Source of the DNA: a virus
Virus record (IMG/VR): IMGVR_UViG_3300032242_001280
Reading direction: 5' to 3' (one strand)
Length of the DNA: 64,000 bases
Part shown: positions 1 through 64,000 of the stretch, one piece after another
Layout: each line of letters opens with the position of its first letter
How positions within the stretch are numbered: the first letter of the stretch is position 1
Position numbers and translations under genes: made by a program
Notes under the pieces: model-generated
Seen by the model: only the letters and a program-made list of their open reading frames with translations
What the model was told of the DNA's origin: nothing
Databases searched by the model: none

Positions 1-1
1 T

Positions 2-2449
2 GCATCTGGTGGTGCAGTTGCAAATCCTCAAGCACAACCAAGTTATGGCGCAGTTCAAGGTTTACCTGCTGGTGCGGCTGGTCCATATGGCGCAACTAAT
101 AACTATGGCAGTAGCACTGTACAACAAAACTATGGACCAATGACTAACAATATCGGACCAATTACATATAATAGTGGTCCACAAGGCAGCTTTGCTGGAC
201 AAAGTAGTGCTTTTGCTCAATATTCGCCTTCAAATTATAATAATAACACTGGTGGACAATCGTATACTACTTTAAATAATCTTCAAAATATATCATTTGG
301 TACTGGTGCTGGATTTGATGTTTCACAAGTACAGCAAAATTATTACAATAATTCCGAGTATTCGCCTGGCGAACTTCAAAATAATCCAGGAAATCTACAA
401 TATAGTACTAATGATGGTTTTGCCGTTGGTTTTGCAAATAACTTAGCAGTATACGCTCACCCAGAAGATGGCATTGCTGCATTGATGATTCTATTTGATA
501 GCGTTGCTGGCAACAGCCCACTTACTTGTGCTCAGCTTATTGCAGCTTACATGCAAGGAAAAGTTACGGATAATGCTGTTTCGCAGTTTGTTCGTTTTAT
601 GCAAAGTACATTGGGCGTAGCGCCAACAGCGTATGTTGGATTACTTGATCCAGCAACTCGCATTGCATGGGCAAGTGCAGTTATATATTATGTTCAAAAG
701 CGAGTAATTTATTCATATACTCAAATTGCTGCTGGTTGTGCCCAAAGTCTTGGTGAAGACCCAGTATCATTTACAAATGCAGCACAGCCAACAACAGGAC
801 CATGGCAAAATAATGGAGCACAACCATATACAACTGGATATATTAGTCCAACTAGTGCACCTCTTCTTAACGGTGGCAGCAGCTTAATTGGTGGTATAGT
901 TAACAATGTTGTTAATCGTGTTATTGGTGGAGTGGTCAATAATATCGCAGCTACAGTTGGTACCGCTATTGGAACTACTGTTGGCGGCGTTGTTAATAAT
1001 GTTGTAAACACTGTTGGCGGCACTGTAAACAATGTTGTAAACACCGTAAGCAGTGGTGTAAGCACTGTTGTTAATAATGTTTCTGGTGCAGTTAGTAGCA
1101 CAGTGTCTGCAGCTACAGGACTTAACGATACTGCAAGCAGTGGCGGCGCTGCATACACCCAATATATCGGAACAAGCGTTGGCAGCGGACAATGCGTTGC
1201 ACTAGTTCAAGCAGCAAGCAATGTTGGTTATACTGGTACTTGGAGTCCAGGCAGCAATGTTGTCAGTAACCCTCCTCCAACTGGAACTGTTATTGCTACA
1301 TTTGGTAGCAACGGCACATACCAAAATGTTTCTGGGCAAAGTCATGCGGCTATCTATCTTGGACAACAGAAAGATGCTAATGGCAATGTAACTGGTATCG
1401 TAGTTCAAGATCAATGGGCAGGACATGCTTGTGGCACTAGAGTTATTGCAGTCGATCCAAATGCACCAGAAGGAGCACAGAATTTTGCTGTTGTTACTAC
1501 ACCAACAAATCCAAGTGGTGTTCTTGTTAATGGTGCTCCATCACCCGTTAGCAGCACAGTAGACCCTGGTCAGCCAACTGGAACACTTGATCCCGCGCAA
1601 CAAGCTGAGCTTAATGCACAAAATGCTACTACTGCAACGGCAACAAGCGATTCGAGAAATCTTACAGATACATCTACCACAGGCACATACTATGAACCAG
1701 GTTCAGGACAAGTTGTAAACCAAGATTCAAGTGGAAAAAATAGTGCTACTTCAGGCACAACTGATACATCATATCTGTATAATTCATCAAGTCCATCTGG
1801 AACTACGGTGTCTGGCGATGGAAGTGCTAATAATACTACTGCAGCAACCGATAGTACCACAGTAACACCAAGTGCTATGAACCAAATTGAAACTGGAACA
1901 ACACCAACGGTAACAGATACATCCTATATGTATAGTTCTCCTAGCAGTACATCGGTTATAACTGATACATCATCTACAACAACAGTTACTCAGCAACCAG
2001 TTTATGATGGCATGGGTAATTTTACTGGTTACTATGAAGAACCAACAGCGTCAGTAACTACTCCTGTATCAACCAATAATTCGTATATGTACAATTCTCC
2101 TACATCAACTGATAATTCATATATGTATAGTGCCACTGATTCTAGTAGAAATAGTGATTATACTACACAACCAGTAGGCATAGATGTTGCACCACCAGCG
2201 CCACCATCTGATAATTTAATTGTTAATAATACTCCTGCTACCCCAGACCAAACCAATACTGGATTAACATATGACCCGCGCACAAATGAAGTAGTCAACT
2301 CATCTGGCGCAGACAATACGGTTAACTCATCAACATCTGCGCCTATTACTACTTCACCAAGTTCTCCAGGCAGTGGTGCCGCAACCACTGGTGCTCAAAC
2401 TACGCCACAAGGAAGTGCTGCTACTGGTTCAGCCGCTGGCAGTTGTTAA
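2..2449 (+). CDS. Putative baseplate hub/spike (gp5/VgrG-like position) carrying peptidoglycan-hydrolase-like domains; 5'-truncated
   Basis: The frame of ORF 140..2449 is open back to base 2, so the gene starts before the window. It has an NNPGNL...HPEDGIAA lysozyme-like motif, VNNVVNT repeats, a GQCVALVQ...GTVIATF...SHAAIYLG...DQW Cys/His amidase-like domain and an S/T-rich tail, and lies directly upstream of the gp25-like gene. Confidence 0.6.
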   Translation, partial: ASGGAVANPQAQPSYGAVQGLPAGAAGPYGATNNYGSSTVQQNYGPMTNNIGPITYNSGPQGSFAGQSSAFAQYSPSNYNNNTGGQSYTTLNNLQNISFGTGAGFDVSQVQQNYYNNSEYSPGELQNNPGNLQYSTNDGFAVGFANNLAVYAHPEDGIAALMILFDSVAGNSPLTCAQLIAAYMQGKVTDNAVSQFVRFMQSTLGVAPTAYVGLLDPATRIAWASAVIYYVQKRVIYSYTQIAAGCAQSLGEDPVSFTNAAQPTTGPWQNNGAQPYTTGYISPTSAPLLNGGSSLIGGIVNNVVNRVIGGVVNNIAATVGTAIGTTVGGVVNNVVNTVGGTVNNVVNTVSSGVSTVVNNVSGAVSSTVSAATGLNDTASSGGAAYTQYIGTSVGSGQCVALVQAASNVGYTGTWSPGSNVVSNPPPTGTVIATFGSNGTYQNVSGQSHAAIYLGQQKDANGNVTGIVVQDQWAGHACGTRVIAVDPNAPEGAQNFAVVTTPTNPSGVLVNGAPSPVSSTVDPGQPTGTLDPAQQAELNAQNATTATATSDSRNLTDTSTTGTYYEPGSGQVVNQDSSGKNSATSGTTDTSYLYNSSSPSGTTVSGDGSANNTTAATDSTTVTPSAMNQIETGTTPTVTDTSYMYSSPSSTSVITDTSSTTTVTQQPVYDGMGNFTGYYEEPTASVTTPVSTNNSYMYNSPTSTDNSYMYSATDSSRNSDYTTQPVGIDVAPPAPPSDNLIVNNTPATPDQTNTGLTYDPRTNEVVNSSGADNTVNSSTSAPITTSPSSPGSGAATTGAQTTPQGSAATGSAAGSC

Positions 2450-2464
2450 TGAGGTAAATATAAC

Positions 2465-2851
2465 ATGGCAATGTACAAAGGTTATAGCACTGTTAATAGA
2501 GATTTTGGACCGTATGAGATCAGTGACAATGATCTCATAGTCCAAGATTTGTTAAATCATTTACAAATTCGTAAAGGTGAAAAACTTATGAATCCAAATG
2601 TTGGTACTATAATCTGGAATAGACTGTTTGACCCGCTAACGCAAGCATTAAAAACTGAAATTAAAAAAGATATTGATAGAATTATAGCTTATGATCCTAG
2701 ATTTAATGTTGTAAGTAACACAGTTGTACAAGAATCGCCAGATGGTCGCGGATTAGTACTAAACTTTCAACTACAATTTGCTACAGATAATAAGATTGCT
2801 CAGTTGTCTGTAATATTTGATAAAGTTGCCAATAATCTATTTGTGCTTTAA
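2465..2851 (+). CDS. Baseplate wedge subunit, T4 gp25-like
   Basis: 128 aa; motif IRKGEKLMNPNVGT-IW-LFDP...I-YDPR typical of gp25/GPW; precedes the gp6-like gene. Confidence 0.9.
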   Translation: MAMYKGYSTVNRDFGPYEISDNDLIVQDLLNHLQIRKGEKLMNPNVGTIIWNRLFDPLTQALKTEIKKDIDRIIAYDPRFNVVSNTVVQESPDGRGLVLNFQLQFATDNKIAQLSVIFDKVANNLFVL

Positions 2852-2896
2852 TAGTAGCATATTATTATTAAAATAAATAAATGATAGAGAAAAAAC

Positions 2897-5800
2897 ATGG
2901 CATCTAATACTAGACAAACTAACATATTTGCTACTGAAGATTGGAAGAAGATTTATACAACCTTCTCTAATGCAGATTTTCAAAGTTATGACTTTGAAAC
3001 TCTTCGTAAGGTAATGGTCGATTATATCAAAACCTATTATGCTGAAGATTTTAATGATTTCATTGAAAGCAGTGAATATGTAGCTCTCCTTGACCTTATT
3101 GCGTTTACTGCACAAAGTGTGGCTTTTCGTGCAGATTTAAATGCTCGTGAAAATTTTCTTGAAACAGCAGAACGCCGTGATAGCGTCCTGAAACTAGTAA
3201 AACAATTAAATTATAATCCTAATCGCAATGTTGCTGCAAGTGGATATTTAAAGATAAATTCTGTTAGCACAACTGAAAATGTTAATGATGTCAACAGCAA
3301 AAATTTAAGTCGCGTTAATATAACTTGGAATGATGCTAATAATGCTAATTGGGTAAGTCAATTTACACAAGTATTAAACGCTGCATTTACTAGTAGTCAA
3401 AAAGTTGGTAAACCATATGCTAGTAAAACAATCAATGGCGTTCGTACAGAGCAATATAATATTGCCATACCAAATACTATATTGCCGATATTCAGCTTTG
3501 GTACAAATGTAAACACTATACCAACAAACTTTGAAGCAGTATCTGCGAACATTCTGACTACTGACACTATTACTGAATCAGATCCAGGAACTCGTGGACA
3601 ATTTGGTATAATATATCAAAATGATAGTCGCGGAAATGCCAGTGCAAATACTGGATTTTTTATATATTTTAAGCAGGGACAACTTAATAGTATAGACTTT
3701 ACTATTAACGAGAAAATTGCTAATCGTGTATTCAGCATTGGAAGTGATAATGTAAACAACAGTGATGTATGGATGTATGAATTAGTAAATGGAACATTGG
3801 GAAATCAATGGACTCAAGTTGCTAATACTTCTGGCAGTAATGCAATATACAATTCAGTGGCGCGTGGTATAAGAACACTTTATAGCGTTAACACTCGCAT
3901 CAATGATCAAATTGATTTAGTGTTTGGTGACGGCAGCTTTAGTGATATTCCACTAGGAAATTACCGTTCTTATTATCGTATCAGTAATGGATTAACTTAT
4001 AGAATATCTCCAAGTGACATGGGTAATGTAATTATTGCCATTCCTTATATCAGTAGCAATGGGCGAACTGAAACACTTAGTTTAAATGCAAGTTTGCAAT
4101 ATACTGTTAGCAATAGTAGCCGCCGTGATTTAACAAGCGAAATTAAACAAAAAGCTCCACAAGCATACTATACTCAAAATCGTATGGTTAATGGCGAAGA
4201 TTATAACATACTTCCATATACAAACTATAGTGACATTGTTAAAGTTAAATCTGTAAATCGTTTTGCAAGCGGAGTTAGCCGTGGTTTAGATATTACTGAT
4301 CCAACAGGAAAATATACTTCAACAGATTTATATGCAAAAGATGGTGTATTTTATAAGAATCAATATAATAAAACTTTTAATTTTACATTTGCAAGTCGTA
4401 ATGACATATTAACAGTATTAAATGCACAAGTAATGAAAATCATGGGAGATTATCCTATGAAGCATTTCTATTATGAAAATTGGTCCACAATTGAACTCAG
4501 TTCATTGCAACCAACTACATGGACTCGTACAACTGATGATACCAGCACCAGCACTGGTTTCTTTTACGCATCAGATGATACTACAAAAAAACCTGTATCA
4601 ATTGGTATCGGTAATACAGACTACAGAAAATATCTATTAATTGGAAGTCTTATTAAATTTGCTGCACCAAGTGGACAATATTTTGATGCTACTAATACTT
4701 TAGTTACTGGAACTCCGCAACTTAGCACGGATAGAGTTTATATTTGGGCAAGCATCCAAAGTATTACTGGAACAGGCAACAGCACCGTCCTTGTTGCTGG
4801 AAGAAAGATTGGTGCAGTAACAATTAGTGAAACAATTCCAAGTGGCGCAATAGTTGATCAAATTTATACACCGTTTTCAAACACTTTGCAATATAACACT
4901 GTTAATACTATAGTAAGCTATATTTTAAATAAAACTGAGTTTGCACTTGAATATAGGTATAATCTTACTGCATCTAATGTTGACCCTTGGTACATTGTTC
5001 CAATAACCAGCGTTGATTCAACTTCCGAATTTAATTTAACTACGCAAGGAACCACCAGTAATAGTAGCTGGTTGTTTAAGTTTAATACAGATGGCGTAAA
5101 ATATACTGTGACATATCGTCAGCTTGATTATGTTTTTGGAAGCTCGTCACAAGTAAGTTTTATTAATACTAATCCATATGCAGTATATGATGCAGCAACC
5201 AATACGCTAATTAATGATAATATTCGTGTTCTTGCTGTAAATGCAAATATATCAAATGATGTCAATTTAAATATTTTCAAAAATGTAGTAATGAGTGATG
5301 GCTATACTGATAGCACAAGAATATATGTTACCTATCCAGTAAGTAGCACAAGTAGATTGCCAACTGATCCAAATATTTTTAGTGAAATAGCCAGCAGTTC
5401 TGGATTTGTATTTTTTAAACAGTATATTGATAAAGATAATTTAATAAGATACAGTGTTGTACCAACTGGCGGCATCAATGTATTATATACTACTTTTTCA
5501 CAGATAAACTATGTTAGAAATACATTTCCAACAGGCACTGTATTTTATGCATCCGTTGATCAGATGTTTTATCAAATTCAATCTATAAACGGCGTTGCTA
5601 CAATAGTTGATGTTAGTAACTCTTATCAAGTATTTGTTGGCAGACAAAATTTGATATTTGAATATCAACACAATGCCGAAAATACTCGTCGCATTGACCC
5701 TGCCGCTACTAACCTTATAGATACATACATATTAACTCGTAGCTACGATGAAGTTTATAGAAACTATGTTGCTGATAATACAGGCACTGTAGAAAAACCA

Positions 5801-6289
5801 GCAGATTTAAATAATGTTACACTTACCAATAGCTATAGTGGGTTATTTGATTATAAGATGATAAGTGATGAAATGATTCTAAATGCTGGTATATATAAAT
5901 TATTATTTGGAAAAAAAGCACATGCAAATTTACAAGCAAATTTTCAAGTTGTAAAAAATCCAAGTACTACAGTTAGTAATACTGAAATTCAAAGTCGAGT
6001 AGTTGAAGCTATAAATCTATACTTTTCTTTAGACAATTGGGATTTTGGTAATACTTTCTATTTCAGTGAATTGTCTGCATATCTACATCAGCAACTTAGC
6101 GAGTATATAAGCAGTATCATATTAGTTCCTGCTGACAATTCCGCTAGTTTTGGTAGTCTATATGAAATTCGTTGCCAACCAAATGAAATTTTCTTAAGTG
6201 CTGCAACTGTTGAGAATGTTCAGGTTGTTTCTGGTGTTCTCAGCGGCATTAATGCGGCTGGAATAACTTTATCTACAGTAAATTATTAA
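2897..6289 (+). CDS. Baseplate wedge subunit, T4 gp6-like
   Basis: 1130 aa; DFETLR...DFNDFIESSE...LLDLIA...ENFLETAERRDSV N-terminus, VFGDG motif and APQAYYTQNRMVNGEDY are gp6/baseplate-J hallmarks. Confidence 0.88.
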   Translation: MASNTRQTNIFATEDWKKIYTTFSNADFQSYDFETLRKVMVDYIKTYYAEDFNDFIESSEYVALLDLIAFTAQSVAFRADLNARENFLETAERRDSVLKLVKQLNYNPNRNVAASGYLKINSVSTTENVNDVNSKNLSRVNITWNDANNANWVSQFTQVLNAAFTSSQKVGKPYASKTINGVRTEQYNIAIPNTILPIFSFGTNVNTIPTNFEAVSANILTTDTITESDPGTRGQFGIIYQNDSRGNASANTGFFIYFKQGQLNSIDFTINEKIANRVFSIGSDNVNNSDVWMYELVNGTLGNQWTQVANTSGSNAIYNSVARGIRTLYSVNTRINDQIDLVFGDGSFSDIPLGNYRSYYRISNGLTYRISPSDMGNVIIAIPYISSNGRTETLSLNASLQYTVSNSSRRDLTSEIKQKAPQAYYTQNRMVNGEDYNILPYTNYSDIVKVKSVNRFASGVSRGLDITDPTGKYTSTDLYAKDGVFYKNQYNKTFNFTFASRNDILTVLNAQVMKIMGDYPMKHFYYENWSTIELSSLQPTTWTRTTDDTSTSTGFFYASDDTTKKPVSIGIGNTDYRKYLLIGSLIKFAAPSGQYFDATNTLVTGTPQLSTDRVYIWASIQSITGTGNSTVLVAGRKIGAVTISETIPSGAIVDQIYTPFSNTLQYNTVNTIVSYILNKTEFALEYRYNLTASNVDPWYIVPITSVDSTSEFNLTTQGTTSNSSWLFKFNTDGVKYTVTYRQLDYVFGSSSQVSFINTNPYAVYDAATNTLINDNIRVLAVNANISNDVNLNIFKNVVMSDGYTDSTRIYVTYPVSSTSRLPTDPNIFSEIASSSGFVFFKQYIDKDNLIRYSVVPTGGINVLYTTFSQINYVRNTFPTGTVFYASVDQMFYQIQSINGVATIVDVSNSYQVFVGRQNLIFEYQHNAENTRRIDPAATNLIDTYILTRSYDEVYRNYVADNTGTVEKPADLNNVTLTNSYSGLFDYKMISDEMILNAGIYKLLFGKKAHANLQANFQVVKNPSTTVSNTEIQSRVVEAINLYFSLDNWDFGNTFYFSELSAYLHQQLSEYISSIILVPADNSASFGSLYEIRCQPNEIFLSAATVENVQVVSGVLSGINAAGITLSTVNY

Positions 6290-6303
6290 GGTATACATAA
6301 TAA

Positions 6304-9300
6304 ATGGCTAAGCGCAGAAGTATTGATTTTCTACCGTCAGTTTTTAGAACTAAAACTAACCAAAGATTTCTAAATGCAACGGTTGACCAACTGATTCAAG
6401 AACCAAGTCTTAAAAAGATTTATGGTTATATTGGTCAACAAGATCAAAGTTCAGTATTTCGCCCATCTGATTATTATATCAATGAAAACGACAGCTATTC
6501 TCAATTCTATCAGCTTGAGCCTGGCGTGGTAATTAAGAAGCGACAAAAAAATAGTAATACTTTTACTATTGATAATATCTATAACTATCCAGATTTACTA
6601 AACCAATTAGTTTCTAGCGGCGCAATTACTAACGATCACCAGCGTTTGTTTTCTAACAGATATTATAGTTACAACGGATTCGTTGATCTTGATAAGTTGA
6701 CAAACTATCGTCAGTATTATTGGGTGCCTACTGGTCCGTTGCCAGTTGATGTTACTGCCAGTGGAATTTCTTTAATAAAAGAATTTAATGTGCATCGTAT
6801 AAGTTACACTGCAAATAACCAAACTGAATTACAAAGTGCTAGTATAGGACAAAGCGGATATGTAATAGATGGATATGAAAATATTGTTAATCCAACTATT
6901 ACTCTGCAGCGCGGTGGTCGATATACATTTAATCTTGGACAAAAAGGTCATAAATTTTATATTCAAAGTGAAATTGGAACCAGCGGGGTAAGCGTCGTCC
7001 AAGCAAATATCAACACAAGAGATGTGCTAGGCGTTTCAAATAATGGTAGCGAAAGCGGTACTTTAATTTTTAATGTGCCCCTTAAAACCGCACAAGATTC
7101 TTTAATATCATTGGATACTATACAAAATATAGATATGATAGCGCATGTTCCTTATAATGCTATGCAAGGACAAAATTATGATACATTTATTCAAAATTAT
7201 AATTTAGACGGCGTTAAAGCATTTTCTACTATAACACTAAGCATTGACTGGCCATTTAATGATGGGGATTGGCTAGATGTTCCTGTAAATCAACGCAGCG
7301 GAATTTGGCAAGTTACTATTGACAATAATAAATTTTTACCTGATGGTGTAACTAATAACCCAAATTATAGAAATATGTCATTGGTGTACTTGAATGATTG
7401 GGCAGAAAATACTAAAACTTTTGTTAATCAAGGTGACAAGTACGGACACACATATGTTTATAGAAATTCAAACGGAGTAATTACTCAGTTTCCAACTATA
7501 ACTGCTCCTCTTAGTACACTATATTATCAGGATGCTGATAATCCATTAATTTATGGCGAAATAAGACTAGTTGACCCTATCCCAGGAACCTTTTTAAATA
7601 TTAATGACATTATTGGGCATGATCAGTATACCAGTCCAAATGGCATTAAATTTTCAAGCGGATTAAAAGTAAAATTTACTGGCGTGACCTTTCCAACAGA
7701 ATATCAGAATAACGAATATATTGTTGAAGGTGTTGGTACTAGTATCAAACTTTTAAAATATAATGAGTTAGTAACGCCAGAAATAATAAACCAAAATGTT
7801 GGCGATGTATTTGGTAGCGACACTATTGGATTTGATGATAGTAATTTTGATGGCACAATTAATGCTCCAACACAAAAAGATTATGTAACAATAAACCGCT
7901 CTAGCGCAGATGGCAATAGTTGGAGTCGCAATAATCGTTGGTTCCATCGTGAAGTGTTGCAATATGCTGCAGATAAGTCAAATCAAATATGGAATTTTGA
8001 CGCTGCGCAGCAAGCTCAGCGACCTATCGTTGAATTTATTCCAAACTTAAAGTTATTTGATTATGGCACAAATTATGCTGGAGCCGTAACAGTTTTTGAT
8101 AGTAATACAACTGACGCTTTTTTTCAAATAGAAGGGCAAAATAATTACGCTCTTATTAAAAATGGAAAATATGTAAGTGATAATAGATTACTGCAGAACG
8201 GACAAACTGTGATCTTTTTAAATGATGTTGATCCTAATGTAAGAAAAACAATATATCAAGTTCAAAGTATCCGTCCACGCAGTTCAGCAACATATAATTT
8301 GCCAACTATTGCAACATCACATGCAGGGACAAATACTATTTTTCTAGCAGATGTTGGAAATATTAAAGTAAATCAAAAAGTAACTTCAAGTTTAATTCAA
8401 CAAACTCAGCCAGCATTTACAACTACTGCTAGTCAAACTAGTTTCTTTTGTAATTTAATTTCAAACCTTGGCGATTTTGATGCTTATTATTTTAATGTTT
8501 ATTTGAATAATGTGCTGCAAACTAATAATGTAGATTATAGCGTAACATATCAACAATCAGTATACTATACTGGTTCAAGTTTAGTTACATCAACTGTTAA
8601 TACTATTAATTCAAACAATAATATAAATTTACCGACTATTGCTACTACATATGCTACTGTTGTATCTGGAAGTAATATTATAAGCATTAATAGTGGAAGT
8701 GGCATTGTAAATGGACAAGCAATATCAGGAACTGGTATTCCAGTTGGAACAACTGTTATAAGTGGCGGCGGTACTAGTTCACTAACTCTGAGTAACACTT
8801 GCACACAATCACTAACATCAGTAACTGTTACAACTTATGCCAATATTCAAAGTGGCCAAGTGATAGTTGATAATGGTGGAATATTTCAAAACGGTACTAC
8901 TGTTATAAGTGGTGGCGGAACCCAAACTTTACAACTTAGCAAGGTAGCGACTGCTACTGCTTCTGGCGTTGCTATAAATGTTTATCAAGCATCATCGAGC
9001 TATTATAATCCTACTATAAATTTTTTAAACAAAGTAATAAATTCTTATTCTTTTGTTAGTACGGCTGGACAAACTGCATATGGTTTAGTTAATACTAGTA
9101 TTTCTGCTACTACCAATTATAGATATGATGTTTATGTTAATGGTACACTTAAAACAATTACTTCAGATTATACGGTTAGTGCAGATGTAAATGGTCATCC
9201 TATTATAAATTTAAATTCTGCACCAATAACTGGTTCTGCGGTTGTTATTAACAATGTTGTAACTGGACCAGCAACTGGAACAACAGTATTAGTTGAGTAT

Positions 9301-12300
9301 ATTCCGCTATCAACTCCTATTTTACCAAATACTACTGTTACTAGCATTGATTCTGTAAACAACATTGTTTATATTAGTACTGCAATAAATTCTGATATTG
9401 CAGCAGGGTTGTATCTGACTTTTGATAATAGTTCCGATCAAATTCATCTTGTTCCAGTTAAGCAAGTATCAGATGGCGACAATGTTATTGCTATGGAAGG
9501 TGAAATAAACCAAGGAAATGTGTATTTTTATGATTCTGGCGTTTGGAATCTTGCTCAACTAAGAAATAGTCGTCCACAATTTCCGTTGTTTGATGTCATT
9601 GATATTAATGGATTTAGTTTAAGTGATACTACAGTTTATCCAAGTAGTAATTTTCGTGGTAGCAAACTTTTTGGATATGCAATTGGAAACTTAACTTCAA
9701 TTACTGATACTGTACTTGGATTTCCTTTAGTTAGACAATCTGTTGGAAATATTGGAGATATAGTTTTTGAAAATTATTATATTACTGATACATTTAACTA
9801 TAATTTAAATTTTAAAGACAACATTACTAATGTCAGTACAGGGTTTGTAGCAAGAATAAACTACTGGAAAAATTATTTTTTTGAAAATGGGTGGACTGTT
9901 GTATCTGATAAAAGCAAACAATATATTACAAAAATCTTTACTGCAAACGAAGCAAAGAAAAATAATTTTGATCTTGAGTTAGTATATAAGCACAGCTATT
10001 ATGAAAATAATATATTTGTGTATGTCAATGGAATTGTTGTTCCATCAACCGCATATACTGTGCAAATTAATAATATTACCACTACTATTAAATTTAATAC
10101 TGATTTGGCGGCAGGTGACAGGTTGTTTGTAAAGATAAATGGCGTTAGTAATATTTTTAAACAAAATTATACTATGCCTAAAAATATTACTAACAACAGT
10201 GAAAATTTAAATTTTAACACCATCACCCTTGGTCAAATTAGAAATCATTTGATTGAAATTGGCAATAATTGTTTAAATTTAAACGGTGAACCAGCGGGTA
10301 GTAATAATTTTAGAGATATAAACTACTCAAATATTGGTGGTAAACTTTTACAACATAGTTCAAGTTTAAGACAAGCATCTTTGCTATTGGCAAATCCAGA
10401 TGTTGATCCAGTTCGTGCCATTACATACTCAGAAAACAATTATCAAAATTTTAAAAATCAGTTAATTGATTTAATTAATAATAAAGAATTTCCTGATCCA
10501 AAAGATGCTCGCGGTTCACTAGATTTAATTTTATCAGATTTTATTAAATTAACAAACACTAACAGCACATTTTATTATACTGACATGTTAGCAACTGGTA
10601 GTCAATATATTACTAACAGCTACACTATACAAGATACCACATATCGTTCTTTCAATCTTACCAATACATATGCAAATAAAAAAAGTAGTTACAATGCTGT
10701 TCTTGTTTATCTAACTAATAAATTATATGGTACACGGCAGTTATTAGTCAACGGGGTTGATTATACGATTAACAATTTTACCGTAACAATATCATCTACT
10801 GTTAGCATTTCAAGACTTGATACTATAAGCATTTATGAATATGCAAGTACCCTTGGATGCAATGTTCCTGCAACGCCAAGCAAACTAGGATTGTATCCTA
10901 AATTTGTTCCACAGAAAATTTTAGATGATACATATTACACGCCACAACATATGATAATTGGACATGATGGAAGTTACAATCTTGCATGGAACGATTATAG
11001 AGATGATATTTTATTAGAGTATGAAAAGCGTGTATTCAATAATATTGCAGTAGATTATCAAAATAACAGTGACTATAGTTTAGTAAGTGTTGTTCCTGGC
11101 GCATTTAGAGTAACAGATTATAGCATTGTAGAATGGACACAACTATTAAGCGGCAGCTACCTTAGCTGGAGCGGACAAAACAATGTAGATATTTTTACTA
11201 ATAACAATAACACAAATTCACTGTTTGGATTTAATTATAGCAAAGCAACCGATAAGTTATTTGGACAAACACTGCCTGGATATTGGCGTGGAATTTATAA
11301 TTATTTTTATGATACTGACAAGCCACATACAAACCCATGGGAAATGCTAGGGTTTACCGAAAAACCAAAGTGGTGGGATAATCGTTATGGCGTAGCGCCT
11401 TATACAAGTCAAAATATTACCTTGTGGGGAGATTTAGAACTTGGATTAATTTATAACGGTGCGCCAAATAAAAGTTACATTGATTCAAAATATACAAGAA
11501 CTGGGCTAAATCAAATAATACCAGTAGATGAACACGGCAACTTGTTGCCGCCACTGAAATCTTTAATTGCAGAATATGATTCAAGAACAGCCAATGATAA
11601 TTGGAGAGTTGGCGATCAAAGTCCAGCAGAAACTGCATGGAGACGCAGCAGCAGTTATCCTTTTGCAATGCAAATTGCTTGGTTCTTGGCAAAACCCGCT
11701 GAATATTGTGCATTGAATTATAATTCTCGTGATGTTGTTTACAACGAATTGCTAGGACAAATAATAAATCAAAAAACAAATACTCGTATTTTTGATTATG
11801 GCATCACTAGTGCAAGTGAATTTGTTCCTGGTTTCAATGTTTGGGTGCGTGATTTATTAACCAGTAATAATTTAGATGTAACTTATAACTGGTTAGACAT
11901 TGCTATGAATAGTAGTTTTAATTTAGTTTATAAAATGTCTGGTTATACTGACAAAAGTTATTTGACAGTTGTTGCTGATCAAGTAAGTCCTGCTAGTACA
12001 AATAATAGTGTGCTTATACCGCCAGAAAATTACAAAATTAAAGTTACAAAAAGTGCACCAATAGGAAGAGCAATCTATAGCGCAGTTATAGTACAAAAAA
12101 CTAGCACAGGATATCAGATATCTGGATTTGATAAGATTCGTCCATATTTCTTAACAATTCCTAGCAAAGCAAGTGGCAATAGCTATGGACTAACAGTGGG
12201 GCAGCTTACTGGAATAATTTATAAAGACGCACAAGATACTGTTACTAGTTTTCCTTATGGCACGATATTTTCAACACATCAGCAAGTTGTTGATTTCTTA

Positions 12301-15300
12301 ATAAGTTATGGCAGATATCTAATAAACCAAGGGTTTATCTTTAATGATTTGCTTGCAGATAACCAAACTGTAAGTGATTGGACGCTAGCTGCTAAAGAAT
12401 TTTTATTTTGGGATCAACAAAATTGGGGTAACAATACTGTTATTGGATTAACTCCAACTGGAACTTCTGTAAATTATAGCAATGTATTTGGTGTAGTAGA
12501 TAAGATCACAAACGACCAATCATATACTAAAGTAATCGACAGTGATGGTACTACATTAACTGGCAGAGATTATCGTGTTTATAGAGATGATAATAACTTT
12601 AGCATTTCACTAAAGAATCCGCAAAAAGGTATTCATCTATTAGATATTTTTATAGTTCAGTATGAGCATTGTTTAGTTTTTGACAACTCAACAGTGTTTA
12701 ATGACATTTTATATGATGAACAAGTTGGAAGTCGTCAATTTAGATTGCGCCTAGATGGTGTCAAAACTCAAGGATGGAATGGAAGTCTATACGCGCCAGG
12801 ATTCCTAGTAAATTACAGCGATGTTGCTAATTGGACATCGTATACTGATTACTATACTGGAGATATTGTTTTATTTAAAAATCAATACTATGCCGCTAGA
12901 AATTTCATTCCCGGAGCAGTTAAATTTAATTCAACTGATTGGTATAAAATTTCTGGAGATTTGTTGAAAAAACAATTGATTCCAAATATGACATCCAATG
13001 CTGCTCAATTTACTAATTTTTATGATCCTGACACTGCCGATCTTAATACTAGTGCAGATATTCAAAGTAAACACGCCACTGGTTTCCAAGATAGACAATA
13101 CTTTACTAATTTAGGTCTTGACCGTACAAGCCAGTATAAGTTTTACTTAGGAATGATTACTCAAAAAGGAACACAAGCTGTTCTAAATGCTTTCTTGAGA
13201 AATCAACAAAAGAACATTGACAGTGAAATTGCTGTCTCTGAACAGTGGGCTATTAAACTTGGCAACTATGGTGGTACAAACAATGTTGATAAATTAGACT
13301 TCAATATTGGCAATAGCAAAGCTATTAATAACCAATATCTATTTGAATTTATCGATCAATATGATACTGCAAACAATGAACTAAACAGTATTAAACCAAG
13401 TGATTTATTTCTTGCTCCACGAACATATAATGCTAATATATTTGCACAAACTGAATATCAAAAGCCAATAGTATCAACTGCAGGACCAGTTAATATTACT
13501 GATGCTACTGCAAGTGTGTATGATATAAACAAGATTTATAATATCAGTAATTTAAGCAATATATTAGGCGAGTCAAGCAAAATATGGATAGCAGCAGACA
13601 GTGAAAATAAATGGGGCGTATATCGTTTAACACAAACAAGTAGAGTTAATGTTACTGGAGTAAACCAGACTGGTTCTACTGAAATAACTTTTTCAACTGA
13701 TATACCACATGGACTGAATACTTTTGATTATGTAATGATCAAAGGAGCAAAAATAGTTGCTTCTACTGGCACATCTGGTGTTATTGATTTAAGTGGGTTT
13801 TATAGAGTTAGCAACATTCCAAATGCAGTATCATTTTCAGTAAAGATTGTTAACAATACTACTATTAGCAGCGGAAAACTATCTGCGCCAATGTTTAAAT
13901 TGATAAATGTGCGATTTGGCACAGTAAACGATTTTGCTAATTTTACTCCAACTCGTGGTTGGCAAGACAGTGAAGTTGTTTATATTGATAATGGTCCAAG
14001 TGGATATCAAGTATTACAAAACACTGACAGTTGGAAATTTACAGAAACACGAAGCCCTGTCTTTACAAAACCTAGCGATTTGTATGGTTCAAGTATTAAA
14101 GTAAACTTTACTCAAAGTTTTGCCGCAGTTGGTGCTGCTGGAAAAAATACTACTGGTCAAGTATTCATTTACGGAAAAAATCAAGAAAATGTATGGCAAG
14201 AATTAGGAATATTAACTCCTGAAGCTAGAAGCTCTGGGTTTGGCAGTGCAGTTGATGTAAACAATAATAATATTGTAGTGGCATCCGCTCCATCATCCAA
14301 CAAAGGCAGCGTGTATACGGCAATTGCAAACAGTCAAGCTATTAGCGTAAACCAAATTATACATTATGACAACATTTATATTACTACTAGTACTCCTGTT
14401 ACTCCTTATGGAAACAGTGCAATATTAGTAGATAGCAGTTATGGTCTCGCTAACTTTGCAGCAGGAATGAGAGTCGTTGGTGCAAACATTGCAAGCGGAA
14501 CAGTTATCAGTAATCTTACAACGGGTTTTCCATACAATGTTATTGGAATTAGTTCAAACTTAGCAGTCACTAGCAGCACAATTGCTGGCGGCGCAAATAT
14601 TGCCATATATCCAACACTTAATGCAAATAGTGCGCTTGGAACAAGTCTATGTGCTAGTACAGATGGCAATTGGTTGTTTGTTGGCGAACCAACTCTTCAA
14701 CGAGTATTTGTTTACAAATACCAAATTGTAAATCCAAGCAATTCAAACAGAGTAGGCGATGGATATACAACTATATTTTCATATCCACCAACTGCTTATA
14801 GAATGAATCTTGGTCCACTTGATATTAAAGTATATGTTAGTGGAAAACAATTAGTGCCATATCTAGATTACATCAGAAACCCAGATGGAACAGATAGTAT
14901 CGCATTTAATACCGCACCAGCAAATGGCGCAGCTATTAGTATAGTATATGAAAATTATTTCCAAGAAGTTAATCAAATTGTTACCGATGACCCAACCGTT
15001 TCTGGGTTTGGTTCAAGCGTTTCTTGTAGCTATGATGGTCGTGAAGTTGTTATTGGTGCTCCATACAGCAACAGTGCCTTTGATATAACTTATAAAAATT
15101 CAGGAAAAGCATTTGTTTATGAAAGAACTGTAGAAAATTTTATATCAGATGGTATATCTTCTACTTTTAATTTAAGCAATGCTTTTGTTGGAAGTGATAC
15201 TATTACTACGGCAAATCTTGTAACATACCCTACGGTGACTGTAGATGGTGTTGCTACAGCAGCAACATTTAGTTATGCTAATAATTCCGTAACTTTATCC

Positions 15301-18300
15301 AGTGTACCAAGTCCCGACAGTATAGTTGCAGTATCAACAAATCAATTTATTATTACAAAAATTGCTACTTCTGATTCTGGTCAAGTTGGTAGTAACTTTG
15401 GTCAAGTTGTGCAAATGTCTAGAGATTCGCAAACTCTTTATGTAAGTGCTCCGGGTTGGAATTATACAAGTTATCAAAATGGTGCAGTGTTTGCCTTTGT
15501 CAACATGCCTAAACGATGTGGTATAGCCACTGGAACTAATACAAATGTTAATATGGCTGCAAATTTGCAGTTGCGAATCAATGATTTCTTAGTTACATTT
15601 ACTGGCGGCAATGCGGCTCAGTGTGTAAAAGATATTAATAATGCAAATGTTATTGGCGTAACTGCTAGTTTAACTCCTACTTCTACTGTGCAAATAGTAA
15701 GCAATGATCAAGTAGCGGTGAATAAACTTAGACTTCGTAATGAATATGGTGATCCACTAACTGCCATGGGTATAGTTTCTTGGCAGTTAACACAGAAGTT
15801 GTTTAGTCCAATAATTCAAGACTCAGAGCGTTTTGGTGAAAAGTTAAGTCTCAGTCCAGATTCTAAAACAGTCGTTGTTGGTACTACCTTAAGCAATAAC
15901 AAGATTACAACAACTTTTGATGCAAGCAAGACTACATTTGATATTAATACTATTAGAATCATTGACACGGTTCACACAAGTGGTTCTGCACATATATTTG
16001 AGTATATTGCTGGTAAATCAAATAAAATTGCAGATATGGGAAGTTTAGTTTATGCTAAGCTGTTAACTCAACCAAATATTTCAAGTCTTGATAAATTTTC
16101 AACTGGCGTTGATGTCAGTGACAATTTTATCTTTGTTGGTTCTCCAAACTCTAAAATTCTAGGAAATCAAACAGGCGCAATGTACATATATTACAACGCA
16201 AATTCTGCTCCTGTTTGGAATACTATTAGAGAACCAAGTACTGCTACTGATAGCAGAATGATAGACAGAGTTTACATATACAATTCAGCAACTAGTAAAT
16301 TGATTGCAGATTTGCCAGTGTTAGATATTCTTCATAACCGCCTTCCTATCTCGGCAGAATCTTATATTGATTATACTATAAATTATGATCCTGCAGTATA
16401 CAGCAATGTTCCTAGCACAGTAAGCTTTAGTGTTGATAAGAAAAATAACTGGGGCGAAGAACAAGTTGGCAAGCTGTGGTGGGACACTAATAGTATAAAA
16501 TATTTTGATAATTCACATGGATCAAATCTTGAAAAATTTAATAGATGGGGACAAGCATTTCCAGTAAGTTCAGTAGCGATTTATGAATGGATTGAAAGTT
16601 CGCTATTACCAAAAGATTGGGCTGCGGCATATCCATTAAATCCACCGCTGTATACTGTTAATGATGTTTATAGCACAAAAACTGTTGTTGACCATTCAAC
16701 TGGATTAGTTACAACAAAGTATTATTTTTGGGTTCGTAATAGCACACGAGTTGACTCAAATAATGTCAGACCAAGTGCTTTTGAAATTCAAACTGCAATT
16801 TCACAACCTAAACTATCTGCCGAGCCATTTGCTGCAGTAATTTCTAGTAATTCAATTGCGCTGTATAATATTACTAATTTAATAAATGTAGATACTAACT
16901 TGGTAATTGAATACAAAAACACTATTAAACCACAGCTTATTCACAATGAATGGACAATGTTTGATGATGGCACCGATCTTGGTATTGCGCCAGAGTTTAT
17001 CAATAAGATAAATGATAGCCTATCTGGTCAGGATTATAGTGGCAGAGTTATACCAGACCCTACATTGAGTATTGGTCAAAAATATGGCATGGATATTCGT
17101 CCACGCCAATCATTGTTTAGTGATCAATATACTGCCAGAAAACTTTATATTGAAAAATTAAATGAAATTTGCATGAAATATCCAATGGTATTGACTAGAA
17201 AAAGTGCAGTACAAGCATTAAATGTTGGCGAAGCACTGCCGTTGCATTATACATATGTTACTTCTGTTGCAAATTTAACTGAACTTGGTTATCTAGATAC
17301 AAATATATACAATGCAGGTGACTTAGTATTAGTTGTAAATGACAGCAATGCAAAGAATGGATGGTCTTTATATAAATTAAATGTAGAATTTCCAAATACT
17401 AGAACTTGGTCAATTTACCAAGTTCAAACTTACAATGTAAACGATTATTGGTCATATGCTGACTGGTATAGTGACAAATATAATCCTGAGTTTAATATAA
17501 CTTATACTATAGATACTGAAAATCAAATTGGATCGTTAAATTTAAATGTAAACGATTTAATTTATATTAAAAATAGTAATACAACTGGTTGGAAAATAGT
17601 TTTAGTTAATATTAATGGATTAGAATTAATTGGACAAGAAAATGCTACTATTCAATTTAGTTCAACACTCTATGACCAAATATCAAGTGGTCAAGGTTTC
17701 CAAACTAGTAGTCTTGAAACTGTTGGATTTGCAAGCGATTCTAATTTAGAATTTTCTGTAATATTTGGTATAGTTCGTGACCTATTGCTTGTTAACGAGT
17801 ATAGAGTTGATTGGAAGAGTATATTGCGATTGTTGATCGATACTATTGCAACTCAACATTTACAAACTGATTGGCTAATGAAAACAAGTTTTGTTGACAT
17901 ATATCATCGTGTTCGTGGACTTGATCCATTGCCAGTGTATCTGCCACAACCAGAATCTATTGTAACTGATTTCTTTAACGAAGTAAAACCATTTCATACT
18001 AAGTTAAAACAATATGTTGCCAAATATGATAATAATAATAATATTGATTATGCATATTCCAGCTTGACAGATTTTGATTTGCAACCATATTATAACACTG
18101 CAATAAGCAAGTATCGTAGTCCTCAACTAAACAATAGTTTAGATACTAAAATACTTAATACACAATCGCTGTATCAACCTTGGAAGAACCACCACACATA
18201 TCAAATTTTGAGAATAGATGTTTCTGCAAATGGCACTGGATATACTGGTTCAACTACTGTAGTAATTGAAGGCGATGGCACTGGTGCTACGGCAAAAGCG

Positions 18301-21039
18301 TATATTTTAAATACAGGTGTTCATACTATTGAAGTTACTAATCCAGGAACTGGCTATACGCATGCGGTAGCTAAAATTTATGGTCGTGGTTCGGGTGCCG
18401 CTGCTTCAGTAATATTGGGTAATAGTCCTGTTCGTCTGCTTAATACTAATATTAAGTTTGATAGATATACATATTTTAACAATATATCTGATTGGAAATC
18501 AAATAAACTTTACACTGTTGATACGGTTGTTGTTAATGGCGCAGAACCATATAGAGTAATTACTGCTCATACGAGCGGAACAACTTTTGACTTTACGAAG
18601 TTTGCGCTATTAAGAGTAAAAGTATGGTACCCATATACCGAATATGCCGTTAACGATATAGTAATCTATCAAAATACTAGCTATAAAGCAATTAATACAT
18701 TTACAAGTATTGAATTGTTTGATACTAATAACTTGGTTAGTTATAATGGGTTATGGTTAGACAATGCTGCTGATCGCATTTGGGCATATTATTCTCCTAT
18801 GTCTGGTATGGCAGGTCGCGATCTTGCTCAGATAATGATTGGTATGGAATATGGTGGCGTAAATGTTAAAGGACCAAACTTTGATCAAACCCCAGGATAT
18901 GATGTTAATAACTTTGATAGTATAGAATATGATTTAAGAACACAAGATGCTGGCGGCGTGTTTGATGATTATGGTGCACAAGCTGAAGATACCTATATCC
19001 AAAGCGCATTTACTGACACTGGGCTTGGCTTGCGTCCATCAGATATTATTGTTTTAGGTGGCGAGTTTGTTGACAAATACTCAAGCAATGCACCAGAGGA
19101 ATTAATTCCTGGAATAATTAACGATACCCTTGATATCAAGATTAAAACATTGCCTGTTAATTCTGGCAGTGGTGACATAATGATATTCACCAACCAATAT
19201 AGTGTTACCAATAGTTTTAGTTTTGATCCAGCAATTACAGGCGTTGCTTGGCCAATCGGCGGAATTGAAAAATTCTTTATCATTGATAGAATAGCAGGAC
19301 CAATTGCCGAAGGCGTAGATTATACTGTTAATTGGCAAAATAAAACTATTAATTTAAATTACAATGTTAATACTACTACATTTTTCTATTGTATAATGAT
19401 GGGAAGTAATGGAACAAATCCGCTATTTGACCAAGATTATACTGCAGATGGTATTCAAACAGATTTTGTAATTCCAGATAGTATTCTAAACACAGTTCAA
19501 CAAGCATATGTCAAGGTAAATGGAAGCGCAGTTAGTAACTGGGTACTAGTCAATAAGTTATTAAATGGAATTAATACATTAGCTGTTAGATTTGATACCG
19601 CTCCTGTGGCTGGCTCATATATTCAAGTTCACCTGTACTCAGTTGCTGTTGGAACTCGTGCCTATACAGAAATTACTGAACAAACATTTATAACTAGCGC
19701 AACACCTAATTATCCAGCAGATTATACATATGTGTTTAGCAATCCTGAAGAATATCAAGAACCACTAAGTGCGTATTCAATCGTAAGACTTAATGCGTCA
19801 GATTTGATTCCTCCACAGCAAAGTTATTATGTTGGTGATGCGGTGACAACTGCATTTAGCTTAACACGAACATATATTCCAGACACATATGTCGGCGCTA
19901 CTATTGAAATTGAGTTAGCAAACTATGTAGCAACTATATCACCAACAGCAATTTTAGTAATCATAGATGGTGTTGTTCAAAGATACAATATTGATTATAC
20001 TATTAGTGCAGATGGAATAAACATGCCAATAGTAGTATTCACTGCTGCGCCAGCATTGAATAGTAAAATTACTATCAGCGATTCAAGTAATAGTGATTAT
20101 ACAATTTATGGTGGAAACAATCTTATCTTAAATCAAAATATAGTGTTAAACCCAAACAGTGTAATAACTGTTCTTACTAGAGGAAATCATGATCCTAGTC
20201 AAGTGTATACTAAGATTTTCAGTGGCAACGCAAGTAATTCAATTGTTGATATTGATTTAGGTTATGATGGTATTGGATTTGATGATAGTGGATTTGATAA
20301 TGAGTTAAGCACAAATGTTTCAAACGCCATTTATACATTGCCGTTTGCTGTAACAAACATTAATCAAGTATATGTTACTCTTAAATCGCCAGGCACAACT
20401 GGCGGACGACCATTGCTGCCATATTATGATTACAATCTTGTTTCTCCAACTAAGTTGGCGATGAGCAACAGTTTAGGATTATATACTAATAGTACTGTTA
20501 TTGTTAGAATTTATGGCAGTACTATTCGCGAAACGACAGTTGAGTTTAGAATATTCAAAGATATTAATAACAATACAAGATACTATGCTGTAAGACCAAG
20601 CCGTGTAACTCGTTTAAGCAAAGTGTTAAATCCTACTGATGAGTGGGTATATGTTGAAAGTGTAGCCAACTTGCAAAGTCCCAACCCAAAAACTAACATT
20701 GCTGGCGCAATTTTAGTCAATGGTGAAAGAATTACATATGGCACAGTTGATACGGTAAACAATCGTTTAGGAAATATTCGCAGAGGAACAGCAGGAACTG
20801 GCGCAAGTATCCATGAAGTAGGAAGCCAAGTTGACGATGTTGGTTCAACGCTTATCATACCAAACAGCAGTGATAAAGTTATTACTGTAGATCATGACAC
20901 TTATATAACTAATAGTGCTGGAACAAATGTGCTAGTACCTGCAAATGGAACTCTTATGCAAGGAAAAATGTTTATCAATCCTAGCGAAAGTTTACAGACT
21001 AGCTTAACTCAACAAGCAAAGTTTATAAGAGAACCTTAA
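6304..21039 (+). CDS. Giant virion structural/baseplate protein (4,911 aa) with beta-propeller-like and carbohydrate-binding-like modules
   Basis: Uninterrupted 14.7-kb ORF after gp6; starts RRSIDFLPSVF; FGxSV...VIGAP propeller-type repeats, W...Y..GDIV.Y CBM5/12-like motifs, GTGY repeats and FDxxxFD motifs. Confidence 0.75.
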   Translation: MAKRRSIDFLPSVFRTKTNQRFLNATVDQLIQEPSLKKIYGYIGQQDQSSVFRPSDYYINENDSYSQFYQLEPGVVIKKRQKNSNTFTIDNIYNYPDLLNQLVSSGAITNDHQRLFSNRYYSYNGFVDLDKLTNYRQYYWVPTGPLPVDVTASGISLIKEFNVHRISYTANNQTELQSASIGQSGYVIDGYENIVNPTITLQRGGRYTFNLGQKGHKFYIQSEIGTSGVSVVQANINTRDVLGVSNNGSESGTLIFNVPLKTAQDSLISLDTIQNIDMIAHVPYNAMQGQNYDTFIQNYNLDGVKAFSTITLSIDWPFNDGDWLDVPVNQRSGIWQVTIDNNKFLPDGVTNNPNYRNMSLVYLNDWAENTKTFVNQGDKYGHTYVYRNSNGVITQFPTITAPLSTLYYQDADNPLIYGEIRLVDPIPGTFLNINDIIGHDQYTSPNGIKFSSGLKVKFTGVTFPTEYQNNEYIVEGVGTSIKLLKYNELVTPEIINQNVGDVFGSDTIGFDDSNFDGTINAPTQKDYVTINRSSADGNSWSRNNRWFHREVLQYAADKSNQIWNFDAAQQAQRPIVEFIPNLKLFDYGTNYAGAVTVFDSNTTDAFFQIEGQNNYALIKNGKYVSDNRLLQNGQTVIFLNDVDPNVRKTIYQVQSIRPRSSATYNLPTIATSHAGTNTIFLADVGNIKVNQKVTSSLIQQTQPAFTTTASQTSFFCNLISNLGDFDAYYFNVYLNNVLQTNNVDYSVTYQQSVYYTGSSLVTSTVNTINSNNNINLPTIATTYATVVSGSNIISINSGSGIVNGQAISGTGIPVGTTVISGGGTSSLTLSNTCTQSLTSVTVTTYANIQSGQVIVDNGGIFQNGTTVISGGGTQTLQLSKVATATASGVAINVYQASSSYYNPTINFLNKVINSYSFVSTAGQTAYGLVNTSISATTNYRYDVYVNGTLKTITSDYTVSADVNGHPIINLNSAPITGSAVVINNVVTGPATGTTVLVEYIPLSTPILPNTTVTSIDSVNNIVYISTAINSDIAAGLYLTFDNSSDQIHLVPVKQVSDGDNVIAMEGEINQGNVYFYDSGVWNLAQLRNSRPQFPLFDVIDINGFSLSDTTVYPSSNFRGSKLFGYAIGNLTSITDTVLGFPLVRQSVGNIGDIVFENYYITDTFNYNLNFKDNITNVSTGFVARINYWKNYFFENGWTVVSDKSKQYITKIFTANEAKKNNFDLELVYKHSYYENNIFVYVNGIVVPSTAYTVQINNITTTIKFNTDLAAGDRLFVKINGVSNIFKQNYTMPKNITNNSENLNFNTITLGQIRNHLIEIGNNCLNLNGEPAGSNNFRDINYSNIGGKLLQHSSSLRQASLLLANPDVDPVRAITYSENNYQNFKNQLIDLINNKEFPDPKDARGSLDLILSDFIKLTNTNSTFYYTDMLATGSQYITNSYTIQDTTYRSFNLTNTYANKKSSYNAVLVYLTNKLYGTRQLLVNGVDYTINNFTVTISSTVSISRLDTISIYEYASTLGCNVPATPSKLGLYPKFVPQKILDDTYYTPQHMIIGHDGSYNLAWNDYRDDILLEYEKRVFNNIAVDYQNNSDYSLVSVVPGAFRVTDYSIVEWTQLLSGSYLSWSGQNNVDIFTNNNNTNSLFGFNYSKATDKLFGQTLPGYWRGIYNYFYDTDKPHTNPWEMLGFTEKPKWWDNRYGVAPYTSQNITLWGDLELGLIYNGAPNKSYIDSKYTRTGLNQIIPVDEHGNLLPPLKSLIAEYDSRTANDNWRVGDQSPAETAWRRSSSYPFAMQIAWFLAKPAEYCALNYNSRDVVYNELLGQIINQKTNTRIFDYGITSASEFVPGFNVWVRDLLTSNNLDVTYNWLDIAMNSSFNLVYKMSGYTDKSYLTVVADQVSPASTNNSVLIPPENYKIKVTKSAPIGRAIYSAVIVQKTSTGYQISGFDKIRPYFLTIPSKASGNSYGLTVGQLTGIIYKDAQDTVTSFPYGTIFSTHQQVVDFLISYGRYLINQGFIFNDLLADNQTVSDWTLAAKEFLFWDQQNWGNNTVIGLTPTGTSVNYSNVFGVVDKITNDQSYTKVIDSDGTTLTGRDYRVYRDDNNFSISLKNPQKGIHLLDIFIVQYEHCLVFDNSTVFNDILYDEQVGSRQFRLRLDGVKTQGWNGSLYAPGFLVNYSDVANWTSYTDYYTGDIVLFKNQYYAARNFIPGAVKFNSTDWYKISGDLLKKQLIPNMTSNAAQFTNFYDPDTADLNTSADIQSKHATGFQDRQYFTNLGLDRTSQYKFYLGMITQKGTQAVLNAFLRNQQKNIDSEIAVSEQWAIKLGNYGGTNNVDKLDFNIGNSKAINNQYLFEFIDQYDTANNELNSIKPSDLFLAPRTYNANIFAQTEYQKPIVSTAGPVNITDATASVYDINKIYNISNLSNILGESSKIWIAADSENKWGVYRLTQTSRVNVTGVNQTGSTEITFSTDIPHGLNTFDYVMIKGAKIVASTGTSGVIDLSGFYRVSNIPNAVSFSVKIVNNTTISSGKLSAPMFKLINVRFGTVNDFANFTPTRGWQDSEVVYIDNGPSGYQVLQNTDSWKFTETRSPVFTKPSDLYGSSIKVNFTQSFAAVGAAGKNTTGQVFIYGKNQENVWQELGILTPEARSSGFGSAVDVNNNNIVVASAPSSNKGSVYTAIANSQAISVNQIIHYDNIYITTSTPVTPYGNSAILVDSSYGLANFAAGMRVVGANIASGTVISNLTTGFPYNVIGISSNLAVTSSTIAGGANIAIYPTLNANSALGTSLCASTDGNWLFVGEPTLQRVFVYKYQIVNPSNSNRVGDGYTTIFSYPPTAYRMNLGPLDIKVYVSGKQLVPYLDYIRNPDGTDSIAFNTAPANGAAISIVYENYFQEVNQIVTDDPTVSGFGSSVSCSYDGREVVIGAPYSNSAFDITYKNSGKAFVYERTVENFISDGISSTFNLSNAFVGSDTITTANLVTYPTVTVDGVATAATFSYANNSVTLSSVPSPDSIVAVSTNQFIITKIATSDSGQVGSNFGQVVQMSRDSQTLYVSAPGWNYTSYQNGAVFAFVNMPKRCGIATGTNTNVNMAANLQLRINDFLVTFTGGNAAQCVKDINNANVIGVTASLTPTSTVQIVSNDQVAVNKLRLRNEYGDPLTAMGIVSWQLTQKLFSPIIQDSERFGEKLSLSPDSKTVVVGTTLSNNKITTTFDASKTTFDINTIRIIDTVHTSGSAHIFEYIAGKSNKIADMGSLVYAKLLTQPNISSLDKFSTGVDVSDNFIFVGSPNSKILGNQTGAMYIYYNANSAPVWNTIREPSTATDSRMIDRVYIYNSATSKLIADLPVLDILHNRLPISAESYIDYTINYDPAVYSNVPSTVSFSVDKKNNWGEEQVGKLWWDTNSIKYFDNSHGSNLEKFNRWGQAFPVSSVAIYEWIESSLLPKDWAAAYPLNPPLYTVNDVYSTKTVVDHSTGLVTTKYYFWVRNSTRVDSNNVRPSAFEIQTAISQPKLSAEPFAAVISSNSIALYNITNLINVDTNLVIEYKNTIKPQLIHNEWTMFDDGTDLGIAPEFINKINDSLSGQDYSGRVIPDPTLSIGQKYGMDIRPRQSLFSDQYTARKLYIEKLNEICMKYPMVLTRKSAVQALNVGEALPLHYTYVTSVANLTELGYLDTNIYNAGDLVLVVNDSNAKNGWSLYKLNVEFPNTRTWSIYQVQTYNVNDYWSYADWYSDKYNPEFNITYTIDTENQIGSLNLNVNDLIYIKNSNTTGWKIVLVNINGLELIGQENATIQFSSTLYDQISSGQGFQTSSLETVGFASDSNLEFSVIFGIVRDLLLVNEYRVDWKSILRLLIDTIATQHLQTDWLMKTSFVDIYHRVRGLDPLPVYLPQPESIVTDFFNEVKPFHTKLKQYVAKYDNNNNIDYAYSSLTDFDLQPYYNTAISKYRSPQLNNSLDTKILNTQSLYQPWKNHHTYQILRIDVSANGTGYTGSTTVVIEGDGTGATAKAYILNTGVHTIEVTNPGTGYTHAVAKIYGRGSGAAASVILGNSPVRLLNTNIKFDRYTYFNNISDWKSNKLYTVDTVVVNGAEPYRVITAHTSGTTFDFTKFALLRVKVWYPYTEYAVNDIVIYQNTSYKAINTFTSIELFDTNNLVSYNGLWLDNAADRIWAYYSPMSGMAGRDLAQIMIGMEYGGVNVKGPNFDQTPGYDVNNFDSIEYDLRTQDAGGVFDDYGAQAEDTYIQSAFTDTGLGLRPSDIIVLGGEFVDKYSSNAPEELIPGIINDTLDIKIKTLPVNSGSGDIMIFTNQYSVTNSFSFDPAITGVAWPIGGIEKFFIIDRIAGPIAEGVDYTVNWQNKTINLNYNVNTTTFFYCIMMGSNGTNPLFDQDYTADGIQTDFVIPDSILNTVQQAYVKVNGSAVSNWVLVNKLLNGINTLAVRFDTAPVAGSYIQVHLYSVAVGTRAYTEITEQTFITSATPNYPADYTYVFSNPEEYQEPLSAYSIVRLNASDLIPPQQSYYVGDAVTTAFSLTRTYIPDTYVGATIEIELANYVATISPTAILVIIDGVVQRYNIDYTISADGINMPIVVFTAAPALNSKITISDSSNSDYTIYGGNNLILNQNIVLNPNSVITVLTRGNHDPSQVYTKIFSGNASNSIVDIDLGYDGIGFDDSGFDNELSTNVSNAIYTLPFAVTNINQVYVTLKSPGTTGGRPLLPYYDYNLVSPTKLAMSNSLGLYTNSTVIVRIYGSTIRETTVEFRIFKDINNNTRYYAVRPSRVTRLSKVLNPTDEWVYVESVANLQSPNPKTNIAGAILVNGERITYGTVDTVNNRLGNIRRGTAGTGASIHEVGSQVDDVGSTLIIPNSSDKVITVDHDTYITNSAGTNVLVPANGTLMQGKMFINPSESLQTSLTQQAKFIREP

Positions 21040-21726
21040 ATGAATAATATACCAAAAGATAAACCAATAAATAATACCAATGAAACCGTCAGGGAAAAAC
21101 CAATGACTAAGCCAAACGAACAAACTGGTCTCTTGCTTCAGGGACATATTAAAATACATGATCCTACAACAGGTGAAGTTTTCATAAACAAGCGCAATGC
21201 AATTCACTATGAAAATTTTTCATTGGCACTTGCACAAAGTATTTCAGATGTTGGTCAAGGATTAATTGAAGGAATGGCGTTTGGTAATGGCGGAACTTCA
21301 GTAGACCCAACTGGCGTAATAACTTATCTTCCAACTAATACTAGTGGCAGTAACAGTAGTTTATATAATCAAACATTTTATAAAGTAGTTGATGGAAATA
21401 GTGCGTTTAATCTTGATCCTACACGCAATAATATTCAAATTCGTCATACAACTGGCACTGTTTATAGCGATATTTTCATCACTTGTACGCTAGATTATGG
21501 TGAGCCAAGCGGTCAACAAGCATTTGATAATACTACTAACTTTAATGATAGTTTTGTATTTGACGAGCTTGGATTAAAAGTTTCTAACGGCAGCGGAACT
21601 ACCAACACTGGAAATTTAATTACTCATGTTGTTTTCCATCCTATTCAAAAAAGTCTTAATCGCTTGATCCAAGTAGACTATACAGTTCGTGTTCAAACAC
21701 TTACTAACCTAACATCGCAGGTATAA
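21040..21726 (+). CDS. Conserved virion/baseplate protein
   Basis: 228 aa abutting the giant gene; GHIKI-D...NAIH...FGNGG...FDELGL...THVVFHPIQKS pattern typical of myovirus baseplate-region proteins. The start could be the later ATG (MTKPNEQ). Confidence 0.65.
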   Translation: MNNIPKDKPINNTNETVREKPMTKPNEQTGLLLQGHIKIHDPTTGEVFINKRNAIHYENFSLALAQSISDVGQGLIEGMAFGNGGTSVDPTGVITYLPTNTSGSNSSLYNQTFYKVVDGNSAFNLDPTRNNIQIRHTTGTVYSDIFITCTLDYGEPSGQQAFDNTTNFNDSFVFDELGLKVSNGSGTTNTGNLITHVVFHPIQKSLNRLIQVDYTVRVQTLTNLTSQV

Positions 21727-21729
21727 CCA

Positions 21730-22671
21730 ATGACATTTTATATTAAGAAAACAAATGGAACAGCACTTGCGTCAATAGCAGATGGTACTATCAATAATAC
21801 TACTACATCGATAACTCTAGTTGGCAAAAATTTTCCAACATATGGCCAGTTATTAAATCAAAATTTAGTTAGTATGTTAGAAAATTTTGCCAACACTATA
21901 AGTCCAAATCCTGCACTAACTGGTCAGCTATGGTACAATAGTTCTGCCAATACATTGCAATATTATCGTGCTGGAACAGCAAGTAACTACTGGCAAAATT
22001 TAGCAAATATTACATATAGTTCAACTACGCCAACCGCTGTTCAGCAGAATGATCTTTGGTGGGATACTGCAAACCAACAATTAAAATATTATGATAATTT
22101 TCAGTGGATTACTATTGGTCCACAAACAACAAATGATGGAATGAATCGCGTCAGCGGAACAAACAGTTTTATTGTACAGATTGGTGGTAACAATGTGTTT
22201 ACTGTAGATGCTTATGGTCGTGTAAATGCTGCATATAATCCAGTGGTTCAAGGCACAGGAAATTCTGCTTCTGCTCAATTTGTTGGCACTGGGTTATTGT
22301 ACCCAATAACTTGGATTCCAAATATTACAGTTAATGTCGGTGCTTATTTTAATGGTAGCACTGGTGTTTTCACTTGTCCAGCCAACGGCATTTATCAAGT
22401 TTCTGCAACCGTTGTAAGTTTAGGATATCCTAGCGCAACAGTAACCTCAACTCAGCGGATAGATTGGTTAAAAAATCAAAGCACTACTGGCATAGGTGCA
22501 AGAGTAAAACACCAAAATATTTTGTCTTCTAGCACTACTGCCTTTCCAATGACTGCATCTGGTTATATTTCATGTAACGCAAATGATACTTTGCAGTTGA
22601 CTGCTTCAGCGGATTCTGGCGGGGTTATAGACTACCTTGATAGCAGTATGAGCATTCGGCTAGTAGCCTAA
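21730..22671 (+). CDS. Short tail fibre/adhesin with C1q/TNF-like C-terminal domain
   Basis: N-terminal attachment domain shared with the next three genes (DGT-N...TS-TLVGKN...YG...LENF...GQLW); C-terminal FNGSTGVFTCPANGIYQV resembles a C1q-like trimer domain. Confidence 0.7.
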   Translation: MTFYIKKTNGTALASIADGTINNTTTSITLVGKNFPTYGQLLNQNLVSMLENFANTISPNPALTGQLWYNSSANTLQYYRAGTASNYWQNLANITYSSTTPTAVQQNDLWWDTANQQLKYYDNFQWITIGPQTTNDGMNRVSGTNSFIVQIGGNNVFTVDAYGRVNAAYNPVVQGTGNSASAQFVGTGLLYPITWIPNITVNVGAYFNGSTGVFTCPANGIYQVSATVVSLGYPSATVTSTQRIDWLKNQSTTGIGARVKHQNILSSSTTAFPMTASGYISCNANDTLQLTASADSGGVIDYLDSSMSIRLVA

Positions 22672-22675
22672 GCCC

Positions 22676-22683
22676 TATAAATA
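22676..22683 (+). promoter_or_regulatory. T4-type late promoter TATAAATA (representative of a TAAATA family)
   Basis: Exact T4 late consensus before a fibre gene. TAAATA also precedes genes at 2455, 2874, 26163, 30642/30646, 33982/33986 (+) and 52072, ~57665 (-). Confidence 0.7.
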
Positions 22684-22701
22684 CATTTAGGAAGTTAAAT
22701 T

Positions 22702-25700
22702 ATGAGTTATAATGTTTATAAGACCGATGGCAATCTGCTTACAACAGTAAATGATGGCGCTATTAATAACAAAACCTCATTGAATCTGGTAGGCATTGGA
22801 TACGAGCCATATGCTGAATCCATTGCCGAAAGTCTTGTGCATCTGATGGAAAATTTTAGCAGCTTAACGCCACCAACTTCGCCAATAATTGGTCAACTTT
22901 GGTGGGACGCTGTAAATCATAAACTTAACATCTATGATGGTACTGTTTTCAAGGCAATTAATAACATTAATGTCAGTGCAACTACACCAATAAGCAATAC
23001 CTTTGGTGATTATTGGTATGATACAGTAAGCCAGCAATTAAAATTTTATACACTTACTGGTTGGTTAGTTATTGCACCAGCATACACCGTAAACCAAGGC
23101 GTTAGTGGACAGATTGTTAATACGCTAACTGATACCCAAGGGTTATCTCATACTGTAACCAGCTTATATAATGCTAATAACTTAATTGCTGCAATAGTAG
23201 CTGAACCATTTTCAACTTATAATTTGCCTGGTTTATATACCGTACAAAACGGTATAAACCTAGCTGCTGGTTACGAATTAAATGGTACAGTAAGTATTGC
23301 TAGAGAATCACTTGGTCTAACTGCAAATGCTGATGTAACTTATATGCGCAGTAATTCTAATACCAGTACCATCGGAACAATAACCGTTAACAACGACGGT
23401 GGTTTGGTAATAGGTAATTCTTCTATTTTAAATATTCAAAAACAAGTAGGTGGCAATGCCTTAGATACTATTAGATTACATACAGTAACTGGAAATTTAA
23501 GACTTACTGCGGGTGACGCAGAAGCTGGCGGTGCTGATTTATATATAACGAATACAGGAAAATATGGCTTTGGTGACCGAAACCCATATTATACCGTGGG
23601 AATTTCTGGTGATCTTGGGTTAAGTGGTAACATTTGGCAAATTGCAGGTGGCAATAACGGAATATACTGGGATACAACCGTTGGTACTAGTATATCACAC
23701 GGTACCCAATATTACCCTAATGGAAATGTAAGTCTTAGTCAATTAGTGTTGCAGCATGGTTCATCAATTATAAATTTAACAGAAAATGGTACCATTGGTA
23801 TCACTGGCCCTATTATATATGGAAATACACAGGCGCAGGGTCCAGTATATGTTTATAATAGTGTATACGCGCAAGGAATAAATGCGCCAACTATAGGAAA
23901 TAGCAGTACTACATTTAACGGTTTTAATTCAATAACTCAGTATGGTTCTGTTACTTCTTTACTTAAAGCATATGCTATTAATGGCGCTACGATTGGAAAC
24001 AGTGGCGCAGTAATCACTGGCGATAGTCTTACTACAAATACTATCAATGCTGGTTTAATTGGAAATTCTAGCAGTACTCAGTTGCAAGGAACATTAATTA
24101 CCGCTGCTCAAGGAAATATCACCAGTCTTGGGCTGTTAACTGGCTTAACAAGCGTTGGAACTATTAAAGCAGCAACAATGAATGCTGGCGTTATTGGTAA
24201 TACAGGTGCTGCATTTAGCGGTGCCACTGCAACTCTTACTGGTGCAGTAGCAGCAAACACTTATACTGGTGTTGCAATCAATGCTGGTACAATTGGTAAC
24301 GCAGGTGCAGCTATTATTGGTGCCACTGTCACCACTACTGGTTTAATTTCAACAACTGGTACCGCAACTGCTTCTATAATGAACGCTGGCACTTTAAATG
24401 CTACGACTATAAATGCAACACAAGAATCAGTGACAACATTAAATGCTGGAACTTTAATAACCTCTCCACTAGTACAGGCTGCTACTATAGGAAATAGTGG
24501 TGCTGCTATTGTTGGAGCTACTTCAACAATGTCTGGCGCAAGCAAAGCTGCAAGTTATACTACTACTGGCGGTGGACAATTATCAGGATATTTTACAGGC
24601 GTTATTGGAGCAAATGTTCCAAATGTAGCTTTTTTTACCACAGTAACTGTTAGCAGTAATCATACTACACAAGGAGTGGCTGCTGCTCCTACTATTAATG
24701 CAGCTAGCATTGGTAACGCAGGTACTGCATATACTGGATCAACCTTATCTCTTACTAATTCAGTTACTGCACCAACTCTTACTGGAGCAACTATTCAAGG
24801 CGTAACCGTTACTGGCGCAACTATTGGTAATACAGGTGCAGTATTTACTGGTGCAAGTGAAACTTTAACTGATTCTGTAACCGTACCAACATTAAATGCT
24901 GGTCAAATAAATGCAAGTACAGTGGGTAATGCAACTACTACACATACTGGTGTAAGTGCAACATTAACAGGCGCAGTTACAGTTCCTACGCTAAATGCTG
25001 GTCAAATAAATGCAAGAACAGTAGGTAATGCAACAACAACTTATAGCGGTGTAAGTGCAACATTAACAGGCGCAGTTACAGTTCCTACGCTAAATGCTGG
25101 TCAAATAAATGCAAGAACAGTAGGTAATGCAACAACAACTTATAGCGGTGTAAGTGCAATTCTAACAGGTGCAATTAGTACCAGTGGTCCTGTAAGTGCT
25201 CCTGTGATTTATGCTGGCATATTTGGTAATTCTGAAGCAACATTTACTGGCGAAAGTGCTACTTTTAGCAATGATATTACCATCGGTGGATATGCATATG
25301 CAAGTAGAAGACCTACTCAAGACGCACACCTTGCTAACAAAGAATATGTAGACGAGGAGACTGAAGGAAGACGGCTTCCTATTGGCGCGATTATACTGTG
25401 GTATGGCAGAGGAGATGATGTTCCGGGTGGATGGCGTTTATGTGATGGAACAGGCGGCACACCAGATTTGCGTAATAGATTTGTTATGGGCGCTGATCTT
25501 GAAGAAGGTCCTGGAGGAGTAAGAAACGGAGATACTGGTGGTATTAATTCAATTTCAACGACTACTGCTAGTGCAGGTGGACACTTCCATACTGCAAGTA
25601 CTACTAGTACTGGTGTTCATTCCCATAGCATAACAATTAATGGCATACCTGCTCACACTCACGATTTCTATGATGTTTATGGTTTTGACGATGACGATGG

Positions 25701-26157
25701 CGGCGGAGGAAGCGTTGGTAATTATAATATAATTAACGGTGTTCCAACATATTATCCTTATAATCCTGCATCTGGCATAGGACTTACTCCAAGTGCATTA
25801 GTAAACAGACCATCTGTGCCAACAACTTTGTTAAGGGATGCCGATGGAAAGCTTGTTCAGCCATCTCTATATTATAGTAAAGGCAGTCCACAAGGAAACG
25901 GCTATGAGTTTTTCTTTCAAAATAATGAAGGCAGCACAGACCCTTCATTTAGCGGTGGTCAAGATGCTGCTACCTTTGCATTTAAAAACCGCACTCTTTC
26001 AACAGGTACTGGCGCTGGCGTAACCGCAACTACTGATGCTGGTGGTGCGCATAACCATACTAGTGTGACAGATACTGCGGAAGCACATACACATGGTATA
26101 TCTTTTGATAATAGACCAGCTTTCATGGCAATTGCCTACATAATGCGAATATCATAA
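22702..26157 (+). CDS. Tail fibre with collar domain and HxH metal-binding needle tip
   Basis: Shared N-domain; G/T/A-rich repeats; LPIGAIILWYG...GWRLCDG...TPDLRNRFVMG collar motif; five HxH motifs near the C-terminus. Confidence 0.85.
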   Translation: MSYNVYKTDGNLLTTVNDGAINNKTSLNLVGIGYEPYAESIAESLVHLMENFSSLTPPTSPIIGQLWWDAVNHKLNIYDGTVFKAINNINVSATTPISNTFGDYWYDTVSQQLKFYTLTGWLVIAPAYTVNQGVSGQIVNTLTDTQGLSHTVTSLYNANNLIAAIVAEPFSTYNLPGLYTVQNGINLAAGYELNGTVSIARESLGLTANADVTYMRSNSNTSTIGTITVNNDGGLVIGNSSILNIQKQVGGNALDTIRLHTVTGNLRLTAGDAEAGGADLYITNTGKYGFGDRNPYYTVGISGDLGLSGNIWQIAGGNNGIYWDTTVGTSISHGTQYYPNGNVSLSQLVLQHGSSIINLTENGTIGITGPIIYGNTQAQGPVYVYNSVYAQGINAPTIGNSSTTFNGFNSITQYGSVTSLLKAYAINGATIGNSGAVITGDSLTTNTINAGLIGNSSSTQLQGTLITAAQGNITSLGLLTGLTSVGTIKAATMNAGVIGNTGAAFSGATATLTGAVAANTYTGVAINAGTIGNAGAAIIGATVTTTGLISTTGTATASIMNAGTLNATTINATQESVTTLNAGTLITSPLVQAATIGNSGAAIVGATSTMSGASKAASYTTTGGGQLSGYFTGVIGANVPNVAFFTTVTVSSNHTTQGVAAAPTINAASIGNAGTAYTGSTLSLTNSVTAPTLTGATIQGVTVTGATIGNTGAVFTGASETLTDSVTVPTLNAGQINASTVGNATTTHTGVSATLTGAVTVPTLNAGQINARTVGNATTTYSGVSATLTGAVTVPTLNAGQINARTVGNATTTYSGVSAILTGAISTSGPVSAPVIYAGIFGNSEATFTGESATFSNDITIGGYAYASRRPTQDAHLANKEYVDEETEGRRLPIGAIILWYGRGDDVPGGWRLCDGTGGTPDLRNRFVMGADLEEGPGGVRNGDTGGINSISTTTASAGGHFHTASTTSTGVHSHSITINGIPAHTHDFYDVYGFDDDDGGGGSVGNYNIINGVPTYYPYNPASGIGLTPSALVNRPSVPTTLLRDADGKLVQPSLYYSKGSPQGNGYEFFFQNNEGSTDPSFSGGQDAATFAFKNRTLSTGTGAGVTATTDAGGAHNHTSVTDTAEAHTHGISFDNRPAFMAIAYIMRIS
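24949..25159 (+). repeat. Perfect 99-bp tandem duplication (33-aa fibre repeat)
   Basis: 24949-25047 is identical to 25048-25146 and continues 13 nt into a third copy. Confidence 0.95.
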
Positions 26158-26187
26158 TCTGCTAAATATTTCTGTTGGTGGATTAAT

Positions 26188-29100
26188 ATGACATATACTT
26201 TAAAGAACACTGCAGGTGCGACCGTTGCTACAGTCAATGATAACACTGAAAATATTGTTAGCACAAGTTTAACCTTCATTGGTAAAAACTATCCTGGGTA
26301 TGGTCTTGCCCTCAATGAAAATTTTTTATATCTTTTAGAAAACTTTAGTAACTCTGCGGGAAATCCTCCTCCTTATGCGATCCAAGGACAGCTATGGTGG
26401 GAAAGCACTAATAAATTTTTAACAGTATTTGATGGTTCGGCTTGGAGAACGGTATATGGCAATCTCTCAAGCTTGGTTGTTAACACAAGTATAACTGCTT
26501 CAACCATTACTGTTGCAACTGCTACTAGTAGCACACTTAATGTTGGACAAATAAATGCTGGTGTAGTTGGCAATGCAACCACAACACATGCTGGTACAAG
26601 TGCAACTCTTACTAGCGCAGTGACAGTTCCAACCGTTAATGCTGGTCAAATAAATGCAAGCACAATAGGTAACACCACCACAACTTATAGCGGCGTAAGC
26701 GAAACTTTAACTGGTTCTGTTACTGTTCCTACAATAAATGTTGGTCAAATAAATGCAAGCACAATAGGTAACACCACCACAACTTATAGCGGCGTAAGCG
26801 AAACTTTAACCAGTTTTGTGACGGTTCCTACAATAAATGTTGGTCAAATAAATGCAAGTACTATTGGCAATGCTACGACAAATTATAGTGGTGTTAATGA
26901 TACGCTAACTGGAACTACCACCGTTCCTACAATAAATGTAGGTACAATTAATGCTAACTTGATCGGCAATTCAAACACCACATATATTGGTGATAATATT
27001 TTAATAAGTGCAAACATAGTTGTGCCTATTGCTAACATAGGAACTATAAACGCAAGCACTATTGGTAATGCTACAACAACTTATAGCGGCGTAAGTACTA
27101 CATTGACTGGAGCTACTACGGTTCCTACGCTAAATGCTGGTCAAATAAATGCAAGTACAGTAGGTAATGCAACAACCACTTATAGTGGCGTAAGCACTAC
27201 ATTGACGGGCACAGTTACAGTTCCTACAGTAAATGCTGGTCAGATAAATGCAAGTACTGTTGGTAATACCACAACCACTTATAGCGGCGTAAGCGAAACT
27301 TTAACTGGTTCTGTTACTGTTCCTACGATAAATGTTGGAACATTAAATGCTAACGCAATTGGTAATTCAACATCGACCTATAGTGGCGTGAGCGGAACTC
27401 TTTCTGGAACTTTTGCAGCAAATTCATTTACTGCGGTAACTGTTTATGCAGGTACGCTTGGTAATACAAATGCACTTTTCACTGGCTATCTTACTACTGC
27501 TTCTCAGCCAAATGTTACTAGTCTTGGTACACTAACAAGTCTAACTGTTACAAATACCATAGCAGCAAATGCTTATACCGCTAACGCAATGTATGCTGGT
27601 ACACTTGGTAACACAGGAACAACTTTAACTGGAACGCTGTCAACTAATGCTCAGCCTAATATCACTTCTGTTGGACAGTTAACTTCTCTCAATGTTACTG
27701 GAACCACTGCTACTAATTTAATAAATGCAGGTCAAATAGGCAATGCAAGCACTACTGTATTGGTAGGTACATTAGGAACTGCCGCCGCTGCACAAGGAAA
27801 TATCACTTCTGTCGGACAGTTAACTTCACTTAATGTTACAGGAACTGCCACAGCTAATCAGTTGCAAGCAGGACTAATAGGAAACAGTGGTTCACTGTTA
27901 CAAGGCACTCTTATTACTGCTGCTCAACCAAACATCACTAGCACTGGTACACTTACTTCTCTTAATGTTACGAATACTGTAACAGCAAATATTCATACTG
28001 GCGCTGCCGTTTATGCAGGAAATATAGGTAATACTGGCGCAGCCCTAACTGGCGCGACACTTAGCCTTAGCGGACAAGCTAACTTAGCAAATACTGCTGT
28101 TAGTAGCGTATATGTTACAGGCGGTGTTTATTGGCAGAGTAACGGTAATCCAATTGGATCATATAGTCCACTAGCAATCGCTGCTGGCGGCAATACTATG
28201 TTGCAGTTTAATAATGCTGGCACAACATACGGTTCAACTTATCTACAGTACAATATTGTTAGTGGGAATCTTATAAGCAATAGTACAACAACTTCTACTT
28301 CTACAACAACAGGTGCTATTGTTGTTCCAAGCATTGGTGTAAGTGGAAATGTTAACGCAAATGCATTTTACAGTAACTATTTCTTATATTCAAATGGCGC
28401 AACTATTGTTACTCCTCCTAGTGGAGCTAATACCTTTATCCAATTTAACAGCAGCGGCTCCTTCGGCGGCGCAAATTATTTACAATACAATATTACTAGT
28501 GGAAATCTTGTAAGTAATAGTACTACTATAAGCACAAGTCAAATAACTGGTGCCCTTGTTCTTGGCGGTGGTATAGGTGTTGGCGGAGCTATTAACGCAG
28601 CCAATGTTGCAACTACGCCTGTTGCGCCTAATCCAACCAATGGAATTAATACACTTGGATTGTATACTTCTGGCTCTTATGGTGGTGGCATTGGTTTACT
28701 CGATGGCACTTGGGGCTGGGGTATATATGATACCTTTGGTCAGTTAAATTTTGGTAATTCAACAGGCGCTACTGGATCAGTAACTCAGAGAATTCAATTT
28801 GGTAATACAGGAACTATCACTGCTGGTGGCAATATTACTGCACAAGGCGGTAATTTATATGCTGCTTATGTGGTTGCAAATAGCGGTTTAAGTGGTACAT
28901 TAATAACCAACGCACAAACAAATATTACTGGTTTAGGAACAATTACTAGTGGTACATGGAATGGTAACATCATTGGTCCAACTTATGGCGGAACTGGCGT
29001 AAACAACGGTGCTAACCAGTTAACATTGAGCAATGGTAGTTATACTATTAACCAAAGTGTTGCTCAAGGTGCTAGCCCACTATTCTCTGCTGTGTCTGCT

Positions 29101-30633
29101 GGTACTATCGGTAACAGTGGCGCTACTTTAACAGGTTTAACTGCATCTATCAATACTATTAGTGCAGGTGTGATAGGAAATACAAGCAGTACCTTACTGC
29201 AGGGCACATTAATAACTGCAGCACAGGGTAATGTCACTTCTCTTGGCACATTAACTAGCTTAACTGTAAGCGGAACAACTAATCTACAAGGCACAGCTAA
29301 TGTTGCTACTATTAATGCTACTAGCATGTATGCAACTACAATTGGAAATACTGCTGCTGCAATCAATGGTAATCTTTTCAATGGCAGTGCAGTATATGCT
29401 GGTACAATTGGTAATACTGGCGCAAGTTTAGTTGGAACAGTAAGCACTGCAGCACAAACAAGCATTACTTCGCTTGGAACATTAACTGGCTTAACAGTTA
29501 GTGGCACCACTAATCTGCAAGGCACTACGAATGGCGCAACTATTAATGGCGCAAGTATGTTTGCCACAACTATTGGCAATACTGCCTCTGCAATCAATGG
29601 TAATATTCACACTGGTAGTGCAATATATGCTGGTACTATAGGTAACACGGGTGCTTCTCTAGTTGGAACACTATCAACTGCTGCTCAAACTAATATTACC
29701 AGTGTTGGAACACTAAGTTCACTGAATGTTACTAATGCAGTTCAAGCAAATACTCATACAGGTGTCGCAGTTTATGCTGGTACTATAGGTAACACGGGTG
29801 CTTCACTCGTTGGAACACTATCGACTGCTGCACAAACCAATATCACAAGTGTTGGTACACTAGGCGCACTTACTGTTACCGCTACTATTACTGGATCAGT
29901 AAGTGGAAATGCAGGTACTGCAACCGCACTACAAACAGCAAGAAATATAAATGGCGTTTCCTTCAACGGCACTGCAGATATTACAGTTCATACTGCAGGT
30001 ACAGGTATTAGCATAAGTGGAACTACTGTAACAAATACTGGTGTTACTAGTGCAGTGGCTGGTACTGGTGTTAGTGTAAGCGGTTCTACGGGTGCAGTAA
30101 CTTTCAGTATTGGACAAGCAGTAGGCACAGGTAATTCCCCTACATTTGCTGGTCTAACATCAAGTGGAGCAATTGTTCCAAGTAGTAATAACGCAGTGAC
30201 ACTTGGAAGTGCTAGTGCTTATTGGTCAACTATATATGGTGTGTCTTTTGTTGGTTCATCAACTACTGCACAATACGCCGACTTAGCAGAAAAATATTTA
30301 CCAGATGCTGGTTATGCAGTGGGAACTGTTGTTATGGTAGGCGGAGAAGCAGAAGTCACTGCGCACACAGGCGGAAACTATCGTGCTATTGGTGTAGTCA
30401 GTGCTAATCCAGCATACAAAATGAATGATGGATTAGAAGGCGGAACTTATATTGCACTCAAAGGTCGTGTCCCTGTGTTTGTTTCTGGTCCAGTAAGCAA
30501 AGGCGATAATTTAAAAGGTAATACTGGTGGAACAGCAATTGTTGATCCAGACTTGACAACCAAGTCATTTGCAATTGCTCTTGAAACCGACAACGGTAAT
30601 GGTGTAAGGTTAATTGAGGCAGTCATCCTATAA
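26188..30633 (+). CDS. Long tail fibre with C-terminal autoproteolytic intramolecular chaperone (peptidase G2-like)
   Basis: Shared N-domain; 33-aa repeats; AQPNITS-GTL repeats; C-terminal AQYADLAEKY...GVVS-NPAY-MN...ALKGRVPV. Confidence 0.85.
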   Translation: MTYTLKNTAGATVATVNDNTENIVSTSLTFIGKNYPGYGLALNENFLYLLENFSNSAGNPPPYAIQGQLWWESTNKFLTVFDGSAWRTVYGNLSSLVVNTSITASTITVATATSSTLNVGQINAGVVGNATTTHAGTSATLTSAVTVPTVNAGQINASTIGNTTTTYSGVSETLTGSVTVPTINVGQINASTIGNTTTTYSGVSETLTSFVTVPTINVGQINASTIGNATTNYSGVNDTLTGTTTVPTINVGTINANLIGNSNTTYIGDNILISANIVVPIANIGTINASTIGNATTTYSGVSTTLTGATTVPTLNAGQINASTVGNATTTYSGVSTTLTGTVTVPTVNAGQINASTVGNTTTTYSGVSETLTGSVTVPTINVGTLNANAIGNSTSTYSGVSGTLSGTFAANSFTAVTVYAGTLGNTNALFTGYLTTASQPNVTSLGTLTSLTVTNTIAANAYTANAMYAGTLGNTGTTLTGTLSTNAQPNITSVGQLTSLNVTGTTATNLINAGQIGNASTTVLVGTLGTAAAAQGNITSVGQLTSLNVTGTATANQLQAGLIGNSGSLLQGTLITAAQPNITSTGTLTSLNVTNTVTANIHTGAAVYAGNIGNTGAALTGATLSLSGQANLANTAVSSVYVTGGVYWQSNGNPIGSYSPLAIAAGGNTMLQFNNAGTTYGSTYLQYNIVSGNLISNSTTTSTSTTTGAIVVPSIGVSGNVNANAFYSNYFLYSNGATIVTPPSGANTFIQFNSSGSFGGANYLQYNITSGNLVSNSTTISTSQITGALVLGGGIGVGGAINAANVATTPVAPNPTNGINTLGLYTSGSYGGGIGLLDGTWGWGIYDTFGQLNFGNSTGATGSVTQRIQFGNTGTITAGGNITAQGGNLYAAYVVANSGLSGTLITNAQTNITGLGTITSGTWNGNIIGPTYGGTGVNNGANQLTLSNGSYTINQSVAQGASPLFSAVSAGTIGNSGATLTGLTASINTISAGVIGNTSSTLLQGTLITAAQGNVTSLGTLTSLTVSGTTNLQGTANVATINATSMYATTIGNTAAAINGNLFNGSAVYAGTIGNTGASLVGTVSTAAQTSITSLGTLTGLTVSGTTNLQGTTNGATINGASMFATTIGNTASAINGNIHTGSAIYAGTIGNTGASLVGTLSTAAQTNITSVGTLSSLNVTNAVQANTHTGVAVYAGTIGNTGASLVGTLSTAAQTNITSVGTLGALTVTATITGSVSGNAGTATALQTARNINGVSFNGTADITVHTAGTGISISGTTVTNTGVTSAVAGTGVSVSGSTGAVTFSIGQAVGTGNSPTFAGLTSSGAIVPSSNNAVTLGSASAYWSTIYGVSFVGSSTTAQYADLAEKYLPDAGYAVGTVVMVGGEAEVTAHTGGNYRAIGVVSANPAYKMNDGLEGGTYIALKGRVPVFVSGPVSKGDNLKGNTGGTAIVDPDLTTKSFAIALETDNGNGVRLIEAVIL
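26540..27420 (+). repeat. Array of about nine 33-aa (99-bp) fibre repeats
   Basis: Repeated GQINASTIGN-TTTYSGVS-TLTG-VTVPTIN unit. Confidence 0.9.
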
Positions 30634-30672
30634 CCAATCTGTAAATAAATACATTAGAAAATAGGTGGGAAG

Positions 30673-33579
30673 ATGGCAGGATATACCCTTACAACCAGTC
30701 AAACAAGTTTTACGGTAAATGATGGTACAACAAATACTTCAAATACCAGTTTAACCTTGGTTGGAAAAAATTACCCAAATTATGGTCAAATTCTTCAACA
30801 AGACTTAATAAACATGTTGCAGAATTTTGCTGCTGTTGGACAACCTACACATGTTATTCCTGGCCAGCTATGGTGGGATACAGCTAACTTAGTTCTTAAA
30901 GTATATAGCGGAGCTGCATTTAAAAATTTAGCAGCAATAACTTCGTCTGCCACGACTCCATCCAGTGCTGTAATTGCTGGCGATCTTTGGTTTGACAGTA
31001 ATAATGCACAGTTAAATGTTTATACTGGAGCTACTTGGCAACTTGTTGGCCCTGTTTATACAAATACACAAGGTAAAACTGCTGCACTTGCTGATACTAT
31101 TACTGATATTGGTAGTAATAGCCACACAGTATTAAAGTTATTCGTTGGTAACACTATTGTTGCTATTGTTAGTAAGGATGCTACATTTACACCCGCAACT
31201 CCTATATCTGGATTTGCTACTATCAATCCAGGTTACAATAATAATACTAATATCTTTGGTGTTGCTGGTTCTGGTACACTTGTTGGTATTGTGCTTACTA
31301 ACGCTCAGCCGTATATTAACAGTTTAGGAACATTAAGCAGTTTAACAGTTTCAAGTCCAATTGTAGGCAGCGTATTATATAACGCAGCAACAGTTACCAC
31401 TGCTGCGCAACCCAATATTACGAGTACGGGTACTCTCACAAGTGTCACAACAACTGGAACAGTAGCTGCTCCAGTTATTAACGGCGGCACTATTGGTAAT
31501 ACGGGTGCAGTATTTACTGGTATATCTGCAACAGTTAACACTGTTAACGCTGGACAAATTGGTAATGCTAGCACTACTAATTTAATAGGCACACTGACAA
31601 CTGCTGCTCAACCTAATATTACAAGCACTGGCACTCTCGGATCACTTACCGTTACTAATGGCGTTCAAGCAAATACTCATACTGGCGTAGCAATGTACGC
31701 AGGTACAATTGGTAATAGCGGCGCAAATCATTATGGCGCTACTGTTGTAACAACAGGTAACATTTATAGTGGTGGAAATATTATTGCTGCGGCAACAACT
31801 GCGGCAACAAGCGAAACAACTGGTGCAGTAGTAGTGGCTGGTGGCGTTGGTATTGCTGGAAGTTTATATATAAAAGGCGGATTAACAGTTGTTGGAACTA
31901 CAACATATATTGGGCAATCAACCTCAAGTACTACGCTAGCTGCTCCTGGAATTAACGCTGGCTTGATTGGCAACAGCGGTGCACTATTGCAAGGTACGCT
32001 AATTGCAGCCAGCGCAAGCCAACCAAATATTACAACTGTTGGTACACTAGTAGGTGGAACTTGGAATTCTACTATTATTTCTCCTGCATACGGTGGCACA
32101 GGCATTAATAATGACACCAATACCCTAACACTAACAGGCGGAAACTATACTCTTAACCAAGCCGTTACAAGTGGCGCATCACCTACTTTTGCTGCTACTA
32201 ATTTTACTGGATCGAGTGGCATCACTGGTCTTGGAACAATCACCAGTGGTATTTGGCAAGGAACACTTATCGGACCAACCTATGGCGGTACTGGCGTAAA
32301 CAATGGAACAAATACTTTAACGCTAAGCGGTAGCTATACGCTAAATCAATCGGTAGCAAGCGGCGCGTCACCTACATTTACTGCTACTAACTTTACTGGT
32401 ACAAGTGGTATCACTGGTCTTGGTACAGTTACAACAGGTGCATGGAATGCTTCTCCAGTATATCCACAATTTGGTGGTACTGGCGTAAACAACGGAACAA
32501 ATACGCTTACAATAAGCGGCGCAAGTCGTACATTGGATCAAAGTGTGGCTAGTGGCGCTGCACCAACATTTACTGCGACTAATTTTACTGGCGCAAGTGG
32601 TATCACTGGCCTTGGTACTATCGCAACAGGTGTATGGAATGGTACTGCCATTGGTCCAACTTATGGTGGAACTGGTGTAAACAATGGCACAAATACTCTA
32701 ACAGTGAGCGGTAACTATACTTTAAATCAAAGTGTAGCTAGTGGCGCTGCCCCAACATTTGCTGCTACTAACATCACTGGCGCAAGTGGCATCACTGGTC
32801 TTGGTACTGTAACTGTTCCAATTGTTTCAAGTGCAAATATAACTGCACGAACCGCCAATGTGTATGCTGCATACAATGTTGCTAATACTGCTACGGTTAG
32901 TGCTGCGTATTACTGGGCAAACGGTGTTTCATTGGGCGGCGGCACAGGCGGTGTAACAAGTGTTGCTGGTACTGGTAGTATTCTTGTTAGTGGTACGGGC
33001 AGTGGACCATATACTGGCGCTGTCACTATAGATACTATACAAGGTTTAGCTACTACTTCTACGCCAACATTCGCTGGTTTAACTGTGCCTTCTATTACTC
33101 ATAGCGGAACAAGCGGCACTGGTGATATTGGTGCGAGTGGAAATAAATTTGGTACTGTTTATGCAACTGCCGCAACTGCGCAATACGCTGACTTAGCAGA
33201 AAAATATGCAGCAGATGCTGTATATGAGCCAGGAACAGTAGTTGAATTTGGTGGAGAAGCCGAAGTCACTATTAGCGATACACCAAATTCAATACATGTT
33301 GCTGGTATAGTTTCTAGTAAACCAGCTTATCTTATGAATGATGATTTAGAATCCGAATACATTGTATCTCTTGCACTTGTTGGTCGTGTTCCTTGTAAAG
33401 TAATTGGACCTGTTCGCAAAGGCAACATGATGGTTAGTGCTGGAAATGGAATGGCAAAGGCATTTGTTCCAGATATGTTGAAGTCCCAACCAGACATGGG
33501 CAGCGTATTAGGAAAAGCATTAGAAAATATTAATGATGATAGTATTCAAACAATAGAAATCGTAGTCGGCGTAAGATAA
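30673..33579 (+). CDS. Tail fibre with C-terminal autoproteolytic intramolecular chaperone (peptidase G2-like)
   Basis: Shared N-domain; four ~61-aa GGTG repeats; C-terminal AQYADLAEKY...GIVS-KPAYLMN...ALVGRVPCKV. Confidence 0.85.
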   Translation: MAGYTLTTSQTSFTVNDGTTNTSNTSLTLVGKNYPNYGQILQQDLINMLQNFAAVGQPTHVIPGQLWWDTANLVLKVYSGAAFKNLAAITSSATTPSSAVIAGDLWFDSNNAQLNVYTGATWQLVGPVYTNTQGKTAALADTITDIGSNSHTVLKLFVGNTIVAIVSKDATFTPATPISGFATINPGYNNNTNIFGVAGSGTLVGIVLTNAQPYINSLGTLSSLTVSSPIVGSVLYNAATVTTAAQPNITSTGTLTSVTTTGTVAAPVINGGTIGNTGAVFTGISATVNTVNAGQIGNASTTNLIGTLTTAAQPNITSTGTLGSLTVTNGVQANTHTGVAMYAGTIGNSGANHYGATVVTTGNIYSGGNIIAAATTAATSETTGAVVVAGGVGIAGSLYIKGGLTVVGTTTYIGQSTSSTTLAAPGINAGLIGNSGALLQGTLIAASASQPNITTVGTLVGGTWNSTIISPAYGGTGINNDTNTLTLTGGNYTLNQAVTSGASPTFAATNFTGSSGITGLGTITSGIWQGTLIGPTYGGTGVNNGTNTLTLSGSYTLNQSVASGASPTFTATNFTGTSGITGLGTVTTGAWNASPVYPQFGGTGVNNGTNTLTISGASRTLDQSVASGAAPTFTATNFTGASGITGLGTIATGVWNGTAIGPTYGGTGVNNGTNTLTVSGNYTLNQSVASGAAPTFAATNITGASGITGLGTVTVPIVSSANITARTANVYAAYNVANTATVSAAYYWANGVSLGGGTGGVTSVAGTGSILVSGTGSGPYTGAVTIDTIQGLATTSTPTFAGLTVPSITHSGTSGTGDIGASGNKFGTVYATAATAQYADLAEKYAADAVYEPGTVVEFGGEAEVTISDTPNSIHVAGIVSSKPAYLMNDDLESEYIVSLALVGRVPCKVIGPVRKGNMMVSAGNGMAKAFVPDMLKSQPDMGSVLGKALENINDDSIQTIEIVVGVR
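32040..32810 (+). repeat. Four ~61-aa fibre repeats
   Basis: Repeated W-GT-I-PTYGGTGVNNGTNTLT-SG-YTLNQSVASGA-PTF-ATNFTG-SGITGLGT unit. Confidence 0.9.
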
Positions 33580-33589
33580 AGGAAATAAT

Positions 33590-33988
33590 ATGTCAAGTTT
33601 ATCAGTAGCATTTTATCAACATGATGATGAAGAAATACCAGCACAAAGTATTGTTGTTTTTGGCGGTGAAAGAGATGTAACAATCAGCACAACTTCACAC
33701 GATCCTCGTGTCGCAGGTATTGCAATTGATCCTACAGCAGATGCTGAATTAACGCTTACTAATTTTGGGCTAAACGCTTGTTCAACTTTTGCTGTTATGG
33801 GAGTAGTTCCATGCAGCGTTCAAGGACCAATTTCAAAAGGCGATTGCGTAGTCACTAGTAGCATTGCTGGTGTTGGAGAAAAACTTGATCCAAAGAAATA
33901 TGTGCATGGATGCATTCTAGGCAAGTCAATTGAAAATATCCAAGATAACAGTATTCAAATTATTCAGGTTGCGGTTGGAATTAAATAA
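33590..33988 (+). CDS. Stand-alone tail-fibre chaperone domain (peptidase G2-like, ADLAE motif absent)
   Basis: 132 aa paralogous to the C-terminal domains of the two preceding fibres (VVFGGE-DVTIS...VAGI...G-VPC-V-GP--KGD...LGK--ENI-D-SIQ-I---VG). Confidence 0.75.
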   Translation: MSSLSVAFYQHDDEEIPAQSIVVFGGERDVTISTTSHDPRVAGIAIDPTADAELTLTNFGLNACSTFAVMGVVPCSVQGPISKGDCVVTSSIAGVGEKLDPKKYVHGCILGKSIENIQDNSIQIIQVAVGIK

Positions 33989-34010
33989 ATACAACCGTGG
34001 GAAATAAAAT

Positions 34011-34943
34011 ATGTCGTATTTAAGTGGCGGATTAATACAGTTAGCTGACTATAACAGTCGTATTACTGGTATTAATAATCTTTGGAGCACAGGTAGCGGC
34101 TCAAATGGATATGGTCAAACTGCACTCGGCAGCGCCAGCGCCAGTAGCATTGTAACTGCTACTCAATGGACAACACTTATAAGCACGATGTCTACCATGC
34201 AACAACATCAGTTTAATAATACTACTGGTGTTCCTGCATCTCCATCAGCAGGTAGTATTATTACATATTTGAGTGCAGTAGACACTGAAATCAGTTCACT
34301 TATTACTAATAAGTTGACTACCGCAGCAGCAGGTACAAGCTTATCTAATGCGGCAACAAATGCATCATCTTGGGATGGTCACGCTACTCGTACATTTGTT
34401 CTTACCTTTCCAAGTGCTGACCAGCTTCGTTATTTCTTCAACGCTGGCGGTTATGTTCAACTTAATTTTACTGGAACATCGCTTAGCGGAAATACAAAAA
34501 GCACTTATTGGAATACTTTCTTGACAAGTGGGTTTGGAACATATACTTTAAAAGCAACTTCTTCAAGTTATACTGGAACTGGTTTTACTCCAACTACAAA
34601 CTTAACTGGTAGCGGTTATTATAATCTTTCCAACAATGCGTTTACTACTCTTTTCAAGATGCTTGATAGTCCAAGTTCCGTCGATTATATTAATAACTTT
34701 GTTCAAGTTGATTTTGCTGGTGGTGGAACTTCAACAAACGGTGGTTTTGGTGCAACTCTCATTGCCAATGTTACCCTCAGAGATGCTGCTGCCGATGTGG
34801 TAAATGACCAAGTTACAGGAACACTTACTTGTAATATGGTTGTTGTTCCGCCATGGGATACAACACATAATGCTGGAAAAATAGCAAACTCTTGGGGAAC
34901 ATATACATTAGTTTCTAATGTTAATACCCAAGGCGTATATTAA
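34011..34943 (+). CDS. Virion structural protein (putative tail-associated)
   Basis: 310 aa, S/T/G-rich; GYGQ and LRYFFNAGG motifs; preceded by a TAAATA motif. Confidence 0.6.
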   Translation: MSYLSGGLIQLADYNSRITGINNLWSTGSGSNGYGQTALGSASASSIVTATQWTTLISTMSTMQQHQFNNTTGVPASPSAGSIITYLSAVDTEISSLITNKLTTAAAGTSLSNAATNASSWDGHATRTFVLTFPSADQLRYFFNAGGYVQLNFTGTSLSGNTKSTYWNTFLTSGFGTYTLKATSSSYTGTGFTPTTNLTGSGYYNLSNNAFTTLFKMLDSPSSVDYINNFVQVDFAGGGTSTNGGFGATLIANVTLRDAAADVVNDQVTGTLTCNMVVVPPWDTTHNAGKIANSWGTYTLVSNVNTQGVY

Positions 34944-34946
34944 TAA

Positions 34947-34975
34947 TTGACATTTTTTAATCATTATATTATAAT
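34947..34975 (+). promoter_or_regulatory. Consensus sigma70 promoter of the GT/radical-SAM operon
   Basis: TTGACA (34947-52), 17 nt, TATAAT (34970-75); ATG follows 6 nt later. Confidence 0.88.
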
Positions 34976-34981
34976 TTTAAT

Positions 34982-35329
34982 ATGAACACAGAACAATTGC
35001 GCGATGCAGCCAGAGTAGCGTATGATCGTGAACTGGCAAAACAAAATATCAATACTGCCATAGAATCACGAATGACCGTAAATTATAATGGCGGTATGTT
35101 TATTGTAACCCAAGAACTTATTGCTTTCTTAAATGCTTGGCTGCCAACTCCAAATCTTTCACTAAATTCTGATGGCAAAATTTATATGATGGATGCCTAT
35201 GATGTTCCAGTTAAAGTTCTTCCATACGAACTATTGCACATTTGTCAACGCCGTTGGTATGAAGTAATGAACGAGTTTGCAGCAGAATACTCAGATTTTA
35301 CAAAGATTCGTAATGCAAAACAACTATGA
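34982..35329 (+). CDS. Hypothetical protein, first gene of the modification operon
   Basis: 115-aa ORF directly after a perfect sigma70 promoter; overlaps the next gene. Confidence 0.75.
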   Translation: MNTEQLRDAARVAYDRELAKQNINTAIESRMTVNYNGGMFIVTQELIAFLNAWLPTPNLSLNSDGKIYMMDAYDVPVKVLPYELLHICQRRWYEVMNEFAAEYSDFTKIRNAKQL

Positions 35330-36074
35330 AGGTTGTCTTATTGTTGCGTTTGATACAAAAGAAATCAATTATACGCAACAGGCAATTGAAGCTGCCAATC
35401 GAGTTAAGAAATATATAGGCATCCCTGTTACCATTGTAACAGATGATGAGACATTAGATTATAATAAAATAATTGTTGAACGACCAGTCAACAATAAACG
35501 AGGGTTCATAAACAATCCTCCACGCGATTGGTATAATCTTGTAAGAACTCAGTTATATGATTTAACGCCGTATGATCGTACTCTTGTAATTGATAGTGAT
35601 TTTTATATTTCAACAAGCTCGTTATTACCACATATTAAATCTTCTCGTGATTTTTTAATAGCAAAAGAAATATATGACATAGCGCGAGGCAAAACAAAAA
35701 TTGAAAAGATACACAGCAGTCCTATACCTATGTATTGGGCAACTATAATGATTTTTAATAAATCTAGTGAAGCTGCGACTATATTTGAAATGGCAAAAAA
35801 TATTCAAAAACACTATGCATATTATGCTTCGCTATATGGGTTTCACACAAAACCTGTTAGAAATGATTATATTTTTAGTATTGCTTGTCATTTAACAGGT
35901 GGTTATGGATTACGAGATTATGGATTAAAAAATTATCCATTAATAAACTGTGATGCTAGATCAGAATATGTTAGTTGGAAAGATAATAAGTTAATCTATT
36001 ACTATGAAGGTAACCAATGGATAAACCGCTTATCTAATGTTGATTTACATTTGATGAATAAGGACCAAATATGA
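35313..36074 (+). CDS. Putative GT-A glycosyltransferase (GT8-like)
   Basis: LYDLTPYDRTLVIDSDF with a DxD motif. Start moved to ATG 35313 (MQNNYEG); the ORF track start is a TTG. Confidence 0.7.
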   Translation: MQNNYEGCLIVAFDTKEINYTQQAIEAANRVKKYIGIPVTIVTDDETLDYNKIIVERPVNNKRGFINNPPRDWYNLVRTQLYDLTPYDRTLVIDSDFYISTSSLLPHIKSSRDFLIAKEIYDIARGKTKIEKIHSSPIPMYWATIMIFNKSSEAATIFEMAKNIQKHYAYYASLYGFHTKPVRNDYIFSIACHLTGGYGLRDYGLKNYPLINCDARSEYVSWKDNKLIYYYEGNQWINRLSNVDLHLMNKDQI

Positions 36075-36913
36075 GTCAGGGCTACCTTTGTATCGCACAG
36101 AATAGTAGTAGCGTTGATTATCTTCGCATGGCATATCTTCAAGCATTAAGTTGTAAGTTGACACAATCACATGTGCGCAATTTTAGTGTTATTGTAGACA
36201 AAGAAACCGCAGAACAAGTCACAGATAATCAACGAGAAGTATTTGATAAAGTTATTATTCTTAAAAAAGATTTAGCTGAAAATAGTAAAATAAAACAGCA
36301 AAACGAATCGCAGGTATTTGCTTGCAGTCCATATAAAGAAACCATAAAAACAGAAGCAGATATGTTATTTACATGTGATGTAAGTTGGTTATGGAACATA
36401 TATTCGCAATATATAATGAATTTTACGCAAACCGTTTATACATATAACCATGATATAATTACTAATCGCAGTCAACGAAAATTGTTTGATGATAGTTTTC
36501 TGCCAAACATCTATAGCGCATGGACATACTTTAGCTATGATTTGCAATCTAAGAAATTTTATGATACAATACGCATGATAATGGATGATTGGAATTGGTA
36601 TAGAGATGAATATCTAATAAACTGTAGATATGAAACTCCTAGAACAGACGAAGTATATGCAATAGCTGCTCGTGCTATGAATGCGCCACTTGATAATATA
36701 AATTTTGGATTTGTTCACATGAAATCACAGTTACAAAATATTCGAATACATGATTGGACTAAAGAAATATATACAGAAGTTCATGATGATTTTGGGGTAG
36801 TGTTAGGATTTCATCGGCAAACGCGACCGCTACACTATCATCTTAAAACATTTGTAACCGATGAATTAATAGATAGATATGAGTATGGCTTCAAAAAACA
36901 ACTTTTGGGATGA
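36071..36913 (+). CDS. Putative GT-A glycosyltransferase, paralogue of the preceding gene
   Basis: SPYKETIKTEADMLF aligns with the TPYDRTLVIDSDF motif (ExD variant); ATGA overlap with the upstream stop. Confidence 0.65.
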   Translation: MSQGYLCIAQNSSSVDYLRMAYLQALSCKLTQSHVRNFSVIVDKETAEQVTDNQREVFDKVIILKKDLAENSKIKQQNESQVFACSPYKETIKTEADMLFTCDVSWLWNIYSQYIMNFTQTVYTYNHDIITNRSQRKLFDDSFLPNIYSAWTYFSYDLQSKKFYDTIRMIMDDWNWYRDEYLINCRYETPRTDEVYAIAARAMNAPLDNINFGFVHMKSQLQNIRIHDWTKEIYTEVHDDFGVVLGFHRQTRPLHYHLKTFVTDELIDRYEYGFKKQLLG

Positions 36914-37238
36914 AGTAGACGCAGGTTTAGCAAAGTTAGTTCCGCATATTTCTGAAATAAAATATCGTTTATATTATAATACAGAAACTATGCGCGGTGA
37001 AATAATATCTGCGGATGAATTGGAAGGTCCGTGGGTAGATTTTCCCGCTGAAAATATCGGTATACCACCTATGGATTGGCTTGTTAAAAAAGATGGCACT
37101 ATCACACGAGAAGTGTTTACTCTTCCAACTAGAAAAAAATTAATAAAAGGCGGCACTATGTTTTATACACTTAAAAATGATTATCAATTTGCAGTAGATG
37201 CAGATTATCCAGCAGCAATAGGATGGTATTATGACTAA
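36879..37238 (+). CDS. Hypothetical protein
   Basis: 119-aa ORF overlapping both neighbours within the operon. Confidence 0.7.
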   Translation: MSMASKNNFWDEVDAGLAKLVPHISEIKYRLYYNTETMRGEIISADELEGPWVDFPAENIGIPPMDWLVKKDGTITREVFTLPTRKKLIKGGTMFYTLKNDYQFAVDADYPAAIGWYYD

Positions 37239-38169
37239 TATCATTGACATTGCAGAATTAGATTGTATATTTTTAAGTTATAAAGAACCAAATGCAGACG
37301 CTAATTGGGCATTTGTGCGAAGCATTGCGCCATGGGTAAAGCGCGTCCATGGCATAGAAGGCAGTGATGCAGCACACAAGGCTGCTGGATTAGCCAGTGA
37401 AACTGATAGATTTATATTAATTGATGGAGATAATCAGCCTGATCCTGAATTTTTTAATCAACAACTGCGCCTTGCACCAGATAGTGAACACTGTGTATTT
37501 CGTTGGCGAGCAAAGAACGCTATCAACGGTCTTTGCTATGGCAATGGCGGTATCAGCAGTTGGACTAAAGACTTTGTTGCTAATATGCGAACACACGAAG
37601 CTACAGATGGCGGCGATGAAACCGTTGTAGAATTCTGCTATGATAAAGATTATTGGGCAATGCATGATGTATGGAGCACAACTGTTCCAAATTATAGCCC
37701 ACAACAAGCATGGCAAGCAGGATTTCGTGAAGGAGTTAAGTTATGTCTAGATCGCGGTCGTCGTCCATCTGCTGAAGAATTTGAAACTGCTGCATGGAGG
37801 GGTAATCGAGAAAATTTGGTTATTTGGTGCAGTGTTGGTACAGATGTTGAATTTGGAAAATGGGCAATCCTTGGAGCAAGACAAGGCGCATATATGACAA
37901 TGTTTGATGATAGTTGGGATTATCGTGAAGTTCGTGACTTCACAAAATTAGAAAAATTATGGGACGATACCGCAGATGATCAATTTAAAAATATTGACCA
38001 TTACGGAAATGTTTTGCGTAAAAGATTAGATTTAGACATCGTTACACTTTCGCCAGAGCACAGTGCTTGGTATAAAAAACATCAACGCCCATATTATAAC
38101 ATTGATATTATGCTTCCAGAGCGAGATTTTATTAGGACATTACATGAAACAGCTAGACAATTCAGGTGA
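37231..38169 (+). CDS. Putative GT-A glycosyltransferase
   Basis: IFLSYKEPNA...RVHGIEGSDAAH...FILIDGDN (DxD)...YGNGG...AWQAGFREGVKL. Confidence 0.7.
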   Translation: MTNIIDIAELDCIFLSYKEPNADANWAFVRSIAPWVKRVHGIEGSDAAHKAAGLASETDRFILIDGDNQPDPEFFNQQLRLAPDSEHCVFRWRAKNAINGLCYGNGGISSWTKDFVANMRTHEATDGGDETVVEFCYDKDYWAMHDVWSTTVPNYSPQQAWQAGFREGVKLCLDRGRRPSAEEFETAAWRGNRENLVIWCSVGTDVEFGKWAILGARQGAYMTMFDDSWDYREVRDFTKLEKLWDDTADDQFKNIDHYGNVLRKRLDLDIVTLSPEHSAWYKKHQRPYYNIDIMLPERDFIRTLHETARQFR

Positions 38170-39574
38170 TAAGGCTACCGCTGATGAGAGCGGCGTTCTG
38201 CACAGCGACTTCATGTCTAGTGCCGAACAAATGCAAGCAAAGCTTGGACCTGCTCTTTGCTTGGCAAAGTGGCAGCAAACAAGTTTGCACCTAACAACTG
38301 GTCATACCAACAGTTGTTATCACCCACCACTGCACAGGATTGATGCCAATGAGTTACAAGATAACCCCAGTGCGCTCCATAACACCGCTCATAAAAAGAC
38401 CCAGAGAGCACGAATGCTTAGTGGAGAGAAGCCAGAAGAATGTTCATATTGCTGGCGAGTTGAAGCCACGGGAAACCTATCCGACCGACATTACAGATCG
38501 GGAGAACCTTGGGCTGCTGAGAAGTTTAGCGAGATTTTGGTTCAAGACCCTCTAACATGGAATACAAATCCTGCTTATGTAGAAGTAAATTTTAATAGTG
38601 CTTGTAATTTAAAATGTTCATATTGTAGTCCACAATTCAGCAGTAGTTGGATGAAAGAAATCAATGAATACGGTGCTTATCCTACTTCTAATAGTCATAA
38701 TAGTCCTGCTTACTTTCGTGGTGATCGTAAACCTATACCGAATAGGGAAGATAATCCTTATGTCGATGCGTTCTGGCGATGGTGGCCCGAACTCTACCCT
38801 AACCTAAAACATTTCCGCATGACAGGTGGCGAGCCTCTTATGGATCGCAATACCTATCGCGTATTTGATTATGTGTTAGACCATCCAAAGAAAGATTTAC
38901 ATCTTAATGTAACTAGTAACTTTAGCCAAGATGAATATGTGTTTGACAAATATCTAACTTATGTCAATCATATGTGTGGCAACGGTGTGTTAGAACATTT
39001 TATGCAGTTTGTATCTATTGATGGATTTGGGGAACGCGCCGAATATGCTCGTCATGGATTAGATTTTGCTTTAATGAAAAGTAATGTAGAAAAATTTTTG
39101 ACCGATGTGCCTTATCGCAATAGTGTAACATTTATTATTACAATGAACTCTCTTAATGTTACTAGCTTGCAAGATTTGCTAGAATGGATTCTTGAACTTC
39201 GTGCTAAACACAGCAAAACTTATCAGCGTGTTTGGTTTGATACTCCTATTTTGCGCGAACCAGCTTGGCAATGCATAGATCAGTTGCCACAAAGTTATAC
39301 TTGGAAATTAGAAAAAATTGTAGAATGGATGCGTCCACAGATTGAAACTCTTGATACTAGATTTAATGGCTTCAAAGATTATGAAATTTCTAAGTTACAA
39401 CGAGTCGTAGATTGGAAACGCGATAATCAAAAGAACGATACTGTTGTTCAAGCAGATTTCTATCGTTTCTTTAATGAACATGATGCTCGTCGTAAGACAA
39501 ATTTTCTTGAAACATTTCCAGAAATGAGCGATTGGTATAACAACTGTAAGTATTGGGCAGATAATGCGAAGTAA
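38144..39574 (+). CDS. Radical SAM protein with N-terminal Twitch/SPASM-like Cys motif (paralogue 1)
   Basis: CNLKCSYC (CxxxCxxC) and TGGEP; N-terminal CLAKW...SCYH...CSYCW. Start placed at ATG 38144 after AGGA. Confidence 0.92.
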   Translation: MKQLDNSGDKATADESGVLHSDFMSSAEQMQAKLGPALCLAKWQQTSLHLTTGHTNSCYHPPLHRIDANELQDNPSALHNTAHKKTQRARMLSGEKPEECSYCWRVEATGNLSDRHYRSGEPWAAEKFSEILVQDPLTWNTNPAYVEVNFNSACNLKCSYCSPQFSSSWMKEINEYGAYPTSNSHNSPAYFRGDRKPIPNREDNPYVDAFWRWWPELYPNLKHFRMTGGEPLMDRNTYRVFDYVLDHPKKDLHLNVTSNFSQDEYVFDKYLTYVNHMCGNGVLEHFMQFVSIDGFGERAEYARHGLDFALMKSNVEKFLTDVPYRNSVTFIITMNSLNVTSLQDLLEWILELRAKHSKTYQRVWFDTPILREPAWQCIDQLPQSYTWKLEKIVEWMRPQIETLDTRFNGFKDYEISKLQRVVDWKRDNQKNDTVVQADFYRFFNEHDARRKTNFLETFPEMSDWYNNCKYWADNAK

Positions 39575-40919
39575 GAAACCAGACGAAACATTTCAAGAAT
39601 ATAAACAGCGTGTGTTAGATAGCAAAAGTGCATCTTTTTGTGGCGCTAAGTGGTATAATGCAACCATTTGGTTAGGCAGTGGACAGACCACAAGCTGTCA
39701 TCACCCGCTGCCACATAAAGTAAGTGTAGAACAGGTAATGAATAATCCTGCTGCGCTGCATAATACACCAGAAAAGAAAGCACAGCGTCTACAGATGCAA
39801 AAGGGTGAACGACCAAGTGGTTGTGAATATTGCTGGCGCATAGAAGATACTAGCACAACTACCATCAGTGATCGCCCTTATAAAAGTATGATATTCAGCG
39901 AGGAAGAGTTAAATGAAGCATTTAACCTCCCAAGTGAAAGTGATGTAAATTTAAGAACATTGGAGATAGCTTTTGACCGCACTTGCAATTTTGCCTGCTC
40001 TTATTGTAATCCTGCATTTAGCACGACCTGGGTCCGAGATATTAAGACGAATGGCAGTTATATCGGGCTTCACAGCGATGGGCGTAATCATTTTACGCAT
40101 CCTCATGATGGCAGTCAGCTTTATGGATATACCGATACTAATCCATATGTAGAAGCATTCTTTAAATGGTGGGAAAGTGATCTACACAAGACTCTTCGTG
40201 AGTTGCGTATTACAGGCGGTGAACCGCTTATGAGCGGACATACTTGGAAACTACTAGATTGGTTTAAAAACAATCGCGGCAAAAGCAATACTAAGATTGC
40301 CATCAATAGCAATCTTGGATTAGAACCAAAGAAACTTGACGAATTTATAGATGCTGTTCGTGGAATGGATATCGAAGTTTATACCAGTTGTGAAAGCATG
40401 ACTGCCCAAGCTGAATATATTCGTGATGGTTTAAATTATTATCAATGGTTTGACAATATGGTCAAACTACATAGCAGCGGTTCAGTAAAGCAACTGCATG
40501 TAATGGCAACTATTAATGGGCTATGCTTAACCAAACTTCCTGATTTTCTTGCGCATATGTTAGATTTTAAACAAGCATATGGTCGTGATAGTTTAACAGT
40601 TACTCTTAATATCTTGCGGTTTCCAAGTTTTCAGAGTCCATTAGTTATGCCTGTAGAAATTAAACAAGGGTGTGCAACAAGGTTGCAACAATTTTTAGAT
40701 AGTCTTGGCGATAACCATTGGTTGCATCAAATGGAGATAGAACATATTAAGCGTCTTATAGAATACTTAAATAGTACTGAAGCGCCGCATGCTGGTGCTA
40801 GTTCCATGGATGTATTGCAGAAAGATTTTAAACAATTCTATCAACAATACGACCAGAGGCGCAACAAAGATTTTATTAATACATTCCCAGAATTGAAAGA
40901 ATGGTACAATGACTTATGA
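39564..40919 (+). CDS. Radical SAM protein (paralogue 2)
   Basis: CNFACSYC and TGGEP; N-terminal CGAKW...SCHH...CEYCW. Confidence 0.92.
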   Translation: MRSKKPDETFQEYKQRVLDSKSASFCGAKWYNATIWLGSGQTTSCHHPLPHKVSVEQVMNNPAALHNTPEKKAQRLQMQKGERPSGCEYCWRIEDTSTTTISDRPYKSMIFSEEELNEAFNLPSESDVNLRTLEIAFDRTCNFACSYCNPAFSTTWVRDIKTNGSYIGLHSDGRNHFTHPHDGSQLYGYTDTNPYVEAFFKWWESDLHKTLRELRITGGEPLMSGHTWKLLDWFKNNRGKSNTKIAINSNLGLEPKKLDEFIDAVRGMDIEVYTSCESMTAQAEYIRDGLNYYQWFDNMVKLHSSGSVKQLHVMATINGLCLTKLPDFLAHMLDFKQAYGRDSLTVTLNILRFPSFQSPLVMPVEIKQGCATRLQQFLDSLGDNHWLHQMEIEHIKRLIEYLNSTEAPHAGASSMDVLQKDFKQFYQQYDQRRNKDFINTFPELKEWYNDL

Positions 40920-42216
40920 TTACAATGACCGAACACCAGAATTTATTAGCTTAAATAAATTAACAGAAAAAGAAAAATTTTTACTTATGGAAAGTAAAAC
41001 TTTTTGTATGTTGCCTTGGACACATCTTCATGCATTTCCTACAGGACAAGCATATGTGTGTTGCAATTCTGAAATGAAATATCCAATTGGTAATTTGCGG
41101 GAATCTACAATAAAAGAAGTGTGGAACAGCGATTCCATGAAAAAAACTAGAACTAACATGGTCACTGAAACTAAATGTGGTTCGTGCGTGAGGTGTTACG
41201 AGCAAGAAGACGCTGGTTTTTTTAGTATGCGCAATAGTAGTAATAAAAGATTCGGGCATAATATTAAGCGTGTTGATAAAACACTAGAAGATGGGCATCT
41301 TGAAGATTTAACTTTATCATATTGGGATATTCGTTTTTCAAATTTATGTAATTTTCGATGCCGTAGCTGTGGTCATATTTTTAGTAGCAATTGGTATGAT
41401 GACCAAGTTAAACTGATAGGAGATGAAAAAAATGTTGATTATTTTAAAAAAAATAGTAAAAGAATAGAATACGCTGGAAGAACTCAATTAGATATATGGG
41501 AACAATTAGAACCACATTTAGATTATGTTGAACACATTTATTTTGCTGGCGGTGAACCACTTATAATGGAAGAACATTATAAAATTCTCAATGCATTATT
41601 AAAAAAAGGAATGAATAAGGTTAGGCTTATTTACAATACCAATTTCAGTGAACTTCGCTACAAAAAACAAAATGTTTTAGAGTTGTGGAATGAGTTTTCT
41701 AATGTTTGTGTAGGGGCCAGCCTTGATGCAATGGGTCCGTTGGCAGAATTAATGCGTAAAGGCACTGATTGGGAACAAACTGAGCGCAATCGTGAAGAAA
41801 TGTTGCGAATATGTCCGCAGGTTGATTTTTATATTAGTCCTACCCTGAGTGTAATGAATGTTTGGCAACTACCAAGTTTTCATCGTGATTGGGTACAGAA
41901 AGGTTTCATAAAACCACAAGATTTAAATGTTAATATTTTGCAAGACGCACCTTTCTTTAGGATTGATATATTGCCAGATCAATGCAAAGTAGATATTCAA
42001 GAAATGTATTTAGAACATATTGAATGGCTTAAACCGCTTGATAATTTAAAAAGAGCCGTGACTGGCTTTGAAAGTGCAGTTAACTTTATGATGGCAGATG
42101 ACAAATCACATCTTATACCACAATTTTGGGCTAGAACGAATAAATTAGATAGTATTCGTGGAGAAAAATTGTTAGACCTTGTTCCAGAGTTAAGGAATCT
42201 TGATGGAAAAAAATAA
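40909..42216 (+). CDS. Radical SAM protein (paralogue 3)
   Basis: CNFRCRSC and AGGEP; N-terminal CMLPW...VCC...CVRC. Confidence 0.92.
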   Translation: MTYDYNDRTPEFISLNKLTEKEKFLLMESKTFCMLPWTHLHAFPTGQAYVCCNSEMKYPIGNLRESTIKEVWNSDSMKKTRTNMVTETKCGSCVRCYEQEDAGFFSMRNSSNKRFGHNIKRVDKTLEDGHLEDLTLSYWDIRFSNLCNFRCRSCGHIFSSNWYDDQVKLIGDEKNVDYFKKNSKRIEYAGRTQLDIWEQLEPHLDYVEHIYFAGGEPLIMEEHYKILNALLKKGMNKVRLIYNTNFSELRYKKQNVLELWNEFSNVCVGASLDAMGPLAELMRKGTDWEQTERNREEMLRICPQVDFYISPTLSVMNVWQLPSFHRDWVQKGFIKPQDLNVNILQDAPFFRIDILPDQCKVDIQEMYLEHIEWLKPLDNLKRAVTGFESAVNFMMADDKSHLIPQFWARTNKLDSIRGEKLLDLVPELRNLDGKK

Positions 42217-43372
42217 CTTTTGTATATTGCCATTTGTTTCTATTGAGGCAGACCCGATGGGTAAATGCAAGGTATGCTGTTTAAGCTATGAAACTATACC
42301 TGATATTGATTTAAAAAAAAATACACTAAGTGAAGCTTTCAATAGTTCTTATATGAACAATCTTCGTCAAAGTTTTTTAAATAATGAAAAACCTGCCAAT
42401 TGTAATCGCTGTTGGTCAGAGGAAGCAAGTGGCAGAACTAGTAAAAGAATGCATAGTCATGCTAGGTTGCGTGAGATACTAGGTGATACAAAATTTACAC
42501 ATAGTGCCGATGGTAGTCTTATGTTTATAGATTTGAAACTTGGAAATATATGTAATCTTAAGTGTCGTATATGTGGTAGCTATAGCAGTTCAAAATGGGC
42601 ACAAGAAGAAATTGATATCTATACTGGCAATCAAACTGCTAAAGACAATCTTGAAAAAGGTCGTTGGCCTCGCGAATCAAAAAGATTTTGGGAAGATTTA
42701 ACACACTTACTTGCAACTTCAAAATACTTTGAATTTACTGGCGGCGAACCCTTTTTAATTGACGAGCATTTTACTCTTTTAGAAATTGCAGTTGAAATGG
42801 GTTTTGCTAAAGATATTGAAATTCATTATAATACAAATCTTACTACATTTCCAAAGCGTGGATTAGAAATTTGGCCACATTTTAAACTGGTTGAAATAGC
42901 AGTAAGTGTGGATGATATCGGTCCACGATTTGAATATCAACGATATGGAGCATCATGGGACAAAGCAATGGATAATCTTCAACGCCTCCGTGATCTTCGC
43001 AGCGCAAGCACAAATATTAAATTACAGTTATGCTCGACTATTAATGTTCAAAATTTTTATTACATTGATGAAATGTGTGAATGGATTTTTCAACAAAAAT
43101 TTAATTATGTTTATTTTAATGTTCTGCACGATGCTTGGCATTTTAGTATTAGCAGATTAAATGATACTGCAAAAGAACTTATTAATAGTAAATTTAAAGC
43201 ATATGTTGGTCCATATTCGAGTGAAGTTACTAATCTATTGCTTTTTATGAATCAAGGCGAAGGCAGTGATTGTAAAAAACTTGTTCAAACATTAAAAAAC
43301 AGTGACATTCAACGCAAACAAAAATTTAGTGATCATCATAGTGAGATAGCGGCGGCAATAGGATATGAATGA
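42203..43372 (+). CDS. Radical SAM protein (paralogue 4)
   Basis: CNLKCRIC and TGGEP; N-terminal CILPF...VCC...CNRC. ATG at 42203. Confidence 0.92.
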   Translation: MEKNNFCILPFVSIEADPMGKCKVCCLSYETIPDIDLKKNTLSEAFNSSYMNNLRQSFLNNEKPANCNRCWSEEASGRTSKRMHSHARLREILGDTKFTHSADGSLMFIDLKLGNICNLKCRICGSYSSSKWAQEEIDIYTGNQTAKDNLEKGRWPRESKRFWEDLTHLLATSKYFEFTGGEPFLIDEHFTLLEIAVEMGFAKDIEIHYNTNLTTFPKRGLEIWPHFKLVEIAVSVDDIGPRFEYQRYGASWDKAMDNLQRLRDLRSASTNIKLQLCSTINVQNFYYIDEMCEWIFQQKFNYVYFNVLHDAWHFSISRLNDTAKELINSKFKAYVGPYSSEVTNLLLFMNQGEGSDCKKLVQTLKNSDIQRKQKFSDHHSEIAAAIGYE

Positions 43373-44666
43373 TTTTTGTTTGGCTCCATTTACGCATACC
43401 TATATCTCGCCACAAGGTGAACGGCGGCTGTGTTGTGCGTCACGAGAACCTGCACAAAATTTTAAACAGTATATTGATACTGCTGGCGGTGATGGACAAT
43501 TTACGCCGCTCACGCTAAAGGATTGGTGGAATGGCGAACATATTAGGCAAATTAGAAAGCAATGGTTGGCTGGTGAGGTTCCATCAGCATGTGAGGTCTG
43601 CGATAAAAAGCTACTTAACACTTCTGTATATCGTGATTACTTTGGACATCTTTTTGGTCATCTACGAGATGCTGCGGTGGCTAATACAGATGCTAATGGC
43701 TATACAACCTTAGAACCAATCTCATGGGACTATCGTTATAGTAATGTATGCAACTTTAAGTGCCGTATGTGTGGCGATATGCTAAGTTCGGCATGGGAAG
43801 TTGAAGTTCGTAAAAACAATATGGTTGATCTAACCAATCCAAAAAATCATTGGATGCAGCCAAAGAACCGCCATGCTATTCGTGATTTTACTCGTGATGT
43901 GGTCATACCAGAATTTCGTGCGGCTATTGAAAATAAAAGTGTTCGTGAAATCTATTGGGTAGGCGGCGAGCCGCTGCTATATGATGAGCACTGGACATTT
44001 ATGCGTCGAATAATAGAACTTGACTATGCAGACCAAGTTCGTGTAAGATATAATACAAATCTTAGTTATTGTAAAGATAATAAAGGTACGCTATGGGAAT
44101 TGTTAGACAATTTTCCACATTGGGAAATATGTGCAAGTTTAGATGGAACAGGAGCGATAGGTGAGTATATTAGAACTGGTCTTAATTATAATGATTGGCT
44201 CGTTGATTTTCGACAGGGGATACAGCATCAGCGAAACTCTCGCCAAATGCGCATTGACTTTACTCTTACTTTACTTGGTTTATTTGACCTTACCAATGTT
44301 ATTAGTCTTGTTAATGATCTTAATGTTTCATTATTGAGCAAAGTAGTATTTGCTTTTTCTCCTGATATTCTCTTAAGTCCACTAGCACTGCCTAGAACGG
44401 TTCTAGCGCCGCTATTAAACGATATACAAGACCGCATCAAGCCACTTATTACTCATCGTACCCAAAGTTTATGGGACACCCTAGAACATCTCAAAACTCG
44501 TCCTACTTTTGAAGAACAGTTTCCTGATACCTACAAGCGAGAAGCAATTCAAGGAAAAAAACATATTTTAAAATTGGAATTGTTGAGAAAAGATGCTAAA
44601 ATAACAATAGAAGATATTTTAAATGCTAGCCCAGAAGTGTTAGCATGGTGGCGGGGTATATCATGA
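43365..44666 (+). CDS. Radical SAM protein (paralogue 5)
   Basis: CNFKCRMC and VGGEP; N-terminal CLAPF...LCC...CEVC. Confidence 0.92.
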   Translation: MNDFCLAPFTHTYISPQGERRLCCASREPAQNFKQYIDTAGGDGQFTPLTLKDWWNGEHIRQIRKQWLAGEVPSACEVCDKKLLNTSVYRDYFGHLFGHLRDAAVANTDANGYTTLEPISWDYRYSNVCNFKCRMCGDMLSSAWEVEVRKNNMVDLTNPKNHWMQPKNRHAIRDFTRDVVIPEFRAAIENKSVREIYWVGGEPLLYDEHWTFMRRIIELDYADQVRVRYNTNLSYCKDNKGTLWELLDNFPHWEICASLDGTGAIGEYIRTGLNYNDWLVDFRQGIQHQRNSRQMRIDFTLTLLGLFDLTNVISLVNDLNVSLLSKVVFAFSPDILLSPLALPRTVLAPLLNDIQDRIKPLITHRTQSLWDTLEHLKTRPTFEEQFPDTYKREAIQGKKHILKLELLRKDAKITIEDILNASPEVLAWWRGIS

Positions 44667-45784
44667 GCGAAGTAATTGTAACATTACGAAATCCATTAAA
44701 CAAGGATGAAAAATTATCTTATTACATTAAACCTAATCCTAGTCAATTAGCTAGAGATTGGGTTGATGCTCTTAAGAAAGAATTAACAAAAAATAGTGAA
44801 CTTGAAAAAAATTATTGTTGGCATGGATGGTCAAAGACTAAACGAAATCTTGATTATCTTGCTGCTCAGTTATCTAAACATGCTACAAGGATTTGGGCAT
44901 TTAATGAATTAGGTGTTTGGCAATCGCAAGGATTATCAACATTTGATATTCGTACTAATTATACGGCAGCAGATATTATGTTGCCTATTACTGGTATAGA
45001 TGAAGATGGAAAACGAGGTGGCGGTCCAAACCATGATGTAATGAATGCTGTTCATAATTACTTTGAACATCTACAGGGAACCGTTGAAAACCTTAGTCCA
45101 TATTATAAACTTGCTACGCCAGAAGTCAAATATAGTATTAGACAAATTAATAATCTTTGTCATGAAATAGAAACACTGTGCTTGAGTTTACGAAAGGAAG
45201 TATATGCACCAGATTGGGTTCGCCCATCACAAATAACAACTTTTTTAAATGCCATGAGATATAGTTTAACACCAGAACATCGTCAAGGTTTTATTGAAAA
45301 TGGATATGATCGCCGTTTTGCACATGTGTACATGCATTGGACTCAGATAGGCAAGACGCTCAAGGAAGTATTTCATGATGAGGGTGCACCAGATTTAGAT
45401 CAGGCAACTTGCGATGCTATTACTCACCTTCAATATTATAGCGGTGAATTTGATGTTGAATGGGGGCGAGATGTTATATATAATAAACATCCTTGGCATA
45501 GAAAAGAAATGGATGAATATATAGCATGGTTAACTCGTCAAGGATACGATGTCAATGATCCTATGTTAAGTTTAGGTCATCTTGAACTAGGTCATGTAGA
45601 TTTAGAGCGCAGTTTTGGCACACATGATCCATATAAGATATGGGATATGATGAGTCCAATGCTTGATATCTATAGCATAGAAGTTGACGGGATTAAAGCA
45701 GTTTATGATTATAGCTGGGCAGATGAAGACTATGAGCAACGACAAATTAACTATCTAATGCCAGGTTATAAACGATATGTTTGA
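44663..45784 (+). CDS. Hypothetical protein associated with the radical SAM cluster
   Basis: ATG 44663 overlaps the upstream stop (ATGA); MNAVHNYFE...IRQINNLCHEIE...YMHWTQIGKT motifs, family not recognised. Confidence 0.75.
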   Translation: MSEVIVTLRNPLNKDEKLSYYIKPNPSQLARDWVDALKKELTKNSELEKNYCWHGWSKTKRNLDYLAAQLSKHATRIWAFNELGVWQSQGLSTFDIRTNYTAADIMLPITGIDEDGKRGGGPNHDVMNAVHNYFEHLQGTVENLSPYYKLATPEVKYSIRQINNLCHEIETLCLSLRKEVYAPDWVRPSQITTFLNAMRYSLTPEHRQGFIENGYDRRFAHVYMHWTQIGKTLKEVFHDEGAPDLDQATCDAITHLQYYSGEFDVEWGRDVIYNKHPWHRKEMDEYIAWLTRQGYDVNDPMLSLGHLELGHVDLERSFGTHDPYKIWDMMSPMLDIYSIEVDGIKAVYDYSWADEDYEQRQINYLMPGYKRYV

Positions 45785-47531
45785 TAAACATTGGTACGAT
45801 TATGATGATTGTACCGATATTAAACAGCTAATTGAAGAAGCCAAGAAAAACAGCAGAACTGAATATGTATGGCTTTGTCATCATGCAGTAGATTATTCTA
45901 CTTTTAATTGGCGCTATCTTCCAAATCGACATCAACAGCATTTTATGCATGCATGGGCAAGTCATGATAATTCAGACTGTCTGACTACATGGCTTGTGCC
46001 GATCAATCAAGAGTTTGACAATACTGAAAAAGTATTCCATAGCGGTTTATTGCCTATCTTATATCAACCCAATGGCAAACTATGGCAGTGGAAAAAAGAC
46101 CCACTAATAGACTATTCTACTTTTAATTTTAACTGGTTTCCAAGCGTATGGGATTGGGGATATAACCATGAATTTACCATGCTTGGCAAAGAACGATTGA
46201 GCTATACTACGCTTAGCAGAAGTAGCACAAATATAAAATATCATGCCGCTAACCTAACTTATGATGGACTGTACTATGATATTTGTTGTATCGATACTAA
46301 CACCCATCCGTTACCAAACCATGATTATAAAGTTCGATTAATCACAACGATGGAAGAAGCGTTGAAGTTAGCTTTAAAACGAGCAACTAAACCTTGGCTA
46401 TGGGTAGTCAGTGATGTATGCGACTATGATGAATTTAATTTTACTTGGTTGCCAGAAGAAGGCGAAGAACATCAAGTACATTGCTGGCCAAGCGGCACAT
46501 GTGAAAAAGGCGACACATTTTTAATTCATGTTCCAACTTATCTTGGCGAATGGAATCCTTCTTACAACTTTAGCCATGATCCTGTAAAAAGAAAAAGATG
46601 GCCCGTGTATAATGTCAGTGAAAATTGTCTAGCATGGGATTTAAATAACTCGCCTAGAAACAAATCAATATACACATTATATTCTTTTACTGGAGTAATA
46701 GATTATCCAGATGTTTGTTTATGGGAAAAACGACCAGTAGTTAGTTTAAATCGCAGCAATAGTAGCTGCCTTGTTCCTCGTGATTGTATTGTTGAAAAAG
46801 AAATATATGAATACCCGCATCTGCTGCGCTATCCAGAATATGGTTTTGATATTCCTGTGGATGTAATTTTTATTCACAACGATGAAAGTTGTGCAGAAGA
46901 AAACTGGATAAAATTAAAAACGCTATGCCCAAGTGCAAAAATATTAAGTGGCGTTAACGGCAGATTGAAAGCATATAAAACTGCTGCCATAAGAAGCGAT
47001 ACTATTTGGTTTATTGCGGTTTTTGCTAAATGCAATATGAAAGAAAATTTTAAAGATTTAAATTGGCAACCAGATTTTTGGCAAGAACCTAAACATTATA
47101 TTTTTCATAATCATAATCTTAATACAGGTTTGATATATGGACATATGGCACCTATTGCGTATCATGCTAAATTACTGCATAAGAATACAGGTGGTCTTGA
47201 CATGACGCTAGCTCAACGCCATACGACCGTGCCGATAACCATAAGCGAAACTAATTTAGAAGACGATCCTTGGTTAACTTGGCGTACAGCATTTCGCGAA
47301 GTTGTTAAAATACTTCATTTTAGTAAAAATAATCCAAGTATTGAGAATGAATATCGACTGTGGTCTTGGCGTAATATTGCTAAAGGCAAAGATTCTATGT
47401 GGCAAAAGTATGCAGTTAAACACGCCGAAGAATATTATGCTGCATGCGGCGACAACGAAGAAGCATTAATGTTGACAAGCGAATGGGATTGGCTGTATGA
47501 GCACTACTTGCGTCTTACAGTGAATCCATAA
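45777..47531 (+). CDS. Multi-repeat glycosyltransferase-like protein
   Basis: Repeated 'T-YVW...DY--FN--WLP' modules; the C-terminal domain parallels 37231..38169 (IFIHNDE, YGH, WRTAFREVVK), but the DxD is degenerate. Confidence 0.6.
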   Translation: MFDKHWYDYDDCTDIKQLIEEAKKNSRTEYVWLCHHAVDYSTFNWRYLPNRHQQHFMHAWASHDNSDCLTTWLVPINQEFDNTEKVFHSGLLPILYQPNGKLWQWKKDPLIDYSTFNFNWFPSVWDWGYNHEFTMLGKERLSYTTLSRSSTNIKYHAANLTYDGLYYDICCIDTNTHPLPNHDYKVRLITTMEEALKLALKRATKPWLWVVSDVCDYDEFNFTWLPEEGEEHQVHCWPSGTCEKGDTFLIHVPTYLGEWNPSYNFSHDPVKRKRWPVYNVSENCLAWDLNNSPRNKSIYTLYSFTGVIDYPDVCLWEKRPVVSLNRSNSSCLVPRDCIVEKEIYEYPHLLRYPEYGFDIPVDVIFIHNDESCAEENWIKLKTLCPSAKILSGVNGRLKAYKTAAIRSDTIWFIAVFAKCNMKENFKDLNWQPDFWQEPKHYIFHNHNLNTGLIYGHMAPIAYHAKLLHKNTGGLDMTLAQRHTTVPITISETNLEDDPWLTWRTAFREVVKILHFSKNNPSIENEYRLWSWRNIAKGKDSMWQKYAVKHAEEYYAACGDNEEALMLTSEWDWLYEHYLRLTVNP

Positions 47532-48621
47532 CAGTTTTAATAATAACATTAATATCAGCATCAGAAAGATGCCAGTGACTTGGCAAACTTATAACGCGCT
47601 GGTTATTAGTAATATTTTCAGCAGTTGAACATGGTTGATATCCATAAGACTTTACAAAATCTTCACGGTTAAGCGCCTTGGTATAGTGACTGCTATACTG
47701 AATGTTGGCTTCTTTTAACGCTGATTTGACATTTTCTTGTCGCTGCGGCGCAATAGAAAACGAATAATAATTCCATGTTCCCCATGGTTTGCGAATAGGT
47801 AAATCTACTTTGTCTGGATAATTTCTAAAATGATTATAATACAATTGGCATATTGCCATTTTTTTTGGAATCATTTCTGCGTAATAATAAATTTTAGAAA
47901 CTAAGGTAGCAGCTTGTGTGGATAGCATACGAAAGTTAAGCCCATGCAATTCTATATTTCCGTTTGATCCAGTAGTTGTTTTTCCAATGGTGCACACTGC
48001 TTGCATAATTGTTGAATGTATAGATTTGCTGATAAGCGCACCACCACCACTTCCACCAAAATTTTTAAGAGGATTAAAACTTAGGCAAATTGCATCAGCA
48101 ATAGTTTGGTCATATTGATCTGAGCATATTCCAAAGCTATGTGCAGCATCGATAATCCATTTAACATCATACTTGTTGCACCAGCGGCGGACCTTATCCA
48201 GTTCAACGCCTTGTCCATACAAGTCAACTGTGACAAGCGCACTTATCTGGTCGCCATATTTTTTATACGCATCATCTAGCAAATCAATATCTAATAGCCA
48301 ACTGCTATCAATATCAACAAATGTAGGTATACCGCCAACCGCTATTATAGCTTGTGCAGTAGCAGCATATGTCAGTGCTGGAAGCAGCACACGAGTGCCA
48401 GGTTTGATGTACAAGGCCATCAGAGCGGCTTGTATCGCACTGGTTCCGCTATTAGTAAGTACTACTTCTGCGCCATTATAATGCGTTTTAATATACTTTT
48501 CTAAAAGATCATGTGCCTCGCCGCTATAGAATTGACCGCTGCGGTAAACATTATCCATCCCGCCAAGTATGGCAAGTCTGCAATCTTCATATTGCTCCGT
48601 TAGGTTATAATAATTAATCAT
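47515..48621 (-). CDS. DegT/DnrJ/EryC1/StrS family PLP-dependent sugar aminotransferase
   Basis: NSGTSA, PALTYAATAQA, PTFVDID, VDLYGQ, IIDAAHS, SFNPLKNFGG (PLP lysine), ISLP. Confidence 0.93.
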   Translation of the reverse strand: MINYYNLTEQYEDCRLAILGGMDNVYRSGQFYSGEAHDLLEKYIKTHYNGAEVVLTNSGTSAIQAALMALYIKPGTRVLLPALTYAATAQAIIAVGGIPTFVDIDSSWLLDIDLLDDAYKKYGDQISALVTVDLYGQGVELDKVRRWCNKYDVKWIIDAAHSFGICSDQYDQTIADAICLSFNPLKNFGGSGGGALISKSIHSTIMQAVCTIGKTTTGSNGNIELHGLNFRMLSTQAATLVSKIYYYAEMIPKKMAICQLYYNHFRNYPDKVDLPIRKPWGTWNYYSFSIAPQRQENVKSALKEANIQYSSHYTKALNREDFVKSYGYQPCSTAENITNNQRVISLPSHWHLSDADINVIIKTVMDSL

Positions 48622-49493
48622 TTAATAAGTTTTTGGATGCCGTTTTCCAAATTAATTTTTGGCGTATATCCAAGATACTGCACTGCTTTACGGATATCCA
48701 TTGCACCACGACGAGGCATGTCATCTGCTAAGTCACGACCGCATATGATTTCACTCTTGGTCCAAGTCCAATCTTTAATAACATTTGCTGCTTCTTGCAG
48801 GGATCGTCCTTCACCAAAGCTGACATTGGCAATGACTTTGTTGACAGGGGTAACAGCAGCGTTGCAAATAGCTTGTGATAGGTCTTCTACATGGGTAAAG
48901 TCAAGTTTTGCCATAGGGTCATCGACATGAATAGGTTCATGTTCTGCAGCAGCCTTTAACCATTTGGCGATAACACGATTGTTATCATCTCTTTTGCCGT
49001 ATACAGCAGTAGGACGAATGATTACCCAATCATTAGCAATGTCTTGTACCAATCTTTCACATGCCAACTTTGCCTTGCCATAGGCATTGACTGGTCGCAG
49101 TGGATCAGTTTCCTGAACCGTGCCAATCCAGTTGCCATATACCATGCTGCTGCTTATATAAACCATCTTTGCATCAGGATAAGCAGTCAACATATGTAAG
49201 GTGCTTTGTATAGCATTCTTCCACGCCGCTACACCATCTCTAGCGAACGATGCTTGATTAGGATGGCATGCTAAATGAACGATGACATCTACATCTTGAA
49301 TTACAGTGCTCGCACAGTCTGCATTAATCCAATCATCATATGCAAAGTCCATATAACGACCGCGAGCAAGATACAAATCTTGCTTGATAAATCGAATATC
49401 ATCAATTATAGTAACTGCATGTCCAGCATCTTTTAACCGTTTTACAACATGGTGACCGATAAAACCAAATCCACCTGTAACTAGTACATGCAT
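48618..49493 (-). CDS. NAD-dependent nucleotide-sugar epimerase/dehydratase (extended SDR)
   Basis: VLVTGGFGFIG, SSSMVYG, YGKAK (YxxxK), DFTHVED. Confidence 0.93.
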   Translation of the reverse strand: MHVLVTGGFGFIGHHVVKRLKDAGHAVTIIDDIRFIKQDLYLARGRYMDFAYDDWINADCASTVIQDVDVIVHLACHPNQASFARDGVAAWKNAIQSTLHMLTAYPDAKMVYISSSMVYGNWIGTVQETDPLRPVNAYGKAKLACERLVQDIANDWVIIRPTAVYGKRDDNNRVIAKWLKAAAEHEPIHVDDPMAKLDFTHVEDLSQAICNAAVTPVNKVIANVSFGEGRSLQEAANVIKDWTWTKSEIICGRDLADDMPRRGAMDIRKAVQYLGYTPKINLENGIQKLIK

Positions 49494-49494
49494 A

Positions 49495-50379
49495 TTAAAC
49501 CGCCATTTCTGCTGTAATTGCTGGATGATGGCTATAATTCATTAAACGAATGTCTTCCATCTGTGCTGACCAAATATCTTTTACATCACTTAAATCAAGA
49601 AATGGAAGAGGATATGGTTTACGACTCAACTGTTCCATAACCTGCCCAACATGATTATTATAGATATGAACATCACCAAATGTCAAAATCAATTCACCTA
49701 CTTGTGCACCAATCGTCTTGGCAACTAAGTGTGTAAGTAGCGCATAACTTGCGATATTAAATGGCACACCTAAAAACAAATCAGCACTGCGTTGATACAT
49801 CTGGCAACTTAAAATATTTTTACGAATATAAAATTGCGCAAACATATGACAAGGCGGTAGCGCCATTTCTTTTAGTTCACCAGGATTCCATGCTGTGATA
49901 ATGTGACGGCGACCTGCTGGGTCTGCAATCAATCCATCGATTAAATCTTTTAATTGGTCTACTTCATCATAATTGCGAACTAGTGCGCCACTTTTAAATG
50001 GCGGAGTATTGTGATCTACATAGCGCCAATGACGCCATTGTACACCATATACACGACCCAAATCGCCAGGATAACGAGACTTTGGAAGCCAATAGCTTGC
50101 GTTAGCGTTTGCAGTCCAGATGGTTTTCTTTGCTTCATCTCTTGTGCCATGTAATATCTCTGCCAATCGTCGCTCATCGCCACTACCTTCAATAAACCAA
50201 AGTAATTCACTAACCACGCTCTTCCATGCAAGTTTCTTTGTTGTAACTGCTGGAAATCCTTCTTGTAGATTGTAGCGCAACTGCTCGCCAAATAAACTAA
50301 CAGTACCAACACCAGTTCTATCGATGCTTTGTGGTCCAGTTAGGATAATTTTTTTACATAGGTCATTATAATTTTGCAT
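49495..50379 (-). CDS. thyA: Thymidylate synthase
   Basis: DRTGVGT, ELLWF, GRRHI, MALPPCH, YQRSADLFLGVPFN, GDVHIY. Confidence 0.97.
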   Translation of the reverse strand: MQNYNDLCKKIILTGPQSIDRTGVGTVSLFGEQLRYNLQEGFPAVTTKKLAWKSVVSELLWFIEGSGDERRLAEILHGTRDEAKKTIWTANANASYWLPKSRYPGDLGRVYGVQWRHWRYVDHNTPPFKSGALVRNYDEVDQLKDLIDGLIADPAGRRHIITAWNPGELKEMALPPCHMFAQFYIRKNILSCQMYQRSADLFLGVPFNIASYALLTHLVAKTIGAQVGELILTFGDVHIYNNHVGQVMEQLSRKPYPLPFLDLSDVKDIWSAQMEDIRLMNYSHHPAITAEMAV

Positions 50380-50866
50380 ACTTCCACACCTGAAATACTT
50401 TATCTTTGCCGTAGGTTTCCCAATCCATTTGGAAATTCTGTAGTAAGTCTACCACATCTACGCTTACATCACAATTATAATTATCATCAAATTTAGTCAT
50501 ATATATTTGTCGAAATAAATGTTTAGTGCTATCAATAAGTTTTGCACCGCCTATAATCCATATATCTTTATCAGGATAATTTGCTTTTAATACAGCTAAA
50601 CTTTGCTCAATATAGTTGCCATGAATGATAGTATGCGCATCACGAAAACTTTCAACTGGTTGATTGGTCACAACACAGCAATGGCGGTCTGGCAGAGGTT
50701 TTGGCATCTTAGGGTCTAGCCATGTGTTGCTGCCCATTACTACAATATGATTGCGGGTATTGGTAGAAAACCATTGCATATCTTGCTTGTCATAGGGCCA
50801 AGGAAGGCTTCCGCCTTGTCCTATACCGCCGTTTTTATCTACTGCAAAGATTGCCTTAATCATCAC
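50366..50866 (-). CDS. folA: Dihydrofolate reductase
   Basis: AVDKNGGIG-GGSLPW...DMQWF...VVMG-NTW...PLPDR...IIGG; adjacent to thyA. Confidence 0.95.
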   Translation of the reverse strand: MMIKAIFAVDKNGGIGQGGSLPWPYDKQDMQWFSTNTRNHIVVMGSNTWLDPKMPKPLPDRHCCVVTNQPVESFRDAHTIIHGNYIEQSLAVLKANYPDKDIWIIGGAKLIDSTKHLFRQIYMTKFDDNYNCDVSVDVVDLLQNFQMDWETYGKDKVFQVWKYAKL

Positions 50867-51167
50867 CTAACAATCTATTGGTTTTTGCATCAACTTCTTC
50901 TGCCAATGCTGGTATGTTAATATGAAAATCTACTTGACTTATTATATCGTCATGTTCTGAAAGAAAATCTTCAACTGTTTCTTCAATCAACTTGACATCG
51001 TACCCATGATTAATCATATGTTGAATATCAAACACGGTTGTTTCATTATTATCAAATTCGATTGATACTTCTCGTATAAATCGCATGGGAACTTCTGAAA
51101 TTTCAACAGTAGATATCAGATGTTCCCAGCGATCATAGAAGTCTTCACTGAAATATGACTCAGGCAC
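50856..51167 (-). CDS. Hypothetical acidic protein
   Basis: 103-aa ORF overlapping both neighbours. Confidence 0.75.
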   Translation of the reverse strand: MPESYFSEDFYDRWEHLISTVEISEVPMRFIREVSIEFDNNETTVFDIQHMINHGYDVKLIEETVEDFLSEHDDIISQVDFHINIPALAEEVDAKTNRLLGDD

Positions 51168-51822
51168 TGGCCTTGGTCTTCGTGGTTTTCTTTACAGCAG
51201 GTGCCTTTGCTGGTGTGTGCACTGGATTAGGATTCTTAATTTCGTTTAACTGCTGTTGCATAGCTTGCATGGTTTGCATCATCTGCATCATTACCGCAGT
51301 CATATCTGGTGCTGCAGCAGGAGCAACTGGTGCAACCGCCTTTTCAATACCCATATCAGTAAGATTTACGCCTTCTGAAACAAACGCATCGGTTGCCTCT
51401 GTCTTCATGGGGTCAGCCATGCCTTGCTGATTTTCCATTCGTTCTAATTGCTTTACTGCACTATCGCCCCGCCCAACTTGGTTTAACAACTTGCTAAGCT
51501 CATCAAGGCGCATGCTGCTCTTGGCATTTGGAGTGACCATAACGCTGTTAGCTGTAACGCGCTTTAGATAACCTTCGCTGCTTAATGCTTCAAGCATATT
51601 CTGACCATCGGCCATCATGCGGCGTTGTAAAACATCTCTAAACTCAAATGCAGATTGACCAGCTTCGCTTTCAAGAATTTGCATAACATCATCATGGTAC
51701 TTGCTTGGCATAATATCGCTATAGATAACAACTGCCATGTGATCTTCTGGCATCGGTAATTGGCGCTGTACGATAATTACCTTCTTGCTGTTGACTTTGC
51801 CAACATGCTTAAAAAAACTCAT
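51160..51822 (-). CDS. Hypothetical phage protein
   Basis: 220-aa ORF, FKHVG N-terminus, ATGA-coupled to the upstream gene. Confidence 0.8.
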   Translation of the reverse strand: MSFFKHVGKVNSKKVIIVQRQLPMPEDHMAVVIYSDIMPSKYHDDVMQILESEAGQSAFEFRDVLQRRMMADGQNMLEALSSEGYLKRVTANSVMVTPNAKSSMRLDELSKLLNQVGRGDSAVKQLERMENQQGMADPMKTEATDAFVSEGVNLTDMGIEKAVAPVAPAAAPDMTAVMMQMMQTMQAMQQQLNEIKNPNPVHTPAKAPAVKKTTKTKASA

Positions 51823-52049
51823 TGATTTACTTCCTCTGTTGGTTGATCAGCAACGGGTGCTGCTGGTGTATTGGCAACGACAAATGCCTTTATCTTAGTG
51901 TAAACTGCGCCTACTGTGGCTAATTCTTCAGCACGAAATGCTCCGCGCTGAGAACAAACTTCAATAATCTGTACTAGAAAACCAATATCTGCAATACTCA
52001 AGTTTGTATCTTGGGTTGGTGCAGGTTCATTAGTAATTTCATAACTCAT
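51819..52049 (-). CDS. Hypothetical phage protein
   Basis: 76 aa with GGAGA RBS; LSIADI...IEVCSQRGAFRAEEL--VG-VY motif. Confidence 0.8.
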   Translation of the reverse strand: MSYEITNEPAPTQDTNLSIADIGFLVQIIEVCSQRGAFRAEELATVGAVYTKIKAFVVANTPAAPVADQPTEEVNQ

Positions 52050-52082
52050 TTTAATTCTCCGTAATATCTATTATTTACCCAT

Positions 52083-52118
52083 AAAAAAATGGTGCCGATT
52101 TTTTTTCGGCACCATTTT
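52083..52118 (-). terminator. Rho-independent terminator after the vWA gene
   Basis: Stem AAAATGGTGCCGA/TCGGCACCATTTT with a T-run on the minus strand, 3 nt after the stop codon. Confidence 0.9.
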
Positions 52119-52121
52119 ATA

Positions 52122-53387
52122 TCAATCTTCGTAGTAAGCGTGGATACCAAATGGCGGTTCAATGGTCTTGTTGTACTTGTTATGGATGATCCATACTGTA
52201 TCGCAATAGTTCTCGTCGCCCCATGAACCGTATGGTTCGCCATCGGTAAACACAATAAAGAGTTTTGGATTTACATCTTCGTCCTTCATCCATTTCCAGT
52301 TGACATCAAAGTCAGTACCACCAAAACCTGCAGCTTCATAGTTGATGAGATCATCGCCATCAGCAGTGGTATAATCTACAGGGTTATGAATTTGCGTATC
52401 AAAACACCAAATCTTAACCTTGTAGTCATCATATGACTGCATGATGCCATTGATTTCGCTAAAGAAATCATTCAACTGGTCATTGCCAATAGAACCACTG
52501 GTATCAATTGCGATGCAAACATCAATAGCTTGATCCTTGCGCATGTTAGGCAGAACAAAACCCTGTGAGAACATTTTCTTGTTAGGAATAGTCCAAGTGT
52601 AATCGTTCTTGATAGTAGACTGGATTTGTTGTGTGATAAGTTCACGCCAGTTGATCTTAGGTTGCGTGAGTTCATTGATCATACGCTTGATATTGCCAGG
52701 CGTATTGCCAGCACCTGCGGATTGTGCAGCGGCAAGCATAGCTTCTTTAAACTCGTCCTTGATAGCCTGACGCTCTTCTGGTGTCATTGGATTAGGACGA
52801 CCATTGCCCTTGCCATCTTTGTCATCTTCGTTATCGCCTTCGCCCTTGCCGCTGTTACCTTCTAGGTGGTCATCAAGCAATTGGTCAAGCAAATCTTCGA
52901 TATTGATTTTCTGTGCGTTCTTAATCAAGTCATCATAAACTTGTTCAAAATTCCAGTCATCATACTTGCGATCATACAGGACAGGCACGACCGTAATCTT
53001 TTGACCAAGGTTGTACTTGATGCAATCAGCATTGACCACATAGTCCATTGCAATGTTAGCAAGGTCACGGTTATAACCACGACCACGGTTCATATGGTCA
53101 TACGCGCAATGAAGCAACTCATGACAGAACAAGAACATCATCTGGTTGGTAGGCAACTTGAGGATAAAGTCACTATTGTAGTAGAAGTGGCGACCATCAG
53201 TGGCAGCAGTGGTCAGCCAACTATCAGCATTGACCAGTTTGAGCCGCATGGCAAGGTTACCGAAAAATGGTTGCTTGAGAACGAGAGCAATACGCGCTTT
53301 AAGGATTGCCTGACGAGCGTCATGGTCCTTGTTTTGATCGATGGTATCGCTGAGTTTGCCAGCGCCTGGTTGGTTCTTTTTAGCCAT
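52122..53387 (-). CDS. HExxH metallopeptidase-like plus vWA domain protein (DUF2201-type), partner of the AAA+ ATPase
   Basis: PFFG...TAATDG...HELLH; acidic/Gly linker; AIDTSGS MIDAS, GGTDF, FTDG. Start placed at ATG 53387, 8 nt after GGAGA. Confidence 0.9.
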   Translation of the reverse strand: MAKKNQPGAGKLSDTIDQNKDHDARQAILKARIALVLKQPFFGNLAMRLKLVNADSWLTTAATDGRHFYYNSDFILKLPTNQMMFLFCHELLHCAYDHMNRGRGYNRDLANIAMDYVVNADCIKYNLGQKITVVPVLYDRKYDDWNFEQVYDDLIKNAQKINIEDLLDQLLDDHLEGNSGKGEGDNEDDKDGKGNGRPNPMTPEERQAIKDEFKEAMLAAAQSAGAGNTPGNIKRMINELTQPKINWRELITQQIQSTIKNDYTWTIPNKKMFSQGFVLPNMRKDQAIDVCIAIDTSGSIGNDQLNDFFSEINGIMQSYDDYKVKIWCFDTQIHNPVDYTTADGDDLINYEAAGFGGTDFDVNWKWMKDEDVNPKLFIVFTDGEPYGSWGDENYCDTVWIIHNKYNKTIEPPFGIHAYYED

Positions 53388-53414
53388 AATCATGTTCTCC
53401 AATGTTTATAACTT

Positions 53415-53443
53415 ATAATAGCACAATATAGATGTTTGTCAAG
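53415..53443 (-). promoter_or_regulatory. Early cassette promoter (vWA gene)
   Basis: cTTGACA-N16-TATTAT with TGn extension. Confidence 0.82.
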
Positions 53444-53445
53444 AG

Positions 53446-53484
53446 AAAAAAATAGGGGAGCAGTTTCACGGACTGCTCCCCTAT
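53446..53484 (-). terminator. Rho-independent terminator after the AAA+ gene
   Basis: 13-bp stem ATAGGGGAGCAGT/ACTGCTCCCCTAT followed by a T-run on the minus strand. Confidence 0.9.
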
Positions 53485-53486
53485 AA

Positions 53487-53519
53487 CTCGCCCTCACTGA
53501 TGGAGAACGATGGGGCGAG
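53487..53519 (-). promoter_or_regulatory. 3'-UTR hairpin whose loop is antisense to the gene's own RBS region
   Basis: Stem CTCGCCC/GGGCGAG; enclosed 53496-53507 is the exact reverse complement of 54658-54669. Confidence 0.6.
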
Positions 53520-53521
53520 AA

Positions 53522-54652
53522 TTAGTCACGCACGGCGGCGAGAATATAATCACCGTTCTTTGCATGGTATTCCTTGTAGTTGTTCATCTTGCTAGTCTTG
53601 ATTGGCAACTTGTAATTGCGCAAGATGGTAGCAAGCATCATTACCTGCAGTTCTGTGTCCATATGATCGAGGAAGAAACGGAACACATTATCCAGTTCAC
53701 CGTGCCATGCAGTGTAATCACTTTCCTTCATCTTGTCACCGCCGCGATTGACAAACGAGTCCTTGAGTTCGTAGCAGATAGAAACAGTCAACGAGTACTT
53801 GGCACCGATTTCCTTAGTACGAAGTTCCTTGACTTTACCGTTCAGAATGTCACTAGGATTAGGCATCTGGCTTGCAACCTTACGGTGGGCAGCAAACTTG
53901 AGTGCAACACCTTCACCAACCGTACCGCTCACAAGGTCATTGAGTTCGGTATCGTTAAGGTCTTCTTGCAGAAGTTCGCTGACAAACGACCACGAGCGAG
54001 GCGTAGCAAACGATGCACCTGACGAGCGAGGATCGAAGTTGAACAAGTCATTCTTATTACAGGTGACATATGCAACCACATCAGGGTTGATAGCATGGTT
54101 GATAGCCCAATCATTCCACGACTCGAAGTCAACACGCAAGTTCAAGTGAACAAAACGGTTAGCAAGTGGCGATGGCATACGATAGACTACACCACGATCA
54201 GTATCGCGGTTGCCAGCAGCAACGATAACAACATTGTCAGGAAGTTCATAAGTACCAACACGACGATTAAGAACCAACTGGTAAGCAGCAGCCTGTGTTG
54301 CAGGTGCAGCACTGTTCATTTCGTCAAGGAATAGGAATACCACAGGATACTTGGCAGCTTCTTCTGCAGATGGCAGATCAGGCGGAGCATTCCACATAGC
54401 ATTGCCGACAGTAGGATTGTAGTATAGAACGCCCTTCAAGTCAGAAGGGTCCATGAGTGCAAGACGCAAGTCATACAACTTACCACCCATGCTTTCGCAA
54501 AGGTCTGCAACGAGTTCGGACTTACCGATACCAGGCGCACCCCAAAGGAATACAGGACGCTTGCGACGAGCGCAAACCATGACCTCACGCTTTGCAGCAG
54601 CGAGGGTAACCGTGCGCACTTCGGAAAGTGCAGTGTCAGTGTTCTTAGCCAT
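53522..54652 (-). CDS. MoxR-like AAA+ ATPase
   Basis: Walker A GAPGIGKS, Walker B FLFLDE, AAGN sensor, PLANRF arginine finger, ATPRSW. Confidence 0.93.
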   Translation of the reverse strand: MAKNTDTALSEVRTVTLAAAKREVMVCARRKRPVFLWGAPGIGKSELVADLCESMGGKLYDLRLALMDPSDLKGVLYYNPTVGNAMWNAPPDLPSAEEAAKYPVVFLFLDEMNSAAPATQAAAYQLVLNRRVGTYELPDNVVIVAAGNRDTDRGVVYRMPSPLANRFVHLNLRVDFESWNDWAINHAINPDVVAYVTCNKNDLFNFDPRSSGASFATPRSWSFVSELLQEDLNDTELNDLVSGTVGEGVALKFAAHRKVASQMPNPSDILNGKVKELRTKEIGAKYSLTVSICYELKDSFVNRGGDKMKESDYTAWHGELDNVFRFFLDHMDTELQVMMLATILRNYKLPIKTSKMNNYKEYHAKNGDYILAAVRD

Positions 54653-54681
54653 TTTGTTTCTCCATCAGTTGACTATAATTT

Positions 54682-54710
54682 AATATAGCATATTATTTTG
54701 TTCTGTCAAG
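54682..54710 (-). promoter_or_regulatory. Early cassette promoter (AAA+ gene)
   Basis: cTTGACA-N16-TATATT with TGn. Confidence 0.85.
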
Positions 54711-54718
54711 GACTTTTT

Positions 54719-55045
54719 TTACAGTGCACCCGTCCAACGGATGCAATCAAGGGTACCGTCTAGAACATTACCACGAGCAAAGTTCATAGCAGGAGCCTTC
54801 CAAGAGGCAGGTTTCAAGATATCACCTGCACGGAATTTTGGACCATCCTTCTTAACTACAAAAGAATGCACCGAATTACGCTGAATGATCTTGAAATACT
54901 TGCTGCCTTCCTCAATACGGATAGAGGCATTATATTCTTTAATCATCTTGGCGACGATTGGATCACTAGTACGGTTGCCGCTCCAAGCAAGATAATCGGC
55001 TTTGGACTTTTCAATGATAGCGGCGAGACCAGATTGCATATCCAT
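54719..55045 (-). CDS. Conserved small phage protein
   Basis: 108 aa; SVHSFV...GDILKPASWKAPA---ARGNV motif; own promoter and GGAGA RBS. Confidence 0.85.
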   Translation of the reverse strand: MDMQSGLAAIIEKSKADYLAWSGNRTSDPIVAKMIKEYNASIRIEEGSKYFKIIQRNSVHSFVVKKDGPKFRAGDILKPASWKAPAMNFARGNVLDGTLDCIRWTGAL

Positions 55046-55074
55046 GGGAAATCTCCGTTGCTGTTTATATTATA

Positions 55075-55103
55075 ACAATAACACAGAATTAGGGTATGTC
55101 AAG
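55075..55103 (-). promoter_or_regulatory. Early cassette promoter
   Basis: cTTGACA-N16-TATTGT with TGn; the -35 contains the upstream TGA stop. Confidence 0.82.
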
Positions 55104-55353
55104 CACTTTTTGGTTTATTTAACATCATTTCTTTTATAAGAAATTTGGCGATATTTAACTGCTGACGGATAAATTCATCAACATTTGGGGACGGAATTGA
55201 TGGATTTTTTCTATCCATCATTTCCTGACAATCGGAAAGAATACCCATGACGACCATCTCCACGCCAACCAGTTTAGCAGAGAGGCTGTTGATATATTGG
55301 TCACGGATATCGGCTCTAGACATGCCGTAGCAGATTTGTTCAGAATGCGTCAT
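55099..55353 (-). CDS. Hypothetical early protein
   Basis: 84 aa; own promoter and GGAGAG RBS. Confidence 0.8.
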   Translation of the reverse strand: MTHSEQICYGMSRADIRDQYINSLSAKLVGVEMVVMGILSDCQEMMDRKNPSIPSPNVDEFIRQQLNIAKFLIKEMMLNKPKSA

Positions 55354-55380
55354 GTGTATCTCTCCATTGCTTATATTAGT

Positions 55381-55409
55381 AATATAACACAGAATTAGAG
55401 GCTGTCAAG
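55381..55409 (-). promoter_or_regulatory. Early cassette promoter
   Basis: cTTGACA-N16-TATATT with TGn. Confidence 0.85.
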
Positions 55410-55411
55410 GG

Positions 55412-55582
55412 TTATTTTTTAACCCCGTCTGTGAGACCAATTGCCACACATTCGTTAGGAAATTTAGCCCACATTTCCGTGATAAGAGCAGCACGAGATT
55501 CCTCAATGCCAGGAATTTCAGCGATTTCGCTAAGGGTGATGATTTCTTCCACATACTGAGAAAATGACCAAGAATTGCGCAT
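55412..55582 (-). CDS. Hypothetical early protein, 56 aa (not in the ORF track)
   Basis: ATG at 55582 after TGATGGAGA and a cassette promoter; translates MRNSWSFSQYVEEIITLSEIAEIPGIEESRAALITEMWAKFPNECVAIGLTDGVKK*. Confidence 0.85.
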   Translation of the reverse strand: MRNSWSFSQYVEEIITLSEIAEIPGIEESRAALITEMWAKFPNECVAIGLTDGVKK

Positions 55583-55611
55583 CCGTGTTCTCCATCAATT
55601 GACTATAACTT

Positions 55612-55640
55612 AATATAACATGGATTTAGGAGTTGTCAAG
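55612..55640 (-). promoter_or_regulatory. Early cassette promoter
   Basis: cTTGACA-N16-TATATT with TGn. Confidence 0.85.
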
Positions 55641-55648
55641 CGAAAAGT

Positions 55649-55858
55649 TTAGCTATTATCACCAGACCAGTATTTTAATTCAGCCTCAGTTATTGGCGCA
55701 ACTACCTGTGGACGCCGAACTGATGACAGAGTTGCCCATGGATTAACCCGACAAACAGCCTCTTGAATATCGGCATCATTGCATCCATCAGGAAGACGAA
55801 CTGTAACAGTGCCACCAAAATCTGCATAACCTTTTGGCCAAATTTCTAAGATAATCAT
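55649..55858 (-). CDS. Hypothetical early protein
   Basis: 69 aa; own promoter and GGAGA RBS. Confidence 0.8.
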   Translation of the reverse strand: MIILEIWPKGYADFGGTVTVRLPDGCNDADIQEAVCRVNPWATLSSVRRPQVVAPITEAELKYWSGDNS

Positions 55859-55886
55859 AGCCGTCTCCGTTGCTGTTTATATTATA

Positions 55887-55915
55887 ACAATAACACAGAT
55901 TTAAAGGTTGTCAAG
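55887..55915 (-). promoter_or_regulatory. Early cassette promoter
   Basis: cTTGACA-N16-TATTGT with TGn; the -35 contains the upstream TGA stop. Confidence 0.82.
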
Positions 55916-56114
55916 CACTTTTTTCAAAGTAGCGGATATCGGCTTCCGTGGTATGGGGGTCTTCTGCACGGATTGCCGCAACCAACATGCCCCACTTATT
56001 ATCAAGTGCCTTGCTGATCGCATTGGCTTCATCATACCGACCAGTGTCCATATAAAGACCATAGATGGTTTCTAGGGCGGTCAGGTCCATGCGGATGGCT
56101 TCGATGTGGTCCAT
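55911..56114 (-). CDS. Hypothetical early protein
   Basis: 67 aa; own promoter and AAGGG RBS. Confidence 0.8.
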   Translation of the reverse strand: MDHIEAIRMDLTALETIYGLYMDTGRYDEANAISKALDNKWGMLVAAIRAEDPHTTEADIRYFEKSA

Positions 56115-56144
56115 GGGGTATCCCTTTCTATTGCTTATATTATG

Positions 56145-56173
56145 AATATAACACAGGTTTAAGGATTGTCAAG
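56145..56173 (-). promoter_or_regulatory. Early cassette promoter
   Basis: cTTGACA-N16-TATATT with TGn; the -35 contains the upstream TGA stop. Confidence 0.85.
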
Positions 56174-56816
56174 CATCTTTTTTAATCCGCACATAGTGCA
56201 AACGGGTTTGGTTATTGTCATCGTGCTTGTGAACACGGGCTGTCAAATTAATGACAGTTCCACGCGCCAGTTGTTCGCTGAGAGGGAAGCAAACAAGGCA
56301 ATTATCGGCAGTAATTGCGGTATGGTACCACTTATTGTAATTGGCGCTATAAACCGCTGATTTGATTGTAATTTCTGCGGAAATGTTATCGCCAACCTTG
56401 CCAATGTGACGGCTATTTTCTGAAATTTGACGGATTTCATCGCGAGAATTTTCACGATCAATAGCGTTTTTATAGGAATTTGGAACGCTAGCAACCAGTG
56501 CTAAGGTCTTGAAATCCTTGGCATTAATCTCTTTTTGTTCGGTCAGCAGAACCAAGTTCTTCCAATAATCATGAAGAGTTCCAGCAACAAGTTCAATCAT
56601 TTTGCTGTCAAGATATTGGAGAATTTCATTAGCAATTTCAATGTCTTGTGGCAAATGGTCAAAGTTTACCATTTCTGGATTGAGAAATTCACGCATAAGT
56701 GCGCCATTGGAAAGTTCACCTTCCTTGGCATCATAACGCTTGATATACTTGCCATTAACCCTTTGGGCGGCTACGGCGGCGGTCATGGCATCTTTGAGAG
56801 AAATGGTATCAGTCAT
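56169..56816 (-). CDS. Hypothetical protein with possible C-terminal OB-fold
   Basis: Start reassigned to ATG 56816 (MTDTIS), which overlaps the arfA-like stop (ATGACTGA) and follows AAGGA; HIGKVGD...TRLHYV C-terminus. Confidence 0.75.
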   Translation of the reverse strand: MTDTISLKDAMTAAVAAQRVNGKYIKRYDAKEGELSNGALMREFLNPEMVNFDHLPQDIEIANEILQYLDSKMIELVAGTLHDYWKNLVLLTEQKEINAKDFKTLALVASVPNSYKNAIDRENSRDEIRQISENSRHIGKVGDNISAEITIKSAVYSANYNKWYHTAITADNCLVCFPLSEQLARGTVINLTARVHKHDDNNQTRLHYVRIKKDA

Positions 56817-56928
56817 TGCTAGTTTCCTTTTGCTTCTTACGATTATAACTGCCTTTGCCTTTTTTGGCAAGAACTATTCTCTGACGGTACAGAGGTTTCG
56901 CTAATTCTCTTGCTTCTGCGCTGCGCAT
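56809..56928 (-). CDS. arfA: Alternative ribosome-rescue factor A-like protein, 39 aa (not in the ORF track)
   Basis: MRSAEARELAKPLYRQRIVLAKKGKGSYNRKKQKETSND*; matches the ArfA core PLFRQRV...KKGKGSY-RK; own promoter and GGAGA RBS. Confidence 0.82.
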   Translation of the reverse strand: MRSAEARELAKPLYRQRIVLAKKGKGSYNRKKQKETSND

Positions 56929-56954
56929 TGCCTTTCTCCATTGCTTATATTATG

Positions 56955-56983
56955 AATATAGCATGGATTATATATCTGTCAAG
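56955..56983 (-). promoter_or_regulatory. Early cassette promoter (arfA-like gene)
   Basis: cTTGACA-N16-TATATT with TGn; the -35 contains the upstream TGA stop. Confidence 0.85.
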
Positions 56984-57380
56984 ACATATTTTGAATGGCT
57001 TGTCCTAAATTATTGTCACAAAGTGTCAGCATTACACTTAATTCGTTATCCATTAGGAATAGTTCCCCTTTGCTCATTTGATAAAACCAAGGGTGATTAT
57101 GGTATCGATCCATCAGCACAATTTCTTTGCCGTTTATTTGATATTTGCGCCTATCTATATGATGTTCATAGAATTTATAACCATAATTACGCATTAGTTC
57201 AAATGCAGTATTATTAAGCCTAAACCCAAAATTTTTATTGTTATTGTACCAATAAAGAATATAGATATTTTTTTGATTTATGTTTGGAATAAATGCATCT
57301 TCGCCATGGGCCAAATGATATAACTCATGGGTCCATTCAGTTTTAGATTTTTTATTTTGTTGGGTAAACGGTTGGTCCAC
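56979..57380 (-). CDS. Hypothetical phage protein
   Basis: 133-aa ORF; WYN...GFRLN motif; overlaps the upstream gene. Confidence 0.75.
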   Translation of the reverse strand: MDQPFTQQNKKSKTEWTHELYHLAHGEDAFIPNINQKNIYILYWYNNNKNFGFRLNNTAFELMRNYGYKFYEHHIDRRKYQINGKEIVLMDRYHNHPWFYQMSKGELFLMDNELSVMLTLCDNNLGQAIQNMS

Positions 57381-57645
57381 TGTTCAACAACACTACGCTA
57401 AATTTAGTAGTTTTAAATTGTATGTTAAGTTTTTTACAAAGATTGATCGCATGACCAGGATTTGAAAAACTTGTTTTTTTATACTTTGGACCAGGATACT
57501 GCGCTAACATAGAAGTAGTTTTAAAGTTAATTGGATTGTTATCATAAAAGATAGCCCAAATACCTTCGCTAGCCAAAACCTGATCTGACTTGTAAGTAGT
57601 TTTATTCGTTATTTCTAATATAATTTGAGGTTTTGGTCTTGACAT
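57352..57645 (-). CDS. Conserved hypothetical phage protein
   Basis: 97 aa; MSRPKP...GPKYKKTSFSNPGHAINL--KLN. Confidence 0.8.
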   Translation of the reverse strand: MSRPKPQIILEITNKTTYKSDQVLASEGIWAIFYDNNPINFKTTSMLAQYPGPKYKKTSFSNPGHAINLCKKLNIQFKTTKFSVVLLNSGPTVYPTK

Positions 57646-57688
57646 TGTTGATTTTACGCATTAATATTTATCAATATAATATGCGCAG

Positions 57689-57916
57689 TTAAAAACTTCT
57701 TCCTTCCATGACAACTTCAATAACTTCGTTATCATTAATTTTCTTTTTTAAATCTTCAATTTGACTTTCTAATTCAAGCGTGTATGCAAGTAAATCTGTA
57801 AGTTCATTTATTACATTACGAAGTTCTTCGCCATCAATAAGATGTTTATTATTTCCACTAAGTGATTTTCCACGCTCATTAAATTTTCTTATCCAAAAAA
57901 GATTAGGCGGTCTCAT
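57689..57916 (-). CDS. Hypothetical protein
   Basis: 75 aa, coiled-coil-like; overlaps the upstream gene. Confidence 0.75.
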   Translation of the reverse strand: MRPPNLFWIRKFNERGKSLSGNNKHLIDGEELRNVINELTDLLAYTLELESQIEDLKKKINDNEVIEVVMEGRSF

Positions 57917-58382
57917 TGTTTAAATTCCTAAATCTTTCTGTTTGTTCAATCTTAGTCTTAAATGGACCGCAGTATTCATATCGTTGAAGAGTAATCAACT
58001 TAGGCGAATACGCAAGTGTCCAAGTATTATCAAATTTAATTACATAATAACCTGCACAATAAAAACTGCTGCTCTTATCATTCTTAGTGTATAGCGGAAG
58101 TTTTAACTTTACATTCCAAATATGATTATGAGCAGTATGACTGGTTGGATAACCATATACTTCATTGGTCTTAATGGGGTTTTTAAAATCTTTTGCTCGT
58201 TTAGAGATAGTAATATTTTTTCTTTCCATCATCTCTTGTAGAGTTGGAAATTCTTCCATGGTATCACTAACGGTACACCGAACGCCGCTAGTAGTTTGCG
58301 CAATGTTCCCAATGCGCTCGCCTTTTTCGTTTTCAATGATCCAAAAACGATTTTCTACAATATTCTTAGCCTTGAGTGTCAT
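57903..58382 (-). CDS. Conserved hypothetical phage protein
   Basis: Start placed at ATG 58382 (MTLKAK); PLYTK...SFYCAGYY...PKLITLQRY--GPFKT. Confidence 0.8.
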   Translation of the reverse strand: MTLKAKNIVENRFWIIENEKGERIGNIAQTTSGVRCTVSDTMEEFPTLQEMMERKNITISKRAKDFKNPIKTNEVYGYPTSHTAHNHIWNVKLKLPLYTKNDKSSSFYCAGYYVIKFDNTWTLAYSPKLITLQRYEYCGPFKTKIEQTERFRNLNNETA

Positions 58383-58575
58383 CTTTAATCTTTCCTTCAA
58401 TCATGTCAAATAGCGAATTATATTCACTACGAACTTCAATAAACGAAGCCCAACCAATGGCAGCAACAATATCCATTAGAACACGATCTTGATCAATGTT
58501 CCAATAGTGAAAAATCTCATATCCAAAGAAAATGAGAATTACCCATGGAAAGTATTTTACAAAAAAATCACGCAT
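58366..58575 (-). CDS. Small putative membrane protein
   Basis: 69 aa with two hydrophobic segments. Confidence 0.65.
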   Translation of the reverse strand: MRDFFVKYFPWVILIFFGYEIFHYWNIDQDRVLMDIVAAIGWASFIEVRSEYNSLFDMIEGKIKDDTQG

Positions 58576-59569
58576 CTGTGGTTTCCTTTACAAGTGGTTT
58601 GCTAAGTGCATCTGCCAGAGATTGTACGCTTTCGCTTATCTTGTTAAGTTCAAACTTTGCGCAGAACTTAATAAGTTGCGTACCAATCTGACGATTCTCT
58701 CTTGGATTAACTGCTATTAAAGCAGTATCAATTTTATCTCGTATATCTATGGGCTGGGCAGTGAGATCAATAAGCACACGGTTGGCATCATAACGGTCAA
58801 GAACGCGATGTTCTATACCATCATGGTCTACCCAACGCTGTAGCATTAAATTATTCCACGCCCAGCCCTTACGGTCGCGGTCAGCAAAGGCTTCGGTAAG
58901 TCCAACCCGCTTGGCTGTACCCTTGACACGAACGCCTGGACATGCTGACATCACATTATCTGTAGGATCGCCCCGCATACACTTTTCAAAAAGTATCCAC
59001 TTAGGGTCGCCTACAGTCTTGTGTTTCTTAGTTAGTTTATCAATAACTGGTTTGCCATTATCATCAAATACGCCTTCTAAGGTAATAAGATGATTAGCTA
59101 ACCCATTATACATAGTAACATTTTCTGCTAACAACTGATGAAAATCACTGTCATTGCTAAGAATAACATGGCTATCAGATGGATGCAACGCGATCCAACG
59201 AGCAATGATATCATCTGCTTCGGCTTGTTCTACTTTAATAACGCTTGCATTAGTACGATCATTTAACCAATTGGTCAATTCTTCATAGCATTGCCAAAAC
59301 TCTTTATCTTCTTCGGCTTCACGCACAGTCATTTTATCTTTGGTTACTTTACGATTAGCCTTGTAGCTAGCCGTATGATCTTTGCGCCAACTGCGTGACT
59401 CAAGTGCAAAGATGATATGGTCAGGCTTATGCTGACGATGTGCTTTCAAAATGCTTGTGAATGTCACATGCAACGCAAGACCAATGCGCTGCCACATATC
59501 AGCGCCACGAGCACTGCTATGACGAGCACGAGCGAAAAGATTAGCTGTATCTACAAGAAGATATTTCAT
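58568..59569 (-). CDS. rnh: RNase H / 5'-3' flap exonuclease (T4 rnh-like)
   Basis: LLVDTANL, SWRK...YKANR, EADDII, SNDSDF-QL, GDPTDNV: FEN/5'-nuclease acidic motifs. Confidence 0.92.
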   Translation of the reverse strand: MKYLLVDTANLFARARHSSARGADMWQRIGLALHVTFTSILKAHRQHKPDHIIFALESRSWRKDHTASYKANRKVTKDKMTVREAEEDKEFWQCYEELTNWLNDRTNASVIKVEQAEADDIIARWIALHPSDSHVILSNDSDFHQLLAENVTMYNGLANHLITLEGVFDDNGKPVIDKLTKKHKTVGDPKWILFEKCMRGDPTDNVMSACPGVRVKGTAKRVGLTEAFADRDRKGWAWNNLMLQRWVDHDGIEHRVLDRYDANRVLIDLTAQPIDIRDKIDTALIAVNPRENRQIGTQLIKFCAKFELNKISESVQSLADALSKPLVKETTDA

Positions 59570-59576
59570 AAGACCT

Positions 59577-59606
59577 AATATAATATGTTAGGGGTTAATT
59601 GTCAAG
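59577..59606 (-). promoter_or_regulatory. Sigma70-type promoter of rnh
   Basis: cTTGACA-N17-TATATT; ATG 7 nt downstream. Confidence 0.75.
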
Positions 59607-59608
59607 TA

Positions 59609-60055
59609 TTATCTTACTTCTGTTTTGCCATCACCTAAATCAGTACGACTGATATAACGGCTTCCATCAAGATTTTGCACATTGGCTTGTGAAGTTGCTA
59701 ATATATTGCGAGCAATATCATTGAGCCAAGCATCTACTAGTGCTTCTGGATTAACTCCACGATAACCAGATTGGCGAAGCATCTCAATAAATTCTGCGTT
59801 CCAATCAAGTTCCATAGACCCAATCTGTGGGTTTGCGGGATCAAAATCAAACTTAAGAACTTTTACTTCTGGTTTGGTATCGGCAGGTTTTTCTTCAATT
59901 AGTGCCTCTTCAACCTTTTTTGCTTTTGGTGTACGAGATTTCTTAGGTTTTATGCTAGTTTGAGTAGAGGCTAGTGGTGCGCTTTCTGTAATTACAGCAG
60001 AGGCGTTAGCGTCTTTGTTAATTAATTTGCCGATTAGTTTGTCGAGTAATCCCAT
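59609..60055 (-). CDS. Conserved hypothetical phage protein
   Basis: 148 aa; ELDWN-EF---L---GY-G motif. Confidence 0.75.
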   Translation of the reverse strand: MGLLDKLIGKLINKDANASAVITESAPLASTQTSIKPKKSRTPKAKKVEEALIEEKPADTKPEVKVLKFDFDPANPQIGSMELDWNAEFIEMLRQSGYRGVNPEALVDAWLNDIARNILATSQANVQNLDGSRYISRTDLGDGKTEVR

Positions 60056-60064
60056 TTTATACCT

Positions 60065-60391
60065 TTATTGCTGCCAGCATTGGCGTTGGCGACCTGCGAA
60101 ATTACCCCATGCATCATACATAGGAACCCAACGACAGAATGTCTGTGGGTAATACTGTGGTTGTGGATAATATTGTGGCTGTGGGTAATACTGGCGTTGG
60201 TTCTGCTCAGCCATGCTGCCTAAAATACCGCCAACAATCAACCCGCCAACAAGAGGCGCAACCCAATTACCACCGCCACCACCGCCATATCCAGGACGAG
60301 GACCGTGATGGTAACGCCAGTCGTCGGCATTTGCTGCTGTTGCAGTAATTAATGTAGCTGTTGCGAGTAGGATAGCTAGGGTTTTACGCAT
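60065..60391 (-). CDS. Exported BA14K-like / glycine-zipper small protein
   Basis: Signal peptide ending ANA, His/Gly stretch, hydrophobic GGLIVGGILG segment, QYYPQP repeats, C-terminal Cys pair. Confidence 0.7.
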   Translation of the reverse strand: MRKTLAILLATATLITATAANADDWRYHHGPRPGYGGGGGGNWVAPLVGGLIVGGILGSMAEQNQRQYYPQPQYYPQPQYYPQTFCRWVPMYDAWGNFAGRQRQCWQQ

Positions 60392-60416
60392 GGTAGTTCT
60401 CCGATTGACTATAACT

Positions 60417-60445
60417 AATATAACATATTTATTGGTCTTGTCAAG
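60417..60445 (-). promoter_or_regulatory. Early cassette promoter (BA14K-like gene)
   Basis: cTTGACA-N16-TATATT with TGn, then TATAGTCAA and GGAGA. Confidence 0.85.
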
Positions 60446-60453
60446 GGTTATTT

Positions 60454-60675
60454 TTAATGTAAGGGGTGTTCAGCTTCGTATTTTTTAATGATTTCTAGGG
60501 CATCTGGGACCAAAACCATGTATATTTGCTCTGCATCGGCGGGTGCTTCGCATTGCAAGTATTCATATATTTCCGTTGCGGGAATTACGGCACGACCAGC
60601 ATAGGTCTGATCACGGATGTACTTTAACATCAAGTACTCTACTTCTTCGTCTGTTATATCAAGGTCTAGTTCCAT
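60454..60675 (-). CDS. Hypothetical protein
   Basis: 73 aa; GAGGA RBS; overlaps the upstream gene. Confidence 0.7.
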   Translation of the reverse strand: MELDLDITDEEVEYLMLKYIRDQTYAGRAVIPATEIYEYLQCEAPADAEQIYMVLVPDALEIIKKYEAEHPLH

Positions 60676-60952
60676 TTTTTTCCTCGTATATCATTGATAA
60701 TAGAACCATATAATGATTCCATGCTTCTTTAAGTGATGGATACTGACTTTGAAGTGCTTTTTGATTACGCCAAGGAACTCTAAAAAAAGCTTCGTCGGTT
60801 GGATTGACATTGCCATTTTCGAGAAATTTGTTTATTTGTTTTACACGGTTAAGTTCAAATTGTCGCCATCCATCTGTATCGTTGCGTGGAATTACACGAC
60901 CAGTATCGTATTCAAAATCTTCACTTTGTGGCAAGTCTGAAAAATTACTCAT
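60659..60952 (-). CDS. Hypothetical protein
   Basis: 97 aa; TAATG coupling; YPSLKEAWNHY C-terminal motif. Confidence 0.75.
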   Translation of the reverse strand: MSNFSDLPQSEDFEYDTGRVIPRNDTDGWRQFELNRVKQINKFLENGNVNPTDEAFFRVPWRNQKALQSQYPSLKEAWNHYMVLLSMIYEEKNGTRP

Positions 60953-61254
60953 TAATGATTACTTATAATGTACTGAACGATGATTTCACTTAACCGCTCA
61001 CCTAATTCTTCACTATCATTGATAACATGCAGTTCATTAAGACCACGATCTTTACGGTCATCATACCGATGAAACTCTACGATATATCCACCATTAGCAA
61101 CATGCAGTTTCATATTGATACCATCAGCACCAATTTTGTTTGAACTTATTGGTCTTATATTCTCGCCAGTATATATCAAGTTGTGTTGTGCTTTTTGTGT
61201 TTCTTCCCAAGCCCGTTTTGATTGCCGTTGAAACCATTTATCAAACCACCTCAT
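60952..61254 (-). CDS. Hypothetical phage protein
   Basis: 100 aa; ANGGYIVE...YD motif; ATGA coupling. Confidence 0.78.
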   Translation of the reverse strand: MRWFDKWFQRQSKRAWEETQKAQHNLIYTGENIRPISSNKIGADGINMKLHVANGGYIVEFHRYDDRKDRGLNELHVINDSEELGERLSEIIVQYIISNH

Positions 61255-61598
61255 TGGAACCGCCTTTCAATATCATCTTCTTCACAAGCCTCGCCATATT
61301 GCGTTTCAATAATAACAAGTGGTTCCTTGCCAATATTAATAACTTGGTGCCAGTTACCAACTGAAATTTTAATAGTTTCACCTGCCTGTAAAACTTCGGT
61401 TCGGTCATTGTACATTGTATCGCTATGATTTGTAACAACTCTAGCAACACCACTTTGCACAACCCAAAACTCACTGCGCTTTTTATGCTTTTGATAACTC
61501 AAGCAATGACTTGGTTTAACAACCAGTTCTTTTACTTTTACATTTCCAGTATCATGAAGGACTGTAAAATGTCCCCAAATTCTTCCTTCACTAATCAT
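61251..61598 (-). CDS. Cupin, type II mannose-6-phosphate isomerase C-terminal-like
   Basis: RIWGHFTVL...VKELVVKP---LSYQKHKKRSEFWVV--G...WHQV-N...IIETQYG--CEEDDIER. Confidence 0.88.
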   Translation of the reverse strand: MISEGRIWGHFTVLHDTGNVKVKELVVKPSHCLSYQKHKKRSEFWVVQSGVARVVTNHSDTMYNDRTEVLQAGETIKISVGNWHQVINIGKEPLVIIETQYGEACEEDDIERRFQ

Positions 61599-61896
61599 CG
61601 TATTTTTCTTTCTGCATAGGAAGCTTCATAGCAGCAAAAGCTGCAGCTTCATTACTATTGAATTGTATATGAACTTTATCTAACCCGCAAGTTAAAAATG
61701 TAAAATCTTCGCCGTATTTGTAACCTGCTTCGCCCATAGCATTACAGATAACACAAGCGGCTTCAACATCACGATAGTTTGCATTTAACGCACCGCCATA
61801 TGACCAATCACCAGGATCAATCATATAACCATTTGATATAGGTCTTTGAGTAAGAGATTTACTTGGAAATTCAAGTATTAAGGGTTTTTTTAACAT
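61591..61896 (-). CDS. Hypothetical protein
   Basis: 101-aa ORF coupled to both neighbours. Confidence 0.7.
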   Translation of the reverse strand: MLKKPLILEFPSKSLTQRPISNGYMIDPGDWSYGGALNANYRDVEAACVICNAMGEAGYKYGEDFTFLTCGLDKVHIQFNSNEAAAFAAMKLPMQKEKYDD

Positions 61897-62156
61897 GCAT
61901 ATGCCAACATAAAAAAACTTACATGCTGTTCATCGGCAAACATAACTGGTAATTCTGTACCATTATCAAGTTGAAGAAATACATAATCTTGACCATTACG
62001 CAACCCATGATGATTAAAAATTTCTTTTAATTGAGACATCGCTATATTGCGTTTATTCCACAGCCCATATCTAGGCGTATTATTTAATTTTGCAAGTGGA
62101 AATCTTGCTATTTTATTTTCGTCTTTGTTATAGACTGAAACATCTAGGTTTGGCAC
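61890..62156 (-). CDS. Hypothetical protein
   Basis: 88 aa, GTG start; C-terminal pattern (G---G-DY-F...F...FM) resembles the neighbouring 101-aa protein. Confidence 0.65.
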   Translation of the reverse strand: MPNLDVSVYNKDENKIARFPLAKLNNTPRYGLWNKRNIAMSQLKEIFNHHGLRNGQDYVFLQLDNGTELPVMFADEQHVSFFMLAYAC

Positions 62157-62442
62157 TGGCAGAACCTATTAATTAATGTGAAGTATTGTGACTAGATTCT
62201 ACAATTAATGCAGCATCTAGTTCCCAGTTATTTCGAATATATTCACCACGCCGTACTTTTTCGTATTGACCATACGGAGTGTTGCGACGGTAAAGGTCTG
62301 CCTCATTAAAGACAAACCCATATTCACGGCAGAAATTGCGATATGCATCCAAATCATTGAATACACGGTTTACAGTTGAATTACGAATCATTTGTTTCTC
62401 TTTTTTCTAGAGGTTAATATTATTATGGAACTGCCAGTGCCA
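62151..62442. repeat. 12-bp perfect inverted repeat flanking the 72-aa gene
   Basis: TGGCACTGGCAG at 62151-62162 and CTGCCAGTGCCA at 62431-62442. Confidence 0.9.
62173..62391 (-). CDS. Conserved hypothetical phage protein
   Basis: 72 aa; VFNDLDAYRNFCREYGFVFNEADLY; own promoter. Confidence 0.8.
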   Translation of the reverse strand: MIRNSTVNRVFNDLDAYRNFCREYGFVFNEADLYRRNTPYGQYEKVRRGEYIRNNWELDAALIVESSHNTSH

Positions 62443-62450
62443 TAGTTCTT

Positions 62451-62479
62451 ATATTAGTCTGATTTCTTTTCTTTGTCAA
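62451..62479 (-). promoter_or_regulatory. Sigma70-type promoter of the 72-aa gene
   Basis: TTGACA-N17-TAATAT within the 3' end of the upstream gene. Confidence 0.65.
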
Positions 62480-63134
62480 TATAATTTTTTTCTATATTGG
62501 CAATAGAAATTTCATCATTGAAATTGTTTTTTACTTTTATATCTGTGTATACTTCAATTATGCGTTTCAAATTTTTTACCATTAAAAATTTATCTACTGA
62601 CATTTTTTTAACCGTTGAAAGTTTTAAATTTAAATTTGCATTTACATTAATAGTTTTAAAAAAATTAATTTCATCCCCTATACAATCATTATAATTTATA
62701 ATATATTTTTCAACATTAAGGTCTTTGTAAATTTCAAAAATATTAGAGTAAAAATAATCAAATTCTTTTACTTTATTAATAAATTTGTAAAGATTGATAT
62801 TAAATCTTAAACCTTCAAATTGTTTCTTATATAACATTTCTTCTATTTTTGAATGTAATGTATATATTTTGGTTTCTTGTGCCACACATTGACTTATTAC
62901 CGATTCTAATATTGATCGTGTAGTTAGTAATAAAACAAAATCTGATGGAATTTTTTCAACAATTTTTATTTGATGAGTATGCTGAATAGGAAAAGACCAA
63001 TCTGGTGCAAGAAGGTCTTGTGAATAAAATACATTATTGTTCAATGACAAATAATTTTTAAAATACTCATTTAGTAGATGAGTAAAATATATGCTGCCAG
63101 TTCTTGATATTCCATATACAAGGTATTTTTTCAT
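62454..63134 (-). CDS. Sulfotransferase-like P-loop protein, very AT-rich
   Basis: LVYGISRTGS (5'-PSB-like), HTH sequence motif, RSILESVIS (3'-PB-like), INYND. Confidence 0.6.
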   Translation of the reverse strand: MKKYLVYGISRTGSIYFTHLLNEYFKNYLSLNNNVFYSQDLLAPDWSFPIQHTHQIKIVEKIPSDFVLLLTTRSILESVISQCVAQETKIYTLHSKIEEMLYKKQFEGLRFNINLYKFINKVKEFDYFYSNIFEIYKDLNVEKYIINYNDCIGDEINFFKTINVNANLNLKLSTVKKMSVDKFLMVKNLKRIIEVYTDIKVKNNFNDEISIANIEKNYIDKEKKSD

Positions 63135-63442
63135 CTTTTGTCAAGTAAATTATTATAGTGATCAATTGCTGCTTGTAGTTTAGGAATATCCTTCTTATCT
63201 ACAATTACATCATTCCAAATCAAGTCTGCGCTAAAAACATACTTTAGCGCAGCCCAAACTCGTTTGAAAAATGAACGATAATTTGAAGCTTGAACATTCA
63301 CAATAAAATCTGGTTTATAGGGCAGATTATCGCCCCAATCAAAAACTTGAACAATAATAGTATGTTCAGGGGAATGGCATTCACAAGAAAGAAATACCGT
63401 TAAGTCATCATGCTTTTCTGCTATATCTTCAATTGTGCTCAT
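63131..63442 (-). CDS. Hypothetical phage protein
   Basis: 103 aa; CECHSPEH and FFKRVWAALKYVF motifs. Confidence 0.78.
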   Translation of the reverse strand: MSTIEDIAEKHDDLTVFLSCECHSPEHTIIVQVFDWGDNLPYKPDFIVNVQASNYRSFFKRVWAALKYVFSADLIWNDVIVDKKDIPKLQAAIDHYNNLLDKR

Positions 63443-63444
63443 TG

Positions 63445-64000
63445 TTATGCCTTTGCGGGTAACAGATATTCATATTTAATAAGACCGCTATCAACCATAA
63501 TCTGTGCTACACCATCATCGCTGAATTGAACAATCTTGTCGCCCTGCAGGTTCAAGATGCTTAAGAACAACCCAACTGGCCAACTCCAAGTTTTTAGTAA
63601 CTTACCAGTTACTGCACTTTGGAATACAAAGTTACCTGCGTGTGTAGAATGGTCGCCAAAATAGAACTTAAGATCACCGTTTTCTGTCTTGGCAGTAAAC
63701 ATCTTTTCTTCGCTGTTAGCCTGAGATTGAAACTTCAGTCTGGTAATATTTATTACAGTTGGTTCAAAAGTAATATTCCAAGTAGCGCCTTTAAACTTAG
63801 GCGTTTTAAGTTTCTCATTTACCATTTCAGTAGACATAAAACGATAATCGTTTTTGAAATCACCTGCGGCATTTTCAAAATGCAATCCAGTAGGAACTGT
63901 TGTTCCGTTTCGTTCTTGTGTCACGAGAGTGATGTTTGCATTTTCTTTATATTCGGGAATATTAAGAATAGTACTAAGCTTAGCTAGATTTGGCATACCA
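63445..64000 (-). CDS. Putative DNA polymerase sliding clamp (gp45-like), N-terminus outside the window
   Basis: Frame open to the window edge; YRFM...W-I-FEP...G---I-VDSG--Y-Y-LPA pattern resembles phage clamp folds. Recognition is from memory only. Confidence 0.6.
   Translation of the reverse strand, partial: GMPNLAKLSTILNIPEYKENANITLVTQERNGTTVPTGLHFENAAGDFKNDYRFMSTEMVNEKLKTPKFKGATWNITFEPTVINITRLKFQSQANSEEKMFTAKTENGDLKFYFGDHSTHAGNFVFQSAVTGKLLKTWSWPVGLFLSILNLQGDKIVQFSDDGVAQIMVDSGLIKYEYLLPAKA

Follow-up and report, generated by a model that had tools for sequence, protein, structure and literature searches.

A conserved giant-phage operon with glycosyltransferase-like proteins and five N-terminal-twitch radical SAM enzymes: a candidate sugar-tailoring pathway

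Why does a giant phage keep four glycosyltransferase-like (GT-like) proteins and five radical SAM enzymes in a single operon behind its tail fibres? The window, a 64,000-nt stretch of an uncultured freshwater giant (jumbo) phage (IMG/VR record IMGVR_UViG_3300032242_001280), had been read in an initial annotation as carrying a candidate system that builds and tailors glycans. The ORF listing confirms a 12-gene operon on the plus strand (34982-47531). All junctions from A115 to G584 overlap, by 4 to 53 nt (Table 1). The operon encodes four GT-A-type proteins, five N-twitch radical SAM enzymes (R1-R5) and the proteins A115, D119 and F379. Its annotated position after the fibre genes is borne out, i.e., the upstream genes (22702-33579) match tail-fibre PHROGs. 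A Ser/Thr/Gly/Asn-rich protein of 310 aa is also encoded adjoining the operon, as are the fibres. At the other end the 3' end of G584 overlaps a convergent DegT gene by 17 nt, and family matches verify that DegT, the annotated epimerase (SDR), thyA and DHFR form the minus-strand block on which the operon converges.

The operon possesses its own sigma-70-type promoter. Between the end of the -10 box and the start codon (ATG) of A115 there are 6 nt, hence the A115 mRNA is probably leaderless. When 11 related loci are aligned without gaps, both hexamers and the 6-nt spacing prove conserved, while the flanks of these loci have diverged. With a conserved promoter of this type, the operon is more than a mere continuation of the fibre operon. 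The promoter is host-type and probably early, and this suits a decoration of virions less well than late expression would.

Table 1. Features of the operon and its flank (positions in the window).
Feature	Position	Strand	Assignment	Basis
Promoter	34947..34975	+	sigma-70-type, TTGACA-17-TATAAT	12/12 consensus match in a scan
A115	34982..35329	+	small conserved protein, first operon gene	no family match
B265	35277..36074	+	GT8-like GT-A protein with DSD	hhalign to C280 family
C280	36071..36913	+	GT8-like GT-A protein, EAD at DxD position	profile match to glycogenin-1
D119	36879..37238	+	small poorly conserved protein	full-length orthologues in close relatives only
E312	37231..38169	+	GT-A-fold transferase, DGD motif	AF2 model, Foldseek, VIA
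R1	38144..39574	+	N-terminal-twitch radical SAM	NF033640 E 4e-98; ORF open from GTG 38063
R2	39564..40919	+	N-terminal-twitch radical SAM	NF033640 E 4.1e-90
R3	40909..42216	+	N-terminal-twitch radical SAM	NF033640 E 6.8e-117
R4	42200..43372	+	N-terminal-twitch radical SAM	NF033640 E 2.1e-99
R5	43365..44666	+	N-terminal-twitch radical SAM	NF033640 E 3.1e-82
F379	44645..45784	+	orphan, modelled cyclophilin-like barrel with helical insertion	model
G584	45777..47531	+	N-terminal repeated domains of no assigned fold; C-terminal E312-like GT-A domain	BLASTP to E312
DegT	47515..48621	-	DegT/DnrJ/EryC1-family PLP sugar aminotransferase	PF01041 E 4.9e-58
SDR	48618..49493	-	short (291 aa) extended-SDR epimerase/dehydratase/reductase	PF01370 E 6.3e-34
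ThyA + DHFR	49495..50866 (ThyA 49495-50379, DHFR 50366-50866)	-	neighbours outside the system	TS equivalogs; DHFR_1 E 8.4e-26

The radical SAM enzymes are the most clearly assigned members of the operon. R1 to R5 score 329, 303, 391, 333 and 277 bits over the full length of NCBIfam NF033640 (N_Twi_rSAM), all above the curated cut-off of 170 bits, and the annotated number of five stands. NF033640 is a catalogue family without an assigned reaction for any member; it is not named in any paper of the literature searched and has no match above cut-off in 14 model genomes. As in the family at large, an N-terminal four-Cys twitch precedes a CX3CX2C core. Seven Cys are invariant: C33, C51, C93 and C96 of the twitch, kept across R1-R5 and their relatives, and C147, C151 and C154 of the CX3CX2C motif which is that of the SAM-cleaving [4Fe-4S] cluster. 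Pfam places SPASM at residues 5-96 of the operon enzymes, N-terminal to Radical_SAM (in R3 33-96 and 142-296, respectively). With PF04055, R3-R5 are above or near the cut-off and R1-R2 below. R1 and R2 belong to one subtype, in which the second ligand site has just one Cys. Each of the five carries about 120 extra residues as a C-terminal helical region, and Pfam and NCBIfam identify no RRE/PqqD-like or peptide-binding domain in any of them. The divergence of the five enzymes is probably ancient.

Among solved structures the twitch domain of BtrN is the best match of the radical SAM profile (E 7.6e-4). The R3 twitch aligns to it and all four auxiliary-cluster Cys of BtrN align with twitch Cys of the phage enzymes; the similarity is confined to this domain of about 70 residues. 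The analogy to radical SAM/aminotransferase pairs drawn in the initial annotation has gained a concrete basis here. BtrN, the 2-deoxy-scyllo-inosamine dehydrogenase of butirosin biosynthesis (PDB 4M7T), oxidises an aminocyclitol hydroxyl, whereupon its DegT-type transaminase partner (BtrS/BtrR) acts, and a DegT gene is located near the phage operon, too. The domains are permuted: the twitch is N-terminal in R1-R5, yet C-terminal in BtrN; the phage has five paralogues instead of one, and its DegT is on the opposite strand and not conserved among relatives. In desosamine biosynthesis the radical SAM enzyme DesII acts on an NDP-sugar made by the DegT-type aminotransferase DesI. Unlike R1-R5, DesII is not known to have an auxiliary cluster domain, and we detected no sequence relationship between DesII and the phage enzymes.

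The GT-like proteins required a different approach. B265, C280, E312 and G584 have no match in Pfam, PHROGs or NCBIfam; specifically, Pfam GT8 (PF01501) does not match B265 or C280, and a six-frame scan with PF01501 returned nothing at the orthologous positions in relative G001 or in Ralstonia phage RsoM2USA. Thus, the annotated four GT-like genes miss the curated family thresholds, whereas profile, fold and paralogy identify all four as GT-A-type proteins, as far as sequence and models can tell. The N-terminal 112 positions of the C280 profile, including the DxD site, match glycogenin-1 (GT8; E 6.8e-5), although C280 has EAD at this site and the C-terminal halves are unrelated. B265 has kept a DSD with invariant D106 and D108. 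By hhalign against the C280 family (99.4% probability, E 2.4e-21) the two are paralogues.

E312 is the most conserved operon gene apart from the radical SAM genes. D65 and D67 of its DGD motif, which follows the fourth strand of the Rossmann-like fold, are invariant, and a C-terminal helical domain extends beyond the GT-A fold. With the AF2 model (pLDDT 85.7) the top 50 chains in VIA (Z 9.1 to 6.6) are all GT-A glycosyltransferases or sugar nucleotidyltransferases, headed by B4GALNT1 (Z 9.1, rmsd 3.3, 141 residues). The alignment with the S-glycosyltransferase SunS spans two domains (Z 7.5). The GT-A fold is common to nucleotidyltransferases as well, and Z values of 7-9 are middling; the fold matches include both classes, and the GxGxR nucleotidyltransferase motif is not seen in the E312 sequence. 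The best Foldseek match in the PDB is A64R of PBCV-1, and the BFVD matches are viral GTs, a Che8 GT among them; the resemblance is confined to the fold (E 2e-3, identity of about 10-18%). The C-terminal domain of G584 resembles E312 (BLASTP E 1e-12). It has AVFAK in place of I/V-DGD in 10 of 10 orthologues, i.e., no DxD metal-binding motif is present, and this GT-A domain may be metal-independent or non-catalytic. In relatives the N-terminal domains of G584 are present in more copies, and the protein reaches as much as 1,345 aa.

There are precedents for soluble GT-A enzymes that viruses encode close to, or amid, their structural genes: PBCV-1 A64R, the fibril sugars of mimivirus and the virion GTs of the mycobacteriophage Che8 type. 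To our knowledge none of these particle glycosylation systems uses a radical SAM enzyme. Pelagimyophages have radical SAM cassettes and LPS-type sugar genes together with fibres and GT8 in their host-recognition region (Zaragoza-Solas et al. 2020, PMC7029224). That region is reported to be hypervariable and is known from annotation only, whereas the operon presented here is a fixed, ordered set of 12 genes conserved across a jumbo-phage clade.

How far does this conservation extend? The gene order is the same in 32 of 35 related viral loci, and hence the arrangement is not due to chance; kin supply most of the synteny evidence. The core of A, B, C, E and radical SAM is also present in the cultured Ralstonia phage RsoM2USA as gp354, 353, 352, 350 and 349, respectively (gp354 versus A115: 27% identity, E 4e-12), and a GDP-mannose 4,6-dehydratase adjoins this module. 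Vibrio phage K566 is unrelated. Its 255 kb contain just two Pfam GT8 genes, both of them inside a radical SAM cluster of 8 kb which holds four of the six N-twitch enzymes of K566 and is followed by a gene for a PagP-like lipid A acyltransferase. Linkage between glycosyltransferases and N-twitch radical SAM enzymes is seen in three phage lineages. The initial annotation had named two sequence-based findings that would speak against it, GT-like proteins lacking a GT-A fold and radical SAM genes which do not co-occur with GT or sugar genes in relatives. Fold and profile evidence supports GT-A, the co-occurrence is seen in relatives and in two further lineages, and neither objection arises.

The partners beyond the core vary. 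DegT is no constant partner: relatives carry it at 97% down to 25% identity, have distant DegT types in its place or lack it, and it is missing from RsoM2USA and K566. In the window it matches positions 11-359 of 360 of PF01041 and reaches none of the equivalogs PseC, LegC, WecE or DesI (best PseC, 137 vs 423 bits); the SDR is below every equivalog cut-off. In distant relatives the operon contains inserted sugar-tailoring genes: a carbamoyltransferase in 3 of 3 loci examined, a 2OG oxygenase and a protein resembling O-methyltransferases. A complete relative of 338 kb encodes five SDRs, one DegT and no sugar-1-P nucleotidyltransferase, a gene set which fits reliance on host NDP-sugars. Bacterial N-twitch clusters are found near genes for GT-C PMT_2, ABC-2 transporter, GT2, DegT and carbamoyltransferase; one of them, L091, adjoins PMT_2/ArnT-like GT-C genes and an ABC-2 exporter. 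No sugar partner is strongly conserved across the bacterial neighbourhoods, where GT2 accounts for 3 of 95 neighbours. One Elusimicrobia MAG has dozens of N-twitch copies joined to long TPR arrays, a hint of protein substrates.

ThyA passes the thymidylate synthase equivalogs (NF002497, 334 vs 327 bits; TIGR03284, 320 vs 108) and resides beside DHFR like the td/frd pair of T4. The two genes are an ordinary thymidylate cycle of nucleotide metabolism and carry no information on dTDP-sugars; the possible dTDP link initially drawn from them is not supported. Taken as a whole, the initial annotation is partly supported.

We hold it probable, by a narrow measure, that the operon builds a sugar-containing decoration and edits it by radical chemistry. 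Gene set, families, folds, motifs, synteny and promoter conservation are observed; the reactions, the substrate and the acceptor given below are inferred. The pathway would be soluble and cytoplasmic and driven by the operon's own host-type promoter. B265, C280, E312 and G584 would add sugars from host NDP-sugar pools. Each of the BtrN-like enzymes R1-R5 would remove a hydrogen from its own sugar carbon; a ketone, an epimer or a deoxy sugar might result, or a C-C/C-X bond be formed. DegT and SDR might then turn keto-sugars into amino or epimeric sugars, and in relatives the carbamoyltransferase, methyltransferase and 2OG oxygenase might decorate the product further. As acceptor we favour a phage particle protein encoded adjoining the operon, the fibres or the 310-aa protein, yet only tentatively; this is the weakest step and, on its own, rather doubtful. 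The initial annotation placed the choice between virion, host surface and DNA beyond the reach of sequence, and we agree. It is unlikely that R1-R5 are position-specific editors of a glycan already attached to a phage particle protein, acting after glycosyltransfer. If they were, C-H-functionalised sugars (keto, epimeric, deoxy, cross-linked) would arise outside NDP-sugar pathways, radical post-glycosylational editing would be new enzymology, and it would tune adsorption or shield the fibres of giant phages that are among the most abundant in aquatic habitats.

The same chemistry could be directed at the host envelope: the GT8-like enzymes and their partners would remodel the LPS core, the O-chain or some other glycoconjugate on the surface of the infected cell, which would block superinfection or spare progeny from being trapped on debris. 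We consider this fairly unlikely. We know of no radical SAM step in LPS synthesis, and the core is constant although fibres, and presumably hosts, differ between phages. Further, family searches identified no membrane-family match among all 12 operon products and no flippase, polymerase, lipid-carrier transferase or exporter in the operon. The PagP-like gene of K566, the neighbours of bacterial L091 and a host-type promoter suited to early expression argue for the envelope, and so does GT8 as the family of LPS-core transferases, a role proposed for the fibre-linked GT8 genes of pelagimyophages (PMC7029224). Alternatively, R1-R5 might modify a protein or peptide, be it a fibre, A115/D119 or a host protein, by cross-linking, epimerisation or oxidation, as in RiPPs or in maturation. 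The GT-like proteins would then glycosylate or merely scaffold. Most SPASM/twitch enzymes do act on peptides, and the TPR-fused copies, the small conserved ORFs A115 and D119 and the two-domain alignment of E312 to SunS point in this direction. Yet Pfam and NCBIfam show no RRE/PqqD-like domain, the twitch is most like that of a small-molecule enzyme, and DegT, SDR, carbamoyltransferase and GDP-mannose dehydratase as neighbours are sugar enzymes. A115, with orthologues in 21 loci, is rich in none of Cys, Ser and Gly; it has the look of a folded protein and is conserved in RsoM2USA (27% identity); full-length orthologues of D119 exist in the close relatives L016 and L017 only, and by eye neither is precursor-peptide-like. 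We consider a protein or peptide substrate distinctly unlikely.

A diffusible small molecule against host or competitors, e.g., a pseudo-oligosaccharide akin to the aminoglycosides or a modified nucleoside sugar, appears improbable. Aminoglycoside pathways indeed resemble the enzyme set with a BtrN-like radical SAM enzyme, DegT, GTs and a TobZ/NodU-type carbamoyltransferase, the latter found in relatives. In a cyanophage, an AHBA_syn/DegT gene adjacent to a radical SAM 'maturase' has been called 'antibiotic synthesis genes' (PMC12801897). However, cyclitol synthase, exporter and resistance gene are all absent, the fibre-adjacent position is constant in many phages, and five paralogous radical SAM enzymes exceed any known aminoglycoside pathway. 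Least of all do we expect hypermodification of phage DNA or the nucleotide pool, i.e., base glycosylation followed by radical and PLP chemistry, which we regard as very improbable. ThyA, DHFR and other nucleotide-metabolism genes adjoin the operon, and its promoter is host-type and probably early. Lee et al. (2018) reportedly found PLP and radical SAM enzymes in pathways of thymidine hypermodification. Yet ThyA, canonical and paired with DHFR, is not a hydroxymethylase, and both genes are on the strand opposite to the operon. Family searches identified no hmU kinase, aGPT-Pplase, TET/JBP or DNA-binding domain in the operon, and in RsoM2USA and K566 the GT and radical SAM core is located away from nucleotide-metabolism genes such as ThyA/DHFR.

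Two gene starts probably differ from those listed, B265 beginning at ATG 35313 and F379 at 44663. F379 has 6,044 homologues, unnamed and without Pfam domains. Its model (pLDDT 81.8) has no Foldseek match; in VIA it resembles cyclophilins with middling Z values of 7.2-7.6.

The operon lies directly behind large genes which match tail-fibre PHROGs. It comprises 12 genes (A115, B265, C280, D119, E312, R1 through R5, F379, and G584), all on one strand and overlapping at each junction, and it converges with a 17-nt overlap on four minus-strand genes for a DegT-family aminotransferase, an extended SDR, ThyA, and DHFR. The ORF listing and the family matches bear out this layout, which the initial annotation had described. 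A perfect match to the promoter consensus lies in the gap ahead of A115. Both hexamers and the 6-nt spacing to the ATG are kept in all eleven relatives (ungapped alignment), and the flanks are diverged. Because of the perfect match and its geometry, conserved in eleven relatives, the operon is predicted to be driven by its own host-type promoter. An assignment as the mere end of the fibre operon was rejected on account of this promoter. Its -10 box ends 6 nt before the A115 start codon, without a Shine-Dalgarno sequence; this geometry suggests that the message of A115, the first gene, probably lacks a leader. Two further sites were noted. The perfect match within thyA could drive the SDR-DegT pair apart from thyA/DHFR. 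The site in E312 may act as an internal promoter of E312 or of the radical SAM (rSAM) genes, or may be a chance match.

Positions of the operon, promoter-like sites, and additional loci in the window and in retrieved sequences
Feature	Source	Position	Strand	Remark
12-gene operon	window	34982-47531	+	A115 to G584
Operon promoter, TTGACA-17-TATAAT	window	34947-34984 region	+	perfect match; 38-bp gap before A115; sequence scan
Promoter-like site, TTGACA-18-TATAAT	window	49686-49657	-	second perfect match; inside 3' part of thyA, ~160 nt upstream of SDR gene
Promoter-like site	window	37244-37271		11/12 match; just inside E312 start
4,911-aa single ORF	window	6304-21039		between baseplate wedge gene and fibre genes
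Gene annotated PagP lipid A acyltransferase	Vibrio phage K566 (L112)	18990-19179		after GT8 and radical SAM cluster
Six rSAM-type genes in a row	Halobacteriovorax-like MAG (L047)	9980-17948
Solitary additional N-twitch rSAM gene	338-kb relative	G001:C1:270687-271748		far from cassette
Solitary additional N-twitch rSAM gene	second relative (L034)	G005:C1:57966-59135		far from cassette
Three further SDR epimerase/dehydratase genes	338-kb relative	G001:C1:42400-50676		clustered

The five rSAM proteins R1 through R5 match NCBIfam NF033640 (N_Twi_rSAM) over their full length with 277-391 bits at a cut-off of 170 bits. According to Pfam, a SPASM/twitch motif precedes the radical SAM core. Seven cysteines are invariant in the five paralogues and in distant relatives, four in the N-terminal domain and three in the CX3CX2C motif. 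R1 and R2 form one subtype, R3 through R5 the other, and identity to R3 is 18-27%; by sequence they are old duplicates, not recent copies. The best solved relative of the R3-orthologue profile is BtrN (E 7.6e-4). The N-terminal domain of the R3 family aligns to the C-terminal twitch domain of BtrN, and all four cluster ligands match. The twitch domain is C-terminal in BtrN and N-terminal in the operon proteins. Thus, their architecture is a permuted BtrN-like one. A scan of 14 model genomes yielded no NF033640 member above the cut-off, and a literature search found no paper naming the family. One rSAM paralogue alone has >7,700 close metagenome homologues.

Searches of Pfam, PHROGs, and NCBIfam with A115, B265, C280, D119, E312, F379, and G584 returned no match. 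Despite this failure of curated family models, the view of the initial annotation that B265, C280, E312, and G584 are glycosyltransferase (GT)-like is supported by several lines of evidence. B265 and C280 are paralogues (hhalign 99.4%, E 2.4e-21). The C280 profile matches glycogenin-1 (GT8) over a stretch of 112 positions that takes in the DxD site (E 6.8e-5); this site reads DSD in B265 and EAD in C280. A PDB profile search with B265 gave no match. The AlphaFold model of E312 (pLDDT 85.7) has a GT-A domain at residues 4-155 which superimposes on B4GALNT1 (VIA-align Z 9.1, rmsd 3.3, 141 residues). All 50 best chains for this model in VIA-align are GT-A glycosyltransferases or sugar nucleotidyltransferases. 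The top Foldseek match is A64R of PBCV-1, a capsid-glycosylating enzyme, and the BFVD matches are viral glycosyltransferases. D65 and D67 of the E312 DGD motif are invariant. The C-terminal 230 residues of G584 are an E312 paralogue (E 1e-12), with AVFAK at the DGD position in each of ten G584 orthologues. Because of this replacement the domain would be either metal-independent or non-catalytic. G584 orthologues in five loci (L007, L014, L015, L017, L023) are 968-1,345 aa long and repeat the N-terminal domain two to four times. PDB profile searches with E312, F379, and the N-terminal half of G584 returned only noise. F379 belongs to an orphan family of >6,000 unnamed proteins. In its model, a cyclophilin-like barrel carries a helical insert; Foldseek gave no match, the ESM Atlas no usable match, and VIA-align only middling cyclophilin-like and helical-bundle matches. 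With Z only middling, no function was assigned from the cyclophilin-like model.

The window comes from the genome of an uncultured jumbo myophage of freshwater. The baseplate wedge protein encoded in it (1,130 aa) matches phrog_10646 (E 6e-275) and is ~35% identical to the counterparts in Agrobacterium phage Atu_ph07, Salicola phage SCTP-2, and the Klebsiella RaK2 group. The sequencing runs containing the window sequence are freshwater or lake metagenomes, with no RNA run listed among them, and near-identical DNA of the region was not found in the cultured-phage collection. Tandem repeats in the region were trivial ones only. A very large single ORF precedes the fibre genes; at the equivalent position Ralstonia phage RsoM2USA has a structural protein of 2,541 aa (ORF361).

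Gene order and identity were compared in 35 IMG/VR loci retrieved with R3. The order is kept in 32 of them: fibres, a Ser/Thr/Gly/Asn-rich 310-aa protein, A, B, C, (D), E, R1 through R5, F, G, then the convergent sugar genes. R1 through R5 and E312 remain 44-60% identical where B265 and C280 drop to ~30% and the fibres to 35-45%. These loci are kin of the window. More independent evidence comes from the cultured RsoM2USA: gp354, 353, 352, and 350 are orthologues of A115, B265, C280, and E312, followed by the N-twitch rSAM gp349, in the same position downstream of the baseplate genes. Beside this module lie GDP-mannose 4,6-dehydratase gp358 and gp356, a virion protein confirmed by mass spectrometry (PMC8504454). 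The unrelated Vibrio phage K566 (255 kb) has just two Pfam GT8 genes, and both are inside an 8-kb cluster that also contains four of the phage's six N-twitch rSAMs. Comparison by hhalign of the K566 neighbours with E312, F379, B265, and C280 was not significant; therefore this link rests on the phage's own Pfam GT8 matches. Co-occurrence of rSAM with GT or sugar genes is seen in the 32 loci, in RsoM2USA, and in K566. Distant members of the window clade insert a NodU/TobZ-type carbamoyltransferase into the operon (3/3 loci examined), as well as an O-methyltransferase-like protein and a 2OG oxygenase.

A search of genome contigs with R3 orthologues also located true bacterial members. Most belong to Bacteriovoracaceae and other Bdellovibrionota, Saprospiraceae and other Bacteroidota, and Polyangiaceae, and many of them are tandem paralogues. 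The nine best 'bacterial' MAG matches (L036-L044) were rejected as bacterial context, since all of them contain the phage cassette and several have fibre genes as well. Their bins are Legionellales, Haliscomenobacter, Polynucleobacter, Verrucomicrobia, Rickettsiales, and other MAGs, but the contigs probably stem from jumbo phages and were misbinned. A Pfam tally of 95 bacterial neighbours gave seven further rSAMs, three GT2, three PhyH, and one each of DegT, carbamoyltransferase, and asparagine synthase, i.e., heterogeneous neighbourhoods with no dominant partner family. HMMs of B265, C280, and E312 had no match in bacterial loci with N-twitch rSAMs; that of F379 had two weak ones. One cluster adjoins a pair of PMT_2/ArnT-like GT-C genes, a gene for an ABC-2 transporter, and one for a weak relative of F379. 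The row of genes in the Halobacteriovorax-like MAG consists of two N-twitch, one short rSAM, one N-SPASM, one weak, and one B12-binding type.

We consider the chances slightly better than even that the operon encodes a soluble pathway which assembles a sugar-containing decoration and edits it by radical chemistry. GT-A-type transferases would assemble the decoration and the five BtrN-like rSAM enzymes would edit it; neighbouring genes would supply amination and epimerisation, in relatives also carbamoylation and methylation. As acceptor, a particle protein is tentatively favoured, since fibre genes lie next to the operon in several lineages. The host-type promoter, the GT8 kinship of the GT-like proteins, and the PagP-like neighbour in K566 would also suit a remodelling of the host envelope, which we regard as unlikely but worth serious consideration. 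Modification of a protein or peptide is less likely and, to us, improbable. The main hint that some family members might act on proteins comes from one Elusimicrobia MAG (L055, L061, L065, L069, and other contigs), in which dozens of N-twitch rSAM genes are fused to 400-700-aa TPR arrays, head to tail, an extreme paralogue expansion. A diffusible aminoglycoside-like product is also less likely; we give it a small chance. DNA modification is very improbable. Against it, ThyA scores above the equivalog cut-offs for thymidylate synthase, and its pairing with DHFR is the usual td/frd arrangement known from T4. The same facts leave the dTDP-linked sugar, which the initial annotation had thought possible in view of thyA/DHFR, without support.

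Glycosylation encoded by viruses was known already, as was the tailoring of sugars by radical SAM enzymes. What is new is a fixed phage operon that would join the two by means of NF033640, a large rSAM family without an assigned reaction, here set compactly among candidate partner enzymes. In marine-phage papers fibre-linked GT8 genes and radical SAM cassettes are mentioned only descriptively (PMC7029224; PMC12801897). Because the operon is compact and conserved and has counterparts in the cultured RsoM2USA and K566, its chemistry and biological role, be it glycosylation of the virion, remodelling of the host surface, or synthesis of a natural product by the phage, are testable. If the product decorates the particle, abundant aquatic jumbo phages would join giant eukaryotic viruses and mycobacteriophages in encoding glycosylation of their own, and radical chemistry would be added to it.

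As to the sugars themselves, DegT is variable in relatives (97% to 25% identity, or missing) and absent from RsoM2USA and K566. The complete 338-kb relative encodes six N-twitch rSAMs and five SDRs, with a single DegT. A sugar-1-phosphate nucleotidyltransferase was not found in this genome, thus sugars would come from host NDP-sugar pools. Its separate SDR cluster suggests a second sugar locus, and both this genome and a second relative carry a solitary N-twitch rSAM gene.

What the first reader, a model, noticed from the sequence alone, without database searches (positions are those of the whole stretch)
53487..54669. The AAA+ gene's 3'-UTR hairpin displays a perfect antisense to its own ribosome-binding site
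Seen: just after the stop codon and before the terminator, the mRNA forms a CUCGCCC/GGGCGAG stem enclosing UUCUCCAUCAGU (53496-53507). This is the exact 12-nt complement of the gene's own 5'-UTR ACUGAUGGAGAA (54658-54669), which contains the Shine-Dalgarno. The same loop pairs 11 nt with the RBS of the 56-aa gene (55587-55597) and 8 nt with the vWA RBS. Inference: a 3'-to-5' closed-loop switch that silences the completed transcript, or a 3'-UTR-derived anti-SD sRNA acting in trans on early mRNAs that share this RBS. An alternative reading is a plus-strand RBS and ATG (53510) for an antisense ORF.
Basis: partly seen in the sequence, partly recalled or inferred. Interest (0 to 1): 0.85.

Follow-up and report, generated by a model that had tools for sequence, protein, structure and literature searches.

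The report
Phage mRNA tail pairs with its start
Just after the stop codon of a jumbo-phage ATPase gene, a small hairpin displays a loop complementary to the gene's own ribosome-binding leader, and this match is kept with quite different sequences in distant relatives, so the finished message most likely folds back on its own start to control its translation.

Summary
A 7-bp stem (CTCGCCC/GGGCGAG) lies 2 nt after the AAA+ stop codon. Its 19-nt loop holds the 12-nt complement of the gene's own leader and Shine-Dalgarno site. An intrinsic terminator follows.

A 12-nt inverted repeat is not rare in 64 kb. Position and comparative data carry the case:
- **Specificity:** among about 120 related loci from viral and metagenome contigs (53-100% protein identity), 49 of 81 distinct AAA+ leader/3'UTR pairs share 9 nt or more of complementarity. 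Only 1 of 560 neighbouring genes does.
- **Covariation:** at least six clades use unrelated sequences, and the leader and 3'UTR change together. Display stems differ completely between classes.
- **Purifying selection:** the 33-nt hairpin is unchanged among genes that are only 77.5% identical in DNA.
- **Rival rejected:** the plus-strand ORF is not conserved.

Best reading: selected RNA pairing between the 3'UTR loop and the leader of the same mRNA. It resembles icaR or hok and probably shuts or stabilises the completed transcript. Whether it acts in cis or trans, and whether it represses, is untested.

A second gene in the window (62173-62391) shows the same design. This scan noted similar closed-loop mRNAs on other DNA (e1-1134140, e1-1939456, e1-1359129, e1-2098498).

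The parts
54682..54709 (-). Sigma-70-type promoter of the AAA+ gene (TTGACA, 16 nt, TG-TATATT). It places the transcript start about 6-8 nt upstream of the leader target.
   Evidence: 11 of 12 matches, extended -10. The same cassette is conserved in relatives.
54658..54669 (-). Leader target ACUGAUGGAGAA, which includes the Shine-Dalgarno GGAG and ends 5 nt before the AUG.
   Evidence: It pairs with the loop in the full-length MFE fold.
53522..54652 (-). MoxR-like AAA+ ATPase gene, 376 aa.
   Evidence: AAA_3 27.4 bits, AAA, AAA_5. (phrog_1297 ATPase, 1.5e-89).
53513..53519 (-). 5' arm of the display hairpin (CUCGCCC), starting 2 nt after the stop codon.
53494..53512 (-). 19-nt loop. The anti-leader UUCUCCAUCAGU occupies 53507-53496.
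   Evidence: Mean P(unpaired) is 0.75 in the local fold.
53487..53493 (-). 3' arm of the display hairpin (GGGCGAG).
53445..53484 (-). Intrinsic terminator (13-bp stem plus U-run). It is the likely common 3' end of transcripts from the promoters between about 57.0 and 54.7 kb.
   Evidence: Its sequence varies freely among relatives while hairpin 1 does not.
55587..55597 (-). Second copy of the leader family (UGAUGGAGAAC), before the 56-aa gene. It is 11-nt complementary to the loop.
53394..53401 (-). RBS of the downstream DUF2201/vWA gene (UGGAGAAC), 8-nt complementary to the 5' part of the loop. This match is weak and is not conserved outside the close clade.

Best explanation
The element is a 3'-UTR 'display' hairpin. 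Its unpaired loop base-pairs with the leader and translation-initiation region of the same mRNA, which encodes a MoxR-like AAA+ ATPase of a family of uncultured freshwater and marine phages. A complete relative is a 338-kb jumbo phage.

Shown by comparative evidence: the pairing itself is under selection.

Inferred:
- While the gene is being transcribed, the leader is free and ribosomes can load.
- Once the polymerase has made the 3'UTR, the loop captures the leader. The predicted 12-bp duplex is -18 kcal/mol, far stronger than a 4-nt SD:anti-SD contact.
- The finished transcript then closes into a form whose SD or 5' end is occluded. This limits further initiation and probably changes decay, either by protecting the 5' end or by creating an RNase III substrate.
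- The net effect is self-limiting synthesis of the ATPase that is tied to transcription.
For: (1) The geometry is exact and both sites lie inside the predicted transcript, between the promoter and the terminator.

(2) Specificity: 49 of 81 distinct AAA+ leader/3'UTR pairs have complementarity of 9 nt or more (45 have 10 or more). Among neighbouring genes of the same loci, 1 of 560 reaches 9 and 0 of 560 reach 10. In the window, only this gene and one other reach 12 nt and the rest reach 9 or less.

(3) Covariation. The leader/3'UTR pairs by class are:
- ACTGATGGAGAA / TTCTCCATCAGT (window)
- TTTGATGATGGAG / CTCCATCATCAAA (L027)
- TGATGATGGAG (L042)
- TTGATGGAG (L041)
- CTCACAGGAA / TTCCTGTGAG (L043, L044)
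- TTGGAGGTGC(A/C) (L067-L075)
- AGTTAGGAGCA (L093 group)
- AGGAGCAAAC (L108 group)
- TTACAGTTAGAAAAC (marine clade)
The cognate versus non-cognate matrix shows six blocks, and 0 of 100,000 permutations reach the observed sum. The clades are spread over the protein tree.

(4) The anti-leader sits in a loop closed by stems of unrelated sequence: CTCGCCC, ATGCCCCCCG, TTGCCGCCC, TGATAGGGCCCAT, TATTGGGGGCGA, GGTCCA and others.

(5) Purifying selection: the identical 33-nt hairpin is carried by CDSs as low as 77.5% identical in DNA, while the adjacent terminator differs.

(6) Thermodynamics: the MFE fold of the 1231-nt window transcript closes with all 12 leader-loop pairs. Long-range pairs also appear in the MFE for L027, L044, L108 and L116, and in the ensemble (mean pair probability 0.84) for L070.

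(7) Self-targeting: in the 86.5-kb and 86.9-kb contigs of L027 and L042, the 11-mer occurs only at the leader and the loop. The 10-mer TGATGGAGAA does the same in four further large contigs.

(8) Precedent: aSD-like sequences hundreds of nucleotides from the RBS pair with it, block initiation and promote decay in B. subtilis (PMC12697547). The icaR 3'UTR pairs with its own SD (PMC3868564).
Against: - There are no RNA data.
- In some lineages the leader motif is shared by other genes: two or three cassettes upstream of the AAA+ gene, and 8 copies of the 10-mer in the complete 338-kb genome. The loop could therefore also act on other messages.
- In the marine clade the main match is to the 5' end of the leader, 17-21 nt upstream of the AUG, and not to the SD. 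That fits end-protection as well as it fits repression.
- About 40% of distinct relatives, and the nearest cultured relative PA5oct, lack the element. It is therefore dispensable for the gene.
- A 12-bp helix inside a 19-nt loop is topologically strained. Nested folding cannot model hairpin and duplex together. Where the display stem is long (L041, L042, L093), the nested MFE keeps the hairpin instead.
Confidence: 0.6

Rival explanations
1. The hairpin plus terminator is released as, or acts as, a 3'UTR-derived small RNA. Its loop works in trans as an anti-leader seed on a set of early mRNAs that share the stereotyped leader, and the AAA+ mRNA is only one of the targets.
For: - The leader belongs to a repeated promoter-leader cassette.
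- The 56-aa gene's leader matches the loop over 11 nt.
- In L023-type phages another gene matches over 11 nt, against 10 nt for AAA+ itself.
- In the marine clade TACAGTTAGAAA heads several genes, and one of them matches over 16 nt.
- The terminator has a long U-tail, as Hfq-dependent sRNAs do.
- 3'-end-derived sRNAs are well known, for example SdhX (PMC6393394).
Against: - In L027, L042, L025, L029, L032 and L001 the contigs are 51-111 kb, and the only complement of the loop core in them is the AAA+ leader.
- The element has stayed physically attached to the AAA+ 3' end through complete sequence turnover and downstream gene shuffling. A purely trans regulator has no need for that linkage.
- No strong internal promoter is predicted.
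Confidence: 0.2
2. The pairing mainly protects the mRNA rather than silencing it. Closing the 5' end onto the 3'UTR shields the leader from 5'-end-dependent or leader-cleaving RNases, as in B. subtilis hbs. The result would be a long-lived message.
For: - The marine clade pairs the first nucleotides of the predicted transcript rather than the SD.
- In hbs a 14-bp 5'/3'-UTR interaction modulates RNase Y cleavage in the leader (PMC5737220).
- The hok 5'-3' fold-back strongly stabilises the full-length mRNA (PMC9841398).
Against: - In 9 of 10 sequence classes the duplex covers the SD or ends 1-11 nt from the AUG, which should block 30S binding.
- Protection and repression are not mutually exclusive, since hok shows both.
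Confidence: 0.12
3. The feature acts at the DNA level. The two 12-mers would be inverted repeats of an invertible segment, of a mobile cassette, or paired operator sites for a DNA-binding protein.
For: - Inverted repeats bracket exactly one gene.
- The region downstream of the terminator is a hot spot where different genes are inserted in relatives.
Against: - None of the roughly 117 loci analysed shows the gene inverted relative to its promoter.
- Both repeats always lie inside the predicted transcript. The 3' one is always displayed in a loop closed by a covarying stem, which a DNA site would not need.
- Repeats of 9-15 bp are too short for recombination-driven concerted evolution (established knowledge).
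- No recombinase gene lies next to the element.
Confidence: 0.03
4. The plus-strand reading: the motif is an RBS for a plus-strand gene starting at the ATG at 53510, the 170-aa ORF antisense to the AAA+ gene.
For: GGAGAACGATG has acceptable SD-to-start spacing, and a 170-codon frame is open in the window.
Against: - Among relatives whose AAA+ proteins are at least 86% identical to the window's, the frame is 4, 5, 10, 61, 66, 82, 93 or 153-171 codons long.
- The ATG is ATA in the L018, L022 and L060 types.
- No start codon follows the motif in the L027, L041, L042, L067 and L108 classes.
- The ORF has no Pfam match.
Confidence: 0.01

Closest known systems
icaR mRNA 5'UTR-3'UTR pairing, Staphylococcus aureus (Ruiz de los Mozos et al. 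2013, PMC3868564)
   Same: - A pyrimidine-rich anti-SD motif in the 3'UTR pairs with the Shine-Dalgarno region of the same mRNA.
- The proposed outcome is blocked initiation, possibly with nuclease processing.
- The same cis-versus-trans ambiguity is discussed there.
   Different: [quoted passage not shown]
- Here the 3'UTR is about 75 nt, and the anti-leader is a 9-15-nt stretch shown in a hairpin loop between the stop codon and the terminator.
- The gene is a phage ATPase.
- The evidence here is covariation across many lineages, not experiment.
hok mRNA tac/fbi fold-back (hok/Sok, plasmid R1; summarised in PMC9841398)
   Same: - Long-distance pairing of the 5' and 3' untranslated ends locks the full-length mRNA in a closed, stable, untranslated form.
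- It is conserved by structure rather than by sequence.
- The marine clade here pairs the very 5' end of the leader.
   Different: - In hok the SD of mok is sequestered by an upstream complementary box in the closed form held by the tac/fbi stem, and 3' trimming reopens the mRNA.
- Here the 3' element mostly covers the SD directly.
- Here the element lies upstream of an intact terminator hairpin, which should block 3' trimming.
- No toxin or antisense partner is evident.
hbs mRNA 5'/3'-UTR interaction, Bacillus subtilis (Braun et al. 2017, PMC5737220)
   Same: A short (14-bp) long-range helix forms between the leader and the 3'UTR of one mRNA and modulates RNase access to the leader.
   Different: - In hbs the interaction protects the mRNA, and the SD stays available.
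- Here the SD is inside the helix in most classes.
Long-range anti-SD-like sequences inside bacterial mRNAs (Gill et al. 2025 preprint, PMC12697547)
   Same: aSD-like 8-mers several hundred nt downstream of the RBS pair with it, block initiation and promote decay. This shows that the proposed physics works in vivo.
   Different: - Those sequences are synthetic insertions and are generally selected against in natural genes.
- Here the sequence is positively conserved, matched beyond the SD core to the gene's own leader, and structurally displayed.
3'UTR-derived trans-acting sRNAs (for example SdhX, PMC6393394)
   Same: A seed lies upstream of an mRNA's own intrinsic terminator, and it could regulate other messages.
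   Different: - Known examples target other genes, not the parent mRNA's own RBS.
- No processed fragment has been shown here.

Membership tests
5'UTR-3'UTR self-pairing translational control (icaR type) | A 3'UTR segment complementary to the SD/TIR of the same mRNA | tested here: met
   12 of 12 nt in the window. 9-15 nt in 49 of 81 distinct relatives, against 1 of 560 control genes.
5'UTR-3'UTR self-pairing translational control (icaR type) | Pairing maintained in evolution (compensatory change on both sides) | tested here: met
   Six sequence blocks; 0 of 100,000 permutations reach the observed sum. Class list.
5'UTR-3'UTR self-pairing translational control (icaR type) | Both segments lie on one transcript | tested here: inconclusive
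   Promoter and terminator are predicted on either side. No RNA data could be obtained.
5'UTR-3'UTR self-pairing translational control (icaR type) | Pairing lowers translation initiation and/or creates an RNase III substrate | not testable with these tools
   Only thermodynamic support is available: duplex of -18.1 kcal/mol, and the MFE fold contains the helix.
hok-type tac/fbi fold-back | The extreme 5' end pairs with the 3' end of the full-length mRNA | tested here: inconclusive
   Met in the marine clade, where the match begins at about +1. In the window the match starts about 7 nt into the transcript and lies upstream of the terminator, not at the 3' end.
hok-type tac/fbi fold-back | Small toxin ORF with a cis-antisense RNA partner and activation by 3' processing | tested here: not met
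   The gene encodes a 376-aa AAA+ ATPase. No convincing antisense promoter lies over the leader: the only plus-strand consensus match there is 54669-54696 (10 of 12), which was not examined further.
3'UTR-derived trans-acting sRNA | Seed complementary to other mRNAs | tested here: inconclusive
   Met in some lineages (56-aa gene, 11 nt; marine leaders, 12-16 nt). In four large contigs, though, the own leader is the only match.
3'UTR-derived trans-acting sRNA | A stable processed 3' fragment exists | not testable with these tools
   No sequencing runs could be retrieved.
Any Rfam family | Covariance-model match | tested here: not met
   No relevant hit in 51-57 kb at E of 1 or less.
Invertible DNA segment / TIR-bounded cassette | Both orientations or mobility observed; recombinase nearby | tested here: not met
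   A single orientation in all the roughly 117 loci analysed. The neighbours are small unknown ORFs and a DUF2201/vWA gene.
MoxR-like AAA+ ATPase (the gene that carries the element) | AAA_3/AAA_5-type ATPase domain | tested here: met
   PF07726 scores 27.4 bits against a cut-off of 27, with PF00004 and PF07728 above their cut-offs. phrog_1297 scores 1.5e-89. A DUF2201_N plus VWA-like partner gene lies downstream.

The most novel reading that the evidence does not exclude
The hairpin may be a device that senses translation termination, used on several genes of these jumbo phages.

In most classes the base of the display stem lies 0-8 nt from the stop codon. Every terminating ribosome must therefore melt it. 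The leader-loop lock would then form only when ribosome traffic stops, or when the transcript is first completed. The message would count or time its own translation and then store itself in a closed, nuclease-resistant form.

With the second case at 62173-62391 and the similar designs this scan saw on other DNA, programmed 5'-3' closure of mRNAs could be a widespread prokaryotic and phage regulatory principle that is hardly described so far.
Probability: 0.15. Interest if true: 0.85.

Novelty: new variant of a known kind. Interest (0 to 1): 0.68.

Why it matters
[quoted passage not shown] The icaR authors called theirs 'a singular example'. None that I could find concerns a dsDNA phage gene.

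This case has unusually strong comparative support. Six or more independent sequence solutions exist in freshwater and marine phages, and the neighbouring genes give a clean negative control. The architecture is compact and portable: stop codon, display hairpin, terminator. It could be tested directly in E. coli reporters and reused as a synthetic self-limiting expression module.

The finding also shows that 3'UTRs of phage genes, which are usually annotated as mere terminators, can carry gene-specific regulatory information.

Tried and rejected
- **Megablast of the locus against cultured phages:** no match. The closest cultured relatives are PA5oct-like phages at 45-51% protein identity. PA5oct has no anti-leader in its 3'UTR, so no laboratory model is at hand.
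- **Rfam:** nothing.
- **Whole genome of the window:** not held. Marine and metagenome records are not searchable by handle.
- **Generic inverted-repeat scan:** uninformative. It returned 185 pairs and showed that the raw 12-mer statistic is weak.
- **RNAduplex on long flanks:** produced messy extended duplexes and was not used for conclusions.
- **Regulation of the downstream vWA partner:** considered and set aside. The 7-10-nt match exists only in the close clade and is hardly more than a shared SD.
- **Antisense ORF:** rejected.
- **DNA inversion or mobile cassette:** rejected (see rival explanations).
- **Formal R-scape-type test on a joint leader+3'UTR alignment:** not run, because concatenated references cannot be handed to the alignment tools. 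A permutation test in a script replaced it.

Full report
**1. What is in the sequence**

The gene lies on the minus strand. A consensus sigma-70 promoter (TTGACA, 16 nt, TG-TATATT; 54709-54682) is followed by a short leader. The leader holds ACUGAUGGAGAA (54669-54658), which includes the SD. Then comes a 376-codon ORF (54652-53522).

The ORF encodes a MoxR-like AAA+ ATPase: AAA_3, AAA and AAA_5 in Pfam and phrog_1297 'ATPase' at 1.5e-89.

Two nucleotides after the TAA, a 7-bp stem (CUCGCCC/GGGCGAG, 53519-53513 and 53493-53487) closes a 19-nt loop. Positions 53507-53496 of the loop read UUCUCCAUCAGU, the exact complement of the leader 12-mer. A second, 13-bp GC hairpin with a U-run (53484-53445) is the only strong terminator predicted between 52 and 58 kb. 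The promoter of the next gene, a DUF2201_N plus VWA-like protein, follows at once.

**2. Is it more than chance?**

Not on the raw count. The window has 185 inverted pairs with seeds of 10 nt or more within 3 kb, and about eleven exact 12-mers are expected by my arithmetic. The signal appears only when position is imposed. Comparing each gene's own upstream 70 nt with its own downstream 70 nt, two of 54 window genes reach 12 nt and every other gene is at 9 nt or below.

**3. Relatives**

Three scans of IMG/VR and one scan of JGI metagenome contigs gave about 120 loci that encode the same ATPase at 53-100% identity. For each locus I compared the 35-40 nt before the start codon with the 60-85 nt around and after the stop codon.

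Among 81 distinct AAA+ leader/3'UTR pairs, 49 have an exact complement of 9 nt or more, 45 have 10 or more, and 22 have 12 or more. Among 560 distinct pairs from the other genes in the same loci, one reaches 9 and none reaches 10.

The matched sequences are not the same from clade to clade:
- Window clade: ACTGATGGAGAA. Variants reduce the match to 10 or 8 nt.
- L027, L063 and L042: TTTGATGATGGAG.
- L041: TTGATGGAG.
- L043 and L044: CTCACAGGAA.
- L067-L075: TTGGAGGTGC(A/C).
- L083-L103: AGTTAGGAGCA, plus TGTAAGTTA further 5' in the leader.
- L108-L113: AGGAGCAAAC.
- L089 and L092: TTTTTATTTAACT.
- A marine clade of 11: (GT)TACAGTTAGAAAAC at the start of the leader. A second small hairpin there is complementary to the AGCCCUAUG start region.

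A matrix of every class's leader against every class's 3'UTR shows six diagonal blocks over a background of 4-7 nt. None of 100,000 permutations reaches the observed cognate sum. On a protein tree the carriers form six clades, with eight changes of state. That means either an old feature with several losses or repeated gains.

**4. Architecture**

In the hairpin-bearing clades the anti-leader always lies in the loop, and the stems have no sequence in common: CTCGCCC, ATGCCCCCCG, TTGCCGCCC, TGATAGGGCCCAT, TATTGGGGGCGA, TGGGGGCAT, TTACTGGGGGC, ATCTATT and GGTCCA. The mean unpaired probability of the anti-leader in local folds is mostly 0.6-1.0. In the marine clade a 13-bp stem (TTGGTTGAGGGCC/GGCCCTCAACCAA) encloses a multiloop that shows the anti-leader.

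The element always lies between the stop codon and the terminator. In most classes the stem base is 0-8 nt from the stop codon (my reading).

Within the window's subclade the same 33-nt hairpin is carried by genes whose coding DNA has diverged to 77.5% identity (median 87%). The neighbouring terminator is different in nearly every lineage. That is purifying selection on the loop as well as on the stem.

**5. Energetics**

The 12-bp duplex is predicted at -18.1 kcal/mol. The MFE fold of the 1231-nt transcript, from the predicted start to the terminator, closes with exactly these 12 pairs. The same holds for L027, L044, L108 and L116. For L070 the pairs have a probability of 0.84 in the ensemble.

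Where the display stem is 9-13 bp (L041, L042, L093), nested folding keeps the hairpin and cannot add the pseudoknotted loop pairing. The zero values there are a limit of the method.

**6. Rival readings**

- **Plus-strand ORF.** It is 170 codons in the window. In relatives whose AAA+ proteins are at least 86% identical to the window's it is 4, 5, 10, 61, 66, 82, 93 or 153-171 codons. Its ATG is ATA in three types, and other classes have no start after the motif. I reject this reading.
- **DNA inversion or a mobile cassette.** No locus has the gene flipped. The repeats are always inside the transcript and loop-displayed. They are too short for gene conversion. I reject this reading.
- **Trans-acting sRNA.** This stays open. 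The leader is part of a repeated promoter-leader cassette (also earlier notes e1-5730641 and e1-5730626). Some phages have two to three further leaders that match the loop. The complete 338-kb relative with terminal repeats has eight copies of the 10-mer. Against this, in six other contigs of 51-111 kb the loop core's only complement is the AAA+ leader. The element has also stayed on the AAA+ 3' end through total sequence turnover and through gene insertions downstream. That favours self-targeting.

**7. Mechanism**

Shown: selection for complementarity between the 3'UTR loop and the gene's own leader, and for a stem that displays the loop.

Inferred: the completed transcript closes on itself, the SD or 5' end is occluded, initiation falls, and decay changes.

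This is what the icaR 3'UTR does in S. aureus (PMC3868564). It is also what the tac/fbi fold-back does for hok (PMC9841398). The hbs 5'/3' helix shows the protective variant (PMC5737220). Massively parallel data in B. subtilis show that aSD-like sequences far from the RBS do pair with it, block translation and speed decay (PMC12697547).

Because transcription and translation are coupled, a 3' element can act only after the gene has been fully transcribed. The simplest outcome is a burst of translation per transcript followed by closure. Whether terminating ribosomes, which must melt the stem next to the stop codon, modulate the lock is speculation.

**8. Comparison and novelty**

The kind is known: self-pairing of mRNA ends that hides the RBS. 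The differences from known cases are these:
- The host is a dsDNA jumbo phage.
- The layout is compact: stop codon, display hairpin, terminator.
- The anti-leader is presented in a loop, as in antisense-RNA kissing systems.
- The covariation is broad.

No Rfam family matches, and I found no paper that describes this for phage genes. I class it as a new variant of a known kind.

This scan has noted similar closed-loop designs on unrelated DNA. I did not test those.

**9. A second case in the window**

The 72-aa gene at 62173-62391 has UGGCACUGGCAG in a small leader hairpin. Its exact complement lies in a hairpin loop right after the stop codon (lead from e1-5730622).

In relatives the pair changes together...GGCAG/CTGCC... 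becomes ...GGCAA/TTGCC.... In more distant relatives the match shifts to CACTGGCAAG, TGGCAAGTCC or ATTACAACA. The design is therefore used more than once in this phage.

Noticed in passing
window 62145-62448 (minus strand; 72-aa gene 62173-62391): This is a second gene with the same design. Its leader hairpin loop holds TGGCACTGGCAG, and the exact 12-nt complement CTGCCAGTGCCA sits in a TAGGTT/AACCTA hairpin loop right after the stop codon, overlapping the GTG start of the next gene. In relatives the two sides change together (G>A with C>T; other classes of 9-11 nt).
   Followed up: partly
window 54655-56985 (minus strand): An array of one-gene cassettes, each with its own near-consensus promoter and one of three stereotyped leaders. 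The upstream stop codon (TGA or TAA) often lies inside or next to the -35 TTGACA. No terminator is predicted until the one after the AAA+ gene, so nested transcripts probably share that 3' end.
   Followed up: partly
L038 record (IMGVR_UViG_3300032334_001259): A relative with a 90%-identical ATPase is a complete 338,435-bp genome with direct terminal repeats. CheckV rates the 86-117-kb contigs as 24-35% complete. The window therefore comes from a jumbo phage.
   Followed up: no
downstream of the AAA+ terminator in L005, L016, L024, L025, L032, L033, L035, L050: Different genes, or 0.9-1.2 kb of extra DNA, lie between the AAA+ terminator and the DUF2201/vWA gene in different relatives. The site just after the terminator is an insertion hot spot.
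   Followed up: no
L116, L122, L124 (marine clade), about 250 nt upstream and 2.5-3.5 kb downstream of the AAA+ start: The motif TACAGTTAGAAA directly follows the -10 box of several genes. It forms a common 5' end for a class of transcripts, and all of them are complementary to the AAA+ 3'UTR loop (up to 16 nt).
   Followed up: partly
L008 3' end (IMGVR_UViG_3300013286_000081): The contig ends in a perfect fold-back of the hairpin and terminator region. This is probably an assembly artefact at the terminator palindrome.
   Followed up: no
window 6304-21039 (plus strand): A single open reading frame of 4,911 codons lies in the structural-gene block.
   Followed up: no
window 52122-53387 (minus strand): The partner gene downstream combines a DUF2201_N putative metallopeptidase domain with a VWA-like domain. 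PHROGs labels this family 'HNH endonuclease' (phrog_1314), which looks like a mis-annotation.
   Followed up: no

Follow-up and report, generated by a model that had tools for sequence, protein, structure and literature searches.

ArfA (YhdL; PF03889; PDB codes 5MGP, 5MDV, 5U4I, and 5H5U), of Escherichia coli and other gamma- and betaproteobacteria, is the canonical ribosome-rescue factor to which the gene considered here is related, and reviews confine it to these two classes (PMC8012679). A survey of 15,259 genomes recovered arfA in none of the 2,376 alphaproteobacteria included (PMC11633108). In the canonical case, cleavage or termination within the ORF truncates the arfA mRNA, and the protein builds up only when tmRNA is overwhelmed (PMC8012679). 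The residues tied to its function are Phe25, the strand Q27-E30, and the KKGKGSY loop; N-terminal residues 1 to 14 become ordered when RF2 opens; the A18T variant of the E. coli protein binds and recruits RF2, yet does not activate it; a construct of residues 1 to 40 is inactive, and 46 to 48 residues are ordered in the cryo-EM structures; finally, ArfA/RF2 pairs are species specific (PMC8012679). A second rescue factor, ArfT of Francisella tularensis, is a peptide of ~40 residues that works with RF1 or RF2 and whose gene reaches its stop codon without an intervening terminator or RNase III site (PMC6299226). Among phages, two cultured isolates already have a gene annotated as ArfA, one of them with transcript data: gp30 of Pelagibacter phage HTVC027P, which is called ArfA and is highly transcribed both early and late (PMC12753301), and gp10 of Citromicrobium phage vB_CbaS-RXM (PMC8953757).

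We analyzed a window of 64,000 nucleotides (the whole stretch of DNA under study; IMG/VR record IMGVR_UViG_3300032242_001280), whose tape measure, baseplate wedge, tail fibers, and 4911-aa ORF mark it as phage DNA. The baseplate wedge is ~35% identical to its counterparts in phages Atu_ph07 and RaK2, and the opposite strand carries a replication and nucleotide module. The 4911-aa product is encoded by a single ORF (6304-21039, plus strand) in the tail/baseplate region, flanked by the baseplate wedge gene on one side and by smaller structural genes on the other. Homologs of the neighboring gene occur on contigs of 342 to 348 kb, and an IMG/VR fragment of 87 kb is rated 26% complete, so that the genome is estimated at about 345 kb. 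By these contig sizes, the uncultured virus is a predicted jumbo phage, and the position of the ArfA-like gene described below is kept in related phages of ~345 kb. Among cultured phages, those with the closest DNA polymerases infect Sinorhizobium (50% identity) and Agrobacterium (47%).

The ArfA-like gene and its expression signals

The locus comprises the following features, all on the minus strand.

56809..56928, minus: ArfA-like gene (P0001), 39 codons plus TGA, supported by Pfam PF03889, hhalign, dN/dS, and conserved gene order
56169..56816, minus: translationally coupled gene for a 215-aa protein (phrog_3628), whose start overlaps the ArfA stop by 8 nt
56979..57380, minus: upstream gene for a 133-aa protein, function unassigned, with its stop codon within the -35 hexamer
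56955..56982, minus: predicted sigma-70-type promoter with an extended -10, TTGACA (56982-56977), N13, TG (56963-56962), N, TATATT (56960-56955)
56935..56939, minus: Shine-Dalgarno sequence GGAGA, 6 nt 5' of the ATG; GGAGA in the relatives, GGGGA in one
54682-54709, 55381-55408, 55612-55639, 56145-56172, 56955-56982, and 60417-60444, minus: six copies of TTGACA-N13-TGNTATATT, each 5' of a small gene cassette

A preliminary description of this DNA had reported a hidden 39-codon ORF with a promoter, a GGAGA ribosome-binding site, and a coupled downstream start. We recovered the TGA-terminated ORF with residues 12 to 31 exactly as quoted there, the GGAGA at its place upstream of the ATG, and the start of the next gene (ATG at 56816), which overlaps the ArfA stop within ATGACTGA. 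In one respect that account needs correction: in public catalogues the ArfA-like gene is no hidden one, since gene callers predict it and JGI labels a 90%-identical copy ArfA. A 51-codon frame extended upstream, called in some relatives, was rejected, because a TAA closes it in the window (stops interrupt it in several relatives too); the ATG at 56928 is therefore the start.

Related metagenomic phage contigs carry the gene with protein identities of 85 to 100% and in identical gene order, with genes for 103-aa and 126-aa proteins upstream and the gene for the 215-aa protein downstream. In a more distant relative, in which the ArfA-like protein is 65% identical, both this order and the pairing with the 215-aa gene are preserved. 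Residues 11 to 35 form a core that is almost invariant among the relatives. Comparison with the most diverged close relative (contig L165) gave 16.5 synonymous and 6.5 nonsynonymous differences (dN/dS of 0.04), and comparison with two contigs of the set L166-L168 gave a dN/dS of 0.15. The gene is under purifying selection (dN/dS of 0.04 to 0.15), and the 39-codon ORF is confirmed as a genuine gene, beyond what chance would produce. Searches of NCBIfam with the protein gave no match, the PHROGs search gave weak matches alone, to families of unknown function, and megablast of the region against cultured phages likewise gave none. The long proteins that headed the phmmer results (P0009 and P0010) were discarded as unrelated TPR-repeat proteins, their match being explained by a common PLYRQ motif. 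The TPR repeat contains AEPLYRQAL, which suffices to rank it first when the 39-residue query is used, a trap for searches with this peptide.

The promoter hexamers agree with the consensus at 11 of 12 positions. The predicted promoter ends 26 bases upstream of the ATG, its -35 hexamer overlaps the TGA stop of the gene for the 133-aa protein, and transcription is predicted to start at ~56948. The TTGACA-N13-TGNTATATT arrangement occurs six times in the window, always on the minus strand and between 54.7 and 60.4 kb, where 0.01 copies are expected by chance, and at the ArfA-like gene the spacer and -10 are unchanged in 8 of 9 related sequences. The assertion that the gene has its own promoter stands: it is the first gene behind a sigma-70-like promoter that belongs to a repeated set. 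This set fits a group of strong promoters of an early type before small cassettes, read by the host polymerase, from which early timing may be surmised.

The downstream partner had no match in Pfam. Its structural model is confident (pLDDT of 88.5); it is helical toward the N terminus and has an OB fold at the C terminus. VIA-align found a resemblance to nucleic-acid-binding OB domains (Z up to 8.7), which identifies a generic OB fold only, and Foldseek returned no confident match. We observed the 215-aa protein in this phage group only. In contig L165, the gene directly after the ArfA-like gene is a different one, for an 84-aa protein, and it too overlaps by 8 nt; the coupling is therefore a property of the 3' end of the ArfA-like gene and not of a fixed partner.

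The preliminary description had further called the gene natively short and stop terminated, which agrees with what we found. The relatives share the native stop (mostly TGA; TAA in L165), and shuffled versions of the 191-nt transcript region fold about as well as the region itself (z = -0.33), which has no hairpin of the RNase III type. An Rfam search of the region from 54 to 60 kb returned no match. The features by which stop-less mRNA is expressed, namely, a hairpin, RNase III site, or terminator inside the ORF and a hydrophobic tail on the protein, are absent. With a conserved stop of its own and no significant RNA structure, the gene is therefore predicted to be expressed independently of tmRNA, and we infer that it escapes tmRNA control, a reading consistent with the sequence. 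The sole stem inside the ORF has 5 bp (56894-56879). We considered this terminator-like stem as a source of stop-less mRNA and rejected it as too weak, in a region that, taken overall, is unstructured. A pair in this stem (56879-56894, minus strand) is T-A in the window and G-C in most relatives, so that the pairing is kept; neither change alters the amino acid (CCT/CCG and AGA/CGA), and a mismatch occurs in one relative.

Comparison with canonical ArfA

The ArfA family profile recognizes the phage protein, as the preliminary description had proposed should be checked: Pfam PF03889 scores 38.8 bits (curated cut-off, 25.5 bits; E = 6e-10), with the match spanning positions 20 to 43 only of the 44 in the profile. 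ArfA chains from the PDB match at E = 3e-4. The likeness to E. coli ArfA claimed for residues 12 to 31 amounts to 14 of 20 identical residues, the E. coli stretch having been verified against the PDB chains. To compare whole families, we aligned a profile of the short forms with hhalign to a canonical ArfA profile, which was built from gammaproteobacterial sequences and onto which function was mapped from the literature (PMC8012679). The alignment is ungapped and sets phage residues 2 to 36 against canonical residues 13 to 47 (probability of 98.7%; E = 2e-16). Its 35 columns are 51% identical, and the shared residues include the nonbasic Pro, Leu, Tyr/Phe, Gln, Ser, and Tyr. Judged by its sequence, the homology of the phage gene to ArfA of E. 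coli and its gamma- and betaproteobacterial kin over canonical residues 13 to 47 is secure.

The two proteins have in common a short helix (canonical residues 15 to 24), a Pro-Leu-aromatic-Arg-Gln-Arg motif, the beta-strand that pairs with RF2, the KKGKGSY loop, and a basic tail for the mRNA channel. Of the aligned functional residues, Phe25 corresponds to Tyr14 and the RF2 strand Q27-E30 to QRIV, both conserved in the relatives. Eleven residues follow GSY, and the tail reaches the equivalent of E. coli residue 50, which is beyond both the 46 to 48 residues ordered in the structures and the end of the inactive 1-40 truncation. In contrast, the phage protein has 39 residues, whereas canonical ArfA has 72 as encoded and about 55 when mature. 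It has no counterpart of canonical residues 1 to 11, among them Gly9 and Ile11, neither of which varies across the canonical alignment; Ala18 is matched by an arginine (Arg7), and in its relatives by a lysine; where the tail of canonical ArfA carries Lys-His, the phage protein has Gln33-Lys34, although Lys-His is present in some viral relatives; and there is no hydrophobic C-terminal tail. At the level of the gene, the hairpin or terminator in the ORF gives way to a stop codon of its own, and tmRNA control would not be expected.

Since the N-terminal segment is absent and Arg stands at the Ala18 position, activation of RF2 cannot be assumed. The interpretation in the preliminary description holds in part: the protein is a short ArfA homolog, and what had been overlooked is the missing segment for RF2 activation together with the Arg at Ala18. 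A predicted complex of the phage peptide with residues 100 to 348 of a SAR11 RF2 scored 0.01, in a run without controls, and carries no weight for or against binding. ArfA binds RF2 only on the ribosome.

Short relatives in phages and in SAR11

Scanning IMG/VR with a pattern-limited search, we found 163 viral contigs that encode an ArfA-like relative, 80 of which were kept; in all 80, the stop falls 7 to 43 residues after GSY (median, 11). The ESM Atlas holds clusters of 42- to 43-residue proteins labeled "ArfA domain-containing". Short, stop-terminated forms are thus common, which reduces the novelty of the phage gene. The two genes annotated in cultured phages, HTVC027P gp30 (58 residues with a native stop; 20.2 bits in Pfam, below the cut-off) and RXM gp10 (29.6 bits, versus 38.8 for the phage protein here), are likewise ArfA-domain genes of alphaproteobacterial phages with a stop soon after the basic motif. 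They differ in that HTVC027P (57 kb) and RXM (104 kb) belong to lineages other than that of the ~345-kb phage, their similarity is distant, and their ArfA role is by annotation. The closest cultured phages, Atu_ph07 and Phosso, gave no ArfA match. Roseobacter phage CRP-212 (accession no. MZ892988.1) has an unannotated ArfA-like ORF of 41 codons (L002:2980-3105, plus strand; 33.3 bits in Pfam, above the cut-off), which is embedded in a different frame within the 3' end of gp38 as annotated, a protein of ~1200 aa; either the two genes overlap or gp38 is annotated too long. A tblastn search of the phage collection with a SAR11 peptide gave no match, for which the low-complexity filter is the probable reason.

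In cellular genomes, a short ArfA-like frame is present in 62 of 151 sampled Pelagibacterales (E <= 0.01), with 26 of the 62 above the Pfam cut-off; the count takes in one unpublished genome (G114), on which the tally does not depend. The Pelagibacteraceae forms have ~38 residues and are stop terminated, with a median of 8 residues after GSY, as against a median of 27 in the canonical long forms of Xenorhabdus, Morganella, and Shewanella. One example is placed as follows.

L128:2992-3108 (locus set L085-L162), plus: SAR11 short ArfA-like gene, between housekeeping genes

The flanking genes in one SAR11 genome are a response-regulator-like gene and a gene for a PfkB kinase, with dapB and nth nearby; in such housekeeping surroundings, the SAR11 copy is therefore chromosomal. 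In five SAR11 genomes that carry the peptide, the genes with an RF-1 domain are those of RF1 and RF2 only, with no gene of ArfB size, a setting compatible with a working rescue factor. These SAR11 peptides are the nearest full-length cellular relatives of the phage protein. They resemble it in their length of ~38 residues, Ala6, Arg17, KG-GSY-RK, and native stop, and are 51 to 58% identical to it over the full length; they differ in being cellular, in having no promoter cassette, and in reading Lys-Lys-Tyr-Arg-Lys-Arg where the phage protein has Pro-Leu-Tyr-Arg-Gln-Arg. Together with the DNA polymerases of the Sinorhizobium and Agrobacterium phages, they make the suggested link to an alphaproteobacterial host plausible.

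Two further observations concern longer or paired forms. Metagenome-assembled genomes titled Denitrobaculum (L090 and L091), which we take to be an alphaproteobacterium, have long ArfA forms of 79 to 86 residues (39.9 bits in Pfam). On a contig of a Rheinheimera metagenome-assembled genome (L132), two ArfA-like ORFs, at 1570-1764 and 2977-3126, lie about 1.2 kb apart.

Proposed function and competing readings

We consider it fairly probable that this phage-borne, natively short ArfA homolog acts early, independently of tmRNA, in the RF2-mediated rescue of stalled ribosomes. The strong sigma-70-type promoter would be read early by host RNA polymerase, with the ArfA-like gene leading a cassette of two genes. 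With its own stop and no cleavage hairpin, the peptide, unlike canonical ArfA, would be made whether or not the host tmRNA is busy. On ribosomes that have run to the 3' end of a broken mRNA and stalled there, the basic tail of the ArfA-like peptide, KKGKGSYNRKKQK, would insert into the vacant mRNA channel. The QRIV strand and Tyr14 would add onto the beta-sheet of RF2, which would in turn liberate the stalled peptide and leave the ribosome available for phage messages. In this scheme, we infer ribosome binding, the recruitment and activation of RF2, the early timing, and a benefit during host mRNA decay or toxin attack. Counting against it are the lost N-terminal residues, the Arg or Lys at the Ala18 position, the altered Lys-His motif, the species specificity of ArfA/RF2 pairs (PMC8012679), and the lack of an ArfA match in Atu_ph07 and Phosso. 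ArfT resembles the proposed design as a release-factor-dependent peptide of ~40 residues with a basic tail and a gene without terminator or RNase III site; homology between the two is doubtful, the Pfam scan of the phage protein having listed ArfA alone.

An alternative, which we deem unlikely, is that the peptide fills the empty mRNA channel and may dock RF2 without activating hydrolysis, and so blocks tmRNA-SmpB or stalled host ribosomes; this could spare phage products from tagging or aid host shutdown. The absence of the segment that is ordered upon RF2 activation and the bulky Arg or Lys at the Ala18 position speak for such a blocker, and the E. coli A18T variant behaves in this way, binding and recruiting RF2 yet unable to activate it (PMC8012679). 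Against this, a chromosomal gene of equally short design, likewise with Lys in place of Ala18, sits among housekeeping genes in many SAR11 genomes, and the five SAR11 genomes checked show no ArfB; a cell would be unlikely to keep an inhibitor of rescue in such a setting. Moreover, ArfT establishes that a peptide of ~40 residues is able to activate release factors (PMC6299226).

The same precedent (PMC6299226) lends itself to another reading, to which we assign a similarly low probability: a rescue factor that differs from ArfA in mode, using RF1 as well as RF2, like ArfT, or another partner, possibly the OB-fold protein. The N-terminal half does diverge from canonical ArfA, and across the phage group the gene is translationally coupled to the OB-fold gene. 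However, the strand and the aromatic residue that contact RF2 are conserved, the 84-aa gene that follows in L165 shows that the coupling is not specific to the OB-fold gene, and the SAR11 copies have no OB-fold neighbor. Very improbable, finally, is a small basic peptide with some other role (nucleic-acid binding, or a leader ORF that drives coupled translation) whose likeness to ArfA is compositional, for although the protein is short and rich in Lys and Gly, and phmmer also caught unrelated TPR-repeat proteins through PLYRQ, the 35 ungapped columns at 51% identity take in nonbasic residues, the Pfam score is above the cut-off, the amino acid sequence itself is under strong purifying selection, and the family also exists without the coupled gene.

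Beyond RF2-mediated rescue by the phage homolog itself, we offer as a tentative and rather doubtful proposal that the short peptides of phages and SAR11 constitute a distinct, constitutive rescue system. Lacking the N-terminal segment and the small Ala18 on which canonical ArfA depends, such peptides would activate a release factor by a different mechanism, perhaps with a different release-factor specificity, and large phages would deploy them early to recycle ribosomes on degraded host mRNA without tmRNA tagging.

The phage gene is an ordinary instance within a large family, an unstudied set of minimal, stop-terminated ArfA homologs in phages and SAR11 that is easy to test. SAR11 is one of the most abundant bacterial groups, and ArfA has been described as a tmRNA-controlled backup of some beta- and gammaproteobacteria. 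Should the peptides prove to bind but not activate, they would represent naturally occurring inhibitors of ribosome rescue. If they are active, they would redefine the smallest release-factor-activating sequence and identify a possible backup rescue route for SAR11, and phages would bring their own ribosome-recycling factor early in infection.

Follow-up and report, generated by a model that had tools for sequence, protein, structure and literature searches.

A conserved 12-nt complementarity around a small gene of an uncultured jumbo phage, and its proposed role in translational coupling

In an uncultured giant (jumbo) phage, a gene for a 72-aa protein is bracketed by a perfect 12-nt inverted repeat (62431-62442 and 62151-62162), and the two copies are proposed here to pair as the arms of a long-range helix within an early operon mRNA. 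With a probability of about 0.6, we favour a reading in which this helix folds back in cis from about +2 of the transcript and occludes the Shine-Dalgarno sequence and GTG start of the second cistron, enforcing ribosome-dependent, coupled translation. From the window (the whole 64,000-nt stretch analysed, IMG/VR record IMGVR_UViG_3300032242_001280) and about 30 distinct related phage sequences, we computed the complementarity, how it is conserved and covaries, where it falls over a start site, and its predicted thermodynamic dominance; 20 distinct window-type variants were used for fold and covariation counts. Relatives are referred to below by locus label (L001 and so on). Almost nothing is known about how uncultured jumbo phages regulate their genes, and the locus offers a comparatively supported candidate for a cis-acting RNA device at the sole uncoupled junction of an early operon, with a related conserved device about 8 kb away.

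The inverted repeat and its operon

The genes concerned lie on the minus strand, and the features of the locus are as follows, in the sense of the mRNA.

62451-62479, minus strand: sigma70-type promoter, TTGACA-17 nt-TAATAT, 10/12 matches; overlaps the end of the upstream gene
62427-62442, minus strand: 5' arm, with the core UGGCACUGGCAG (62442-62431), UU, then CC (62428-62427), the partner of GG in the Shine-Dalgarno-like element downstream
62423-62443, minus strand: possible 5'-terminal mini-ORF, AUG GCA CUG GCA GUU CCA UAA (MALAVP*), read from the sequence, its A being the predicted +1
62173-62391, minus strand: 72-aa ORF (cistron 1), a conserved small phage protein inside the helix, from the ORF list and homologues
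62151-62168, minus strand: 3' arm and 88-aa start region, UAGGUU (with Shine-Dalgarno-like AGG) and then CUGCCAGUGCCA, with GTG at 62156-62154
62145-62150, minus strand: AACCUA, 3' half of a lineage-specific local hairpin, UAGGUU/AACCUA, around the 3' arm (predicted fold)
61890-62156, minus strand: 88-aa ORF (cistron 2), first of six overlapping genes, from the ORF list
60454-61896, minus strand: five more ORFs, of 101 aa, 115 aa (a cupin by profile match), 100, 97 and 73 aa, from ORF coordinates

Read along the mRNA, TAATAT is followed after 7 nt by AUGGCACUGGCAG, and past the 72-aa stop UAGGUU (62168-62163) leads into the downstream 12-nt copy (62162-62151) and then AACCUA (62150-62145). The arms are complementary at 12/12 positions, and no further exact copy of the 12-nt repeat occurs in the window. 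The complementary copies that the initial annotation described around the 72-aa gene are thus borne out, and the UAUGG/CCAUA, GAACU/AGUUC and UAGGUU/AACCUA stems that it listed are each present in the sequence; the start of the next gene does lie within the downstream copy, as it had said. Its view that so GC-rich an element is unlikely to arise by chance was harder to sustain from the sequence by itself. Perfect inverted repeats of at least 12 nt, with at least 7 G/C and within 600 nt, were present in 6.5% of windows after block shuffling (on average 0.065 per window), so the repeat is only suggestive on that basis; it is more than chance because relatives conserve it. The comparison with shuffled controls that had been advised, run on the window, found 11 inverted repeats of at least 12 nt against 3.8 expected; the ten remaining repeats are AT-richer, with at most 6 G/C each.

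The starts of the five ORFs behind the 88-aa gene overlap the preceding stops by 1-17 nt, and this six-gene block stops just short of the next promoter (TTGACA-16-TATATT, 60444-60417). Within the seven-gene unit, the junction between the 72-aa and 88-aa genes is the sole non-overlapping one; there, the 72-aa stop sits 5-10 nt upstream of the paired Shine-Dalgarno sequence, and the GUG is 15-20 nt away. The suggestion that the duplex closes the mRNA finds no support here, the 3' arm being a start site between cistrons and not a 3' end. The operon is proposed to be early and to be transcribed by host RNA polymerase, as a conserved sigma70-type transcript.

Its promoter has its -35 hexamer at 62479-62474 and its -10 hexamer at 62456-62451, and TTGACA is unchanged in 14/14 aligned relatives despite differences in the C-terminus of the overlapping protein. 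The distance from the -10 hexamer to the A or G of the xUG is 7 nt throughout (6 in L059), and the 5' arm begins 8 nt past that hexamer in 19/20 variants. The transcript probably starts, as predicted from the promoter, at the A of AUGGCAC, which would make the 5' arm the extreme 5' end of the RNA; a start at least 3 nt farther downstream would cost the promoter-proximal transcript part of the arm. A sigma54 promoter (TGGCAC-N5-TTGCA) was also considered and was rejected on reading the sequence, its -12 element being missing. The putative mini-ORF starts with AUG in 18/20 variants and GUG in 2/20, and is 6-17 codons long or, in L013, L062 and L116, runs on in frame into the 72-aa ORF. In all variants, the 5' arm lies in an AUG/GUG mini-ORF, an N-terminal extension or an upstream coding sequence.

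Neither the 72-aa nor the 88-aa protein matched a Pfam or PHROGs family, and a Protein Atlas search run alongside gave no usable match. A homologue search for the 72-aa protein returned 21 unnamed hypothetical proteins, and its gene is also found in unrelated phage contexts. Its AlphaFold2 model has three helices (pLDDT 66, low confidence), and that of the 88-aa protein has a beta-alpha-beta-beta-alpha order (pLDDT 74) with no Foldseek match in the PDB at E <= 0.001. No known phage was matched by megablast, or by tblastn with the 72-aa protein; a clamp-like neighbour alone has jumbo-phage matches (PA5oct group and Atu_ph07; 27-35% identity).

Conservation and covariation among relatives

The pairing is kept in all relatives that have the 72-aa/88-aa junction, the sole exception being L115 with a decayed 6-bp remnant. 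The core helix is 98% paired across the 20 window-type variants, RNAalifold returns it, unprompted, as the main helix, and the arms are more conserved than the coding sequence that they enclose. The 88-aa start codon is within or abutting the 3' arm in all relatives compared; it is GTG in all of them except L013, which has ATG at the same position, and the codons past it vary synonymously. Beyond the core lies a variable extension in which, despite indels, (G)UCC(A) always pairs with a Shine-Dalgarno-like (U)GGA(C). Internal hairpins within the 72-aa ORF are not consistently conserved across variants.

Compensatory changes within the arms occur in two clades. In the window-type clade, the window, L001 and L037 have G-C at pair 12, L120 has G.U, and 16 others have A-U. 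Covariation there is thin: this is one doubly changed pair, which is probably a single event, and a score as high as the observed one arises in 12/500 shuffles. The arms hardly vary in this main clade, and with 6/12 core pairs lacking any variation, most pairs carry no information. Among the GC-rich relatives, L010 and L071 have CCUGGCCGGG/CCCGGCCAGG in place of CCUGGCAG/CUGCCAGG, so that C-G replaces A-U while the overlapping codon changes only synonymously. The 8-9-bp helices of these GC-rich relatives, taken singly, are not above the shuffled background, and a metagenome scan for more of them gave three loci (L071-L073) that represent two sequence variants and no new arm sequence. A test of strand by G.U pairs was not decisive, with sense wobbles at four positions against antisense-type C.A (L013) and A.C (L028), and with U.U and A.A mismatches as well.

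The pairing also persists when the context of the 5' arm differs. In the window type this arm is the predicted transcript 5' end; in L006, L010, L070, L072 and L114 it lies about 80 nt inside an upstream coding sequence of 176-181 aa. L114 and L115 have an overlapping stop and start (TGATG), and the arm is shifted to +9..+17 (L114) or is left with 6 bp (L115). These two loci would fit an overlap and a helix that serve the same coupling role. Loci in which a 72-aa homologue is followed by a different gene or a terminator hairpin (L005, L014-L027) carry no such arms, as judged by eye. A second 9-bp complement in L006 (ATTAATGCA) is treated as chance because it is neither conserved nor nested.

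Predicted folding, a proposed mechanism and its rivals

In RNAfold predictions, the duplex is part of the minimum-energy fold of 20/20 variants, with a pairing probability of at least 0.85. The helix consists of 12-16 contiguous bp plus 2-5 bp past a bulge, or 14-19 bp overall, and its predicted energy is about -27 to -32 kcal/mol. The fold of the window transcript has z = -7.9 against shuffles, a value that probably comes mainly from this helix (-27 to -32 of a 35 kcal/mol gap). Opening the region from -15 to +12 of the 88-aa start is predicted to cost 15-26 kcal/mol with the 5' arm and 4-11 kcal/mol without it, the arm adding 10-22 kcal/mol.

Local folds of the separate arms are less constant than the duplex. 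The 5' end is predicted to form an AUGG/CCAU plus ACU/AGU hairpin in all variants (-4 to -6 kcal/mol), which competes with the long-range helix and has a loop of 3-4 nt, not 12 nt. On the 3' side, the UAGGUU/AACCUA hairpin (-7.7 kcal/mol in the window and L001) is missing from most relatives; L059-L061 use GGAUAU/AUAUCU instead, and L116 folds differently around the arm. Of the hairpin loops in which the initial annotation placed both arms, the 3' loop thus holds for the window, L001 and, with another stem, L059-L061, and the 12-nt 5' loop was not recovered. Its kissing-loop interpretation loses ground with them, given a loop context that is not conserved and so small a predicted 5' loop. Its alternative of a long-range duplex that gates the downstream gene agrees with a pairing that is conserved, covarying, always on the 88-aa Shine-Dalgarno sequence and start, and dominant in predicted folds. 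Rfam covariance models gave no match at E <= 1 on either strand of 61800-62700.

We infer an RNA helix in vivo, a transcription start, repression and an opener, and the steps would be as follows. The 3' arm, transcribed about 280 nt after the 5' arm, would be the ribosome-binding region of the 88-aa gene. The 12-bp core would cover the GUG and the following codon, and, past a bulge whose length varies, a short extension would pair UCC with the GGA/AGG Shine-Dalgarno sequence, so that ribosomes could not load independently on cistron 2. Translation of cistron 2 would occur solely when ribosomes open the helix. The likeliest opener would be a ribosome terminating at the 72-aa stop, just before the paired Shine-Dalgarno sequence, which could then reinitiate or hand over at the nearby GUG; another possible opener is a ribosome that translates through the 5' arm. 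Against the former, a terminating ribosome would reach the Shine-Dalgarno-proximal end and not the 12-bp core. The outcome would be enforced translational coupling at a set, low ratio, and the helix would also gate the five overlapping genes behind the 88-aa gene because its junction is the only non-overlapping one of the unit.

Several other explanations bear on the same observations. A processing or stability element is rather unlikely; here the helix would protect the 5' end, or an RNase III-type cut would free a monocistronic 72-aa mRNA and destroy or liberate the downstream start. Protection would suit a 5' arm that begins at about +2 of the predicted transcript and the conserved small 5'-terminal hairpin, and cleavage would suit a helix whose length and internal bulge resemble two-part RNase III sites. 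RNase III usually requires about 20 bp, for which this helix is short. The pairings of icaR (PMC3868564) and hok (PMC9841398) are linked to RNase action. A stability role leaves unexplained the constant coincidence of the 3' arm with a Shine-Dalgarno sequence and start codon, the pairing with a 5' arm internal to a coding sequence, and the decay of the arms at an overlapping stop and start. Control by transcript isoforms, of the T4 e or sigmaB type, is distinctly unlikely. Early RNAs with both arms would hold the 88-aa block silent, and a later phage-specific promoter, or processing between the arms, would give a translated RNA that lacks the 5' arm. The predicted occlusion of the start site is itself compatible with this, there is a precedent (bioRxiv 10.1101/2021.03.06.434181), and TATAAATA is strongly avoided in the window (1 against 11 expected), which suggests that T4-like late promoters may exist in the source phage. 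The single TATAAATA of the window is at 22676, far from the helix locus, and no sigma70-like site of at least 9/12 lies on the mRNA strand between the arms (62430-62170).

Two further explanations do without a functional RNA helix. Features acting at the DNA level, such as recombination or inversion sites, the ends of a mobile cassette with the 72-aa gene, or twin operators for one protein, are very unlikely, even though the inverted repeats bracket a small gene that recurs in unrelated phage contexts and one protein reading both ends would also give matched changes. The inversion that had been offered as an alternative finds no support: the roughly 30 distinct relatives have one orientation and the same neighbours, none being inverted or empty, and no recombinase or transposase family was found among ten flanking ORFs scanned. 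The window holds a single copy pair, the flanks have no consistent target-site duplication by eye, the bulged extensions of variable length suit RNA and not protein sites, and the G.U intermediate is in the sense orientation. A reading as a target-site duplication or MITE was rejected, with the element single-copy and the flanks inconsistent. We likewise give very little weight to coincidence, in which a conserved 5' stabiliser hairpin and a conserved start-site sequence would happen to be complementary. The 6.5% window-wide chance of such a repeat and the near-invariance of the main-clade arms would allow it, whereas the compensatory changes in two clades with their G.U intermediate, the retention of pairing when the 5' arm moved, and an extension that follows the Shine-Dalgarno sequence despite indels all speak against it.

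If the coupling helix is confirmed, it would indicate that these phages set early protein ratios or timing by mRNA fold-back and not by extra promoters or repressors, and it would be an example in which the first nucleotides of a transcript serve as the anti-start strand for a distal cistron. An arm pair of 12-16 nt would then be a compact natural part for enforced coupling in synthetic operons. For annotation, a caution is that the 88-aa GTG start is genuine though buried in structure.

Related systems and a second locus

The initial annotation regarded the arrangement as possibly undescribed, yet start-site occlusion by a distal complement is known from MS2, rpmI-rplT, hok tac/fbi, icaR, T4 e and the B. 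subtilis sigmaB isoforms, and the helix would be a well-preserved new example of a known control type. In the Min Jou pairing (MS2/Qbeta coat-replicase) and in rpmI-rplT (L35-L20), a downstream Shine-Dalgarno sequence and start are paired to a segment hundreds of nt upstream on one mRNA, with a small cistron between. The likeness lies in the predicted pairing of a downstream Shine-Dalgarno/GTG with a distal upstream segment, found here in 20/20 variants. The differences are that the upstream arm here is the extreme 5' end, ahead of the leader of the first cistron, and that no repressor protein or pseudoknot is evident. The arm here is at most in a mini-ORF of 6-17 codons and is inside a coding sequence in the GC-rich relatives only; it is a point against the coupling reading that in most variants it lies outside the 72-aa ORF, unlike in classical MS2 or rpmI-rplT. 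The proposed opening of such distal pairings by ribosome traffic, and the RNA-unfolding model of coupling with its phage and E. coli precedents, have been reviewed (PMC12548453).

In hok/sok of plasmid R1, the mRNA 5' end pairs with a distal 3' element so that translation is held off, with a metastable 5' hairpin forming first (PMC9841398). A predicted 5'-end pairing across a small ORF and a small 5' hairpin, as in hok tac/fbi, are both found here. The 3' arm here is the start of the next gene and not a 3'-terminal fbi, and the occluded gene is the downstream one. The 72-aa translation, read by eye, has many charged and polar residues and lacks a hydrophobic stretch; being hydrophilic, the protein is no membrane toxin of the Hok type. 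An antisense gene is not seen, no strong promoter on the opposite strand points at the leader, and no Rfam family was found in 61800-62700. Start sites of T4 e, soc, 49 and I-TevI are silenced on a long transcript by extended structure. The same holds for B. subtilis sigmaB genes, in which upstream RNA structure in the long transcript silences the start site (bioRxiv 10.1101/2021.03.06.434181). These systems differ in needing an internal promoter, for which the region between the arms here has no candidate at the 9/12 threshold.

With its AUG at the predicted +1 and an ordinary leader and Shine-Dalgarno sequence following, the transcript is reminiscent of those with E. coli 5'-uAUGs and of leaderless lambda cI. 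GUG is poor for leaderless initiation, and two variants differ from this type in carrying it at the mini-ORF start. In E. coli, the 5'-uAUGs of leadered mRNAs are bound by 70S ribosomes and can influence the downstream cistron (PMC4965119); here the uAUG region doubles as a strand of the predicted long-range helix. A joint reading builds on these features and is tentative and, in our view, unlikely: ribosome sensing by a leaderless mini-ORF, combined with a lineage-wide 'closed early mRNA' strategy. The 5' arm would be the mini-ORF, with AUG at +1, encoding MALA(S/V)P and a few residues, and 70S loading on the naked 5' end would compete with formation of the fold-back helix. The message would gauge ribosome availability in its first seconds, and the six-gene block 280 nt downstream would be licensed or locked. 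Taken with the self-masking loop at an AAA+ locus, this would, if true, amount to a general strategy of closed early mRNAs in this jumbo-phage lineage, in which early-gene translation is confined to defined windows.

At that locus, about 8 kb away, a 3'-UTR hairpin loop of the AAA+ gene, UUCUCCAUCAGU, faces the gene's own Shine-Dalgarno sequence. In icaR of Staphylococcus aureus, a distal anti-Shine-Dalgarno element masks the ribosome-binding site by 5'-UTR/3'-UTR pairing (PMC3868564). Of the known systems, icaR is the closest match to the AAA+ locus, with a 3'-UTR element set against its own Shine-Dalgarno sequence, and differs from the 72-aa locus, where a 5'-terminal strand, and not one in a 3' UTR, masks a site that belongs to the next cistron. 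The claim of a recurring 5'-3' design holds only in part: the wiring differs between the two loci, and the AAA+ pairing is itself conserved, in 21/22 variants.

The locus and its relatives

With a single 4911-aa ORF (6304-21039, plus strand) and a clamp-like protein that has 27-35% identity to PA5oct and Atu_ph07 proteins, the window resembles a piece of an uncultured jumbo phage; no close match was found among 50,697 phage records. In the part considered here the genes are carried by the minus strand, where a 12-nt inverted repeat flanks a gene for a 72-aa protein (cistron 1) and reaches the start of an 88-aa gene (cistron 2).

62479-62474 and 62456-62451, minus: sigma70-type promoter as read from the sequence (TTGACA, 17 nt, TAATAT)
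62443-62423, minus: 5' segment AUGGCACUGGCAGUUCCAUAA, starting 7 nt after TAATAT
Between AUGGCACUGGCAGUUCCAUAA and the 72-aa ORF, minus: 31-nt leader with a GAGA-type Shine-Dalgarno sequence
62391-62173, minus: 72-aa ORF
Intercistronic stretch, minus: UAA stop, UUAA (4 bases), UAGGUU, 3' arm CUGCCAGUGCCA (62162-62151), AACCUA
62156-62154, minus: GUG start of the 88-aa ORF
60444, minus: next promoter (TTGACA-16-TATATT), ending a run of overlapping ORFs

The 12-mer arms are fully complementary and have no further exact copies within the window, and all the stems named in the initial annotation are present. IMG/VR, JGI, ENA and Logan contigs (handles beginning with L) yielded about 30 different sequences of the locus, and wherever the 88-aa gene occurs the 72-aa gene lies directly upstream in the same orientation. 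The promoter ahead of the 5' arm looks real from its sequence. Among relatives its TTGACA is invariant despite the variable C-terminus of the protein that overlaps it, and the distance from the -10 hexamer to the A/G preceding UGGCAC is constant at 7 nt (once 6), so the arm would begin at about +2 of the RNA. This purine, just ahead of the arm, and the UG after it form a start codon, AUG in 18/20 variants and GUG in 2/20, which opens a candidate mini-ORF of 6-17 codons or, in L013, L062 and L116, lengthens the 72-aa ORF in frame. This codon may be a by-product of a +1 purine and the UG required for pairing with CA; alternatively, it may mark a leaderless uORF, comparable to the 5'-terminal uAUGs of E. 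coli mRNAs (PMC4965119). A small 5' hairpin (AUGG/CCAU plus ACU/AGU, predicted at -4 to -6 kcal/mol) is found in all variants.

A 16-nt junction separates the two genes, the sole place in the transcription unit where neighbouring ORFs do not overlap; each of the five ORFs downstream of the 88-aa gene overlaps the preceding stop by 1-17 nt. With its start occluded, the 88-aa gene would thus be the gateway to a six-gene block. From the 72-aa stop it is 5-10 nt to the paired Shine-Dalgarno sequence and 15-20 nt to the GTG in all types.

Between a 103-aa gene and the promoter lies an AT-rich 226-aa ORF (62454-63134, minus; local GC ∼31%) that has no match in Pfam or PHROG. It is missing from those relatives in which the upstream side was inspected, where the 103-aa gene ends in LLDKEKKSD-stop over the promoter; the 226-aa insert re-creates the C-terminal DKEKKSD-stop, and looks like a recent gene insertion.

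Conservation of the long-range helix

The arms are among the best-conserved columns and exceed the coding sequence that they enclose, whose protein identity falls to ∼60%. Across the 12-bp core 98% of cells hold a pair, compared with 12-50% when the partner is slid by 1-3 columns, and RNAalifold, unprompted, returned the long-range helix as the main consensus element of 20 variants. Pair 12 is A-U in sixteen variants, G-C in three and G.U in L120. Three further positions show G.U wobble in the mRNA sense, and core mismatches are C.A (L013, with GTG changed to ATG), A.C (L028), U.U and A.A; the wobble pattern leans toward the sense strand, short of proof. Outside the core there is invariably a pairing of 5' (G)UCC(A) with (U)GGA(C), the Shine-Dalgarno sequence of the 88-aa gene, 7-10 nt ahead of the GTG, across bulges whose length varies by lineage.

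The strongest comparative evidence comes from a GC-richer subgroup. L006, L070, L072, L073 and L114 have no promoter at this place; an inserted 176-181-aa gene holds their 5' arm CCUGGCAG ∼80 nt inside its 3' part, and the 3' arm CUGCCAGG still adjoins the GTG. L010 and L071 carry the arms CCUGGCCGGG and CCCGGCCAGG instead, an A-U to C-G exchange that is synonymous on the coding side (AGG to CGG). None of these 8-10-bp helices individually exceeds shuffled background, and their weight derives from the fixed arm position and the compensatory change. Inspection by eye shows no comparable arms in L005 and L014-L027, where a different gene or a terminator hairpin follows the 72-aa homologue; the pairing therefore goes with the 88-aa junction. 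In L114 and L115 the 72-aa stop overlaps the next start (TGATG, region 880-960 of each), and the arm has shifted into coding sequence in L114 (+9..+17, 9 bp) and eroded to 6 bp in L115. At these two loci, a weakened helix goes with direct stop/start overlap.

The initial annotation considered chance unlikely. For the window alone this is marginal, as perfect inverted repeats of at least 12 nt with at least 7 G/C within 600 nt occur in 6.5% of block-shuffled windows; the relatives settle the question, and coincidental complementarity is now very improbable. The fold-back element is real and well conserved; its mechanism we infer.

Possible roles of the helix

In 20/20 variants the predicted minimum-energy structure contains the duplex, whose mean pairing probabilities are 0.85-0.99 and energies -26 to -32 kcal/mol. 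For the window transcript the predicted fold has an energy of -99.9 kcal/mol, compared with -65 for shuffles (z = -7.9), a low score probably caused mostly by the helix itself. Opening the start of the 88-aa gene from -15 to +12 is predicted to cost 15-26 kcal/mol in the full transcript versus 4-11 without its first 22 nt. Of the two arrangements proposed earlier, a long-range duplex on the downstream start agrees with the conserved pairing, its thermodynamic dominance and the predicted cover of the 88-aa Shine-Dalgarno sequence and GTG. Kissing loops are not a conserved feature, because the local 3' hairpin with the arm in its loop occurs only in two lineages.

We favour start-site occlusion relieved by ribosomes, with a probability of roughly 0.6. 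The small 5' hairpin would form first, during transcription; the cis helix would keep free 30S subunits off cistron 2 until opened by ribosome traffic terminating at the 72-aa stop, with translation across the 5' arm possibly a further opener. Expression of the 88-aa gene, and of the genes coupled behind it, would occur only in step with cistron 1, at a reduced ratio.

Occlusion of a start site by a distal complement is an established principle, with MS2 and rpmI-rplT coupling and T4 e as examples. Further precedents are hok tac/fbi (PMC9841398) and sigmaB isoforms (bioRxiv 10.1101/2021.03.06.434181), and the proposed mechanism would be translational coupling by RNA unfolding (PMC12548453). 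The locus resembles hok in its 5'-terminal arm, metastable 5' hairpin and enclosed small ORF, but differs from it in that the 72-aa product does not resemble a toxin peptide and the gene being masked is the one that follows. The element matched no Rfam family.

A helix acting in processing or stability would also concern the RNA, and is an unlikely but not negligible reading. Somewhat less likely still is release in a specific isoform from an unseen internal promoter, since the mRNA strand between the arms holds no sigma70-like site with at least 9/12 matches and the sole TATAAATA of the window is located elsewhere. A repeat acting at the DNA level, for which inversion had been suggested as a check, is highly improbable: the relatives include neither inverted nor empty versions, and the ten flanking ORFs scanned gave no match to a recombinase family.

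The single TATAAATA (22676-22683, plus) compares with 11 expected in 64 kb, and none of the shuffles is free of the motif. It lies 19 nt before the ATG of a 1151-aa gene at 22702, a pattern that would be expected of a phage with a T4-like late promoter that otherwise avoids this motif.

The AAA+ locus and other early leaders

Short early units with 13 near-consensus TTGACA-16/17-TATATT promoters occupy ∼13 kb of the window (49686-62479, minus strand). For each, perfect complements of the first 40 transcribed bases were sought in the 2.4 kb that follow. Complements of 11-12 nt, against a background of 8-9, came from three leaders: that of the 72-aa locus, that of an AAA+ ATPase gene ∼8 kb away, and a third, from the promoter at 55639, that has the AAA+ Shine-Dalgarno sequence in common.

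53522-54652, minus: AAA+ ATPase gene
54669-54658, minus: 5' arm ACUGAUGGAGAA, the gene's own Shine-Dalgarno sequence
53507-53496, minus: 3' arm UUCUCCAUCAGU, in the loop of hairpin CUCGCCC/GGGCGAG (53487-53519), just before the terminator

The AAA+ complementarity is kept in 21/22 distinct relatives, including L100, which shows a joint, compensatory change of both arms (UUGAUGAUGGAG / CUCCAUCAUCAA) and of the hairpin stem. The gene looks like a case of icaR-type self-masking, by analogy with icaR, whose own start is likewise masked from the 3' UTR (PMC3868564). The recurring design proposed in the initial annotation thus stands as two conserved fold-back devices and not as a common wiring: at the 72-aa locus masking acts from the 5' end on the following cistron, at the AAA+ locus from the 3' UTR on the gene's own start.

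The leader of the promoter at 55639 carries UGAUGGAGAAC (55587-55597, minus), an 11-nt complement of the AAA+ 3'-UTR loop 2.1 kb downstream; the match may simply reflect shared Shine-Dalgarno context. The early region also holds a 14-nt perfect inverted repeat, TGATAAGAGCAGCA, with copies at 55480-55493 and 58067-58080, 2.6 kb apart.
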